A stretch of 41,841 bases of DNA from a virus (Duplodnaviria; Heunggongvirae; Uroviricota; Caudoviricetes), in the IMG/VR virus record IMGVR_UViG_3300033156_001223, positions 1 through 41,841 of that record; one strand, 5' to 3'. The notes beneath the pieces were generated by a model, which worked only from the letters and a program-made list of their open reading frames with translations, made no database searches and was not told where the DNA came from. This document shows positions 1 to 41,841 of this stretch, piece after piece. Position 1 is the first letter of the stretch. The number at the start of each line of letters is the position of its first letter. The translations under genes were made by a program, and so were the position numbers.

Positions 1-68
1 TTCTCATATTTACGGAGGAATAGTCTTCTTCCTTGCTCTGTCTCATGCCCGTGCGAAACTACTTTCAT
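1..68 (-). CDS. 5' part of another array-1 paralog, truncated by window edge (MKVVSHGHETEQGRRLFLRKYE...)
   Basis: Manual translation from ATG at 68, SD GGAGGGGG directly after the stop of the previous gene; N-terminus matches MRVAEHGQE/MKVVEHGEE of neighbours. Confidence 0.7.
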   Translation of the reverse strand, partial: MKVVSHGHETEQGRRLFLRKYE

Positions 69-77
69 ACCCCCTCC

Positions 78-527
78 TTATGAAATATGTATTTCTTCTA
101 CTTCGAATCCATACCTCCCCAAAATCTCACGAACTTGTGCCCAAAACAGAGGAATTTCTACATCATCTGATATGTATTGATGATAACTTAGTAATTCCAG
201 AAGGGAAGCGGCTAAATCTATCATTTCTTGAAGATCATCAAGACTAAGGTCTCCTTGTAAATAATAATGCACATGTTGCACCACATCACAGCATAAGACT
301 AATGCCCTAGTCTGGGCAATTTTGGAATCTGTTATCCCAAAAAGCCCGGCTTTCTCATTTTTACGTAGCCAAAATCCAGTCGTACCTTCAAGTGCAGCAC
401 TAGTCAGTTGATAAGTATTGTGGCATATCCTAAACTCCTTCTTTACATTCTCTGGGCCTCTATAATGCCTAATAATTACTTTATTTGTTTGGTTATTTTT
501 TTCTTGATCATGAAGAACTACTTTCAT
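78..527 (-). CDS. Array-1 paralog, hypothetical (~150 aa)
   Basis: Start moved from 548 to ATG 527 (MKVVLH, purine-rich SD-like GGGGGATAGG). Shares F-x-I..Y.LT..AL.G..GFW and DLQE.IDLA..L..LL.YH.Y motifs with neighbours. Confidence 0.8.
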   Translation of the reverse strand: MKVVLHDQEKNNQTNKVIIRHYRGPENVKKEFRICHNTYQLTSAALEGTTGFWLRKNEKAGLFGITDSKIAQTRALVLCCDVVQHVHYYLQGDLSLDDLQEMIDLAASLLELLSYHQYISDDVEIPLFWAQVREILGRYGFEVEEIHIS

Positions 528-537
528 CCTATCCCCC

Positions 538-987
538 CTACGAAACATCCCGAAATTCTATCTCAAACCCGGTCTTATTGAATAGGTCATATAATTTATG
601 CCAAAAATCGTCAAGATATGACGATCCAACTACATATCCCCAATGATATAGTAATCTACTAAGAGCTGCAGCTAGGTCTAATATCTCCTGCAAATCATGA
701 ATAGTTACTTTTCCGTTTAAATAGTCTACGGTCCGTGCCCGAATGATATCATACAAAGATTCTAACCGCTCTTTAATTTCGTCAATATCATCATTTACTT
801 CGAAGTAGGCTCCTCCTCCATGCATTACCCAGAATCCTGATTCTCCTTGGAGAGCCTTATCAGTTAAATAGTAGTGAACTCCGTCAACTATGAAGGGTGT
901 AAACATGCGAGGATTAATTTCATGATAATGCTTAAAAATGATCTTCTTTTCATGATCTCTTTCTTGTCCATGTTCTGCCACTCTCAT
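538..987 (-). CDS. Array-1 paralog, hypothetical
   Basis: ORF track; SD GGAGGG, TAG-C-ATG coupling; family motifs ALQGESGFW and DLQEILDLA. Confidence 0.85.
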   Translation of the reverse strand: MRVAEHGQERDHEKKIIFKHYHEINPRMFTPFIVDGVHYYLTDKALQGESGFWVMHGGGAYFEVNDDIDEIKERLESLYDIIRARTVDYLNGKVTIHDLQEILDLAAALSRLLYHWGYVVGSSYLDDFWHKLYDLFNKTGFEIEFRDVS

Positions 988-988
988 G

Positions 989-1450
989 CTACCCTCCTAC
1001 ATTTTCATGTTCTGTAGGAACACCTTCGATATCTATATCAACTCCCCCTCTTCTTAGTAGCTCACAAATTTCCGTCCAACAACAGTCACATTGATTCTCT
1101 GAAAAATAGTCGTGCCGAAAGAGGAGGCCGATGATGGCTACACATAAATCTACTGTGTTCTGTAGATCTGATAATGATAACCGGCCACGCAAAAATTCTG
1201 CAGTGAACTCTTTTATAGTAGTATACAAAGCTTTTACTGCATCAGTAACACAATGTTCGGAAATAGGGAAAGTACATAAAACACCATCCCGGGTGAGCCA
1301 AAAACCATCCCGCCCCCGCAGAGCAATATTTGCCAAAGAGTAGATAGATTGTCCTATTTCAAAACTAGTTTTTGAGTAATCAAAACTCTTATACCAACGA
1401 ACAGTAACTCTATATCTTGACTCTGAATTATGAGGATCTCCGAATCTCAT
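989..1450 (-). CDS. Array-1 paralog, hypothetical
   Basis: Start moved from 1477 to ATG 1450 (MRFGDPH; GGGAGGAGAA-TAG-C-ATG); motifs ALRGRDGFW and DLQNTVDL. Confidence 0.8.
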   Translation of the reverse strand: MRFGDPHNSESRYRVTVRWYKSFDYSKTSFEIGQSIYSLANIALRGRDGFWLTRDGVLCTFPISEHCVTDAVKALYTTIKEFTAEFLRGRLSLSDLQNTVDLCVAIIGLLFRHDYFSENQCDCCWTEICELLRRGGVDIDIEGVPTEHENVGG

Positions 1451-1451
1451 G

Positions 1452-1907
1452 CTATTCTCCTCCCACGTGTAATGCATCAGTAATTTCGAACCCTAGATCA
1501 CGGAATAGCTTATGTAATTTGGGATAAAAATCGGTAACATCTGAAAAATCTGGTAGGTAATCATGATAGTTAAGTAGTGCAGTAAGTGAGAAGACCAAAT
1601 CTAGGAATTCTTGCAGATCCTCTACTGATAACTCACCATCTAAGTATCGGTCTGTATATATACAAGCAATATCATATAGAGTTAATAGACCTGCTTTAGC
1701 AGTTGTAGTATCTACTATTTTAAAGAAAGTGCCACCTGGATATAATACCCAACACTTTGGTTCTCCCAGAAACGCACTATCGAGTATGTGAAAATCAGCT
1801 CCTCCAACTTTAAAAGGTTCTCTCATTCGTGGGTGAATGCCTTGGTAAAAATTGAAGACAAGCTTTTTATCATGTTTGGTCTCCTCTCCGTGTTCTACCA
1901 CTTTCAT
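1452..1907 (-). CDS. Array-1 paralog, hypothetical
   Basis: Start moved from 1952 to ATG 1907 (MKVVEH; GGGAGGGAGAG-TAG-C-ATG); closest to 538..987 (shared HG.E..H.KK..F..Y..I.PRM..PF.V.G). Confidence 0.85.
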   Translation of the reverse strand: MKVVEHGEETKHDKKLVFNFYQGIHPRMREPFKVGGADFHILDSAFLGEPKCWVLYPGGTFFKIVDTTTAKAGLLTLYDIACIYTDRYLDGELSVEDLQEFLDLVFSLTALLNYHDYLPDFSDVTDFYPKLHKLFRDLGFEITDALHVGGE

Positions 1908-1908
1908 G

Positions 1909-2367
1909 CTACTCTCCCTCCCTATATAACTCATCAGTAAGTTGAAATCCACTATCAGAAAGCATGTCGTAGATCTCGATTCTACGGGCTAAGTAGTATG
2001 TTGATGAGATGTATGCATTGAACTTTAAGAGTCTTATAAAGGCAATGATTAGATCTATAGCGTTTTGTAGGTCTGCAATTCGCAACTCCCCGGTATTAAA
2101 GCGAGTCACTACTTTATCCAAAAATTTCAATGCTTTATCTATTTCTTTATGAACTTGCCTTATAGTTTCAACGAAGCCAAATGGTTCCACTTCTGTTCCT
2201 TCCAAGAGTGTTATCCATCGACCTGGTCTGCCCAACAATGCTGCTTCTGTGAATCGGAGATCATATCCATCTATTTTGAAGCTCTTATTCTTATTGAAAA
2301 TATCTATAATGTTTGGATAAGAAGGAAGACGGACAGACATACTCCGATGGTGATTTATTACTCTCAT
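1909..2367 (-). CDS. Array-1 paralog, hypothetical
   Basis: ORF track; ATGA overlap, SD GAGGAAGAGG; motifs FTEAALLGRPGRW and DLQNAIDL. Confidence 0.85.
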   Translation of the reverse strand: MRVINHHRSMSVRLPSYPNIIDIFNKNKSFKIDGYDLRFTEAALLGRPGRWITLLEGTEVEPFGFVETIRQVHKEIDKALKFLDKVVTRFNTGELRIADLQNAIDLIIAFIRLLKFNAYISSTYYLARRIEIYDMLSDSGFQLTDELYREGE

Positions 2368-2759
2368 ACCTCTTCCTCCTCACAGTCTCTAAGAGATTCC
2401 ACACAAATCTCATGACTGGCTAGAAAATTAAGTATTACTGCTTTCCAAGCCAAATAAAATACCTCTGGTAAGTAACCATTAGCATATAAAAGCCAAATGA
2501 AGGCCATGGCAAGATCAAATGCATCCTGTAAATCTTGAAGCTGTATTTTCTGATTTAGAAAGTCTGATATTACTATTCCTAAAAATCTAATTACTTTTGC
2601 TACTTCTTTTTCAACATAAATAGGATCTCTCTCAACAAGCCCAAATGGATCTATAGGCATTACCCCCCTCAGTTCAATCCACCAGCCGGTTTCAGCATCG
2701 AAAGCTTCTCTAGTAAAACGAAAGCAACATTCCCCTACTTTAAAACTTCTCTCTCGCAA
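2364..2759 (-). CDS. Array-1 paralog lacking the family N-terminal ~25 aa; start uncertain
   Basis: Homology to 1909..2367 (SFK.....RFT..A.....G.WI.L......PFG.VE; DLQDAFDL). TTG start without SD. Confidence 0.7.
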   Translation of the reverse strand: MRERSFKVGECCFRFTREAFDAETGWWIELRGVMPIDPFGLVERDPIYVEKEVAKVIRFLGIVISDFLNQKIQLQDLQDAFDLAMAFIWLLYANGYLPEVFYLAWKAVILNFLASHEICVESLRDCEEEEV

Positions 2760-2763
2760 ATCA

Positions 2764-3117
2764 TTAAAGTCGTGGAAACTCCAATAGGTGCCATAACATA
2801 GCTCTTAATCTTACTAACTCTTTGAAGGCAGCACAGTAATTCCCTCCACACTTTTCCGCTAGTGGACAATCGTTACAAACCATATTACCCATAACTTCCA
2901 CTTCCCCATCTATCTCCTTTGCAAGAAGATCATCATTTCCTACTAATTCTGATGGGTGATCCGAAGTCAGAACCTGTTTCAAAGAAGCTTTGAGCTTTAG
3001 TAGTTCTCCAAGGGCAGAACAAGGCCATTTGCCACACTGCCCCGCTAATTCACAGTTTTTACACATTTCATGCTTTTCAGCTACTCCATCAGTCTTCTGT
3101 GTAGTGTTTTCTGTCAT
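2764..3117 (-). CDS. Small Cys-rich protein with internal duplication, probable metal-binding
   Basis: Two copies of Cx2Cx5Cx4C plus helix: CKNCELAGQCGKWPCSALGELLKLKASL and CNDCPLAEKCGGNYCAAFKELVRLRAML; SD AAGGAGGA. Confidence 0.75.
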   Translation of the reverse strand: MTENTTQKTDGVAEKHEMCKNCELAGQCGKWPCSALGELLKLKASLKQVLTSDHPSELVGNDDLLAKEIDGEVEVMGNMVCNDCPLAEKCGGNYCAAFKELVRLRAMLWHLLEFPRL

Positions 3118-3248
3118 TTCTTCCTCCTTATCTTAAATTTTTTCTATATATCCTTGCAAAGTTCTTTGTTAGCCACGGTATGTCCTCAAAATCAATCGTA
3201 GGAGTAATAATATTCCCAAATATGGGCTATTTTTAATCTTCTCTACCT

Positions 3249-3662
3249 TCAAGGAAATCCTTGAAAGATATCTGAAGTCAACCCCTCGGCCATTAAAGTA
3301 ACTGTATGATGTTCATAACGTTTTGTTGCTTTGACAACACAATAACGCCCCTCATACCTATCCACCATACATTCAAATTCAAAATGATCATCAGCAAGAT
3401 CTTTAAATATTCCTACTTTACAATCTCTTCGAATAACATCTGGATCTACCTCTTCAAAGAAAGCATCATCAAAAACAGAGTTATAAGAAGTTGACAAATT
3501 ACGATCATCACTTACCATAACTTCCACAGCAAGCCCACTAGTTGGGTCCTTAAAGAACCCACCGACATAAAAGGATTGATCCAGCCTGAGTTTATGCTTT
3601 TTAAGAAACTTAGCCAGAAATTTTATTCTCCTATCCTTGCATTTACGATGTCTGAAAAGCAT
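3249..3662 (-). CDS. Hypothetical protein
   Basis: ORF track; SD AGGGGG upstream of ATG. Confidence 0.65.
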   Translation of the reverse strand: MLFRHRKCKDRRIKFLAKFLKKHKLRLDQSFYVGGFFKDPTSGLAVEVMVSDDRNLSTSYNSVFDDAFFEEVDPDVIRRDCKVGIFKDLADDHFEFECMVDRYEGRYCVVKATKRYEHHTVTLMAEGLTSDIFQGFP

Positions 3663-3680
3663 AGCAAACCCCCTAATTGC

Positions 3681-4094
3681 TTACAAAAACTCTACTCGAA
3701 TCATGCGCCATAAGAACCGTTTATTATCCATATAGATACCACATGGTATTGCCAATACTAATCGACCTACTCTTTTTGTTGGATTCCAGCCTATTCCTCT
3801 CCAATTAGGTGAGTGATTCTCATAAACACAGTCTACTGCTCCATTATAACTCCCATGTAACTCACACATAGTCCACAAACGAGAGAATATTATATCTGAG
3901 ATAAGATGACGCAAGCAGCTTCTCTTCAGACCTCTATATCTACACCCAGCTGCCCGATTAATAATATCGTCTATTGTTTGTAGCTTTATTATTCTCTCAT
4001 CGATAGTCATATTCCCGTACAAAGCCTTCTCCAAAAACGAATCAGGAAAGGTCTTAAGAGTTTCTTTAACAATTTTATCTATAAATCCTTCCAT
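3681..4094 (-). CDS. Hypothetical protein
   Basis: Start moved from 4124 to ATG 4094 (MEGF) on SD GGAGGAG. Confidence 0.65.
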   Translation of the reverse strand: MEGFIDKIVKETLKTFPDSFLEKALYGNMTIDERIIKLQTIDDIINRAAGCRYRGLKRSCLRHLISDIIFSRLWTMCELHGSYNGAVDCVYENHSPNWRGIGWNPTKRVGRLVLAIPCGIYMDNKRFLWRMIRVEFL

Positions 4095-4158
4095 AATTAC
4101 TCCTCCATATAGTGAGTAAGCCATGAGTGTAAATATTACATTTCATTGTATACAAAGT

Positions 4159-5037
4159 TCATAGTGATTCTAATTTATGAGTTAGCTGATCAACCCATCC
4201 TTCCAGAGTCTCTATCTCTTTCTTCAGATCATCATCAACCTCTAGCTTTATTTCCTGCAGCTTTCTCACTTCATTCCTTAAGAGGTTCGCTTCTAGAGAA
4301 GAAGTAATCTTTTTCTGTGGATGTGTTGGAGATTTTGCTTCATCAACTGCCTGAGTTGTTAAGGGCATGAGAACCTGATTTATCATTTTCAGTTGATTGA
4401 TCAAGCTGTTGGCCTCGTTTACCGTTTCCAACCCTTCTCTTAAGTCGTTAACCACTTCTTTTACACCCTCCACCCCTTCGAGATATTGCTTATAAGGGGA
4501 TCCGTCTACCAGGTTAACCAACTTCTGTGCATCGTCATGTAAAGATTTTAATGACTCATAATCCATCCCTAGTCCATCCCGCTCAGCTATGGATAGGCAA
4601 ATAGTAGTTAAACCTGCAACAATATACTTTAACAATATATCGGCTTCTTGGATGAGGGCAGCCACATCTTCAACTTCCCAAGTATGATTTACTAGCTCTT
4701 TGATGTCAGCTTCAGCTTTCGGGATGAGAAAATTAAGCACTTTCAGTATTCTATCTTCCCTACTCATCTCAGATGCCTTCAACCCCTCTTCTAAGACATT
4801 AGCTAACGTTTCTAATATTCGGCGTGCTACTTTTGCTTTACCACCCAATGGTATTTTTATACCTTCGAGCATTTCTCTTACTGTGGTGATTATTTGTCGC
4901 ATTTCTTCAAAATCAGTAGTTGGCTTAAACAGTGAGAGACCAAATGCAGCTGTTACATCTACTGATTCCTCTAAAATCTCTGCTACTTGTTCTTCACGAC
5001 TATTAGTTTCTTTGTTATTAGTGGTACATGTATCCAT
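4159..5037 (-). CDS. Hypothetical acidic alpha-helical/coiled-coil protein
   Basis: 292 aa ORF, SD AGGAGGA, heptad-like L/I/E/K pattern. Confidence 0.75.
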   Translation of the reverse strand: MDTCTTNNKETNSREEQVAEILEESVDVTAAFGLSLFKPTTDFEEMRQIITTVREMLEGIKIPLGGKAKVARRILETLANVLEEGLKASEMSREDRILKVLNFLIPKAEADIKELVNHTWEVEDVAALIQEADILLKYIVAGLTTICLSIAERDGLGMDYESLKSLHDDAQKLVNLVDGSPYKQYLEGVEGVKEVVNDLREGLETVNEANSLINQLKMINQVLMPLTTQAVDEAKSPTHPQKKITSSLEANLLRNEVRKLQEIKLEVDDDLKKEIETLEGWVDQLTHKLESL

Positions 5038-5048
5038 TTTTATCCTCC

Positions 5049-5348
5049 TTAATTAGCTTTTTGTCGCACTAATTCAATCATCTTAGCTGCAGCCATTTCA
5101 CCAACCTGAGTAGCAATACTAGCAACCTGGGATGTAAATTCATCATAGTGTGTAGCATGCTGACAGGCAGTGATTATTTCACTCCTCTTCTCTTTTAACT
5201 CTGGATCTTCTAGGACTTTCTGTATTAGTTGTTCATCTTGTAACAAATCTTCATACCCCATCCGTGCAAGAGTATTCATTAGACTAAGGGTACTCCAAAC
5301 AGCTAATAAATGAGTAAACTCTTTAATTAATTTTTCTCTATCATCCAT
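5049..5348 (-). CDS. Hypothetical helical protein
   Basis: Start moved from 5390 to ATG 5348 (MDDREK) on SD GGAGG. Confidence 0.65.
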   Translation of the reverse strand: MDDREKLIKEFTHLLAVWSTLSLMNTLARMGYEDLLQDEQLIQKVLEDPELKEKRSEIITACQHATHYDEFTSQVASIATQVGEMAAAKMIELVRQKAN

Positions 5349-5553
5349 TTTGTTCCTCCTGTCCTTCAAATAAACTGAAAAAACAATCAAAACATAATTC
5401 GGTATATAAGGCTCCCTCTTCTATTAACACGTATACATGAGCAGGATTTTTGCCACACTTGCAGCACAAAGACTCAGGTTCCTTTCGTCTGAAGAGGGGA
5501 GCGAGACAGACAGACAAAAATCTTTTTACTTTGTAAATAATTTTCCTCATCAT
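5341..5553 (-). CDS. Small zinc-finger protein (Cx2C-x20-Cx2C), resembling McsA/ClpE-type N-terminal finger
   Basis: CCKCGKNPAHVYVLIEEGALYTELCFDC; ATGA overlap with upstream gene and SD AAGGGGG. Confidence 0.6.
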   Translation of the reverse strand: MMRKIIYKVKRFLSVCLAPLFRRKEPESLCCKCGKNPAHVYVLIEEGALYTELCFDCFFSLFEGQEEQNG

Positions 5554-5948
5554 TCCCCCTTAATATCGACGTACAAGAGTGCATCACTCAAGCTCTGAGA
5601 AAGAAGAAGAATGGATTGGCTATCTTCAAGAGAAGGATTATCTACTAAGTAGGTGCTTAACAAAGACATAAGAGCATAGGCATGGAGTATATCAACTTGT
5701 GCAATTCCATCTACTATATCTCTTTCATCAATATCCAACTTTTCTATATCTATCTGTTCTACAAAAGTGGAATAAGCTGCTACTGACTGACTTAGTTTAC
5801 TTAGAGCTCCATAAAACTTATTAGCATTGTTCTTCTTCTTTAACCACAAACGTAATGCCTGAACAACACACCACTGTATCTCAAACCCTGCGTTTGCAAT
5901 TTCCCTCTGTAGATCCCCCAACCATTTCTTCATTGTTCGTTCCCTCAC
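5550..5948 (-). CDS. Hypothetical helical protein
   Basis: ORF track; GTGA overlap with upstream stop (alternative start ATG 5933). Confidence 0.65.
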   Translation of the reverse strand: MRERTMKKWLGDLQREIANAGFEIQWCVVQALRLWLKKKNNANKFYGALSKLSQSVAAYSTFVEQIDIEKLDIDERDIVDGIAQVDILHAYALMSLLSTYLVDNPSLEDSQSILLLSQSLSDALLYVDIKGE

Positions 5949-6568
5949 TCAGGAATCTCATCCCATGAGATGGCCCCATCTTCAGATTCTTTTCTCGAAT
6001 TATAATAAACAGCAGCTGTAGTAGTATTGTCCTGAGAAAATGAACTACGCCGATATGTGTCTTCCCATTGGTACCAGTTCCAGTTCTCATCAGTTTCCAA
6101 GCCATCATAGGTATATTTAGGTGAGGATGTTTCCCTGTCTGTCTGTTCATCCTGATTGTCAGTTTCAAACTCAACAGTAACTATCTCAACCGGAGCTACC
6201 TCAAGAACATCATTAATCTGATCAATTACGGAAGATAAATTGAGTCGGAGGGTGTCCAAAGGAGTCATTTCGGTAATTGCATATTTTTCATTGAGAAAAT
6301 TAGATATCCCTGCTTCTAAATTGGATAGAAACCCACGTAATTCAATTAAATTCTGATACTCAAACACATCAAGATCAATTTCTCCATAACTCGGGTTAGG
6401 AAATTCTTGTATGACTCTCCTCAGCAGTTCATCAATTTCTTTCATAGCTTGTTTGTTTCTCTTTTTCATTAAATGTTCTGCGACTATTTTTCCAATAGTA
6501 TCTTTTAGACTCCAAATCTCAGACAGCATAATTTTTCCTTTAAGTTCTTGTGCTGCTCCTTCGGTCAT
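5945..6568 (-). CDS. Hypothetical acidic protein with low-complexity C-terminus
   Basis: ORF track; strong SD AAGGAGGAG. Confidence 0.7.
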   Translation of the reverse strand: MTEGAAQELKGKIMLSEIWSLKDTIGKIVAEHLMKKRNKQAMKEIDELLRRVIQEFPNPSYGEIDLDVFEYQNLIELRGFLSNLEAGISNFLNEKYAITEMTPLDTLRLNLSSVIDQINDVLEVAPVEIVTVEFETDNQDEQTDRETSSPKYTYDGLETDENWNWYQWEDTYRRSSFSQDNTTTAAVYYNSRKESEDGAISWDEIPE

Positions 6569-6588
6569 TTTTTCTCCTCCTTATTAAA

Positions 6589-6753
6589 TTATTCTTCCAA
6601 ACCCCTTGAAAATCTTTCTAAAGATTTTTTAATGGTCAACAATATTTGTTCAAGATGCGTATGAACCATCTTCAAAAGTTGCTCAACTTGCTTAGTGAGT
6701 TCATTAATAGCGGCTTCCAAAGCATCTTTCTGATGTCTGGTATCATCATCCAT
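6589..6753 (-). CDS. Small coiled-coil protein, 54 aa, not in ORF track (MDDDTRHQKDALEAAINELTKQVEQLLKMVHTHLEQILLTIKKSLERFSRGLEE)
   Basis: Manual translation; SD AGGAGGAGTGAT; fills the gap between two co-oriented genes. Confidence 0.75.
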   Translation of the reverse strand: MDDDTRHQKDALEAAINELTKQVEQLLKMVHTHLEQILLTIKKSLERFSRGLEE

Positions 6754-6763
6754 ATCACTCCTC

Positions 6764-7186
6764 CTACTCTTGATTTAATTTCTTATGTATCGTATCTGTC
6801 GACAACACTCGCCCACAAAAAGGGCATCTGGCCTCAACGTCCCCAACTAAAATATCTCCTTCAGAACAAACCACCAACTCAACCTTAATTTTCAAAACTT
6901 CTCCATTACAGTGACATTTGCTCGATTGCCAGATAGAGAAAAGATCCTCTCGAAGAATTGATGCTAATGATGAAAAGTAATTTGGCAACCCTATCAAGTC
7001 TACACACTCACTACAATCACCACAGTCCATCTTTGTTCCTTTTTCTTTATCATCCAATATTGCAAACAGACTATCAGATATTTCTGGTAGTGAAAGTTGA
7101 TTATTACCAGCGTGGTAAATATATTCAAGACTAACATATAGAGTATCTACAGGCATCTGTGCCTTTTTACAAAGAGGCATTGTCAT
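6764..7186 (-). CDS. Hypothetical Cys-containing protein (zinc-ribbon-like CxxC pairs)
   Basis: CGDCSEC, CHC and CPFC motifs; SD GGGGGAG; promoter upstream. Confidence 0.65.
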   Translation of the reverse strand: MTMPLCKKAQMPVDTLYVSLEYIYHAGNNQLSLPEISDSLFAILDDKEKGTKMDCGDCSECVDLIGLPNYFSSLASILREDLFSIWQSSKCHCNGEVLKIKVELVVCSEGDILVGDVEARCPFCGRVLSTDTIHKKLNQE

Positions 7187-7233
7187 CTTCGTTCTCCCCC
7201 TGGCTGGTAAGTTATTGCTTGCTATTCCTAATT

Positions 7234-7242
7234 GTTATAACA
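7234..7242 (-). promoter_or_regulatory. Extended -10-like element TGTTATAAC
   Basis: Intergenic; same motif recurs at 16785, 35181 and 35780 upstream of SD-led genes; no TTGACA-like -35 at 17 bp. Confidence 0.6.
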
Positions 7243-7258
7243 GATTTATATAGGAGTT

Positions 7259-9703
7259 TTATGAGAAAGAGGCAGTAAAAATTAGAGGTCGATAGACATT
7301 GTCAGTAGAATCCCAGTAGCTACTTACTAAGTAGTAATTACTGTTACATCTTACCACCTTAGCACTAGCTACTGTCCTTTCACTTAAAAGAATCCTGTTT
7401 TCGAAATTATCTTGCCCGGTTAAGACATACAATCGATTATTTCTGTCAGTATGGGCTATTAGAGCTACTAACTCATCCTCCCTACCCCTAATCCCACAAT
7501 TCCTACTGGTAGAATAATTACAAGTGTAGAAAATAGAAGAAGAAATAAGATTTCCTGTAGAAAAAAGAAGTCTATATAGGTTGATCTGATTATCTGCAAC
7601 TGAAACCAAGACCCAAACCTCATCTCCTATCTTTTCTGCTCCTCCTATTGCATTTTCATCAGTGGAAACAACTGGATATGGTCCTCTCCATGTACTTGCA
7701 ATATCCTCGGAAATCATAAGCTCAATTCTATTAGCTGTAGATGAGTAGTAACATACCAAGAAGATTTCATCATAACATGCTATTTCAATCGGATGACCAG
7801 AAACAGACGGCCAGTTAGTATCTTCAACCCACCCATTAGGATCACTGGCATCAGGGGCTAAATAATTCTTAACATTTCCACCAACCTCAGCCCAGATATG
7901 GTATTTCTGGGTATAGGGGCAGTAAACTCCCATCAAACGATTGACGCCATTAACAGAATAGGAGAGAGACCAGTTAGTTAAATCTGTAGATTCAAACACT
8001 GAAGTTGTATTAGTATCAGTTTGCCAAAAAAGGTAATACTTCTCATCATCCTTACCAAGTGTAAAGATAGGAGAATTATAATAAACCTCATCTGGAAACG
8101 AGTCTCCTTCTCCAACATATTCATTTAGTATTTTGAAAGACTTAGCAGTTTCTAAAGTAGTTAATTCTGGCTCTTCCTCTAAAATCTCTTCTACTCTTTC
8201 CGGGCTAACATAATAAAAATAAGTATCCTTAGTATAAACATAATCTGCGGGAACTAGTGCTGCACTTCCAGCAACCAATAATACATCTGCATATTCCTTG
8301 TGGCCATTGGCATCATCAAACTGGAAGAGGGGAGTATTATCATCTCGGGCGATCGCCAAAGAAGTACCAGCTGGTTTGGCATTAGTTAAAAAGGCGGCTA
8401 CTGCTGGACTGACTAGAGTCCAATTGGCATGAATCTTCTGGAGTCTGACAATGAATGTGTAATATTTGCGCCATTCATCATACCCAAACCCCTCCCACCA
8501 ATCCGGCTCTTTAATATAATCAATAATATCTATTCCACCACTCAATGGAGTTCCAGCAGACAAAACATCTCCCACTGCTATCTCTCTATCTTTTTCTACT
8601 GGATGATTTGCTACTCCATAAGAAGAGGGGAATTCGAAGCTCTCGTAGTTACCATCAAAATATTGCACGACAATAACAATACTAGTAGCACTACGGTTAA
8701 TCCCCAACACTATTCCATCTTTACTCATAAAGGGAAGCCCTAACAATAATTTCAACCCGCTGGAAAGATTACCCAGAGTAGGCCCCTTCCAAAGAGCTCC
8801 CATAATTCCATAAATCATTCCCTTGTATTGATCAGTAGTATGTGACTTTTCCTCCAAAAGTATCCGGCATATTCTTCCAAAAGTATTGACCAATACTGTA
8901 TTGTCATAATAAATTCTTTCTGCCCAGCCTACATCAGGCCAGCTTGGATGGTAAAAATTAAGAGCAGAGCCCTTTCTCTCATAATGCACACCATCTCTTT
9001 GAGCAGGAAGTGGCAGAATCTCTCCTCGGTTCGGCAAAGAGTATATGGTAGGAACCAGCTGAACACGGGAGTGAAGAGTAGGATCTATATACTCTAAGTA
9101 ATCAATAGTAGCCCTCCCCCCATAGAAATTCACTGGATCAATCGCCTTCCAAATGTCTTCACATTCATATAAATCAACATTAGAAATACCAAAGCAATCC
9201 ACCGTAAAATTATCTACCTGAGGACCCAAAAGTTCAAACCCACCAGTAAGATTGGCCACTGTGTAAGTTACTGCAAATACTCCAGATACTGAACACGGAG
9301 CGTAGGATGCAGTGAAAGTTACTGCTTCTCCAACTTCTAATAACTCCTCTCCATAATGAACTACTACTTGGTTGCTATTTGCGAATCCTGCTACTAATTT
9401 TGACCCTACTCTTCCTACCCAGATTGAATTATGAAGATGAGGGGATTTTGTATAGAAATAACCAATTAATGGGCCATATCCTCCAGAGAGAGGTGTGAAA
9501 GTAGCTCCCCATTCAAGCCTCACATCTTCAGTAGCTTCAGATCTTAAAGGGAGATACGCCCGGTCAGATGCATATTTTAGCTGCCAGCTTCCCTCAATTC
9601 TTCCATACTCCGGGCTCCACTGAAGCGCAGAAATTCCTCCTTCTGCTAGACTAGCAGCATCTCCCCCTTCAATTTCCAGATTTATGCGATAATAGACACT
9701 CAT
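7259..9703 (-). CDS. Baseplate wedge (gp7/P2 gpI-like) domain protein with N-terminal beta-sandwich-like region and C-terminal Asp-box-like beta-propeller
   Basis: Central segment YKGMIYGIMGALWKGPTLGNLSSGLKLLLGLPF...FLTNAKPAGT resembles the wedge core of large myophages (recalled, not searched); C-terminal ESTDLTNW and SEDIASTW resemble Asp-box repeats. Confidence 0.55.
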   Translation of the reverse strand: MSVYYRINLEIEGGDAASLAEGGISALQWSPEYGRIEGSWQLKYASDRAYLPLRSEATEDVRLEWGATFTPLSGGYGPLIGYFYTKSPHLHNSIWVGRVGSKLVAGFANSNQVVVHYGEELLEVGEAVTFTASYAPCSVSGVFAVTYTVANLTGGFELLGPQVDNFTVDCFGISNVDLYECEDIWKAIDPVNFYGGRATIDYLEYIDPTLHSRVQLVPTIYSLPNRGEILPLPAQRDGVHYERKGSALNFYHPSWPDVGWAERIYYDNTVLVNTFGRICRILLEEKSHTTDQYKGMIYGIMGALWKGPTLGNLSSGLKLLLGLPFMSKDGIVLGINRSATSIVIVVQYFDGNYESFEFPSSYGVANHPVEKDREIAVGDVLSAGTPLSGGIDIIDYIKEPDWWEGFGYDEWRKYYTFIVRLQKIHANWTLVSPAVAAFLTNAKPAGTSLAIARDDNTPLFQFDDANGHKEYADVLLVAGSAALVPADYVYTKDTYFYYVSPERVEEILEEEPELTTLETAKSFKILNEYVGEGDSFPDEVYYNSPIFTLGKDDEKYYLFWQTDTNTTSVFESTDLTNWSLSYSVNGVNRLMGVYCPYTQKYHIWAEVGGNVKNYLAPDASDPNGWVEDTNWPSVSGHPIEIACYDEIFLVCYYSSTANRIELMISEDIASTWRGPYPVVSTDENAIGGAEKIGDEVWVLVSVADNQINLYRLLFSTGNLISSSIFYTCNYSTSRNCGIRGREDELVALIAHTDRNNRLYVLTGQDNFENRILLSERTVASAKVVRCNSNYYLVSSYWDSTDNVYRPLIFTASFS

Positions 9704-10365
9704 GATTCAGCTACTGCAACATATAAATTATTCTCATCAAAAATTATCCCTTCTATTACATTATCAAATTCTCCTACCTGAACTAGGCTGCTTCCCTGAA
9801 GCATATAGGTCTTGTTTTCGGCAGTTACAAATACTAAATTTCTACAACTAGCTATACCAGTAATAATATCATTGAGAGTAGCAACCACTATAGCTTTATT
9901 ATCAATCAGACGGTATAAATAATGAGTAGTGGCTAGATAGAAATTGGAAGCAGCATAAACAATACCGACTGCTGATTCTCCTGAAAGTATTTCTGTAGTT
10001 TCGTAAGTATTACTATCGTATATTAATACTTTACTACCACTTTGGAGCAGAATTAGTTCTTTCTCCTCTCCTTTGCACCCTCCAACTGCTGGATAATTCA
10101 CAGTAGTAGTTAGACTTTTTGAAGTGGCTGTAAGACTGTACAAATAGCTCTTGTTGGATTTAACACTAATAACTCTAGTATGCTGATCGTCTAATTTATA
10201 GGTAGTAACCGGACTTCCTTCTACACTCCCCAAACTTTCATCACTCTCAAGGTCATAAATAGAGCCGTTGCAGGTAATAGCGAAGATAGTTGAACCCACT
10301 GCTCCAATGACTCTAAAATCTTTAAATTTATAAGTGGATTGTTTTGTAGTAGAAGTAGGTTGCAC
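9700..10365 (-). CDS. Beta-propeller-like (WD40/PQQ-like) tail-associated protein; start uncertain
   Basis: Repeating short beta-strand pattern (NFYLAT..YLYRL, NLVFVTAENKTYML, NNLYVAV); GTG start without SD; ATGA-coupled to 7259..9703. Confidence 0.55.
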   Translation of the reverse strand: MQPTSTTKQSTYKFKDFRVIGAVGSTIFAITCNGSIYDLESDESLGSVEGSPVTTYKLDDQHTRVISVKSNKSYLYSLTATSKSLTTTVNYPAVGGCKGEEKELILLQSGSKVLIYDSNTYETTEILSGESAVGIVYAASNFYLATTHYLYRLIDNKAIVVATLNDIITGIASCRNLVFVTAENKTYMLQGSSLVQVGEFDNVIEGIIFDENNLYVAVAES

Positions 10366-11872
10366 AGTAATATATTGTCATATAATTAAGTTGCAGCCCA
10401 CCTTGAGCCTCAAAAGGTATTACCGCCGTAGTGGAATCTACATTCTGTAGCTGGGTGACTTCGACATGCTCTAAATTTTCTGTAGATTCATCAAACTGGA
10501 AATGATGAACTACCTGATAAGATATAGCCCTAGAAGCATAGTCTGAAGGGTACCCAGGATCACCAGATCTTGGTTCACAAACCAAAAAGATATCATTTCT
10601 AAATACAAGCAGCCCCACAGTACGACGTACTCTAGTACTACTATATTTGGTGTATTCTCCTACCGAAAAGTGCTTGATAGGAGTTTGCGAATTCTCTCTA
10701 CTCCATAAGGTAATAATTGTGTCAAAAGAAGCATCAGACTGATATCCAGTAACCCCCCAAATATATTCCTCAGTCGGGCATATCATATAGGAAAACTTCT
10801 CTCCATCATCATTGTAAGAATTGTTGATAATATCCTCTGATAACCAATCAAAATAAACTTCTCCCCAATTACTAGACTCCCAAGCCTTGGAAATAAATTC
10901 ATCAAGAGTATATAAATGCCAACCTCTTTGGGGTGGATCTGCTGCTATTGGCCCCTTTTTTAGCCACCACTTATTAGTCCAAGGATCGTAGATATGAAAC
11001 TGGCATTTATTTCTGGAATATAGCCATTCGTTTAAGTTTGGGTCATACATATCCAACCATCCCTTAAAAGAGGTGTTCGGGAATGAAGTGGGAAGAGAAA
11101 ATCTACCAATATACCTGCGGTCTGAATAATTAGTACTGAAACTACTAAACCAAGCAATTAGGTCGTTCTGGTAAGGATCAAATGCACACATAGCTGGGCC
11201 AGAAGGAAAGTCATAGAGACTTGGATGGTACGGATCATCTACAATCGCATCAAGTAGATTAATTCCATATATAGGCCTAATAATGTGAAGATACGTATTG
11301 ACTGTTGGAAGATGGGCAGGCCAGGTATGAGTACCTACATCACACCAATAAAAATATTCAGTCATAGCTTCCAAATAATCATCAGTAACCGTGCCAATTG
11401 AAACCCATTGTCTCTTGTTAGCTAGAAAGGCTCCTCCGTCGTCGACCCAGTTTCCGCCAACCCACAATATATCATCTCGCTGCGCCCCCAAATTCTGCCA
11501 ATCCAAGCCATACAATTTTCTGAATTTAGCTCTGTTTGTTCCATCACTACTACAAGTATCCGGGTTATCTTCCGTGTGGATTCCACTAGGCACATTTCCA
11601 TATCGATAATAAATATCGTTTTTGAAAATAGTAAGTTTCCCATTCAGCAATCCTATAGCAAAAATATATGAAGATAGTTGTCTATTTACTTGCTCACCAT
11701 GACTATAACAGCAATGAGTCTCCCAACTATATTTAATGCTTTCATTTGTTTGATAAGTCAATGGAGACAGATAGAACTCACCGGGAGTTATTTGATAGAC
11801 ATCGGCTTGCCAAGTAACAGACTCTAACGTACGAAGAATGTTATTATGGATGGTACCAGATCTAAACCTCAT
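10328..11872 (-). CDS. Probable tail/baseplate-associated protein, Trp/Tyr-rich
   Basis: Start moved from 11986 (overlaps upstream gene by 98 nt, no SD) to ATG 11872, 7 nt below TGATATAAT; first gene of a coupled set ending in the wedge-like gene. Confidence 0.55.
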   Translation of the reverse strand: MRFRSGTIHNNILRTLESVTWQADVYQITPGEFYLSPLTYQTNESIKYSWETHCCYSHGEQVNRQLSSYIFAIGLLNGKLTIFKNDIYYRYGNVPSGIHTEDNPDTCSSDGTNRAKFRKLYGLDWQNLGAQRDDILWVGGNWVDDGGAFLANKRQWVSIGTVTDDYLEAMTEYFYWCDVGTHTWPAHLPTVNTYLHIIRPIYGINLLDAIVDDPYHPSLYDFPSGPAMCAFDPYQNDLIAWFSSFSTNYSDRRYIGRFSLPTSFPNTSFKGWLDMYDPNLNEWLYSRNKCQFHIYDPWTNKWWLKKGPIAADPPQRGWHLYTLDEFISKAWESSNWGEVYFDWLSEDIINNSYNDDGEKFSYMICPTEEYIWGVTGYQSDASFDTIITLWSRENSQTPIKHFSVGEYTKYSSTRVRRTVGLLVFRNDIFLVCEPRSGDPGYPSDYASRAISYQVVHHFQFDESTENLEHVEVTQLQNVDSTTAVIPFEAQGGLQLNYMTIYYCATYFYYKTIHL

Positions 11873-11879
11873 CCCTGCT

Positions 11880-11888
11880 ATTATATCA
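11880..11888 (-). promoter_or_regulatory. Extended -10 TGATATAAT, leaderless geometry
   Basis: TGATATAAT-AGCAGGG-ATG; lies immediately after the stop of the last array-2 gene. Confidence 0.6.
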
Positions 11889-12281
11889 TCAAGAAGAAGG
11901 GTTAGAAATTGGGTAGAGTTTGGAATAGTAAAATCGAGGACTAATTTGATTGAGTTTGGCATGCAAGTAGGTAGAAACAATTGCATTTAAATATTCGCAA
12001 TTACTAGTATCAGTCAGAAGAGAGTGGCGAATAATTGCTACACAGCCACCATCCGGGGCCTCTCCAAAAGATATTTCCTTTGTTTCCTTATTAAATATTA
12101 GCCACAAACGCAACCAGCCGGAGAAAAGACTCACAGCAGACTCAATCACAGTCTCTACCTCAAAATACATAACTTCTCCCTTCTCATCCAACTGTTCAAC
12201 CTCTACAATATGGATATGTGTTACTCTGACTATTGGAAAGTCTAACAGGTCATTATTATTACTAGCTACTCCAAGATTCAT
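11889..12281 (-). CDS. Array-2 paralog, hypothetical
   Basis: ATG 12281 (MNLGVAS) with SD GGGGGTG; C-terminal family helix CEYLNAIVSTYLHAKL. Confidence 0.8.
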   Translation of the reverse strand: MNLGVASNNNDLLDFPIVRVTHIHIVEVEQLDEKGEVMYFEVETVIESAVSLFSGWLRLWLIFNKETKEISFGEAPDGGCVAIIRHSLLTDTSNCEYLNAIVSTYLHAKLNQISPRFYYSKLYPISNPSS

Positions 12282-12356
12282 TTTCACCCCCTTTGTGTCA
12301 AATTGTTAAGTAGAGTAAAGTTTATAATAAGAGAAAAGAGGATACTACTCTTATCA

Positions 12357-12761
12357 TCAAGAGGAAGGTTCAGAAATGAGATGTGGCCACTTAACAGTAA
12401 GATTGAGATATTTGATATTGTGGAGCTTAGCATATAAATATGTAGCTACTACTCCATTAAGATGTGTGAAATAAAATGGTGCAAACGGATCTTGTATCTG
12501 CATGGGGATACGGGTTTCTACTATATGTTGGTTCTGTTGGTCTCCTGCTATTAGAGTATTGCTGTTTGCATTGAATAATACCCACACATGCACACCAGTC
12601 GCCTCCATAATTTTCTCTGCTTCTTTCGAGTCAAATAATGGAACAATGTCGGCATATTTCAAACCAATTTCTTTCCAAGCTTTCACGTCAAAAGTCTTTC
12701 CATAAGTTGTAGTGATTGTTAGTAGAAAGTCTCCTGGATTGCTAGCTACTGCGAACTCCAT
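12357..12761 (-). CDS. Array-2 paralog, hypothetical
   Basis: ATG 12761 (MEFAVAS) with SD AAGGAG; HLNGVVATYLYAKL; ends ISEPSS versus ISNPSS in the neighbour. Confidence 0.8.
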   Translation of the reverse strand: MEFAVASNPGDFLLTITTTYGKTFDVKAWKEIGLKYADIVPLFDSKEAEKIMEATGVHVWVLFNANSNTLIAGDQQNQHIVETRIPMQIQDPFAPFYFTHLNGVVATYLYAKLHNIKYLNLTVKWPHLISEPSS

Positions 12762-13140
12762 TTTCAACTCCTTGATACTTTCTAGTAAAGTCTAAGAACG
12801 GCTCATCCTGGGACATAGCTAGAAAATATGCAGCTATTGGACCAGATAAATATTTCAAGAAGCCAATTGTGGCTAAGATTGGATGGTAGAGTTTCACAGT
12901 TGGGCCATCACCAATGCTACTAATTAAAATAGTATTATCTGTGTAATTAAGTTTTCCGGTTATATGAGCCTCAAGAGCATCTCCAAGTAGGTTATCTATA
13001 CTATACACATTAAGGTCAAGCATCGCCTCAAAGAAAAGCACATCACCATCCTGCTCTCTTCTGAAAATGCGACCTCCATCTATTTCTATCAGTAATGAAT
13101 CATCGTCTATTCGAAAATTTAACCCAGTTCCCAACCTCAT
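12742..13140 (-). CDS. Array-2 paralog, hypothetical
   Basis: MRLG start; GDGPTVKLYHPIL and KYLSGPIAAYF match family motifs. Confidence 0.75.
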   Translation of the reverse strand: MRLGTGLNFRIDDDSLLIEIDGGRIFRREQDGDVLFFEAMLDLNVYSIDNLLGDALEAHITGKLNYTDNTILISSIGDGPTVKLYHPILATIGFLKYLSGPIAAYFLAMSQDEPFLDFTRKYQGVENGVRSS

Positions 13141-13490
13141 GATATATCCTCCTGATTACACTCTTTTAGATACTTATATAACACTTTGGCTAAATATTCG
13201 TGGCAGTTATACGGAGCATTAGCAGCTAGTGAAGTATAGTGGAAAGGCATTAATGGCCCCCCAGGTAGCCCCTGTACTATTATTGAATTGGTGTATCTAT
13301 CAATAAATATCCTCATCGCAAATTTCCATTTTTCATCAGAATTACCATATTTGTATACAAGTGCTACTTCCCATCCAATACATGATGTATCATCGTTGAT
13401 GACATAATCTAACGTAGTATAGTCTAATACTATGATCCTATCCGAATTTTTTTCTTTTTCTTGCTTATTAGAAGACCCACCTAACCTCAT
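13137..13490 (-). CDS. Array-2 paralog, hypothetical
   Basis: MRLG start, SD AGGAGG; IDRYTNSIIVQGLPGGP...APYNCHEYLAKVLYKY. Confidence 0.8.
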   Translation of the reverse strand: MRLGGSSNKQEKEKNSDRIIVLDYTTLDYVINDDTSCIGWEVALVYKYGNSDEKWKFAMRIFIDRYTNSIIVQGLPGGPLMPFHYTSLAANAPYNCHEYLAKVLYKYLKECNQEDIS

Positions 13491-13501
13491 TCTTCTTCCT
13501 C

Positions 13502-13885
13502 CTATATTTCATAATGCAGTGGAGGCTCGTCATAAATATTTTTTACGTATAAGAAAATATATGCAGCAGTTATCTCTGCCAATAAATTGACAGGATGCTC
13601 AAATTTCCGTTTTACTCTAGACAAACCATCCATAATTATTATTGGATCGGTATGAAATCCCTCACCGACTACTACTCGATCATTTCTATGGTCAGCCATC
13701 ACCCAAATACTAATTTGTCCTTTGATATTGAAAAAATCCTCTTTAATTTCGTATTCGATATAGTATTGTTGGGTAAAACTATCAGGCCAATCAGGTAGTT
13801 TAGTAGGATAGAATGGTCTATGGACTAACATACTAAGCCCTCTTACACGGCATCGAAAGCTATGATCATCCTTCCCCAACTCCAT
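13502..13885 (-). CDS. Array-2 paralog, hypothetical
   Basis: MELG start, SD AGGAGAGGAG; ISIWVMADHRNDRVVVGE and NLLAEITAAYI. Confidence 0.7.
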   Translation of the reverse strand: MELGKDDHSFRCRVRGLSMLVHRPFYPTKLPDWPDSFTQQYYIEYEIKEDFFNIKGQISIWVMADHRNDRVVVGEGFHTDPIIIMDGLSRVKRKFEHPVNLLAEITAAYIFLYVKNIYDEPPLHYEI

Positions 13886-13908
13886 TACTCCTCTCCTGAT
13901 CGCGCTCC

Positions 13909-14556
13909 TTAGAGTGTATATCTTCTGCCTATTGTTGCTTCATCTTTTATCAGACCTAGTCTGATCAGAAACCTAATGAACTTACCTTTCCAACTCAGTT
14001 GGTCATCACTTCTAGTATCTGTGGGTGTATTGTTGCTACTAGATGATGGATTGTTAGGAACTATCCAATCAAGATAATCATCTCCATCTTCCATTACTTG
14101 CGGCACAGGCACTGGTGCATCTATGTTATAGGCGAGTGTAGACGGATAAAGTATGGCATCAAGATTGCCATTATCCCGTACAATGGCATTATCTATGTAA
14201 TTGTATAGAACATCCGCTACATATTCACCGCATCCAAAAGGAGCACATTCAACTAATGCTGGGTGAAAGATACTAACATTCTTGGGGCCTCCCCAACATT
14301 GTGATACCACCAAATCACTTGATCTGTCGAAAACCATATCTAGGAAGATAGTCTTAAGTTGGTAGGAATCTTCTGCTTCATTATACACTTTGCAAGCTAA
14401 TTTTGTGCGCCAGTAAGCCTTTTCAGAATCACTCCTCCAATCTATAGTAAAATAAGCTAGTAATTTAACTTGAGGAGCACATACTGCATCAACCCTAAAT
14501 AGATCGGTGGTGAGTTCTTCCGATGGTGGTAAGTTATCAGATATCCCCATCTTCAT
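13909..14556 (-). CDS. Array-2 paralog with C-terminal low-complexity linker and amphipathic basic helix
   Basis: FDRSSDLVVSQCWGGP...APFGCGEYVADVLYNY aligns with 13137..13490; tail NNPSSSSNNTPT and WKGKFIRFLIRLGLIK. Confidence 0.8.
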   Translation of the reverse strand: MKMGISDNLPPSEELTTDLFRVDAVCAPQVKLLAYFTIDWRSDSEKAYWRTKLACKVYNEAEDSYQLKTIFLDMVFDRSSDLVVSQCWGGPKNVSIFHPALVECAPFGCGEYVADVLYNYIDNAIVRDNGNLDAILYPSTLAYNIDAPVPVPQVMEDGDDYLDWIVPNNPSSSSNNTPTDTRSDDQLSWKGKFIRFLIRLGLIKDEATIGRRYTL

Positions 14557-15181
14557 TCTTTCCTCCTTGGTTTGAAGATTGTATTGACCCTCTCTTTAAA
14601 TCTAACCATGCATTATAAGTGAGAAGTGCTGTGAGAAGGTTGTAGAGACGAGGAAAATCTTCGTTAGTCCTCTGGGAAATTGATAGATACCAATGATGCT
14701 TCAAAGGAAAAAGAACAGCACCATAAGACTTAGCAACTCTTTTAAGAGTTTCTATATTAAAACCTCCCTCTCCTCTCATCAAATCATAAATTAATTCAGT
14801 AACACATAACCTCGCTCTAAAGGATCTATTTTGTTTCTCTATAATGACCTCAATATAGTCATTATGGGCGTCCAGAAAGGGAGTCTGTAATAACCATCTA
14901 TCTTCACCATATCTCTCAAGTTTAATATCTTTTCCTAATCGGCTTTGAACCTTCTCTTTCACTAGCACATCTTCGATCGTAAGCTCATTTTCTTTCGTTT
15001 TGATGCACCTCTTATACCATTCAGCAATAATCAATAATATTCCTAGCCAAACAGTCAACAGAATGATAATTAAGGGGTCTTTGGTGATGAAGAAAATACT
15101 CAACCAACAAGCGAACACTACTGAGTAAAGAAGTAATGTATTAACTGTTTGATTTTCCAAAATTCTGTTTATCTTCTTCAT
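14537..15181 (-). CDS. Membrane protein (two N-terminal hydrophobic helices) with DUF1828-like domain
   Basis: LLQTPFLDAHNDYIEVIIE matches the TPFxD..ND.I.I.I pattern recalled for DUF1828; hydrophobic stretch about aa 14-54. Confidence 0.55.
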   Translation of the reverse strand: MKKINRILENQTVNTLLLYSVVFACWLSIFFITKDPLIIILLTVWLGILLIIAEWYKRCIKTKENELTIEDVLVKEKVQSRLGKDIKLERYGEDRWLLQTPFLDAHNDYIEVIIEKQNRSFRARLCVTELIYDLMRGEGGFNIETLKRVAKSYGAVLFPLKHHWYLSISQRTNEDFPRLYNLLTALLTYNAWLDLKRGSIQSSNQGGKNEDGDI

Positions 15182-15896
15182 TTTTCATCTCCTCTTGCAT
15201 TTTCTTAAACAATTTCGGTAGCTTTTTCAATGTCAGGGCTATTTCATCAGTCTCTTCTTGTTTCAAAACATGTATCAATCTCTTATTCACCATCCTCACA
15301 CACCTACCAATTAAATAGAGCTGCAAATATACGTGGTGATCTGGCTGAAAGAATTTCAATAGAGACAGTTTTTTCATTGCAATAAACGCAGATGTGGGGG
15401 AAGAGTAGATTTTCTCCAAAATCCCCCTCCAGTCAAACTTAAAGCCTGCTTTTAGAAGAAGTCTCATCAATTGGAAAACTTTGAACTTTGTCTCTTCGAC
15501 TGCTGAACATTCATTCATGACTGTATTGATAACAGAAGCGGCTAACCTAGTACGAGGTATCTCAGATCCTTCTAATAATGGTTCAACTCTTTTTATGATT
15601 AACTCTGGTTTGCGGCACAATGGATCTTCTAAATGGACTAGCTCATGGGCAACAGATTCAAAGAAACTAGGCAAATCAGTTGTTCGTATTATGATAGCAC
15701 CAAGATACCTTGAAAATTCTCCACCACTATATTCTACCTTCTCGGGGGCACTCCAGACATCCCAACAATATTGCCCATAAATAATAGGATACCCACATTC
15801 TTCTCGCAAATACTTTACCATCTTTTTAATTAATTTTACTTCTTCACTATTCACTCCCTCCTTCAAAGAAGTCCACCCTATTAGTGCCTTGCTCAT
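15141..15896 (-). CDS. HExxH zincin-like metallopeptidase-motif protein
   Basis: SVAHELVH followed by a downstream NECSA (E..A) segment; SD GGAGGG. Confidence 0.55.
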   Translation of the reverse strand: MSKALIGWTSLKEGVNSEEVKLIKKMVKYLREECGYPIIYGQYCWDVWSAPEKVEYSGGEFSRYLGAIIIRTTDLPSFFESVAHELVHLEDPLCRKPELIIKRVEPLLEGSEIPRTRLAASVINTVMNECSAVEETKFKVFQLMRLLLKAGFKFDWRGILEKIYSSPTSAFIAMKKLSLLKFFQPDHHVYLQLYLIGRCVRMVNKRLIHVLKQEETDEIALTLKKLPKLFKKMQEEMKNEEDKQNFGKSNS

Positions 15897-16752
15897 CTGT
15901 ACCCTCCATTTTCTTTTTAATTAGTTCGTAAGCTAACACTGCAATACTAGCATCAGCTTTAAGATGGCGTGGTGATCCTCCTACCTGTGGTTTGCCTCCC
16001 CACCCATACCCCCATTTCATTTCTTGACATATTCGATCAAGTTCACGATAAACATTATGAAGTCCACCAGAGCCAAACAATCTTTCTGCCGTACCAATGT
16101 CTTTCACTCCGATAGTCACTCTATGTTCTGCCTCCACATACGCAACTACTACATCAGCCCCATCTTCAGAATACCAAACATCAAACCCCCAAACTGGGCA
16201 GGATACAAACATGATTGTTCCTCTTTTCAGTTTATGAATTATTTTTACCCATTTCCTTGCCATTTCTATTCTTTTTTGGTCAGCTTCGTCTGAGATACGG
16301 TGTTGGGGGCCAATAAGAGAGGGCCATAGAAACACTCCTGTAATCCAAGCTTCTGAATCTGCTCCTCCCAATAGTCTTTTCCAACTTGTTACCAACTCAC
16401 TTTCCGGGGTCTTTTCGGAGAAGTCCCCTTCATCCAATTTCGCAATAGTTTCAGCCAGACGCTTCACATACAAATTTGGTTTGATTAACCCAATTAGAAG
16501 GGCAATACAATAGGTGGCGTCAGCGTCAGGGCTGCCAGCCACAACGAATCTGGGATCATCTTTCCTAATCCCAGCTAAATCCAGAGCTTGGATACAAACA
16601 GGGGGTTTGTGGCTATAGGGGCCATGGTGATCTAGTTCCAACTCATCTACTACCGACACGTCTCCATAACTACATTCCACAGGACATCTTCCTTCCTCCA
16701 GATACTTTCTAGCTTCTTCTGCCTTATTGGCTACTACAATATCAATTTTCAT
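15847..16752 (-). CDS. DHH-like phosphoesterase-related protein with DHH preceding DxD
   Basis: LDHHG at aa 40-44, PDAD at aa 75-78, C-terminal GWGGKPQVGGSPR resembling the DHHA1 glycine-rich motif; SD GGAGGTG. Confidence 0.5.
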   Translation of the reverse strand: MKIDIVVANKAEEARKYLEEGRCPVECSYGDVSVVDELELDHHGPYSHKPPVCIQALDLAGIRKDDPRFVVAGSPDADATYCIALLIGLIKPNLYVKRLAETIAKLDEGDFSEKTPESELVTSWKRLLGGADSEAWITGVFLWPSLIGPQHRISDEADQKRIEMARKWVKIIHKLKRGTIMFVSCPVWGFDVWYSEDGADVVVAYVEAEHRVTIGVKDIGTAERLFGSGGLHNVYRELDRICQEMKWGYGWGGKPQVGGSPRHLKADASIAVLAYELIKKKMEGTDEQGTNRVDFFEGGSE

Positions 16753-16784
16753 GGAACACCTCCATTAATAAGTTTTTCCTATTA

Positions 16785-16793
16785 GTTATAACA
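16785..16793 (-). promoter_or_regulatory. Extended -10-like element TGTTATAAC
   Basis: Intergenic, T-rich upstream, heads the accessory block 16752..11889. Confidence 0.6.
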
Positions 16794-16806
16794 AAAAATT
16801 AAGAGA

Positions 16807-17136
16807 TCAAGAAATCAAAGCCCAGCTGATTTCGACAATAGGTTCGGAAGTAGCAGTATATTGCATGGCTTGTCTTCCAATATATTGGAAGGGAACTGGG
16901 GAGGTGAGATCATAGGAATAACGAAATTGGATTTGCTGCCACAGTCTTGGTACTCTAACAGGGGCAGTAGAAATGGCTCTATTGAGCTCTGCTTCAAAAA
17001 TTTTAATCATTTCATTTGAGCCAAGCTGAAGATAGCCAAGCCATAGTTCAACGATCAGACGTCGGTCTTTGTCAGAGAGCATCCTCCAAACATCACCAAA
17101 ATAATCTAGAAGCTTATCTAAATATTCGATAATCAT
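16807..17136 (-). CDS. Short protein resembling the N-terminal domain of a large gp7-like wedge protein
   Basis: ATGA-coupled to baseplate J; DYFGDVWRMLSD...LWLGYLQ...PRLWQ resembles N-termini I recall for large-myophage wedge proteins (not searched). Confidence 0.5.
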   Translation of the reverse strand: MIIEYLDKLLDYFGDVWRMLSDKDRRLIVELWLGYLQLGSNEMIKIFEAELNRAISTAPVRVPRLWQQIQFRYSYDLTSPVPFQYIGRQAMQYTATSEPIVEISWALIS

Positions 17137-19121
17137 AGTTTTCTAGTGCTAATGGTTCCTAACATAAGATGAGCAGTCCTTGGAACAGTATAAGTATCAG
17201 TAACTATAATTGTCTCTATTTTTCTATCAGACCGATGATATTCTAGTAAAGCATATACTGGTAAAGATATATAAGTTGCACCGCTTTTGTACAAAAGATT
17301 AATTAAATCAGATATTTCTAAATCGCTTCCTGGAGTTAGAGAGATTAAAAAGTTTTGGATTAGTTGTACCGCATATTCTTCACTTAAGTTATCTCCTCGA
17401 TAGTCTACATGAGCATGGACATAAATTGGCTCGTAGGCTTTAGCTAGAGGATCAGATACTACACAGCGATACTCATCATTCTCTAAAAAGCTTTGTAAAT
17501 CAGCAACAGTCTCTGAGGTTTCATAAATAATCCTCACCGACAACCCTTCTACTGGAGTATTTAAGTCATCATAAGTCTCGGTGAATTTTAGAGTGATTCC
17601 TTCTTTTGTAGAAAAAGCATAAGATGAATCTTGAGTTTCCACCCACCAACCTTTAGCATCAATTCCTTCTACTGTGAAACTAGTATAAGCAGGAACATTA
17701 GTATTAGCATCACCAGCAGCCAAAGATTGCACTTGAATATCATAATAGTAATAAGTTATGTTTCCAAAAACTTCTCGTTGAGTGTCCATTTGTGAAGCAC
17801 TAATTACTTGCCCAGGCTGAGCAGAATCAGGATCCTGAGAGTAAGCACCTAAAGGAACATACTGATATCCATTTGATGCAGTGAAAACCATATCGGGGGT
17901 AATATTCAGATAAGTTGGTCTAGTGAAAAATAATCGTATAGTTCCCTGGGCTTTGCCAATTTCCCCACCAGTAAAATTAGTAATCGCTCTAATCCCAATT
18001 GGATCTCTTTTTGGAATGTAGATGCCAGTAGCTGATAATGTGGCTGGGTCTAGAATTTCTACGTCAATAATTCTAATTAAAGGCAGGTCAATAAGAGTAG
18101 TAACATTTCCACTATCATCTCTACTTGATAAGCTAATTTCGGTGGTGATACTAGCTAAATTAAGACTTCTCGGTTGATGATCTGAAGTTAAGGCATAAAC
18201 ATCAACCTTGTTACCAGTCTTAATATAATATTCTGGATAAGCTGCTTCTCCAGTAGCACCAGGAACATTGGTATAAATTGGGACCAAATCTCGGGTCATT
18301 TCTGGATCAGAAGCACCAACTACATTTACATATTGCACATAAGGAAAATTCTCCATTACCAGAGTTCTAATTCCTCTCTCTGTAGTGGGAGTACGTTCGG
18401 TAATGGAGTCAAGAATGCGCTGGTATAGCTCCGCATTAGTCTCCTTATCGGTTCCGTTGATAACCGGATTCGGATTGGTAACTTTTACATATCCAGTAAG
18501 ACCAGATGCGTTTACAATGGAATTAGTTCCTACATTATACTCAGTTCCGGCCTCCTCTGCTTCTACAGATACATCCACATAATAAAATCCATCCTCAAAA
18601 TTAAGAGCCATTTGATCGGAGGTTACTTGAACTGTGCTGGTAGGATAAAATTTGAGGCCATCTGAAGTACTAAAGTAGGCGGTGGGCAATATTATTACAT
18701 TAGTAGGGTTAACAAAGTAAACTCTAACGGTAGTAGTAGCTTTAGTTCCACTTCTTCTAGTAAGCAAGAAATTTGAGGCCAAAGCGTCCATTGCCTCTTC
18801 GGTGAGAGATTGATAAGCAGAAATGTCTCCACTGCGTCTTAAATTAGCTACCTCTCTACGTAAAGCAGAAATAATAAGAGACATTGGTCCTACTAGCAAA
18901 TCATAAATGGCTGTCCCAGGAACTGGGTTAATGCTTGAATCGAATGCCTTAATTTTTTCTTGTAGGAATGTGATTATATTAGTATTCTCTTCAAACGGGT
19001 CAGTCCCTAGATACTCCAAGAGAGGCTGAATTACTTTTTCATCGAACTCAGATCCTTCAGAAATATCTATTTCCGAGTTCCAATTGGAAATTAATTCTAT
19101 TATATAATCGCGAGTGCTCAT
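17133..19121 (-). CDS. Baseplate J-like wedge protein (T4 gp6 / P2 gpJ family)
   Basis: GTAIYDLLVGP, LTRRSGTKAT..V, VSVEAEEAG..YNV..NSI, NP..VINGTDKETNAEL..RI..S are typical Baseplate_J motifs. Confidence 0.85.
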   Translation of the reverse strand: MSTRDYIIELISNWNSEIDISEGSEFDEKVIQPLLEYLGTDPFEENTNIITFLQEKIKAFDSSINPVPGTAIYDLLVGPMSLIISALRREVANLRRSGDISAYQSLTEEAMDALASNFLLTRRSGTKATTTVRVYFVNPTNVIILPTAYFSTSDGLKFYPTSTVQVTSDQMALNFEDGFYYVDVSVEAEEAGTEYNVGTNSIVNASGLTGYVKVTNPNPVINGTDKETNAELYQRILDSITERTPTTERGIRTLVMENFPYVQYVNVVGASDPEMTRDLVPIYTNVPGATGEAAYPEYYIKTGNKVDVYALTSDHQPRSLNLASITTEISLSSRDDSGNVTTLIDLPLIRIIDVEILDPATLSATGIYIPKRDPIGIRAITNFTGGEIGKAQGTIRLFFTRPTYLNITPDMVFTASNGYQYVPLGAYSQDPDSAQPGQVISASQMDTQREVFGNITYYYYDIQVQSLAAGDANTNVPAYTSFTVEGIDAKGWWVETQDSSYAFSTKEGITLKFTETYDDLNTPVEGLSVRIIYETSETVADLQSFLENDEYRCVVSDPLAKAYEPIYVHAHVDYRGDNLSEEYAVQLIQNFLISLTPGSDLEISDLINLLYKSGATYISLPVYALLEYHRSDRKIETIIVTDTYTVPRTAHLMLGTISTRKL

Positions 19122-19567
19122 AATTTACTAGCAATCTCATCTATTTTCTTACTAATTTTATCCAACTCTGTTAATACTTTGGCAGCCATCTTGGAGAACT
19201 CTTTAGTCACTTCCTGATCAGCACCAGATTCTTTCTCAATCGTAACATCTCTTGCAGGTAATACTCTTATTTCTTCCTCTTCCTCAGTAGCTTTTACCCA
19301 CCCCAAAATTTTTTCAGCTAGCTCTACCAGCTGTCTCTTTGGATCCGCCGCCTTCTTCAATACAACAATCTCCTCTTCAGTAATTGGAAAATCTTCCAAA
19401 AGCTCTTTATTATCACGCATCATTAGTAACATCGCAGCATTCATAAGACCACTAAGATTAAGACCATCGATCCACATATCTTCATCATCATCAAATTCGA
19501 AGTCTTCTTGCTCTGGATCTTCCCATATCCCAGCGTGCCTTGGGTTCCATTTTTTTGGCTTCATCAT
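19118..19567 (-). CDS. Hypothetical acidic protein
   Basis: ORF track; ATGA overlaps on both sides. Confidence 0.7.
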   Translation of the reverse strand: MMKPKKWNPRHAGIWEDPEQEDFEFDDDEDMWIDGLNLSGLMNAAMLLMMRDNKELLEDFPITEEEIVVLKKAADPKRQLVELAEKILGWVKATEEEEEIRVLPARDVTIEKESGADQEVTKEFSKMAAKVLTELDKISKKIDEIASKL

Positions 19568-20094
19568 TCCTCCTCCTCTCCTTCAATTTCGAAGAAAGCC
19601 TCAATTGGCAACCCAGTAATTTCCTTATGGGCAATCCCCAACTTCAAGGCTTCCCCTTTGGTTATAATGCTACCATTTTTAAAATATTTTTCAACATCTT
19701 TTTTCTTCATTTTAGTCGACTTGCATAATATCGAGGTAATCCTACAAAAGTAATCATCTAGTTCTTTTTTTGCCCCCGGAGTCTCATTATAATCAATTTT
19801 CCCATGAACAAAGTAAGGAGAATGAAAATAGAAGACACAATGAGGTAGTGCCCATCTCTCACCACCTCCAAGATAAATAAATAAAGCAGCACTACCTACC
19901 ATGCCCCCAGCGATAGTAATCACTTTTCCGGGGTAAGCTCTTAGTAAGTCAAAGATAGCTGCTGCGATTTCGGAATCACCACCACTACTACAGATGAGAA
20001 TGTAGGCAGGATCTCCTTCGAGATCAGTTAGATAATCTACCACATATCGCAAAGTTTTTGCATCAATTTCTCCTTGGATGCTGATCATAACCAA
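19564..20094 (-). CDS. clpP: ClpP-like serine peptidase (S14)
   Basis: ISIQGEID, ICSSGGD, GSAALFIYLGG (catalytic Ser), FYFHSP (catalytic His), ITKGEALKLGI; the catalytic Asp position appears substituted. Confidence 0.85.
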   Translation of the reverse strand: MVMISIQGEIDAKTLRYVVDYLTDLEGDPAYILICSSGGDSEIAAAIFDLLRAYPGKVITIAGGMVGSAALFIYLGGGERWALPHCVFYFHSPYFVHGKIDYNETPGAKKELDDYFCRITSILCKSTKMKKKDVEKYFKNGSIITKGEALKLGIAHKEITGLPIEAFFEIEGEEEE

Positions 20095-20543
20095 ACCTCT
20101 AAAGGAAAATTAAGTCCTGCTTTAGTAATAACACTGACAATAATGTGGAGTTGGTCCTGTTCTAGAGAAAATTTTTCCAATACTAACTTCTCTAGAGTTT
20201 CTTCATCTTCCAATCCTGGGGTAAGTGCCTGCATTTCTTTGATTTTCTGTTCTAGATTGTATAGAAGTACTACAAAATCGGTTTGGATTGCTCCAATTAT
20301 TGCCGGAGATATTTGCATTCCTATCAAATCTATTAATCCTACTCCCATAGAAGTATTCATAATGTCAGACCCGGGAGCATCTAATAATCCTTTTAATATC
20401 ATCTGTACTAAAGACTGGATTCCGTCGGTAGGAGGTCGAGATGCTGTCAAGCTTATTTGGATTGGAATAGAAGTATTATCCTCCCGGGTTAGTAGTATCA
20501 ACCCGTTTTCTAAAGCATTGGAAAAGATTGGGAAGTCTTTCAT
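20085..20543 (-). CDS. Baseplate wedge / sheath-initiator protein, gp25/GPW-like
   Basis: GIQSLVQMILKGLLDAPGSDIMNTSMGVGL matches the L.Q.I...L.T.PG......FG pattern; located near baseplate J. Confidence 0.7.
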   Translation of the reverse strand: MKDFPIFSNALENGLILLTREDNTSIPIQISLTASRPPTDGIQSLVQMILKGLLDAPGSDIMNTSMGVGLIDLIGMQISPAIIGAIQTDFVVLLYNLEQKIKEMQALTPGLEDEETLEKLVLEKFSLEQDQLHIIVSVITKAGLNFPLEVWL

Positions 20544-21133
20544 TTCACTAGCCTGGTATTATCTTTTTGTAAAGTTTTTTGAGCTGTTGTAGTTATCTCG
20601 GTCTCGACCTTTGTCTCAACCGGTTGAGTCATCCAATCCTTAAACTCTCCTTTCATTTGTTGCAAACATGCATTCACAGTAGATAACACAGTAACAACTA
20701 CAGCATCTGCTTGAGATATCAGAGTCAATATTCTCCGCAAATTCGATATCCCTTTGATTTTCTTTTGAGCTTCCGGCTTATTTTTCAGTTCCTCTTCGAT
20801 TTTCTCTTTCATTTTCCCTTCTATGCTCATAACAACCTTACCTGGGAGATTGGCTAAAAAATCTTGTACTTCCTGGGCGTTTTTCTCTATCTTTTGAGCA
20901 AATTCAACTGCATCTCCCAAAATATTATTTCGTAATTCAGTCAGTGGGTCAACAAACTTAGTTTGGAAATTGTGTACATGTTCTCTAACATCTGCTAATA
21001 ACTTAAGCTTTTGTGGGTTAATATGGCACTTCTCAAGCCAAGCCTCACGCAAAGCCTGAGTATCCAATTGTCCGTCTTTCCACAGCTGTAGCTTTTGATC
21101 TTGTACACTACTTTGCTGACCTTCGTCTGCCAT
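20540..21133 (-). CDS. Hypothetical coiled-coil protein in the baseplate region
   Basis: ORF track; coupled to the gp25-like gene. Confidence 0.7.
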   Translation of the reverse strand: MADEGQQSSVQDQKLQLWKDGQLDTQALREAWLEKCHINPQKLKLLADVREHVHNFQTKFVDPLTELRNNILGDAVEFAQKIEKNAQEVQDFLANLPGKVVMSIEGKMKEKIEEELKNKPEAQKKIKGISNLRRILTLISQADAVVVTVLSTVNACLQQMKGEFKDWMTQPVETKVETEITTTAQKTLQKDNTRLVK

Positions 21134-21554
21134 ATATCTTCCTCTCTAGTTTTTTAAATTGTTTATAATTAAGTAAAGCAGCTAATACTTCAGCAGATGC
21201 TAACAATGGCAACTGCCACAACAAACTCTTCAAATTTTTCGTTTTTACTTCTCCTTTCTTAATTTTTCTAAGAGCTTCAAACAAGGCTTTACTTTTAGTA
21301 GCCTTTTTTAGAGTTCTAGTAGTAGTATAACCAGCAGCTCCCGTAATTGCTACTGGTATTGCTGCAGTAATAGCCAAATTTTGTATTATATCCTTTTTGT
21401 ATTTGTCAAAGATTTCATCACCAAGCTTTTTCCCGTAATAATTTCTAAGATCTTGTCTGATAGCACTATAAAGAATGGGAGAGGCTATTACTACGTCTAG
21501 GGGCAGAGGAGATAAAGCTTGGCGGATAAGAGTATACGTAGTTGACTTCTGCAT
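21108..21554 (-). CDS. Basic protein with Ala-rich hydrophobic segments; apparently leaderless
   Basis: AITAAIPVAITGAAGY and LLASAEVLAALL segments, Lys-rich; no SD, TGCTATAAT 8 nt upstream. Confidence 0.65.
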   Translation of the reverse strand: MQKSTTYTLIRQALSPLPLDVVIASPILYSAIRQDLRNYYGKKLGDEIFDKYKKDIIQNLAITAAIPVAITGAAGYTTTRTLKKATKSKALFEALRKIKKGEVKTKNLKSLLWQLPLLASAEVLAALLNYKQFKKLERKIYGRRRSAK

Positions 21555-21562
21555 TATAGATA

Positions 21563-21571
21563 ATTATAGCA
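21563..21571 (-). promoter_or_regulatory. Extended -10 TGCTATAAT, leaderless geometry
   Basis: Perfect TGnTATAAT, 8 nt before ATG 21554, just below a terminator. Confidence 0.7.
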
Positions 21572-21594
21572 TAGCCGTATCAAGTGAGGTAGCT

Positions 21595-21628
21595 AAAAAG
21601 AAGGGGGAGATCACCCCTCCCCCTTCTT
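21595..21628 (-). terminator. Intrinsic terminator after the Clp ATPase gene
   Basis: AAGAAGGGGGAG-GGGTGAT-CTCCCCCTTCTT-TTT: 12-bp stem, 7-nt loop, U-rich tail; overlaps the TGA stop. Confidence 0.8.
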
Positions 21629-23569
21629 AGTTACTATAAGTTCTCCATTATCCACCTTTACCTGAATATTCTCTACTACTTCACGTACCAAGATCCCTGC
21701 TGCAGGATTCAAAATCTTATCAGTTATTACCCGCAACAATGGTCTAGCTCCTAACTCTGGCTGATAACCATGTTCAATCAGGTAACCTACTACTTCATCG
21801 TCATACTCTAGAGCTACTCCTTCCCTACCCAACACTTCCGCAACCTTATTAAGATGGTATTTGGCAATCTCAGCAAGCACATCCCGGGTCAGACTCTTGA
21901 ACAGGATTACCGAATCAATCCTGTTCAAAAACTCCAATCTTAGGTTCTTAGATAAGAAAGTTAGAACTTTTTCGTATTGTTTATCATAGTTCTCGTCATT
22001 GACTTCTCCCAGAGTATTTGTCAAGAAGTTAGAGGTGAATATGATTATGCAGTTACTGAAATCAACCATGTTACCCCTACCATCCGTCATCCTTCCATCT
22101 TCTAGCATGTCTAACAAAGCAGAAGTAACTGTTGAGGCCGCCTTATCAATCTCATCTAACAACACTACACAGTAGGGGTTCTTGCGAACCGCTTCAGTAA
22201 GTTGGCCGCCTTCTTCGTAACCAACATAGCCAGGAGGAGAGCCATATAGACGAGAAACTGAGTGAGGTTCAATATACTCAGACATATCAATTCTCACTAG
22301 CTTTGTTTCATCTCCAAACATTGCTTCGGCCAAGGCTTTGGCAGTCTCAGTTTTCCCCACTCCAGTAGGCCCTACAAATAAGAAATTGGCTACAGGTCTG
22401 TGACGGTAGTGTAGACCAAGTCGTCCTCTTCTCACTGCATCTGCCAATCTCTCAATCGCATGATCCTGTCCTTTTACTCTTTCCTTTAATGTCTCTTCCA
22501 GCCTCGAGAGCTTCTCCTTTTCACTAGCGGTGATACGGTGGACAGGTATCTTCGACTTCTTAGCAACTACCCACGCTACATCCATACTAGTTACTGTAGA
22601 TTGGAAAACATTGGAACTGATATGATTCAGAATATCTTGGAAGATTTTTCTAGCTTTTTGTTCACTAACCTGTTTGGCTTCTTCCAACTTAGCAAACAGG
22701 TCACTATCTTGCACTCCATAATTGAGTAAGACCATTTCCAATGTTTCACAGATATCAGCGACTGTTATATCCTGATTTTCTATTAAAGATGGAATATCTA
22801 AATTGAGAAGTTGAGATCTCGTTCTAACTAAAGCCATAGATTGATCCATCACATCAATAGCCTTAGCTGGAAGATTGGCATCATGAATAAAACGAGAAGA
22901 TAAAGTAGCACATGTAACCAAAACCTCATCTGACACTGAGATGCCATGAAATTCCTCATAAAGATGTTTTATTCCACGAAGAATTTCAGTGCATTCGGCA
23001 ATGGACGGTTCATAAACAAAAACCGGCTGTAAACGGGCTACCAATGCTCTATCTTCTTGTAAATGCCTTCGGAAATCATCGTATGTAGTAGCAAATATCA
23101 TCTTTGAGGTATTAAAGGCCAATTTTGACTTGAACATTTCAGTAATAGGAAGATCACCCTTTGCTTTGGTTAACTGATGGAATTCGTCGATAAATAAAAC
23201 TGCATTTTCATTCAATCCCATCTGCTCAAACAGAGTATTGACCCGATTTTCTACTTCTCCTTTTGCACATGCTCCTGCTAGAATTGAAGAGGCGTCGATC
23301 TGGTATATTGTCCAATCTTTCATGTAAGAAGGAACTTTTCCCTCTAGAATTCGAAAAACTAGTGCATGTACCACACTAGTTTTACCTACTCCGTGCTCAC
23401 CCAGAATCAAGGGGATGTTCCTCTTTCTTCTGCTCAAAACGTGTATTAACTGATTAACCACTTCATCCATCCCAATTACTGGATCAATCAATCCATCTTG
23501 GCAGGCCTCATTCAAGTTTAAGCAGATTTGATCCAGATTCATTTGACCAAGCTTGGCCTCCAACTCCAT
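21611..23569 (-). CDS. Clp/Hsp100 class-1 AAA+ ATPase (ClpA/B/C-like) without N-terminal domain
   Basis: NBD1 GEHGVGKT and LFIDEFH; NBD2 GPTGVGKT, RIDMSEY, PPGYVGYEEGGQLTEAVR, LLDEIDKA, GARPL; starts directly at the LD...A..G.IDPVIG segment. Confidence 0.92.
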   Translation of the reverse strand: MELEAKLGQMNLDQICLNLNEACQDGLIDPVIGMDEVVNQLIHVLSRRKRNIPLILGEHGVGKTSVVHALVFRILEGKVPSYMKDWTIYQIDASSILAGACAKGEVENRVNTLFEQMGLNENAVLFIDEFHQLTKAKGDLPITEMFKSKLAFNTSKMIFATTYDDFRRHLQEDRALVARLQPVFVYEPSIAECTEILRGIKHLYEEFHGISVSDEVLVTCATLSSRFIHDANLPAKAIDVMDQSMALVRTRSQLLNLDIPSLIENQDITVADICETLEMVLLNYGVQDSDLFAKLEEAKQVSEQKARKIFQDILNHISSNVFQSTVTSMDVAWVVAKKSKIPVHRITASEKEKLSRLEETLKERVKGQDHAIERLADAVRRGRLGLHYRHRPVANFLFVGPTGVGKTETAKALAEAMFGDETKLVRIDMSEYIEPHSVSRLYGSPPGYVGYEEGGQLTEAVRKNPYCVVLLDEIDKAASTVTSALLDMLEDGRMTDGRGNMVDFSNCIIIFTSNFLTNTLGEVNDENYDKQYEKVLTFLSKNLRLEFLNRIDSVILFKSLTRDVLAEIAKYHLNKVAEVLGREGVALEYDDEVVGYLIEHGYQPELGARPLLRVITDKILNPAAGILVREVVENIQVKVDNGELIVTKKGEG

Positions 23570-23622
23570 TATTTCCCTCCTTTAATTAATTTTTACCCAA
23601 ACAGACTTTCTGACTCTAAGAT

Positions 23623-25389
23623 TTAGCCAAGACTTTCTTTGATCTCTGAGGATATTAAATCCCACAGACTGTTAAGAGAGGTGAGATCGTTAATGGATAA
23701 ATTAAAAAGGTCTTGATACTTGCCATCAAACAATAAATCTTTAATGCGAGTAGCTCCCATGTCTTCCACGGACCATAATAAATTATTTACTTGGTGATTC
23801 TCTGGAATTAGAAATTCTTGACAGTACTGTCTAACGTCTTGGAGTAAAGTAAGCTTGCTATCTAAATCTGAAATGATTTCCGAACAATATCTATCTCTTT
23901 CTTCTTTATACTGCCTCCATGCATTGGACATCCGAAATTGGTTTTGGCTATTTTCCTCCTCATCAAGCATTTTTAGAGTAAAATTAATCATCCTAGTTAA
24001 ATTGTTTATCAATTTACTGAGCGAATTGGCTGTGAAAATGTCCAATATTTTATAACGAAAAATTCGAATAATTGACCAAAGGTGCCCCCAATATTTGCTT
24101 CCGTTTCTATAAACAATTGCTCCGTAAGTCCCGTTGGGTATTTCCAATACTCTATCTAAAACTATCACTCCTTCCTCTTCATCAATCGCTTTGACTTCGA
24201 ATGAGCCAACACTAAATTCCCTCTCCAAACTTACTCCGCTCACTGGATGAGTAGTAGTTGGGATTAATAAAGTTCCATCATCAAGTTTAAGACTACCAAC
24301 CATAAATCGGTCACCAACCTGAATATTCTCAGTAGATATTTTCACTATACTACTACCATCATAGCAAGAGCAGCTACCTTCATAAACTGTAATTCCTTTA
24401 ACACTTATTGGAGTACTTAATGTTTCCAAGGCCTGCTTCCCTGTTGCAAAATATTTCAAAATTTCCTCTACTCTCTCACTCACTTTATCAAAAGTATCTC
24501 CAGAAGATATTAAACTCATCAAGGAATCAAACTTAGGAAGAATAATGTTACTGATCCTTTTTGCTAGGCTCCCCCCAATTTCTTCAAATTCCTCCAAAGA
24601 TTTTTCTAATCTATCTACCAACTCTATTAAGGTTGCCCATTGTCTTTGGAGCTTGACAAGAAGATCACGAACATTAGTTAACCTAGTAATAAAAGATTGT
24701 AGTAACGATTGTAGTACCTCACTGGTATTACCTAATAAATTTACGACCGCTTGAAATCCAGTAGCAGTAGTCATTCCGGTCAGAAGTGAGGTTAGATTAA
24801 CTTGTCGGCGCAGAAATGTTGATTGTTTAGGAGTATCCAATCGGGATGATTTGAGTAGACTGGTAGCAGACTTAAGCTTCTGAATCGTATCAATAATCTC
24901 ATCCAGAAGGGGAATGATTTTGTGATGGAGTAGAATAGAGGCAAGATATACTGCGGCATGGGCTTCCCCATTCTCCTCCACATCAAAAGCGAAGACTGTA
25001 ACAATATTCTCCAACAACTCTTCAAGCTGTTCAGTGTAACCAGGAAGAGGACCAGGTGGTATTTCGATTACTTTAGAGACAAAAAACTGTAGAATCTCCT
25101 GTACTTTGCTCTTGGTGATATCTACTACGTTATTACTGGTGAGTTGGGTATAGATGTCATCTACTAATTTATCAACATTTTGAGGAGAGAAATTCTTTCG
25201 CTGGCTTTCTATTTCCCCAAACAAGGCTTCTAGTATTTTAATTTTGATATTTAAAAATTCTTGTAGTTTCCCCAGAGTTCCTGAAGAAAGTTGAGAAATA
25301 TCACGTAGTTGTACAAACTTACGAACTTGAGGGAGGGCCTGTTGAGCTTGAGCTAGTAATTGCTGTTCTAAATCCGATAGATCTAGCAT
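23623..25389 (-). CDS. Large mostly helical hypothetical protein with a central beta-rich insertion
   Basis: 588 aa ORF; heptad-rich flanks and beta-like segment about aa 330-430. Confidence 0.7.
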   Translation of the reverse strand: MLDLSDLEQQLLAQAQQALPQVRKFVQLRDISQLSSGTLGKLQEFLNIKIKILEALFGEIESQRKNFSPQNVDKLVDDIYTQLTSNNVVDITKSKVQEILQFFVSKVIEIPPGPLPGYTEQLEELLENIVTVFAFDVEENGEAHAAVYLASILLHHKIIPLLDEIIDTIQKLKSATSLLKSSRLDTPKQSTFLRRQVNLTSLLTGMTTATGFQAVVNLLGNTSEVLQSLLQSFITRLTNVRDLLVKLQRQWATLIELVDRLEKSLEEFEEIGGSLAKRISNIILPKFDSLMSLISSGDTFDKVSERVEEILKYFATGKQALETLSTPISVKGITVYEGSCSCYDGSSIVKISTENIQVGDRFMVGSLKLDDGTLLIPTTTHPVSGVSLEREFSVGSFEVKAIDEEEGVIVLDRVLEIPNGTYGAIVYRNGSKYWGHLWSIIRIFRYKILDIFTANSLSKLINNLTRMINFTLKMLDEEENSQNQFRMSNAWRQYKEERDRYCSEIISDLDSKLTLLQDVRQYCQEFLIPENHQVNNLLWSVEDMGATRIKDLLFDGKYQDLFNLSINDLTSLNSLWDLISSEIKESLG

Positions 25390-25426
25390 GCTAATTCCAT
25401 ATTATAAGATATTAATGTCAGTGTTG

Positions 25427-25504
25427 CTAGCCGGTTAGAAGATCGTAGTGCTCAAGTAAGATATAACGAATTGGCTCAGTTAATATTGTTTTGCCACTTA
25501 TGTT
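25427..25504 (-). pseudogene. Orphan C-terminal remnant of an array-3 paralog
   Basis: Translates NISGKTILTEPIRYILLEHYDLLTG-stop; 11/16 identical to LTKLLRDILLKHYDLL at the end of the adjacent gene; no start codon. Confidence 0.75.
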
Positions 25505-25528
25505 CTATATGAAGGATCTGGGTGGTTC

Positions 25529-26212
25529 TTAATAAATCAAGAGGTCATAATGTTTGAGTAGGATATCACGGAGAAGTTTGGTTAGCTTAATTATGGAATT
25601 TTTATTATGATAGGCTAGAAGTTTATTAGCAAAAGCCTCATATGGATAGGGTAATAAATATCTACCTACACTCCTCCTAGTGCGTAGTATATAGGCTATA
25701 TCTGACTTACCAAACTTAATCGCAACTTTTCTGAACTCAGGCCACGGAGAAAAATTCCATACAATATATTCAATATATACTTCACACTCCTCTTTTCCTA
25801 CTTTTGAATATATGTCATATATTCTTATCATATTTGAATCTTCATCTTCAGGCCTATAGAAATTTTCGGGGGTAAGCTCAAAGTATTTACTAATAGAGTG
25901 ATGGGGTTCCTTCAGACTAATAGCACCTCGACAAATAGCGAAATAATATTTGTCTAATTGGTCTTTTGGCCGTGAAACAAGCCCAATTGGGTTAAACTTT
26001 GCCTCTTCATCTTTCAAATCCACATCCAGTAATAATAGGTAAGGATCGTTCGACTCAGTAAAGATATGAAGGGTGTCTTGTCTATAATTGTTATCAAATA
26101 GGTAGTCTACATGGATGGTTCGATGTTGATAGGATGGAGGAACACCACCTCTAGGTGGCTCCTCAATCATTTTTGTTATTATTGGGTATCGTCTGTGTTC
26201 CTCTACTCTCAT
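25529..26212 (-). CDS. Array-3 paralog, hypothetical
   Basis: Start moved from 26236 to ATG 26212 (MRVEEH; SD AGGAGGA); C-terminus PYEAFANKLLAY...LLRDILLKHYDLL. Confidence 0.8.
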   Translation of the reverse strand: MRVEEHRRYPIITKMIEEPPRGGVPPSYQHRTIHVDYLFDNNYRQDTLHIFTESNDPYLLLLDVDLKDEEAKFNPIGLVSRPKDQLDKYYFAICRGAISLKEPHHSISKYFELTPENFYRPEDEDSNMIRIYDIYSKVGKEECEVYIEYIVWNFSPWPEFRKVAIKFGKSDIAYILRTRRSVGRYLLPYPYEAFANKLLAYHNKNSIIKLTKLLRDILLKHYDLLIY

Positions 26213-26222
26213 TTTAATCCTC

Positions 26223-26909
26223 CTATGGTAATGCACTTAATAGAAAATCATAATTATTGAAAAGAATGTCTCGTAAGAGTTCTGGAAGTATAAAGAATTG
26301 GTTATCTCTATAAGCTAGGAGCTTCCCGGCAGCTTCAATATATGGCATACCAAGAATCTGTACCTGACTCTTTTCCTTTACTCTCATATCACAGTAACTT
26401 GTAAAATCTGATCCGTCTACTGTAATAAATGCAAATGGCATACTTATAATTGCTTCGTAGTCATATATCTTATAATAAAACATAACCATTTTGAGCCGGT
26501 CATCATAAAGCTCAGTCTCTAATGTTGAAACTAGGATCCCAGAAAAATTTTTGTCTTCACATCGATAATACTCATTCAGATCGGTTATAGTTTGAGGCCT
26601 ATCAGATGACATATGGAAATGTGCAGTAACCGCAGCACGACAAACAGCAAACCGATGGGTTATATAGACTTCTTCAGCATCCAAAATATTCAATAGCTTA
26701 TAAGGATATGCTGTGTTCTCAGTAAAATAAAGCCAACTTACTATGGCCTTGTCAAAATATTTGTCTAATTTGAAACTAGCGCGAAAACCTTTACCTCTGT
26801 ACACATACTCAACATGGAAGACTTGATGAGAAGCACCATCTTCATCTGTCCTTTTTCTCTCTAGAATTACTTTTCGTAGGGCCAAACAGTTATGGTCTTC
26901 TACTCTCAA
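26223..26909 (-). CDS. Array-3 paralog, hypothetical
   Basis: Start moved from GTG 26918 (which lies inside the SD AGGAGGTG) to TTG 26909, giving MRVEDH; C-terminus PYIEAAGKLLAY...LLRDILFNNYDFL. Confidence 0.8.
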   Translation of the reverse strand: MRVEDHNCLALRKVILERKRTDEDGASHQVFHVEYVYRGKGFRASFKLDKYFDKAIVSWLYFTENTAYPYKLLNILDAEEVYITHRFAVCRAAVTAHFHMSSDRPQTITDLNEYYRCEDKNFSGILVSTLETELYDDRLKMVMFYYKIYDYEAIISMPFAFITVDGSDFTSYCDMRVKEKSQVQILGMPYIEAAGKLLAYRDNQFFILPELLRDILFNNYDFLLSALP

Positions 26910-26921
26910 TTTAGGCACCTC

Positions 26922-27608
26922 CTAATTGACACGATATAGGAAATCGAAAAAGTAGAGTAACATATTCCAAATCTCGATAGATATTCCTATTCTATTGTGA
27001 TAACGTGTGTGTTCCTTGATTTTATCTGCAAATACTTCATAGGGAATATCCACGATTTGAACCCTGCAATAGGGGCCTTTTGATACTGTTTGATGAAGAT
27101 GATCATTATCAAGCTTATTTACCACAAGAGAGGCCTTATGAAGTGAATCAAAGGAATCCCACGAACTTTTATATATAATATGGAACACAGAGTGATCTTC
27201 AGTAACCTTCTCTAAATCAGTCGCCCATATTTTAATATTTTGAATTGCCACATCTTTCTTGAGACTAGATATATCATTCTCTGTAAGGGTTCTATATTTA
27301 GAATCCATATTATTTAATACAGCTTTGCAATGTACTATTCCTCGATGTGAAACTCCAACTTCTAAACTCGCTGGCAGATCTACTACCTTCTGAAACCTTC
27401 GTATACACCCAGATTGGTAATCATATTCGATTATTCCCAATTCGTAGAGTTCTAAGCGGAAAGAATAGAAACTATATACGGTTTTACGATAAACTTCACC
27501 ACATTGTTTATATTCAGCATAGTAAATGGAGAGTGGATGAAACTCGTCATGAACTACTTTAGTTATCTTCGGGGTAGGCGACGGACCTATATGATTTTCT
27601 ACTCGCAT
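26922..27608 (-). CDS. Array-3 paralog, hypothetical
   Basis: MRVENH start (no SD); PYEVFADKI and C-terminal LLYFFDFL. Confidence 0.75.
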   Translation of the reverse strand: MRVENHIGPSPTPKITKVVHDEFHPLSIYYAEYKQCGEVYRKTVYSFYSFRLELYELGIIEYDYQSGCIRRFQKVVDLPASLEVGVSHRGIVHCKAVLNNMDSKYRTLTENDISSLKKDVAIQNIKIWATDLEKVTEDHSVFHIIYKSSWDSFDSLHKASLVVNKLDNDHLHQTVSKGPYCRVQIVDIPYEVFADKIKEHTRYHNRIGISIEIWNMLLYFFDFLYRVN

Positions 27609-28276
27609 TTATAACTTGGTATAGGAGACAACAATACTGAAGTAGATAAATTTGTACCAAGACTAATTAACTCTGCAATGATATCATCATTTTCTTCGTT
27701 ATGAACCTCAAAGAGTTCAATTCCAAGATCATCTAATGAAAAAAGGCGTGGACGAAAAATCAATGAAGCCTCCCTTGTAGTAAAACTGGGAATTTCATGG
27801 TAGATGATAGTCAAACGAGTAGTTTCGGGCTCCTCATATCTGTATATAATATTGTGGATACAGATTATTTTATTGTTCTCATCTAACTCAATTGGTGGTG
27901 CATCAGCATCTACGACCCACAAAGCATCCTCACCAGACTCAGTTGATAATATCATTTGAAGGGTATACCCAAAATGCTTAAAGTAAACATCACGTTTATT
28001 AGTAGTAATTTTAGTTTGTAAATTCGGTGCAGAGGAAGGAGTGCTATAAACTACTCTTCCGAATTCTAATATATCATTATTCGGAGGTACAGGTTTATAC
28101 CATATTCTTTTGTAAATGCTAGCAATATTCTTATCTCCTTCCATGTCAATATACTCTATATGCCCGATTCGTACTTCTGATGATGTTTTTTCATCTTTTA
28201 CCCACGGCTCAAGAATCATGCCTTGAATTCTCTCTATTGTACGGAGATGTTTTTGGGTATGGTCAACAACTCGCAT
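27599..28276 (-). CDS. Array-3 paralog apparently lacking the family C-terminal helix
   Basis: MRVVDHTQ; close to 28321..29043 (EPW, RI.H..YID..G.K...S.YK); SD GGAGGGG. Confidence 0.75.
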   Translation of the reverse strand: MRVVDHTQKHLRTIERIQGMILEPWVKDEKTSSEVRIGHIEYIDMEGDKNIASIYKRIWYKPVPPNNDILEFGRVVYSTPSSAPNLQTKITTNKRDVYFKHFGYTLQMILSTESGEDALWVVDADAPPIELDENNKIICIHNIIYRYEEPETTRLTIIYHEIPSFTTREASLIFRPRLFSLDDLGIELFEVHNEENDDIIAELISLGTNLSTSVLLSPIPSYKCE

Positions 28277-28320
28277 AATTTCCCCTCCAATCGTTATCTT
28301 GGAAAGAAATTGACAAGCCC

Positions 28321-29043
28321 CTATTCAAGTAGCCAGTAATAACATTGGAAGAGCAGCTGTCTCAAGGTTCCAGTCAATAAAGGAATGTTGCTCTTAAATA
28401 AAATTTCTTTTACTGTTGTAAGATTCTCAAAAGAATCACATTCACACTGGAGCTCGGTTCTGCAATTTCCTTGCTCATCAAAGATCCTACACATAAAGTT
28501 TCTTATACTCTCGGGGACTATAGCTAGTGTTACTTCCTCTTCGTCATCACCATTAGAAGGAATACAATAATACTTAAGATTTATCATAAAAAGCCCATCT
28601 GCTGCTGAAGATGGATTTTCATAATTTAGCTCAACGACATTGATAACTGGTATTACAAGGTGTTCATATTCCTGAAAAATATGTGGACCCAACTTCTCAG
28701 TTACTGGTAAGTCAATATTTTTATCTGCCTCCAAGCTCAATACTAATAAACAGACAATTGCTTGGTTAAACAGTATACCGGTGTTATGAGAGGCATGAGT
28801 CAGAATAAGTTTAGGGCGAAGAACTGGTACGACATGATCAAAATCTACTCTACCAAGCACCAACGTATCATTATAATTTTGCATTAATTTGTAGAAGCTG
28901 CCTTGGCGTCTCTTACCCTTATCGTCAATATACTGTGCGTGGGCAATTCTAATATCATCGATCAAACCATCACTAGCAATTCTTCTCCATGGTTCAGAAA
29001 TCACCTTCTCCAATCTTATTTGTGTATGACTCACTACTTTCAT
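28321..29043 (-). CDS. Array-3 paralog, hypothetical
   Basis: MKVVSHTQ; SD GGGAGG; C-terminus LTGTLRQLLFQCYYWLLE. Confidence 0.8.
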   Translation of the reverse strand: MKVVSHTQIRLEKVISEPWRRIASDGLIDDIRIAHAQYIDDKGKRRQGSFYKLMQNYNDTLVLGRVDFDHVVPVLRPKLILTHASHNTGILFNQAIVCLLVLSLEADKNIDLPVTEKLGPHIFQEYEHLVIPVINVVELNYENPSSAADGLFMINLKYYCIPSNGDDEEEVTLAIVPESIRNFMCRIFDEQGNCRTELQCECDSFENLTTVKEILFKSNIPLLTGTLRQLLFQCYYWLLE

Positions 29044-29075
29044 CCTCTTTCCTCCCTTAATAATTATTCCTCACC

Positions 29076-29084
29076 TTTATACCA
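29076..29084 (-). promoter_or_regulatory. Extended -10-like TGGTATAAA heading array 3
   Basis: In the divergent intergenic region, T-rich upstream, about 32 nt above ATG 29043. Confidence 0.45.
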
Positions 29085-29094
29085 CAAAATTGAT

Positions 29095-29125
29095 TTGACT
29101 TTTCATAAACTTTCGTTATCATAAT
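29095..29125 (+). promoter_or_regulatory. Putative sigma70/sigmaA-type promoter for the only plus-strand gene
   Basis: TTGACT (29095-29100) with TATCAT at 16-nt spacing or CATAAT at 19-nt spacing; ATG at 29135 has no SD. Confidence 0.45.
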
Positions 29126-29134
29126 TGACAAATA

Positions 29135-29560
29135 ATGTGCTTTGACATCGACTATTTTTCATTCGATGTCTCGGCTGGTAGAAAGAAGGGAGATGATGGG
29201 TTATCAGAAATCAAAGCTTTATATGCCGCGATCATAGACCAGGCAATACGAGACTATCTTGCTTATAAGAATCCAAAAAATATAAACAAAAAATCAGTTG
29301 TAAAGAGAGGAGAAGAGGCAGAGATCTGGCTCTTCTATGAGACTGTAGACAATTTACCAGAATTATATCAGTTCGAAAATGAGAAAGAGATAAAGTTAGC
29401 AAGGTTTACTTGCTTTGAAAACCTATGCCAAATATTGGGATGGTCACCAGAATGGGTAAGAAGGAAAATATGGGAGCTCGAAGACAATGGACAATACTAC
29501 AAACTAGGAAGGAGAAGAGGTTGTGTGTTTGAGCCGGGTGAAGATGATTTCGAACTATGA
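29135..29560 (+). CDS. Conserved-looking hypothetical protein, possibly regulatory
   Basis: ALYAAIIDQAIRDY...AEIWLF...FENLCQILGWSPEWVRR resembles a widespread small phage/bacterial family I recognise by pattern but cannot name reliably. Confidence 0.65.
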   Translation: MCFDIDYFSFDVSAGRKKGDDGLSEIKALYAAIIDQAIRDYLAYKNPKNINKKSVVKRGEEAEIWLFYETVDNLPELYQFENEKEIKLARFTCFENLCQILGWSPEWVRRKIWELEDNGQYYKLGRRRGCVFEPGEDDFEL

Positions 29561-29561
29561 T

Positions 29562-30140
29562 TCAGAAAGTTTTTTCTATTTCTTTCCAAGTTTGCCTACT
29601 AACTTCTCCTAGTCTTAAAAGAACTTCTTTTGGATTTGCTCTTGTTTCCTGTTGAATTTGACGCATGATTTTCTCATAAAGTTGTGGTGATTCCTTCCGC
29701 AGAAGTCTAAGGAACCTAATCAATGCCAAACTCTCCCCAAGATAGGCTTCTCTTTCCCACATTCGACTAAATTTTGATATTAAAATCTCTTCAGGTAACG
29801 AAATTCCCCGTCTTCGTAACTCTCGGGCTACTCGAGCATAAGTCTTGGTCGGCTGCTTAGTATGGATAGCTTCATGTAGCAGAATCCTAAGTTGTTCATG
29901 CGCTGGGAGACTCTTTACTATGTAAATACTTTTGCCACGAAGTTCTCCCCCAGAGGGGGATCCTGTTATGTATGATAAGTCTTTGATTCCGGCCTTTCTC
30001 AGCTCCTTTAATAGTTTCTTGCTGGGAGGTATCTGTTTCTTAAGTTTTATTTTTTTCACTCCACGAACTATCCCAAGCTCTTTTAAGATTTTGAAAACTT
30101 TTTTTATATCTTTTGGTGAAAGTTGTGATAATTTTTTCAC
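29562..30140 (-). CDS. Highly basic HExxH zincin-motif protein
   Basis: RILLHEAIH then WEREAY; Lys/Arg-rich; GTG directly after the amidase stop. Confidence 0.6.
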   Translation of the reverse strand: MKKLSQLSPKDIKKVFKILKELGIVRGVKKIKLKKQIPPSKKLLKELRKAGIKDLSYITGSPSGGELRGKSIYIVKSLPAHEQLRILLHEAIHTKQPTKTYARVARELRRRGISLPEEILISKFSRMWEREAYLGESLALIRFLRLLRKESPQLYEKIMRQIQQETRANPKEVLLRLGEVSRQTWKEIEKTF

Positions 30141-30698
30141 TTAATTCCCCCAACAGTCAATGGCAAAAGCAATCGAATCCGCCAAAATTATTTGATTACC
30201 ACGATTATTAATCCACTTTTCTTCAAATGGGTTAGTAAGAAATAGTGGCTCTACCAATATTGCCGGTGAAATGGTATGTCGTAGCACATAGAAACTTTTC
30301 TCTGCCTTTACTCCTCTTGACGGGAATGGTAGCTGCTTTTTGAAGTATTTTGCTACTTGCTTTGCTAATTTCTCCCCAGGAATGCTTCCTGGATAATGGT
30401 AAACTTCCCAACCTCCTACCCCCTTATCATGGAAAGCATTGAAATGAATAGAGACAAAGCAAAATGTCTTAGATTTACTATGTTTAGATACTATTGTATT
30501 AGCAAAATTGGTTCTACTAGTTAAAGATACAAAAATATCTTCGTCTCTTGTCATATATACTATCCATCCCCACTCTTCCAAAATGTCTTTTACTTTCCTA
30601 GCAATAATTAAATTGATATCTTTCTCTAAGAATATTGCACCTCTGGCACCGGGGTCTTGGCCTCCGTGCCCAGGATCTAATATTGCTATTCTACTCAT
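30141..30698 (-). CDS. N-acetylmuramoyl-L-alanine amidase (Amidase_3), catalytic domain only
   Basis: ILDPGHGGQDPGA, LEKDINL, VYMTRDED, FVSIHFNA, FYVLRHT.SPAILVEP: Zn ligands and catalytic Glu present. Confidence 0.92.
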   Translation of the reverse strand: MSRIAILDPGHGGQDPGARGAIFLEKDINLIIARKVKDILEEWGWIVYMTRDEDIFVSLTSRTNFANTIVSKHSKSKTFCFVSIHFNAFHDKGVGGWEVYHYPGSIPGEKLAKQVAKYFKKQLPFPSRGVKAEKSFYVLRHTISPAILVEPLFLTNPFEEKWINNRGNQIILADSIAFAIDCWGN

Positions 30699-31644
30699 TG
30701 GTTAAATCTATTGGTTGATAATTATCAATTGCCAAGTCTAGAAGTTCTGTCAGAGAAATTACTTCCTGATCAGTTGGCACTCTGACAATCACTGAATTTT
30801 TCTTAGTAATAATTTCCACAAGGCTGTCTGGAACTAAAGGAAAAGTAATAGTTCCATCTATTCCACTATAATAGACTTTCTTATCCCCCATAATGAAGTT
30901 TTGACCAACCACTCTTCCAAAATCTCGATTAATGATGGTAACTGGAGCCCAGGCTTTAGGAGATCCATCAACATTAAGAAATCGCCCAGTGACTGCACAA
31001 GTATTTGTAGGAATAACTACTCCAAGTATTTCAATACTAATAGTCTTATATAAAACGGGGCGAGCTATTGAGACAAAAATACCAGTAGAAGTAATTTCGC
31101 TAGGTGAATAAGTGATTCCATATACTCCAGCTCCTTTTTCTTTGAAAACATCAGATTTTAAATATTTAGTATGAAGTACTCCATTACCAGTAATATACAT
31201 TGCTTCCACTTCATCATGAGTAAGCCCCAACAAAGGATTCCCATTATCATCTACTAGAGTATGTAAAACTTCAATTGGGCTTCCTAAAGTAATGTATTTT
31301 GTAACTTGTACGGCTTCTTCCTCTATTACTTCAAAAGCTTCAATAATAGTCGGATAAGGAATAATTGCCTCTCCGTTATAATTGGCATAGACCCTTGCTG
31401 TAACTGTGCCGAGGGAGTAATTCGAGATATCAATATTGGAAATGTAGAGATAGGCACCCTCTGAGTCTGTACCTTTCTGGATTGGTGGGGAGGAGTAAAT
31501 AGTAGCAGTAAATCTCGAGCTGCCATCACTGTCGTAGAACTCTACATAAAGAGTATTATCCCAGTCTGGAAAGATATAATTTCCAGAAGAATCCTGAATA
31601 CGAAAATCAAAGAATGCCTTTTGGTCTCTGGTGTATTGATTCAT
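30691..31644 (-). CDS. Beta-rich (Ig/transthyretin-like) probable virion protein
   Basis: C-terminal CAVTGRFLNVDGSP....V...SGIDGTITFPLVP..VRVP resembles carboxypeptidase-regulatory/BppU-like beta-sandwich modules. Confidence 0.45.
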   Translation of the reverse strand: MNQYTRDQKAFFDFRIQDSSGNYIFPDWDNTLYVEFYDSDGSSRFTATIYSSPPIQKGTDSEGAYLYISNIDISNYSLGTVTARVYANYNGEAIIPYPTIIEAFEVIEEEAVQVTKYITLGSPIEVLHTLVDDNGNPLLGLTHDEVEAMYITGNGVLHTKYLKSDVFKEKGAGVYGITYSPSEITSTGIFVSIARPVLYKTISIEILGVVIPTNTCAVTGRFLNVDGSPKAWAPVTIINRDFGRVVGQNFIMGDKKVYYSGIDGTITFPLVPDSLVEIITKKNSVIVRVPTDQEVISLTELLDLAIDNYQPIDLTNE

Positions 31645-32357
31645 TAAACACTCCTATATTGCAAATACCTTTGAATTTTAAGAGCTATATTCTTTTTTAT
31701 TCTGCTAACTGCAGATGGACTCTTTTTCAGTTTAGCTGCTATCTCTTGAGTAGACAATTGAGACCTACCACCTACTCCTAGAGTGTATTCATAGACCAAT
31801 CTCTCTTCAGGAGTAAGATCCCAGTAAATTAGTTGTAAAAGCTCTTCTGCTCTACTCTTTCCACCAATCTCTCCAACCATTTCTGGATCCAAAGTATGTG
31901 GAACATCTATCCCTCTGAGCTCAGATTCCATTCTTTCTACTTCCCGTATTGGCCACTTTAGCCTTTCGGACAATTCCTGAATGTTGGGCTCTCTTCCAAG
32001 AGTTTCTTGAAGTTCGGTGTAGGCATTGCGGTATAGTTGGATTCTTCTTCTCCTATGTTCTGGTATATGGAGAATGTTTTGATGAGTTCCTACATAGCGA
32101 GAAAGCCCCATAAGATGATAATAAACATGAGTACCAAGAGTAGTCCCCCGACGAGGGTTGTAGGTTTTAAAAGCGTTGATTGCCAGTCTCTTAGCCTCAA
32201 TTTCCAACAAATCTCTAGGAACAGCTGCACCATGGAATTTATTAACAGCCTTTTGTATCATAGGATGGAAACTATCCAATAATCTTTGGAGATTCTCGTC
32301 GGTAGGGTACCTCTTCCAGCGTTTCCATAATTCGAGCTGTCGTTCGGATCGAAGCAT
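31644..32357 (-). CDS. RNA polymerase sigma factor, sigma-70 family (SigF/SigB/FliA-like architecture)
   Basis: Region 2 AFKTYNPRRGTTLGTHVYYHL, ILHIPEH, region 3 LGREPNIQELSERL, region 4 HTH LSTQEIAAKLKKSPSAVSRIKK. Confidence 0.85.
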   Translation of the reverse strand: MLRSERQLELWKRWKRYPTDENLQRLLDSFHPMIQKAVNKFHGAAVPRDLLEIEAKRLAINAFKTYNPRRGTTLGTHVYYHLMGLSRYVGTHQNILHIPEHRRRRIQLYRNAYTELQETLGREPNIQELSERLKWPIREVERMESELRGIDVPHTLDPEMVGEIGGKSRAEELLQLIYWDLTPEERLVYEYTLGVGGRSQLSTQEIAAKLKKSPSAVSRIKKNIALKIQRYLQYRSV

Positions 32358-32362
32358 TATCT

Positions 32363-32530
32363 TTAAATTCTACCATAGATAACTTTACGCAACTTAGGGA
32401 TACTACGTCTATATTGCTTTATAGCCTTGGCAAGCCTTGCCTTCAAGGCCGCTTTTGGGTCCAAATATGCTTTCTGTAATAATAGTGCTTGAGCAAGCTT
32501 AATTAGAATTTCCTTCTTCGTATCAACCAT
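32363..32530 (-). CDS. Small basic protein, 55 aa, not in ORF track (MVDTKKEILIKLAQALLLQKAYLDPKAALKARLAKAIKQYRRSIPKLRKVIYGRI)
   Basis: Manual translation; TAATG overlap with upstream gene; fills the gap before the sigma gene. Confidence 0.7.
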   Translation of the reverse strand: MVDTKKEILIKLAQALLLQKAYLDPKAALKARLAKAIKQYRRSIPKLRKVIYGRI

Positions 32531-32973
32531 TATATTATCTTTTCCTTTGACTGGTAGCTTTTTCTTCCTGTTGGAGACAATACCCTACCTTTACCGACAG
32601 GCTTGCTAGAGATTCCAGACTCTCGTAGCACTTTATACCCCTTTAGTTGTTTTTTGGCTGTTGGGTGGAGGGCTTCTTCAAGTCTCCTTGCCTCTTCCGG
32701 GTTTATCTTCCTAGCTCTAACAATTTTTTCATAATATGCTGCCACCTCCTCAACAGACTTGAATTTTTTACCCATTCCTAGAGCTCGTCTCAGAGGTGCT
32801 ATCGAGAAAGCTACTTTAGCACTAAAATCATCCAAAGTTTCAGCACTCTCAGCAGCCAGTTTGACTGCTTGTAAATAATCAAGTGCTAGAAAGAGATACT
32901 CTGGGTTGATCTGCCCAAAGATCTCTTGAGCGGTTTTAGCAAGTAGTTGATCAACAAAGTCTTTTTTCATCAA
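32530..32973 (-). CDS. Hypothetical protein with acidic N-half and basic C-half
   Basis: ORF track; SD GGAGGAG (start TTG 32973 or ATG 32970). Confidence 0.7.
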   Translation of the reverse strand: MMKKDFVDQLLAKTAQEIFGQINPEYLFLALDYLQAVKLAAESAETLDDFSAKVAFSIAPLRRALGMGKKFKSVEEVAAYYEKIVRARKINPEEARRLEEALHPTAKKQLKGYKVLRESGISSKPVGKGRVLSPTGRKSYQSKEKII

Positions 32974-33009
32974 ACTCCTCCATTTTTATTTAACAATAAG
33001 TAGCTACAA

Positions 33010-34902
33010 TTAGCTAGTAGCCTCTTGCATTTCCTTCATTCTTTTCTCTTGCTCCTTTTTTTGTCTTTCTAACTCCTTCTTCCTTTTTTCCATTTCAATT
33101 ACTGTTTTAGGCCTCCTAGGTCGATATGGTCCTCTCTTCTTTCCTTTATCAGAGCGGGGTTTTCTTGGTTTCTTAAAGAAGTCTTTGAATTCTTCGCTAG
33201 TAAACCACTTCCTCCTCAAATATTTTTTGTAAGTACTTGGGGCCTCTCCAACTCCTAGCCCTGGTAGAGTAGTCTTATATTCCCCTTTAAACCTAAGACC
33301 TACTTCTCTACCTAATGCTTTTCTCATTGTCTCAATATTGATTTGAGGGGCCGCTGGTCTGAGAGTGAGAGGCTTAGCAGTATAGCGGAGCCTAAGTAGT
33401 TCTCTAAATTCGTTATCTAGCTTTGCTTTGTTTGCCGCGATAGTATACATCCATTCTTCCACAGTCTTCTTTCTTGGCTTTCCTAGAACTTTTGCTAAAA
33501 AAGAACGAGGAATTACTGTGTAATACCTTCTTACCAAGACTTTCCTTTTCTCTGGAGGAAGCCCCTTTAAACCTTTGATTCTTACTCCTCGAGCCTCCAT
33601 CTGTAGAATTCTCTCAGGATTGTAATGGGGATCAAATAAAGCTACAAAAGTAGTATTAGGTAAATCCAAACCTTCAGCTCCAGCTGGGCTTAGAATTAAG
33701 ACTCTAATATCTCCTTTTCGATAGGCTTCTACCGCTTTCTTTCTATCATTCTCTCCAAAGTATTCTCCCCCAGGCACATCAGAGCCAACAAATACTCCAA
33801 ATGGAATTCTCCTCGCATTTAATCCAGCAGCTAAAACATCTGCTCCACCTCGCAAAAAGTTTGTAAAAATTAATACTTTGCCATGTGGGGTAGTTTTGAG
33901 ATGTTGTTCAACATCGTTGATTACCGCTTTTACTTTTGGAGTCTGTTCGGCACTCTGCAGTAGAGGCACATCTACAACCGTGTGTACACCGTTCAATACT
34001 TGTCTAGCCTGTAATATCTTGGTAAGAATATGCTTTGCTTCTTTTTCAGTAACTGGAAGCCCTTTCTCAATTTTTCTTCTAGTAATTGGATCAATGTCTC
34101 TTAGGACATATTCATACAATTTCTTTTGGAAGTCATTTGCAGCTACTGGAACCCACTCAACTACTTTATCTGGCATATCCAATTTTTTCATAGCAGGATC
34201 AAGATAATAGGCATGATCTTTGAAGAGATCTTTTAAAATAGAGACATTTTTTAATACTCTTACTCTGCTAATAGATCCATCTGGATTTCTCTGAGTAATC
34301 ACCTTAGTAAACAATCGGTTGAATGTGGATTTGTCTGGTATAGGAAATCTTTGACCAGTAACCGCTACCATCAATGGAATAATATCAGCAGGAGTATTAC
34401 TAGCTACAGTCCCGGTTAGGCCAATGAAATTTCTGACTTTTCTCGAAGCGTATATTAAACTTCTAGTAGTAATTGCATCAAAATTTTTTGCTCTATGGAT
34501 TTCATCACATACTATAGTATCAATTGGCTCTCCAGTCGGAGTAGTAAGAAAGCGATCCGGATTGGTTCGAAAAAGAGCATAGGAAACAATATGAAAATTA
34601 ATTCCTTTGTCAGGATCACCAGATACCATCAGAGTAGGCCCTTTACCAGTCTCCCAAATGTAAACATTATGTCCTTCAGTGAATTTGTTGATATTTTTGA
34701 AAAAATTGTGTCGAAGGGCAGCTGGGGCTACTACTAGTACATTCCTTGCCTTACCCTGTTCAGCCAGTTTTTCTAGACTATAAAGAACTCCAAAGGTCTT
34801 ACCACTTCCTACTGAAGCAGCAATTAGGGCCCTACCATCATTATTGAGAATGGTTTGGCCCATTTCTTCCTGGTGGGGATAAGGCTTATACTCCTCCTTC
34901 AC
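33010..34902 (-). CDS. SF2 helicase-like ATPase, SNF2-type, with very basic C-terminal tail
   Basis: PYPHQ, ASVGSGKT (motif I), CDEIHRAKN (II), LTGT (III), AEGLDL (V), HYNPERILQMEARGVR (VI). Confidence 0.85.
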   Translation of the reverse strand: MKEEYKPYPHQEEMGQTILNNDGRALIAASVGSGKTFGVLYSLEKLAEQGKARNVLVVAPAALRHNFFKNINKFTEGHNVYIWETGKGPTLMVSGDPDKGINFHIVSYALFRTNPDRFLTTPTGEPIDTIVCDEIHRAKNFDAITTRSLIYASRKVRNFIGLTGTVASNTPADIIPLMVAVTGQRFPIPDKSTFNRLFTKVITQRNPDGSISRVRVLKNVSILKDLFKDHAYYLDPAMKKLDMPDKVVEWVPVAANDFQKKLYEYVLRDIDPITRRKIEKGLPVTEKEAKHILTKILQARQVLNGVHTVVDVPLLQSAEQTPKVKAVINDVEQHLKTTPHGKVLIFTNFLRGGADVLAAGLNARRIPFGVFVGSDVPGGEYFGENDRKKAVEAYRKGDIRVLILSPAGAEGLDLPNTTFVALFDPHYNPERILQMEARGVRIKGLKGLPPEKRKVLVRRYYTVIPRSFLAKVLGKPRKKTVEEWMYTIAANKAKLDNEFRELLRLRYTAKPLTLRPAAPQINIETMRKALGREVGLRFKGEYKTTLPGLGVGEAPSTYKKYLRRKWFTSEEFKDFFKKPRKPRSDKGKKRGPYRPRRPKTVIEMEKRKKELERQKKEQEKRMKEMQEATS

Positions 34903-34908
34903 ACTTTC

Positions 34909-34914
34909 ATTATA
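34909..34914 (-). promoter_or_regulatory. -10 TATAAT, 6 nt before the SD-less GTG of the helicase
   Basis: GGA-TATAAT-GAAAGT-GTG, just below a terminator. Confidence 0.5.
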
Positions 34915-34942
34915 TCCAGTTAAGAAAACTTAAACAGTAGCT

Positions 34943-34972
34943 AAATAAGAAGGAGCACTACCGGCTCCTTCT
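34943..34972 (-). terminator. Intrinsic terminator
   Basis: AGAAGGAGC-CGGTAGT-GCTCCTTCT-TATTT: 9-bp stem with U-rich tail. Confidence 0.7.
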
Positions 34973-34996
34973 GTAGACATAACAACATTTTCAATA

Positions 34997-35155
34997 CTAT
35001 TCCTTTCCTTTTTTCTTTCTCTCGAGAACTATATCGTCAAACCCTATAAATCTCTTGCGGACAGAGAAGCTTAGTAATCCATAGAAACAAAGTGCTGCAA
35101 ACACAAATGCCACACACAGAAATGGAAAAATTGCTGCAAGTATAATATCATTCAT
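34997..35155 (-). CDS. Small single-pass membrane protein, 52 aa, not in ORF track (MNDIILAAIFPFLCVAFVFAALCFYGLLSFSVRKRFIGFDDIVLERKKKGKE)
   Basis: Manual translation; SD GGGAGG; long hydrophobic segment followed by a basic tail; own promoter and terminator. Confidence 0.7.
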   Translation of the reverse strand: MNDIILAAIFPFLCVAFVFAALCFYGLLSFSVRKRFIGFDDIVLERKKKGKE

Positions 35156-35180
35156 TTTCCGTTTTCCTCCCTTTTATCTT

Positions 35181-35189
35181 GTTATAGCA
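35181..35189 (-). promoter_or_regulatory. Extended -10-like element TGCTATAAC
   Basis: Intergenic, T-rich upstream, precedes SD and ATG 35155. Confidence 0.6.
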
Positions 35190-35238
35190 AAAATAGTGGT
35201 TAGATAAAGAACTCACAGATGTGAAACCTAATCATTTT

Positions 35239-35586
35239 CTACCATGGAGTCACTTCCCATTCTGGGAAGTGTTTAAATTCACCTTCTACTTCAAGATACT
35301 TGTGTAGGTATACAAGTATATATCTTTTCTCTTTTTTGAGTTGTTCAAACAAACTATCCACATATTCCTCATATCTGCGTCTTTCAAGAAAGTCTGATTC
35401 ATCCCCAAAAAAAGATGGAGGGTGCATCTCAGAAAATAAGCTATCCTCTCCGCTGGCATTTTTAGCCCATATCTCAATTTTATGTACCCTACGATCATAC
35501 CATTTTAAAAACTCTTCAAACTCTTTCCTCTCATCAGATGTAAATCTAAAAACTTTTTCAATCCATACTTTTTTCTTTTGCTCCAT
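35239..35586 (-). CDS. Hypothetical protein
   Basis: Likely start ATG 35586 (MEQKKK; SD AAAGGGG); alternative start 35652 directly after the upstream stop. Confidence 0.65.
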   Translation of the reverse strand: MEQKKKVWIEKVFRFTSDERKEFEEFLKWYDRRVHKIEIWAKNASGEDSLFSEMHPPSFFGDESDFLERRRYEEYVDSLFEQLKKEKRYILVYLHKYLEVEGEFKHFPEWEVTPW

Positions 35587-35616
35587 CTTAATCCCCTTTC
35601 TTTTTTTAAATTTTTT

Positions 35617-35636
35617 GGCGGGCCTCACGGCCCGCC
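35617..35636 (-). other. Perfect GC-rich hairpin with GNRA (GUGA) tetraloop, not terminator-oriented
   Basis: GGCGGGCC-GTGA-GGCCCGCC on the minus strand, followed by an A-tract rather than a U-tract. Confidence 0.7.
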
Positions 35637-35652
35637 TCTGGAGTATGGTCAT

Positions 35653-35763
35653 TTACTTTGACTTCCTCTTTCCTTCTCTCTTCGAAGATTTCTTCCCCCT
35701 ACCCGACTTTTTGTCTCCGAGTCGGGCATAGGGAAGTGGCGTGAAACCATCATTTTTTCCCAT
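35653..35763 (-). CDS. Lys/Arg-rich peptide, 36 aa, not in ORF track (MGKNDGFTPLPYARLGDKKSGRGKKSSKREGKRKSK)
   Basis: Manual translation; very strong SD GGGAGGTG; promoter motif directly upstream. Confidence 0.55.
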   Translation of the reverse strand: MGKNDGFTPLPYARLGDKKSGRGKKSSKREGKRKSK

Positions 35764-35779
35764 GATTCACCTCCCTATA

Positions 35780-35788
35780 GTTATAACA
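35780..35788 (-). promoter_or_regulatory. Extended -10-like element TGTTATAAC
   Basis: Intergenic, T-rich upstream, precedes SD and ATG 35763. Confidence 0.6.
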
Positions 35789-35805
35789 GAAAAGAAGGGT
35801 TGATT

Positions 35806-37692
35806 TTAAATTGTATGACCCTTATTTTGGATGGCAGCATATAGCTTGATGGCCTTTAAATAGCGAAGTATGAATGCACTTCTCACACTATCTAGTGCAA
35901 TATTTTCATTTTGAAGTTCTTTGAGCATAGTTTGTCGAGATATCTTTTCACCCTCATTATCTCCAAAGAAAAACTGTCGAATTTGGTCTTCAGTAGCTAT
36001 TGGACGCCAGATATAGGCCATTTGTTTGTTGATATCATACCCAGCAATTTCTTCTATTACTGGGAGGATCCTGTTCTTAGCTATTTCATACCAGTTACCT
36101 TTCAGAGCTTCCAAAAGATCTGATGCATCTTTGATTTGCTTTGCTAAACTTTCATCATCTTTTAATGTATCAGCAGGATTACCTAAAACGGATCCTACTT
36201 GTATTAACTTTTTATAAGTGTTGTGATAGAAAGACCAATCATCTTCTGTTCTATATGGCCGGAGCCAGGTAGCAAGCTCTGGAGTAATTTCTTCCCCTGT
36301 CACCCCAACACCAATAGCCAAATCTTCTCCTAGCACATGGCAATATGCTAGTTCTACACTAGTAGTAGCTCCACTAAATGCAGTGATATCGTGATTAATT
36401 CCAACTATCTGTCCGATATGAGGTATCAGCTTTCCATGATATTTAACAAGTATCAAAGCCGGCATACCAACTACTAAGTAAGGATTGAACACTAGTTCAG
36501 CAGTTCCTCTTCGATTTTTCAATCGTTCTAATACCGAATAATAAGCGGCAATACTGTGAAGAGGTGGGCGTCTATCCGAATTCATCATGGCCTGTACTAA
36601 CTGCCGAGATGCTTCATCTAATTGTCTTACTGCTGGGTTAGGTCCAGTAAACCATTCCCAGCTCAAAATATCTTGATGGGTCCATGGCCTTTCTTTCACT
36701 AAAGGCCAGCAACCAGCTATTACTGTCCAATCATATAATGGGGGTCTGTGGATACAAGCATATCTAGTTACTGGAATCTTGTATCTTGGTAGACTTAACC
36801 CCCGCAACATCGAAGGAGTTATAGTGTTACAGCGAGGTGGTACTCCCATGAAGAATAATGGAAGAGTGTAAACAGAGGCAGGTCCGTAACTAGAAAAATA
36901 TTCCTTACCACTCTTTTCTTCCACACGATAATCGGAGATATAGACAGAAATAGGGTTTGGAAATAGGACATATCCTATAGAATTCAAGAACTTCTGAAGT
37001 ATTTGTCTGGCATTGTAAATTGTAGTTGGAGGAGGCATATCATTGAAAAATTCCTTCCATAAAAGAGAACTCTGTACACCGAAAACATACTTCAATAAAT
37101 CATCGTTTGGTGCATAAATTATTTTGTGAAACTTACGATAAGCAATCATTTCTTTGAACCATCTTGGATGGCACTTATTTGCTATTTCTTCAATAACTTT
37201 CTGCAGACCACTAGTGAGATCATAAAAATAACCACTATAGCCTAATAATGCTTGCTGTGGTGAGTAAGTATATTTCCTAGCTCCAAGAAAATCTGCTTCC
37301 AATTTCATCGCCTGAATATCTGGGTCGAAAAGATTGAGATACAAAGAAATAGAAGAAAAAATTACTGGCATAGTAGCCCAATAATGGCTTAGGTCTATTA
37401 GAGTCCATCCTACTGAAGTGGTAGTACTATCATAAACTATAGAATCTTGAATTAGTTCCCCAGCAAATAACAGCTTCCATTCTTCATTATCTGAGTATCT
37501 GAAATATAAAGTTACTAGAGTACGCCCCGGGATTTCAGTTGCTTCCGGAACTGCTGGAATCGTAATACTAGCTTGGGCTGGTTGGTTCATTCCAGCAGTT
37601 ATTCTTGCCTCAATAACAGGTATTGGGTGATCAAACAGATCCTCAATAACTGCCTTGAGCTGAATTTTATGGGCTATTGCTTGAGGGCTCAT
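35806..37692 (-). CDS. Baseplate hub-like protein (T4 gp27 / Mu gp44 / P2 gpD-like)
   Basis: N-terminal IEARITAGMNQPAQASITI...LFAGELI and C-terminal GTAELVFNPYLVVGMPALI...GQIVGINHDI are typical hub patterns; downstream of tape measure. Confidence 0.55.
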   Translation of the reverse strand: MSPQAIAHKIQLKAVIEDLFDHPIPVIEARITAGMNQPAQASITIPAVPEATEIPGRTLVTLYFRYSDNEEWKLLFAGELIQDSIVYDSTTTSVGWTLIDLSHYWATMPVIFSSISLYLNLFDPDIQAMKLEADFLGARKYTYSPQQALLGYSGYFYDLTSGLQKVIEEIANKCHPRWFKEMIAYRKFHKIIYAPNDDLLKYVFGVQSSLLWKEFFNDMPPPTTIYNARQILQKFLNSIGYVLFPNPISVYISDYRVEEKSGKEYFSSYGPASVYTLPLFFMGVPPRCNTITPSMLRGLSLPRYKIPVTRYACIHRPPLYDWTVIAGCWPLVKERPWTHQDILSWEWFTGPNPAVRQLDEASRQLVQAMMNSDRRPPLHSIAAYYSVLERLKNRRGTAELVFNPYLVVGMPALILVKYHGKLIPHIGQIVGINHDITAFSGATTSVELAYCHVLGEDLAIGVGVTGEEITPELATWLRPYRTEDDWSFYHNTYKKLIQVGSVLGNPADTLKDDESLAKQIKDASDLLEALKGNWYEIAKNRILPVIEEIAGYDINKQMAYIWRPIATEDQIRQFFFGDNEGEKISRQTMLKELQNENIALDSVRSAFILRYLKAIKLYAAIQNKGHTI

Positions 37693-39518
37693 TTGTTAGG
37701 AAGCCTCACATCATAGTCAAACATACTAATTCCCAGGTTTTTAGCAATTTTGTAATCTCTAGAAAAATTCTGGGCCTGCCCCCATGCTCCCCTCCATCCA
37801 AACTTTCTTATCCCTTCAAAGGCATTAGACAACTTTCTTATTGTTCGTGTATTCAATCCAGGAACAATCGCACTAAGTATTCTATCTACTATGCTTTTAT
37901 GTTTCAATCGCAAGATTGGAGTCTCTTTCTTATAACCAGCATAATCTCCATAGACTTTTGTCTCAGGTATTTCCCCAAGCTCCTGTTTTTCTAATTCATA
38001 ATTTCCCTCTGGTTCATTTACTATCTGCTGTGTAGTGCTTGGACTCGGGATATCTAATAGGGAAATAAAATTGAAAATGAAATCAGCGGCATTTTCTCTT
38101 TCAGCAGTATTTGTAATTTGTAGATTGGTTATAAAGCCTATATGTGCCCAGCCATCAAGCAGAAGCACTGCTACCTTTTCTTGTGGCACTAATGCTGAGC
38201 CTTTAAGAAGCATATCATAGTATAAAAGTAGGCGATCTTTCCAAGGGAAATCAGTAGTATTCATAACTATTCCATTAACAGATATGTTAGTCAATGGATT
38301 ATTCATAAAGAATAAATGAGTATCTCCAAAAGTTGGAAGAGTTTGAGTAGCATCTGCTTTATTACAAGTATACGATTGTACCAAAAAATCAGTATAAAAA
38401 GCGGCTTTAGCGGCATTGGCCGGATCTATAAAAGTTTCTTCTTCAATGGTTGGGGCCCTCAAATTTCCCTGTAGAATCTCACCAATCTTGGCTGTAGGAA
38501 GACTATAAATTCGGAGGCTAGCTGGTTTACTTTCCTCTTTATTAGCATGCCCAAATAAAGGACGATAATATCTTTCTTGTACTTTATCTGCGGAAAATAT
38601 CGCTTTTCTCCACTGATCTCTATCTGGCCATACAGCGAATATAGTGGATTTTCCATAAGAAACCTCAGCACTTCCGACATATTCTTTTGCTGGTGGAGCA
38701 GATGATGTTGCAGTGGCAATATCTATACATGGATCTGTGCCTCTAGATTTGCCTTTTAATTGACTTTCTACATAAGCTGATATTAAGTTAATTAAATTTG
38801 ATGGATTTACTTTCCCATTAGGAATAAACTCTTGTAGTATTTTCAGAACAGCCTTGGCAAGTGATACCGCTTTTTCACTTGGCAATATATAGGGAGATTT
38901 TTGTACCTCTTTTGTCAAATCAGTTAGTAAATCTTTCCATATTTGGGATGGGAAATAGAAATTATTCCCTGCCTTCTTTGAGTCCAATACGCCATAAATC
39001 TTTGGATCAACTTCAGTGCGTAGAATACCTTTTTCATCCCATAGCCGCAAATGAGGAGACGAGACAAGATAAGTAGCTCCTCCCTCAACCCATGTATCTA
39101 CACCAGTAGTACCTTTTGAAGGAGGATATACTATTTCCAAGAAAGGCTGGTATTTTTCTTCATTTACGCTGCGTTTATACTCCTTAATAGGAAGAAGAAG
39201 GAGCCCTTTAACTGATAAAGTCTTATTCAATGTACCCCCACGACAGTTAACTAATACCCACGCTGCAACTTCTTTTGCAATAAGCTTAAAAAAATGTGCA
39301 TTCAGTTTCTCTCCAACTTTATCACCAAAAATAGATTTTACATAATCAGGTAGACTTTTGGATTCGATTTGAAGCCCTGAATAAACCTTGTAAATTATAT
39401 CATCATATAATTTAAACCCTTTCTCAGGTGGATCTGAACGAAAAAAACAAGTGTAATAAGTATCACAATCAGCCTGTCCAGGTCGAAGTTCTTCTGCTGA
39501 TGTTTGCTCTTCAGCCAT
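37689..39518 (-). CDS. Protein with C-terminal tail-tube-initiator-like domain (gp48/gp54/gpU-like)
   Basis: QTLPTFGDTHLFF...NISVNGIVMN...GFITNLQIT resembles tube-initiator folds; position between tape measure and hub. Confidence 0.45.
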   Translation of the reverse strand: MAEEQTSAEELRPGQADCDTYYTCFFRSDPPEKGFKLYDDIIYKVYSGLQIESKSLPDYVKSIFGDKVGEKLNAHFFKLIAKEVAAWVLVNCRGGTLNKTLSVKGLLLLPIKEYKRSVNEEKYQPFLEIVYPPSKGTTGVDTWVEGGATYLVSSPHLRLWDEKGILRTEVDPKIYGVLDSKKAGNNFYFPSQIWKDLLTDLTKEVQKSPYILPSEKAVSLAKAVLKILQEFIPNGKVNPSNLINLISAYVESQLKGKSRGTDPCIDIATATSSAPPAKEYVGSAEVSYGKSTIFAVWPDRDQWRKAIFSADKVQERYYRPLFGHANKEESKPASLRIYSLPTAKIGEILQGNLRAPTIEEETFIDPANAAKAAFYTDFLVQSYTCNKADATQTLPTFGDTHLFFMNNPLTNISVNGIVMNTTDFPWKDRLLLYYDMLLKGSALVPQEKVAVLLLDGWAHIGFITNLQITNTAERENAADFIFNFISLLDIPSPSTTQQIVNEPEGNYELEKQELGEIPETKVYGDYAGYKKETPILRLKHKSIVDRILSAIVPGLNTRTIRKLSNAFEGIRKFGWRGAWGQAQNFSRDYKIAKNLGISMFDYDVRLPNK

Positions 39519-39698
39519 TTAATCCTCCATTAAAAGAGTTTTAACATCTAATGACACAAGAGAATCTTCAGTATCTTGTTGGTATGCTTTTAACCACAAT
39601 TCACGAATAGTAGCCACCATCATAAACTCATAGATATCCGGTAACGAAATTGCAAAATCAAGTTTGTTAGATGGTAGCTGTAATTCCCATTTACTCAT
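39519..39698 (-). CDS. Small acidic protein, 59 aa, not in ORF track (MSKWELQLPSNKLDFAISLPDIYEFMMVATIRELWLKAYQQDTEDSLVSLDVKTLLMED)
   Basis: Manual translation; ATGA overlap with the tape-measure stop and TAA-ATG abutting the next gene. Confidence 0.75.
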   Translation of the reverse strand: MSKWELQLPSNKLDFAISLPDIYEFMMVATIRELWLKAYQQDTEDSLVSLDVKTLLMED

Positions 39699-41841
39699 GA
39701 TTCTACCTCTAGATTAGCAGCTTTAATAATTACCTTAGACCCCCTAGCTGCTTCTATTACTAAATTTTCCATCACTTTAGCACCTTCACCAGTTACTTCT
39801 GTTTTACCGGCTTTTTCTGGTACAGCTTGCATTGATGCTATAGCAAACAACTCTTCTTTCGTCTCAGCTTTTAATAGCTGTTGAGCAATTTTTCTATATT
39901 GAGGAGAAAGACGTGGCATTGATTCTCGTATCAGTTCTTTAACACGAGAAAGAGGAATTTGCATTATATCTTCAGCACTGATACCTATTCCACCAGTTGT
40001 GAAGAATCCACGTAAAAATGCTACTGCAGCTGGCTGAGTTACTGCCGCGGTTTTGGCCTGTAATGAAGTCTCAGCTAGATCTATAATCCCTCCTTTATTA
40101 GTTTCAGCATCCCTTAATAGCTGTTCTGCTCTATCAATGCCAATTTTCTTATGCAATTTTAGATAGGCTTGATTACGGGTAAGTTCTCCACGGGCGAATT
40201 GTACTAAAGTAGCCGCAACTTCTGGATCTTCTCGAACGACTCCAAGTGGTACTCCTTTAAATCTTGCCCATCTAGTTATTCGATCTGCTTGTTTCTGTAG
40301 TGCTTTCACATCTTTAACTTTTGATTCTCTGTACAATTCTAATCCGAGCTTGCGATATTGCACATTCATGCCAGTAATTTCTTCAGGAGTTGCTCTTCCT
40401 GTAACAGCACGCTCTATTCGTCCAGATAGGTATTCTGCTTCTGCTCCTATAGCTCCTCCTAAGTATCTTCCAGGTCTTGCAATGATCGTTTCATACAATC
40501 CATGCCCAAACTCTCTAACTGGCTCCAATAGTGTGCCTGCTACTCCTAGTCTAGGCTCTGCCATATATTGTTGGTAAAGCTGCTGAACTCGTATTTGTTG
40601 TTGAACATTCTGTAGATCTAACGCCTGTAATTGTGTCCACTCCTCTTCTCTTAGGGGTCTTCCAACCATACCACTTATAGCCCAATATCTTTGAGTAGGA
40701 CTCCGCGGTAGAAATCGTTGAAGCATAGCAAAAGCCATCAAGGGATTTTGTGCCAAAACCTGTTGACCTCTAAAAATTGCTTCTGGAGTGGGAGCTCCTC
40801 CTATACCAACAAATCCAGCTGGTCCCCCAGCTCCTACCATCATAGCAATAGCTGGATTCATCAACAATTGACCACCAATTTGGGCTGCAACTGCTCCTCC
40901 TGCAGGACCCAAAATTCTAGTTAAAGCTTGAAGCTGGACAGCGGCTCTTGCTCCTCCAGTAGGACCTAACATCCCTCCAAACTGCTGAGCTCCTTGTAAA
41001 GCTATTTGTCCTAATTGTTCTGGGGATATCCCGAATGCCCTTCCAGTAGCTAATATCCTCGGTAAATTTCTTCGAATATTCTCTACTGATTCCCCCATCT
41101 GAGTAAATTCACCAACTATCTGAGTAGCAGATTCCATTGTAGTACGAAGTAATCTCATGACTTGTACACTAGTCTTTGTATACTCTTTCAAACGACGTCT
41201 CATCTCATCAAAATTTCTGGCTCCAATAAATGCACCAGATCTTGCAGCAGTAGTGAATGCAGTACCAACCTCTCCAAATCTTAATCTATTTCCCCAAGAT
41301 CGTCCCCCTTCCCATCTAAGTTCTTCAAGAGTATCAAGAATTTCCTCTCCTTGAGCAGGAGTCATTGTAGGCATCATTCCCTGCATTCCTCTGCTAAACT
41401 CAGATATTTCTCTAGCCATAGTTCTTCTGCGATATCCATATCTCAATTGGGCCATTAATATTTCAAGAGGGGCCATTAAGGCAGTATATATAGCTGTTGA
41501 AGCTAGTGCACCGGTAGCTAAACCGCCAAAAGCTCGGCCAAGGTTACCTATTCTTGCTGCCCTTGCAAAAGAACTAAGCCCTCCGATTAATCCTTGACCA
41601 GCTCCTTCAATCCCTGGTCCAGCTATAGCAGTAACTCCACGGTAGAAAGCACTAGTTCCTAATCTCCAGGCTGGCCCAAACCCCCAAGCAAGTTGAGCTG
41701 CCGCAATGGGTGCTCCCATAGTCCAATAAGCCATATGCTCCATACGGGGCCTAAACCACTGGCGGCTAAATTCGAGATTTGCCATAGTAGAAAATTGTGG
41801 GTTAGTGGATCCAGCAAAAGGAAGACTGATCATGGCCCGGA
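39695..41841 (-). CDS. Tape-measure-like protein, probably 5'-truncated by the window edge
   Basis: Long Gly/Ala-rich helical ORF, frame open to position 41841, upstream of initiator-like and hub-like genes. Confidence 0.55.
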   Translation of the reverse strand, partial: RAMISLPFAGSTNPQFSTMANLEFSRQWFRPRMEHMAYWTMGAPIAAAQLAWGFGPAWRLGTSAFYRGVTAIAGPGIEGAGQGLIGGLSSFARAARIGNLGRAFGGLATGALASTAIYTALMAPLEILMAQLRYGYRRRTMAREISEFSRGMQGMMPTMTPAQGEEILDTLEELRWEGGRSWGNRLRFGEVGTAFTTAARSGAFIGARNFDEMRRRLKEYTKTSVQVMRLLRTTMESATQIVGEFTQMGESVENIRRNLPRILATGRAFGISPEQLGQIALQGAQQFGGMLGPTGGARAAVQLQALTRILGPAGGAVAAQIGGQLLMNPAIAMMVGAGGPAGFVGIGGAPTPEAIFRGQQVLAQNPLMAFAMLQRFLPRSPTQRYWAISGMVGRPLREEEWTQLQALDLQNVQQQIRVQQLYQQYMAEPRLGVAGTLLEPVREFGHGLYETIIARPGRYLGGAIGAEAEYLSGRIERAVTGRATPEEITGMNVQYRKLGLELYRESKVKDVKALQKQADRITRWARFKGVPLGVVREDPEVAATLVQFARGELTRNQAYLKLHKKIGIDRAEQLLRDAETNKGGIIDLAETSLQAKTAAVTQPAAVAFLRGFFTTGGIGISAEDIMQIPLSRVKELIRESMPRLSPQYRKIAQQLLKAETKEELFAIASMQAVPEKAGKTEVTGEGAKVMENLVIEAARGSKVIIKAANLEVES

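Follow-up and report, generated by a model that had tools for sequence, protein, structure and literature searches.

Tagged arrays and Clp-type genes of the window

The window, the whole 41,841-nucleotide stretch of Caudoviricetes DNA analysed here, carries two arrays of minus-strand genes, array 1 and array 3, among which ten genes encode products beginning M[KR]VxxH, termed the tag hereafter. These arrays, a promoter-like element and two Clp-type genes are located as follows.

1..68, minus strand: 5' end of an array-1 gene, MKVVSH, with start and Shine-Dalgarno sequence, the remainder lying past the window edge
78..527, minus strand: array-1 gene, 149 aa, MKVVLH
538..987, minus strand: array-1 gene, 149 aa, MRVAEH, the member used for the structure model
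989..1450, minus strand: array-1 gene, 153 aa, variant start MRFGDPH
1452..1907, minus strand: array-1 gene, 151 aa, MKVVEH
1909..2367, minus strand: array-1 gene, 152 aa, MRVINH
2364..2759, minus strand: array-1 gene, tag removed by a 63-bp deletion, as judged from L001, a near-identical contig
19564..20094, minus strand: ClpP-family protease, candidate component of a tag reader (Pfam CLP_protease, E = 1.7e-17), inside the baseplate module
21611..23569, minus strand: double-ring ClpB/ClpC-like AAA+ ATPase without N-domain, candidate tag reader
25529..26212, minus strand: array-3 gene, 227 aa, MRVEEH
26223..26909, minus strand: array-3 gene, 228 aa, TTG start codon at 26909, MRVEDH (P0012 is recorded with the same start)
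26922..27608, minus strand: array-3 gene, 228 aa, MRVENH, with no Shine-Dalgarno sequence of its own
27599..28276, minus strand: array-3 gene, 225 aa, MRVVDH
28321..29043, minus strand: array-3 gene, 240 aa, MKVVSH, the first gene of the array
29076..29084, minus strand: extended -10-like promoter element TGGTATAAA, 41 nt upstream of the array-3 start

The ten tagged starts (68, 527, 987, 1907, 2367, 26212, 26909, 27608, 28276 and 29043) all proved real when checked on the minus strand, nine of them having a GGAGG-like Shine-Dalgarno sequence 5-10 nt upstream and the exception, 27608, lying directly after the stop region of the preceding gene. The array-1 gene cut by the window edge is complete on L001 (148 aa, L001:7263-7709), which also holds an intact counterpart of gene 2364..2759 that begins MRVVPH; in the window the deletion removed the ribosome site, start codon and tag of this gene. 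Gene 989..1450 departs from the motif by one added residue and by Phe replacing Val. A search of 5.8 billion proteins with the array-1 profile matched only this phage and L001. In array 3, a variant copy of gene 27599..28276, P0016 (241 aa), keeps the C-terminal helix of the family that the window copy has lost.

The promoter element TGGTATAAA is conserved in five related contigs, and the pattern TGnTATAA[AC] stands 41 nt upstream of both array 3 and a tagged 81-aa gene. It also precedes many untagged genes, and this promoter class was therefore rejected as a mark of tagged genes. Downstream of array 3, at a distance of two to eight genes, are the ATPase and ClpP genes. A 148-aa clade-specific gene adjoins the ATPase gene, and its product is, by this neighbourhood, a weak candidate for a receptor.

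Frequency and conservation of the tag

Seventeen gene starts on the 142.6-kb phage contig encode M[KRQ]VxxH, sixteen of them M[KR]VxxH and one MQVVPH, where 0.03 M[KR]VxxH starts are expected from amino-acid composition (~223 called genes), an enrichment of ~500-fold. All 14 contig genes called with an MKV or MRV start have His at position 6, and the contig proteins contain no internal M[KR]VxxH. Across 33 non-redundant N-termini Met1 and Val3 are invariant, position 2 is Lys (16), Arg (16) or Gln (1) and position 6 is His in 32 and Asn in one, giving the consensus M-[KR]-V-[VIE]-x-H and then a polar stretch, with extra His common at positions 7-12 (e.g. H6+H12, H6+H8, H6+H7). The choice of synonymous codons does not differ from genome usage at K2 (p = 0.91), R2 (p = 0.19), V3 (p = 0.10) or H6 (p = 0.91), both AGA and CGA being used for Arg2. 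Since codon choice at the fixed positions thus matches that of the genome, selection acts on the peptide, and the sequences support conservation of the motif as peptide and not as RNA or DNA.

The tag is kept in close relatives, whose core genes have 72-83% DNA identity; between orthologues Lys and Arg exchange at position 2 and positions 4-5 change freely, while Met1, Val3 and His6 are kept. At the array-3 locus, where the flanks of the relatives have 73-81% DNA identity (in protein, 82% for the flanking 588-aa product and 78% for the ATPase), the number of members is five, two, two or at least one, and these members are 14-24% identical to each other; Met1 and Val3 are invariant across them and His6 is present in 8 of 9. 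Retention of the tag on such divergent bodies argues for selection on the tag, even under common descent. A sequence-only reading of the window had described the ten starts as a single peptide motif with varying codons, to be compared with background and followed into relatives. Both the starts (nine with a Shine-Dalgarno sequence) and the codon variation are borne out, the motif far exceeds its background (17 against 0.03 on the contig) and is conserved in relatives down to 14-24% identity of the protein bodies, and the tagged set is larger than was stated, 17 contig genes in place of ten.

The distribution of the tag is narrow. In a distant relative, whose sheath is 54% identical, ~65 kb contain neither the arrays nor the tag, and the tagged genes are missing at each of the three loci where synteny allows comparison (array 3, the 81-aa gene and the array-2 block). 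When IMG/VR was scanned with single proteins (one member each of array 1 and array 3, and their 588-aa neighbour), no relatives were returned; an RNA polymerase query returned one 14-kb relative with zero tagged genes, and a search of metagenomes with the conserved neighbour gene yielded just two further short contigs, both of already-known type. Pattern scans of IMG/VR revealed clustered tags in no further phage: tandem tags spaced as in array 1 matched once, in an unrelated 30%-GC phage, and the single-tag pattern with GGAGG matched 21 times, approximately the number due to chance, with clustered tagged genes in none. The candidate tag in the 30%-GC phage, MKVFYH on a 292-aa protein of an unidentified family, is likewise consistent with chance. 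Literature searches turned up no description of this motif or of a phage Clp system that uses tags. Comparative power is limited, as the tag has six residues and is known from one narrow clade. Its enrichment, its peptide-level conservation and its retention in relatives together give good support to a clade-specific, selected N-terminal tag, and M-[KR]-V-(V/I/E)-x-H is probably a recognition tag of this kind.

Sequence and predicted structure of the tagged families

The tagged genes of the contig form six families between which no similarity is detectable after trimming seven residues, and a seventh family (140 aa) is found on the related contig L053. Their products (76-240 aa) are all orphans, with no Pfam or PHROGs matches. 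In pairwise hhalign comparisons of the six families alignment is confined to residues 1 to ~6-40, and the probability after the seven-residue trim is at most 2.5%; with the N-terminus included, array 1 matches array 3 with a probability of 6-25%, limited to the N-terminal ~40 columns, and a trio of 77-aa proteins with 29%, again through the N-terminus, the weak matches spanning ~22-44 columns. An assignment of the 77-aa trio to DpnD/PcfM (Atlas feature-search score 0.89) is no more than a lead, PF14207 having no match in the contig at E up to 10.

The AlphaFold model of the array-1 gene 538..987 (pLDDT 88; residues 1-9 below 50, the rest ~90) has no secondary structure before residue 15, where the first strand begins, and in this one family residues 1-14, comprising the tag and a polar linker, lie outside the confident fold. 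The remainder is predicted to be α/β with three long helices, for which searches with PDB Foldseek, VIA-align wide and the ESM Atlas returned only generic helical-bundle or weak matches. The array-3 model, mostly strands, is too poor (pLDDT 41) to place the tag relative to the fold. The earlier view that the two arrays are dissimilar beyond the N-terminus thus agrees with the hhalign results, which reveal no full-length homology, and the tag, predicted disordered in the array-1 model, is not a first β-strand there. Positions 7-16 are 78% polar in tagged proteins compared with 56% in other genes (p = 2e-8), and 12 of 15 tagged proteins are acidic (pI 4.1-5.7). Only accessory genes carry the tag, dispersed among replication and nucleotide-metabolism genes and also near tail genes, and no head-module protein has it; in these diverse proteins, encoded at hypervariable loci, nothing but the tag is conserved, which fits a variable cargo.

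Descent of all tagged families from one ancestral gene, with the N-terminus an inherited structural element such as an oligomer strand, would fit a tag so far limited to one narrow clade, with many carriers being tandem paralogues, and the weak N-terminal hhalign matches of array 1 to the 77-aa trio and to array 3. We nonetheless consider it highly improbable given the loss of similarity with the first seven residues, the spread of sizes from 76 to 240 aa, the differing predicted secondary structures (that of array 3 from a low-confidence model) and the disorder of the tag in the confident array-1 model. It is also very unlikely that the hexapeptide is selected for synthesis, as a nascent-chain or early-elongation aid to weakly expressed accessory genes. 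Well-translated bacterial genes often have a codon for Lys or Arg in second position, and most tagged genes have strong GGAGG sites, but the abundant, highly expressed capsid and sheath genes lack the tag, which is therefore not a general expression aid; the invariant His6 and Val3 are left unexplained, and the freedom of synonymous sites does not indicate an effect at the mRNA level. An element conserved as nucleic acid, whether a regulator-bound translational operator or a microhomology for cassette exchange, would account for the position of the conserved codons beside a conserved ribosome site and for the gain and loss of array members between relatives. It is disfavoured, and extremely improbable, in view of the wobble positions of Val3, His6, Lys2 and Arg2, which match genome codon usage with Arg encoded by AGA or CGA.

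Putative receptor of the tag

At least seven unrelated families of accessory proteins, small, mostly acidic and evolving fast, carry the tag at the extreme N-terminus, apparently followed by a flexible polar linker of ~6-12 residues. We propose that one common receptor would read the free terminus, contacting Met1, the basic residue 2, Val3 and His6. This receptor may load the variable cargo set into the virion, from which it would enter the host with the DNA. Virion loading, by analogy with the T4 capsid-targeting sequence, is the role that we rank highest, although tentatively, followed by that of a handle for Clp machinery; head packaging, Clp recognition and other tag readers alike are hypotheses.

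In T4 a short N-terminal peptide is the sole conserved feature of diverse small internal proteins encoded at variable loci (PMC3012670). The likeness of our tag to that of IPI, IPII, IPIII and Alt lies in a constant, extreme N-terminal peptide on diverse, fast-evolving small proteins, with a Met-Lys start. The T4 targeting sequence has ~10 residues (MKTYQEFIAE-like). Beyond Met-Lys the sequences are unrelated, and the tag here, six residues long, has an invariant His and is not followed by an [LIV]xE cleavage site. The phage is not T4-like: its capsid-protein candidate has 333 aa, and it encodes ClpP and a fused RNA polymerase of its own. Among tagged proteins, 6 of 15 have [LIV]xE, a site of the prohead-protease type, between residues 7 and 25, compared with 64 of 208 others, and the position is not fixed. 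Also against virion loading are the dispersal of tagged genes into replication and nucleotide metabolism, their absence from the head module and the acidity of their products, an acidic pI being unexpected for proteins packed against DNA. PF03420 (Peptidase_S77, gp21-type) has no match in the 78%-complete contig, the control genomes likewise having none, and a candidate protease at 60095-61330 of the contig matches only phrog_18299, weakly, and nothing in Pfam. The cargo of contractile injection systems offers a further parallel: diverse PVC effectors are marked by disordered N-terminal leaders (~50 residues, poorly conserved in sequence) and require the AAA+ ATPase Pvc15, and the phage has an AAA+ ATPase gene among its tail and baseplate genes. 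Here, in contrast, the motif is a sharp six residues, in a DNA-packaging phage.

A short conserved terminus, a flexible linker and a folded domain form the usual layout of AAA+ degrons, as in ClpX N-motifs and ClpA/ClpC degrons, and the tagged proteins resemble these in terminal motif, disordered tail and folded domain. It is possible, if doubtful, that the tag engages the phage's own Clp-type machine as a handle or degron, the disordered tail of ~15 residues with its conserved end entering the ATPase pore; the outcome might, with similar doubt, be degradation by ClpP, as a timed removal of accessory proteins, or unfolding for delivery. The genome encodes a Clp-type unfoldase, which keeps a GYVG pore loop in D2, and a ClpP homologue near array 3, and the array-1 model, in its one family, has an accessible unstructured terminus before the folded domain. 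ClpX recognises signals at the N-terminus, and those of one class are similar to the start of OmpA (PMC8138137). The phage ATPase differs from ClpX in being ClpB/ClpC-like, without N-domain or canonical ClpP-docking loop: the docking position reads TLGEV, not I/L-G-F/L, and the D1 pore loop lacks the aromatic (Tyr), which makes coupling to ClpP doubtful. The OmpA-like class was reportedly described by Flynn et al. in 2003 as reading Met-basic-hydrophobic, and an invariant His is not known from any Clp motif. The distant relative keeps both ATPase and ClpP yet has no tagged gene in the ~65 kb examined, so the Clp pair is independent of the tag; nor was a ClpS-like adaptor found, and a conserved destruction signal on hypervariable proteins is hard to explain. 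A partner of other chemistry, through His-dependent metal-bridged or pH-sensitive docking, a ubiquitin-like conjugation mark at the free N-terminus or a host-factor hook, is a matter of pure inference and rather unlikely, despite His6 in 32 of 33 N-termini, the extra His that often follow and a ThiF-type E1 in the relative L058; Arg replaces Lys2 in half of cases, and Lys2 is therefore not an obligatory acceptor. No specific receptor candidate stood out.

The tag looks like an address label for one common machine in a small group of uncultured large phages. With such a label the variable arsenal of this clade, likely host-takeover or anti-defence proteins, could be listed from sequence alone, and six residues with a linker would make a very short transferable handle that might direct foreign proteins to its reader. 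It would also mean that a lineage unlike T4, equipped with an RNA polymerase and a Clp system of its own, evolved the T4 strategy of constant tag and variable cargo separately and with another motif. A version that joins both machineries, in which the tail-module AAA+ unfoldase, or another phage-encoded reader, would recognise the tag as a novel type of sorting signal, a six-residue His-dependent label, and unfold the cargo or thread it into the virion for co-injection, is quite unlikely; if true, it would be a protein-delivery route connecting Clp-type machinery to phage particles without described precedent. As the invariant His is unusual and easily mutated, the tag hypothesis is directly testable.

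Gene content and census of tagged starts

The record (142.6 kb, 38% GC, estimated to be 78% complete, with the window as its first 41.8 kb) carries nearly all of its genes on the minus strand. Judged from sequence, the recognisable genes show the source to be an uncultured contractile-tailed phage:

Window 17133-19121: baseplate J
Window 19564-20094: ClpP homologue
Window 21611-23569: ClpB/ClpC-like double AAA+ ATPase
Window: amidase, sigma factor and SNF2 helicase
Same contig, outside the window: tail sheath, weak capsid-protein candidate, fused RNA polymerase and family A DNA polymerase

A 302-aa transposase-like gene (phrog_506, E = 1.6e-104) in the genome 51477-53385 region (L002:11477-12385, a stretch of the same contig) adjoins the tail sheath and tube region.

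The sequence-only reading had claimed that ten genes from two otherwise dissimilar arrays, array 1 (paralogues of ~150 aa) and array 3 (~225-240 aa), start with the hexapeptide M[KR]VxxH, here called the tag. All ten starts are present, and nine have a GGAGG-type ribosome site, the exception being 27608. When the whole contig was scanned for [KR]-V-x-x-H directly after a start codon, 16 real genes were returned, plus a spurious frame of 42 codons, against 0.03 M[KR]VxxH starts expected from composition among ~223 genes, so the motif lies far above the background rate. Nowhere in the ~223 called genes of the contig does it occur at an internal protein position, and residue 6 is histidine in 14/14 genes called with an MKV or MRV start. 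A dispersed array-1 paralogue at genome 113265 is headed by MQVVPH. Outside the window the tagged genes are:

Genome 70701: tagged gene, 107 aa
Genome 104875, 105126 and 105359: three tagged genes in tandem, 76-80 aa (the 77-aa trio)
Genome 125585: tagged gene, 81 aa, zinc-ribbon-like
Genome 130804: tagged gene, 99 aa

A second N-terminus, MRLG, recurs in four genes: two in array 2, a block between an 814-aa gene and baseplate J (window 12742-13140 and 13137-13490), and two elsewhere (genome 71795-72178 and 136608-136862) that have no BLASTP similarity to the array-2 pair. The variants MELG (13502-13885), MKMG (13909-14556) and MRFG (989-1450) are present as well. A second short tag of the N-terminus may thus be in use in this phage.

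A peptide constraint on unrelated proteins

That the tag is conserved as peptide was borne out by 27 tag-coding sequences from the phage and its relatives, in which lysine is encoded by AAA (7) or AAG (4), arginine by AGA (11), CGA (3) or AGG (1), valine by GTA (15), GTG (6), GTT (4) or GTC (2), and histidine by CAT (19) or CAC (7). Choice among these codons shows no departure from genome-wide usage, and the constraint therefore acts on amino acids.

All-against-all BLASTP links the tagged proteins, or carriers, only within families. In a profile-profile comparison of arrays 1 and 3 the alignment is limited to the first 44 columns (probability 25%), and in comparisons among six families the top local alignment nearly always begins at residue 1 and covers 6-40 residues. 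With the first seven residues trimmed every family pair falls to 2.5% probability or less, in agreement with the claim that the two arrays are otherwise dissimilar. No tagged protein has a match in Pfam or PHROGs.

The AlphaFold model of an array-1 protein is confident (pLDDT 88, pTM 0.84) and shows an alpha/beta domain with three long helices, for which no convincing match was found in the PDB or ESM Atlas. In it pLDDT is below 50 over residues 1-9 and the first strand starts only at residue 15, which would place tag and linker outside the fold; this point rests on one family, because the array-3 model is poor (pLDDT 41). Positions 7-16 are 78% polar in the tagged set and 56% polar in other genes (p = 2e-8), with a bias to Q/E, E/Q and K at positions 8-10. 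An ESM Atlas feature search placed the 77-aa trio (genome 104633-105359; L005:6633-7359, another stretch of the contig) nearest to DpnD/PcfM-family clusters of ~65 aa (score 0.89), while the DpnD/PcfM Pfam model gave no match to the trio; if the likeness is real, the extra residues would correspond to tag and linker.

Variable loci and the extent of the tag

An exhaustive array-3 profile search yielded four remote homologues (E = 1e-13 to 1e-6), with the N-termini MRVIDH, MRVVDH and MRVISH and, in one case, MRVIDN, on contigs of phages whose core genes are 73-81% DNA-identical to the window. In these close relatives the ATPase is 78%, a 588-aa neighbour of array 3 82%, and baseplate J 90% identical in protein sequence. 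By this comparison array 3 (25529-29134) is a hypervariable locus between conserved flanks, at which gene number and type differ among relatives: five genes in the window phage, two in L052, L055 and L057, two in L053, and one or more in L054. In L053 one of the two belongs to a seventh, unrelated family; its 140-aa product starts with MRVEDH. Array-3 family members share 14-24% mutual identity and four invariant columns, M1 and V3 among them. The intergenic region upstream of array 3 holds conserved, divergent promoter-like elements:

TTGACT-16 nt-TATCAT: promoter-like element for a 141-aa gene
TGGTATAAA: promoter-like element for array 3

Homologues of the 77-aa trio occur in this clade only, and every one is tagged; K and R replace each other at position 2, and positions 4-5 vary freely.

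Array 1 continues past the window edge, as seen in the near-identical contig L001, relative to which a 63-bp deletion at window ~2759-2763 (compare L001:4533-4595) has cost the array-1 gene 2364-2759 its ribosome site, start codon, tag and first 15 codons, and has changed the end of the upstream 117-aa gene. A frameshift close to the 3' end is suggested for the window copy of array-3 gene 27599-28276: this copy (225 aa) ends early and overlaps the next gene, while a protein-database variant, P0016 (241 aa), has at its end the C-terminal helix usual in the family.

In a more distant relative, whose tail sheath has 54% identity, the order SNF2, sigma, 317-aa, 559-aa, ATPase, ClpP, baseplate J, 814-aa is preserved. 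It has neither array 3 nor the array-2 block nor the tagged 81-aa gene, and no tagged gene was found in the ~65 kb examined; at the three loci with comparable synteny the tagged accessory genes are missing, and the array-3 locus has a single 66-aa gene, which lies on the other strand. Its 814-aa gene directly follows baseplate J and a 108-aa gene, so the ~7 kb comprising array 2 and neighbours (within window 7259-17136) is either a clade-specific insertion or the relative's loss. Two pattern scans of IMG/VR gave tag matches at chance level and unclustered. Together with the absence from the distant relative, this restricts the tag, as far as sampled, to a single narrow clade, in which only accessory genes carry it.

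What might read the tag

The most likely reading is that the hexapeptide is a tag which a single common partner recognises, since the invariant extreme N-terminus sits on a flexible linker, the carrier bodies are unrelated and rapidly diverging, the carriers lie in variable loci, and core and abundant structural proteins are untagged. That a constant N-terminal tag can mark variable phage cargo is already known from T4. New here are the six-residue motif with its invariant His, its lack of a cleavage site, its presence in a non-T4 lineage and its co-occurrence with a phage Clp system, any function of the tag being putative.

The T4 capsid-targeting sequence is the closest described case, and loading into the virion may therefore be ranked first among roles, if weakly, because no protease-type site follows the tag, head proteins lack it and most carriers are acidic. 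T4-type head-maturation genes gave no match in the 78%-complete contig, nor did they in control genomes. The reading ranked second, in which the tag would serve the phage's own Clp-type unfoldase as a handle, fits the tail-plus-linker layout of the tagged proteins and the ATPase and ClpP genes near array 3. However, the tag-less distant relative keeps the Clp pair too, no ClpS-like adaptor was found, and the ATPase lacks both a canonical ClpP-docking loop (TLGEV at that position) and the D1 pore-loop tyrosine (AGACAKGE, compared with AGAKYRGE in ClpB). Less of the evidence is accounted for by a His-dependent metal or modification site, a mark for a ubiquitin-like cassette, a translation aid, an inherited structural strand, or an RNA or DNA element.

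The ATPase has no N-domain, and aligns over its whole length with ClpC and in two pieces with ClpB. Directly after it is encoded a 148-aa basic protein with hydrophobic segments (21108-21554), 66% identical in close relatives and undetectable in the distant tag-less relative; this protein may serve the ATPase as an accessory factor.

Follow-up and report, generated by a model that had tools for sequence, protein, structure and literature searches.

Two atypical, lineage-specific Clp homologues encoded in the late tail and baseplate block of a tailed phage

A large, uncultured tailed phage (Caudoviricetes; IMG/VR record IMGVR_UViG_3300033156_001223, genome approximately 78% complete) encodes a Clp/Hsp100 class-I ATPase and a ClpP-like protein in its late tail and baseplate block. 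Both genes, which lie in the 41,841-nucleotide stretch analyzed here (the window), are real, atypical, and lineage-specific. A first-pass annotation had proposed that they form a private chaperone-protease pair. Their atypical and lineage-specific character, the conserved order of the block, and the coupling of the ClpP-like gene to baseplate genes all held up, but the features used for docking are missing on both sides. We see an even chance that the two are a stand-alone unfoldase and an ATPase-independent accessory or morphogenetic protease, rather than a canonical docked Clp protease.

The ATPase gene (positions 21,611 to 23,569, minus strand; 652 aa) was assigned from Pfam, matches to PDB and NCBIfam models, and alignments. 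A Pfam profile search of the genome found AAA, AAA_lid_9, AAA_2, and ClpB_D2-small domains in its product, while Clp_N was absent in a Pfam search of the 652-aa protein. Alignments to PDB and NCBIfam models begin at query residues 8 to 12, equivalent to about residue 160 of ClpB, ClpC, and ClpA, and the protein therefore has no N-domain, as first annotated. The reported GACAKGE pore loop, which lacks a tyrosine, was likewise recovered in the D1 ring (residues 99 to 105). In the alignment, D1 departs from three near-invariant columns: the pore Tyr is replaced by Ala (aromatic in 135 of 145 other sequences), the first arginine finger is replaced by Ala, turning RR into AR (R in all 145 others), and G159 is replaced by F or L. 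Walker A and B are intact in D1, and the D2 ring is fully canonical at the aligned motif columns. In ClpA, direct substrate engagement needs the D1 pore tyrosines, and unfolding is done by D2 (PMC8666677). An insert of approximately 70 aa occupies the M-domain site and gave no match in a PDB search. With a dN/dS of 0.067, the gene is under purifying selection.

The tripeptide LGE, thought to mark the position of the ClpP-docking loop, is present at residues 521 to 523, but it does not lie within that loop, because the whole loop-bearing insertion is missing. The TSN-to-FxPEF segment measures 28 aa and contains no [ILVM]G[FYL] tripeptide. Cellular homologues fall into a class with a segment of 35 to 44 aa bearing IGF, LGF, or VGF, and a ClpB-like class of 26 to 29 aa without any of these. 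More than 70 phage Clp ATPases from IMG/VR form a single clade in our tree, nearly all with a docking-type tripeptide (VGF, IGF, or LGF) in a segment of 36 to 40 aa, whereas the clade of the window's ATPase is a separate long branch outside it. ClpC, ClpA, and ClpE share this 36- to 40-aa segment with the phage ClpC-like clade. In length and D1-D2 spacing, the ATPase does resemble ClpC: residues 11 to 640 align in one stretch to residues 162 to 795 of 6em8, and the protein matches the phage ClpC-like family phrog_4871 at 2.4e-193. The N-domain is apparently also missing in about a quarter of the sampled IMG/VR phage Clp ATPases.

The short segment without a docking tripeptide is instead shared with the group of ClpB, ClpL (6lsy/6lt4), and ClpG/ClpK, stand-alone Hsp100 unfoldases or disaggregases that do not bind ClpP. 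Also common to them are two AAA+ rings with AAA_lid_9 and a D2-small domain; identity to ClpB from many phyla is approximately 40%, and the protein aligns in one stretch with the chain of entries 6lsy/6lt4 and with ClpG/ClpK models. It differs from this group in that the N-domain is wholly missing and the D1 pore Tyr and first arginine finger are gone, and from ClpB in that there is no coiled-coil M-domain of ClpB length (a gap of 132 residues versus at least 150). Its scores stay below every NCBIfam family cut-off, including those of ClpB (620 versus 1,232), ClpA (556 versus 993), and ClpG (488 versus 1,900). An analogy to ClpV and Pvc15 had also been drawn, for which we found no support. As in ClpV/TssH and Afp15/Pvc15 systems, a gene for an AAA+ ATPase lies beside baseplate genes of the contractile-tail type, but the lack of an N-domain and a score of 524 against the ClpV cut-off of 885 (TIGR03345) set the protein apart. 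ClpV recognizes the contracted sheath through its N-domain, and Afp15/Pvc15 are Cdc48-like rather than Hsp100-like.

The ClpP-like ORF spans positions 19,564 to 20,094 (minus strand), but translation really starts from an ATG at 20,088, which overlaps the upstream stop codon as ATGA. The resulting 174-aa protein (19,564 to 20,088) is a candidate ClpP-fold Ser-His peptidase according to Pfam, PHROG, PDB, and NCBIfam alignments and an AF2 model (pLDDT 87), with which a fold search matched ClpP at a TM-score of 0.82. It matches Pfam CLP_protease (1.7e-17) over profile positions 18 to 177 only, and solved ClpPs align from chain residue 32 to 36 or so onward; judged by these alignments, it lacks the N-terminal gate (loops) and helix A. 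The C-terminus forms an acidic tail, and a dN/dS of 0.062 indicates purifying selection.

The catalytic Ser and His, which the first reading had found to be kept, are invariant in 22 homologues, at identities down to 22%. The unusual sequence noted at the expected Asp site is also real: the Asp column holds a Gly, within KNGSIITKGEA, in all four members of the clade; the sister clade has Glu there, and most other ClpP-like homologues have Asp. The flanking Asp/Arg positions of the "oligomerisation sensor" are presumably lost as well. With these positions and the triad Asp gone, the activity of the protein may be weak or nil. The matches of the fold search include ClpP1 of Listeria, in an entry whose title reads "N165D mutant" (4jcr, rmsd 1.3); this paralogue has a natural Asn in its triad and is poorly active alone. 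This match, together with the Gly in four of four clade members and the co-translation of the gene with structural genes, would fit a catalytically dead ClpP-fold ring that either forms a structural or binding part of baseplate or tail or serves to decoy host Clp ATPases. We regard this as very unlikely, given the invariant Ser and His and the acidic residue in the sister clade; in other phage proteases a Ser-His dyad is enough, and a protein without N-terminal loops would make a poor decoy for ATPases.

The ATPase gene is separated from the ClpP-like gene by three others, which encode proteins of 148, 197, and 152 aa, in agreement with the first-pass annotation (all genes of the block are on the minus strand). 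Upstream of the ATPase gene, an ORF (23,623 to 25,389) encodes a mostly helical 588-aa protein without a match in Pfam, PHROG, or NCBIfam, possibly a tail protein, for instance one resembling a tape measure; it is retained as a 589-aa gene in two related contigs (L007 and L008), with a dN/dS of 0.04. A pattern scan revealed a terminator-like hairpin followed by a T-run (21,595 to 21,623, minus strand) that overlaps the ATPase stop codon and is kept in the related contigs L003, L007, and L008 despite saturated synonymous sites. Just downstream lies a promoter-like extended -10 motif, TGCTATAAT (21,563 to 21,571, minus strand), 8 nt ahead of the 148-aa gene's ATG; in an alignment of four contigs, TG[C/T]TATAAT does not vary. 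The 148-aa gene has no Shine-Dalgarno sequence, and a transcript starting there is probably leaderless. These elements separate the ATPase gene from the 148-aa gene, and hence from the ClpP-like gene.

The 148-aa gene (21,108 to 21,554), the first of the baseplate transcription unit, encodes a basic protein with three hydrophobic segments and no family match in Pfam, PHROG, or NCBIfam. The K/E/Q-rich 197-aa protein (20,540 to 21,133) had no significant match in the same three databases. From the 197-aa gene onward, the genes for the 152-aa, ClpP-like, 149-aa, J, and 109-aa proteins are chained by 4-nt ATGA overlaps. J (17,133 to 19,121; 662 aa), a baseplate wedge-like protein (PF04865, 9e-14; phrog_6, 1e-30), is 90% identical in relatives and has its best cultured matches in Arash gp13, phage G gp188, and D181. 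The 109-aa gene (16,807 to 17,136; dN/dS 0.05) overlaps J and ends the run. The ClpP-like gene had been placed between J and gp25. J was confirmed, but a 149-aa gene (19,118 to 19,567) precedes it, joined by ATGA overlaps to both J and the ClpP-like gene. Its acidic product (37 D/E) has a conserved C-terminal segment and evolves fast, at 42 to 49% identity versus 78 to 90% for its neighbors. On the other side, the conserved 152-aa protein (20,085 to 20,543) is homologous to Arash gp12 and D181_0013, the structural protein directly before J in those phages (hhalign probability 74%, E 2.8e-5), and its gene is the positional counterpart of gp25/W. GPW_gp25 itself (PF04965) had no Pfam match anywhere in the genome, the 152-aa protein included, and the AF2 model of this protein (pLDDT 37) was too low for use.

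Arash and D181, the nearest cultured relatives, share their terminase and baseplate lineage with this phage. In both, the gp12-like gene abuts J directly and no ClpP-family gene was found in the genome; the ClpP-like and 149-aa genes are thus a two-gene insertion between genes that are adjacent in those phages. The order of the block is the same in three related metagenome contigs. No other relatives share it, and as these are close (76 to 90% identity), synteny is conserved only at shallow depth. The nearest outgroup ClpP-like proteins (26 to 31% identity) are encoded in replication modules, the closest between DnaB and ligase, and no ATPase was among the genes called on those fragments.

ClpP-related head-maturation proteases (NF045542, Clp_rel_HeadMat; phrog_94, phrog_1684, and phrog_2976) likewise combine a ClpP fold that lacks the N-terminal gate region with a Ser and His. 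The ClpP-like protein could accordingly be such a protease, with the 149-aa protein as scaffold, merely encoded within the baseplate operon and unrelated to the ATPase. It matches several of these families (phrog_94 at 3.6e-11) and covers positions 3 to 163 of the 165 of NF045542, the entire domain. The order of protease, acidic fast-evolving protein, and large structural protein resembles a head module, structural genes are scattered (sheath at 50 kb, capsid at 57 kb, terminase at 111 kb), and no convincing other head protease was found, a 469-aa ORF (60,095 to 61,504) having only a 4e-5 PHROG match. We nevertheless consider this quite unlikely: the NF045542 score of 33.6 is far under the cut-off of 120, the gene is coupled to baseplate genes, 37 kb from that of the capsid, rather than lying between portal and capsid, Arash and D181 manage without any ClpP-family gene, and the closest relatives sit in replication modules. 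The change from Asp to Gly is a further difference from these proteases.

Jumbo phages are already known to carry Clp ATPases and ClpPs. ClpA-like proteins occur in GAP32 (gp229), 121Q, RaK2-like phages, and Atu_ph07 (gp292), whose genomes encode ClpP and ClpS at other positions; as here, a class-I Clp ATPase gene can adjoin tail genes, in GAP32 those for the tail sheath stabilizer and long tail fiber. Identity to the window's ATPase is only 34 to 37%, however, and a ClpP inside a baseplate operon has not been reported for them. Jumbo-phage Clp proteins have been suggested to contribute to virion assembly, and Atu_ph07 and RaK2-like phages carry ATPase and ClpP pairs (PMC6102473). Such pairs were also found at two phage loci (L059 and L081), where the ClpP is full length (in L059, Pfam positions 5 to 181, 192 bits) and lies among nucleotide-metabolism genes.

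These precedents lend some weight to a machine in which a novel interface joins the ATPase hexamer to a ClpP-like ring, with tail, baseplate, or tagged proteins being passed on to the ring. So do the spacing of three genes in four of four lineage members, the similar purifying selection (dN/dS 0.06 to 0.07), and the lack of a Clp ATPase match in the Arash genome, which, with no ClpP there either, is compatible with joint gain. We think it unlikely. Both partners are canonical in the true pairs, whereas here the docking-loop insertion, the ClpP N-terminal loops, and helix A are all missing; a conserved terminator and promoter stand between the genes; the ClpP-like gene came in with the 149-aa gene rather than with the ATPase gene; and the outgroup ClpP-like genes argue against pairing too. 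Of the sequence features by which a docked pair is defined, all those tested are missing on both sides, so the two proteins probably work separately.

For the assembly state, activity, and substrates of both enzymes, our picture is inferred. The ATPase would be a stand-alone Hsp100-type unfoldase with the D2 ring as its complete motor. D1 would still bind ATP but has lost its substrate-gripping Tyr and one trans-arginine. The enzyme may thread or remodel proteins like ClpB, ClpL, and ClpG, probably relying on a partner that hands over substrates. The ClpP-like protein would be a phage-type ClpP-fold serine peptidase without axial gate, cutting unstructured polypeptides without an ATPase. It arrived with the acidic 149-aa protein between the gp12-like wedge gene and J and is translated along with these, which makes a late or virion protein its most likely substrate, perhaps the acidic neighbor. 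As the two genes are close in all four lineage members and the terminator is possibly leaky, a functional link is still conceivable, and since both sides have lost the canonical interface, a new, co-evolved one could instead have replaced it. In the separate-enzyme reading, both would be lineage-specific accessory enzymes of the late, virion-assembly program of this phage.

The 142.6-kb record is about 78% complete according to CheckV, and the window represents its first 41.8 kb. The GC content is about 38%, almost all genes are located on the minus strand, and most of the proteins of this phage matched none of the PHROG or Pfam families. Recognizable late genes in the window encode a baseplate J-like protein (J, 17133-19121, minus strand), an amidase endolysin (30141-30698), and a sigma-like factor (31644-32357), while those for the tail sheath (49645-51342), the HK97-fold capsid protein (57066-58067), and the large terminase (110902-112494) lie outside it. 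The stretch separating the sheath gene from the capsid region carries, on the minus strand, a gene for a 401-aa transposase (phrog_506, E 1e-130; genome positions 52477-53682, corresponding to L011:12477-13682). Judged by the terminase and J, the closest cultured relatives are the orphan Salmonella phage Arash (described in PMC10585845) and the Vibrio phages D69, D148, and D181, with about 25-29% identity.

The first-pass annotation had described an atypical ClpP and a Clp ATPase among baseplate genes as a possibly private chaperone-protease pair. A megablast search of positions 17000-24000 against phage records gave no match, and searches of viral contigs for related loci, with the single ClpP-like protein, the single ATPase, or a J alignment as queries, returned no relatives. 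The arrangement itself was borne out by a synteny survey: the order from the ATPase through the ClpP-like gene to J is common to the window and three metagenome contigs (L003, L007, and L008). Naming the neighboring genes by the length of their products in amino acids, the full order in these contigs is 588/589, ATPase, 148, 197, 152, ClpP-like, 141/149, J, and 109. L007 and L008 have an extra gene of about 100 aa between the 589-aa gene and the ATPase gene; the genes of this size 5' of the ATPase in the relatives showed no likeness to Clp_N or ClpS. The ATPase of the window is 76-78% identical to those of the three contigs.

The ATPase (652 aa, 21611-23569, minus strand) contains the Pfam domains AAA, AAA_lid_9, AAA_2, and ClpB_D2-small, all above the cut-off, with two Walker A motifs (residues 57 and 400) and two Walker B motifs (residues 124 and 468), which places it by its domains in the class-I Clp/Hsp100 superfamily. 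The noted absence of an N-domain was upheld: Pfam detected no Clp_N, alignments start at query residue 8-12, equivalent to residue ~160 of ClpB, ClpC, and ClpA, and the open frame spans only 656 aa. Scores remained below the cut-offs of the models for ClpB (TIGR03346, 620 of 1232 bits), ClpA (556 of 993), ClpV (TIGR03345, 524 of 885), and ClpG (488 of 1900), and the protein belongs to none of the named families. A ClpV-like role in sheath recycling was rejected on the basis of the ClpV score and of the missing N-domain, the part with which ClpV binds the sheath. The match to the ClpB model consists of two pieces, split around the long coiled-coil M-domain of ClpB, and the 132 residues between the D1 lid and the start of D2 (D1 and D2 being the two AAA+ rings) are ClpC-like in length, compared with at least 150 in ClpB-like sequences. 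The insert of ~70 aa at the M-domain site, searched as residues 236-350, matched nothing in the PDB. Among 1.8 billion representative proteins, identity outside its own lineage did not exceed about 40-44%, and the best named matches were ClpB from a wide range of phyla. Two three-AAA proteins, P0009 and P0010, ranked next after the close relatives by score, but were set aside as cellular genes in unrelated contexts. The gene is under purifying constraint, with a dN/dS of 0.067 in comparison with L007.

To assess docking onto ClpP, we considered the segment between the "TSN" and "FxPEFxNR" motifs of D2, in which the tripeptide [LIV]G[FL] was sought. Cellular homologs fall into a class with a 35-44-aa segment bearing IGF, LGF, or VGF, and a ClpB-like class with a 26-29-aa segment that lacks it. 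The segment of the phage ATPase is 28 aa long and has no docking tripeptide, so that the helix-loop-helix insertion with which ClpA, ClpC, and ClpE dock onto ClpP is absent. "LGE" (residues 521-523), which had been read as an altered docking tripeptide, does not hold up as such: because the 28-aa segment falls in the tripeptide-free class, the insertion that would carry the tripeptide is itself missing. The pore loop of D1 does read GACAKGE, as had been noted. At the pore position, at which each ring of a threading Hsp100 would carry an aromatic residue, the clade of this ATPase has Ala, where 135 of 145 homologs have Tyr or Phe; the first Arg of the D1 RR pair is likewise Ala, compared with Arg in 145/145 others, and Gly159 of D1, in a near-invariant column, is replaced by Phe or Leu. 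D2 is fully canonical in its Walker A and B motifs, GYVG loop, sensor-1, Arg finger, and GAR motif. In ClpA, direct engagement of substrates requires the D1 tyrosines, while unfolding is the work of D2 (PMC8666677). By analogy, we infer that the phage ATPase may be a D2-driven motor that would require help to engage its substrates.

Relatives of this ATPase are encoded on at least 554 viral contigs in IMG/VR, and the best 80 of these (L021-L100) were surveyed for clade and docking segment. Over 70 of the 80 fall into a single monophyletic clade of phage ClpC-like ATPases, about 670 aa in length. In nearly all of them, the segment is 36-40 aa long and contains VGF, IGF, or LGF, and about a quarter seemingly lack an N-domain; the lineage of the window forms a separate long branch. 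A ClpP gene lies no more than 10 kb from the ATPase gene in only 2 of the best 80 contigs, so most of these phage ATPases may use the ClpP of the host. These two (L059 and L081) carry canonical ATPase-ClpP pairs among nucleotide-metabolism genes. In L059 (8094-16468; also in L081), an IGF-bearing ATPase is encoded with a full-length ClpP, in the midst of two thymidylate-synthase-like genes and genes for a cytidylyltransferase and a 2OG-Fe(II) oxygenase, followed by one for a 1102-aa collagen-repeat protein. Many cultured jumbo phages, among them GAP32, 121Q, RaK2-like phages, MIJ3, CBB, and Atu_ph07, also have an annotated class-I Clp ATPase. As in the window, the Clp ATPase gene of GAP32 lies close to tail genes, which it adjoins. 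Atu_ph07 encodes seven Clp-family proteins, which, as its authors suggested, may take part in assembling virions or in the proteostasis of the host (PMC6102473). In the literature searched, we found no functional test of any phage Clp ATPase or ClpP-like protein.

The ClpP-like gene (19564-20088, minus strand) starts at position 20088 with an ATG that shares an ATGA with the stop codon of the preceding gene and has AGAGG nine nucleotides before it; with this start, the protein is 174 aa long, matching the database record. Pfam CLP_protease (PF00574) matched it with an E-value of 1.7e-17 and 64.3 bits (gathering score 20.2), covering profile positions 18-177 only. An AF2 model (pLDDT 87) aligned to solved ClpPs with TM-scores of 0.81-0.83; its fold matches include the Listeria ClpP1 entry 4jcr, deposited as "N165D mutant", at an rmsd of 1.3. 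Profile and model agree on a predicted peptidase S14/ClpP fold. Since the protein begins at strand 1, and its alignments to solved ClpPs open only at their residue 32-36, it is devoid of axial loops and of helix A, which in canonical ClpP make up the gate and part of the surface for docking the ATPase. The axial loops of ClpP, together with a hydrophobic patch, mediate binding of the ATPase (PMC4416901).

Catalytic residues were largely as first described. Ser66 and His89 (174-aa numbering) are invariant in 22 homologs, while the Asp of the triad is indeed missing, being replaced by Gly in all four members of its own clade; the same column holds Glu in the sister clade (4/4) and Asp in 11 others. 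The score against the canonical ClpP model TIGR00493 is 22.5 bits, with a cut-off of 308.6. Lacking an intact Ser-His-Asp triad as well as axial loops and helix A, the protein appears not to be a canonical ClpP. It might be a dead structural ring, a reading that accommodates the lost Asp and sits poorly with the invariant Ser and His; we regard it as highly improbable. The dN/dS of the ClpP-like gene is 0.062 in comparison with L007, again a sign of purifying constraint. The model for ClpP-related head-maturation proteases, NF045542, aligned over positions 3-163 of 165, but scored only 33.6 bits, short of its cut-off of 120, and the gene sits among baseplate genes, at a distance of 37 kb from that of the capsid protein. 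By score and position, the protein seems not to be a member of that group, and it is quite unlikely that it is a displaced head protease accompanied by its scaffold, even given the near-complete alignment. A 469-aa candidate for the head protease matched nothing in PDB, Pfam, or NCBIfam.

The ClpP-like family is rare, with four close and about twenty distant homologs among 5.8 billion proteins. Its nearest outgroup members (26-31% identity) are encoded between DnaB and ligase genes, or among small early genes, and the genes called on these fragments include none for an ATPase. At L017:8976-9491 and L018:6376-6972, short and N-truncated ClpP-like genes, with Glu at the position of the triad Asp, lie between a gene for a DnaB-like helicase and one for a DNA ligase, on phage contigs in which a tail tube gene of the Phi812 type is present as well. 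The ClpP-like protein of Phass-1 (30% identity), adjoining a ribonucleotide reductase gene in a recoded phage, was set aside as uninformative.

The genes for the 197- and 152-aa proteins, the ClpP-like protein, the 149-aa protein, J, and the 109-aa protein are joined by 4-nt ATGA overlaps. All four contigs have kept a hairpin over the stop codon of the ATPase gene with the T-run behind it, a putative terminator, and a TG[C/T]TATAAT sequence, a putative promoter, 8 nt 5' of the start codon (ATG) of the 148-aa gene. No Shine-Dalgarno sequence precedes that gene, and its transcript would be leaderless. Synonymous sites are saturated across the four contigs. From these conserved elements we conclude that the ATPase gene probably closes one transcription unit, and that the ClpP-like gene belongs to the following one. 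The 148-aa protein heading the baseplate unit (21108-21554) is basic (30 K/R) with three hydrophobic segments, and may be a membrane protein, which would be unexpected at that position.

The 152-aa neighbor had been called gp25, yet neither hmmscan nor a six-frame search of the genome yielded a match to PF04965 (GPW_gp25). In Arash and D181, a 165-168-aa protein, annotated in Arash as "structural protein", is encoded directly before J, and the 152-aa protein matched it moderately (hhalign probability 74%, E 2.8e-5); its AF2 model, built from four sequences, had a pLDDT of only 37, too low to be of use. As the pre-J gene abuts J in Arash and D181, the ClpP-like gene and the 149-aa gene appear to be a two-gene insertion between otherwise adjacent genes. 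No ClpP-family gene was found in Arash or D181, nor a Clp ATPase in Arash. The 149-aa protein (19118-19567) is acidic, with 37 D/E, and is 42-49% identical among the relatives, compared with 78-90% for its neighbors. With a dN of 0.56, versus 0.06-0.19 for the neighbors, it diverges much more quickly than they do, but a C-terminal segment is near-invariant.

In Arash, an annotated sigma-factor gene lies two genes 5' of J (L102, Arash 11892-15058), and gene sizes suggest the same order in D181 (L103). In the window, where the region from J through the sigma-like gene spans 17133-32357, about 12 kb separates the two genes, holding the endolysin gene, a five-gene array, and the 588, ATPase, 148, 197, ClpP-like, and 149 genes. 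Two arrays of five small paralogous genes each are present (25529-29043 and 78-2367), and M[KR]VxxH stands at the N-terminus, or close to it, in at least 8 of the 10 ORFs. Where the window has five copies in the upstream array, L007 and L008 have just two, of 240 and 220 aa.

Taken together, we see about an even chance that the two proteins are a stand-alone unfoldase and a ClpP-fold peptidase that works independently of the ATPase, each of them an accessory of late gene expression that is specific to the lineage. That they instead form a non-canonical private pair is in keeping with their shared gene order, and is harder to reconcile with the docking elements missing from both and their separate transcription units; we consider this rather unlikely. 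A complex prediction with two copies of the ClpP-like protein and D2 of the ATPase (residues 330-652) scored 0.00, which carries no weight either way. With somewhat less probability, the gate-less ClpP-like protein and the acidic 149-aa protein could make up a protease-substrate or protease-scaffold module in the baseplate wedge operon, for which the docking-loop-less ATPase of the preceding transcription unit would provide unfolding in trans. Such a module, inserted into the operon, would correspond on the tail side to the protease-scaffold pair of heads or, alternatively, might process an acidic protein that is carried in the tail and injected. Less likely still, the ATPase could read ubiquitin-like tags of the phage's own; proteins of the phage's ubiquitin-like cassette showed no co-occurrence with ORFs flanking the 80 phage Clp ATPases or those in L003, L007, L008, and the window.

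Clp ATPases and ClpP-like proteins occur widely in phages and were already known; the variant described here is marked by the combined loss of docking elements from both proteins, along with the insertion into a baseplate operon. The lineage offers a natural dissection, with a motor devoid of docking loop and N-domain and a ClpP devoid of gate and catalytic Asp, both under selection. If the two act apart, phages can reuse Clp parts singly, the motor as an unfoldase on its own and the ClpP as a peptidase that needs no ATP; should the two bind instead, the interface between ATPase and ClpP would be of a new type. Either outcome would tell whether contractile tails ever employ a dedicated protease, as heads do.
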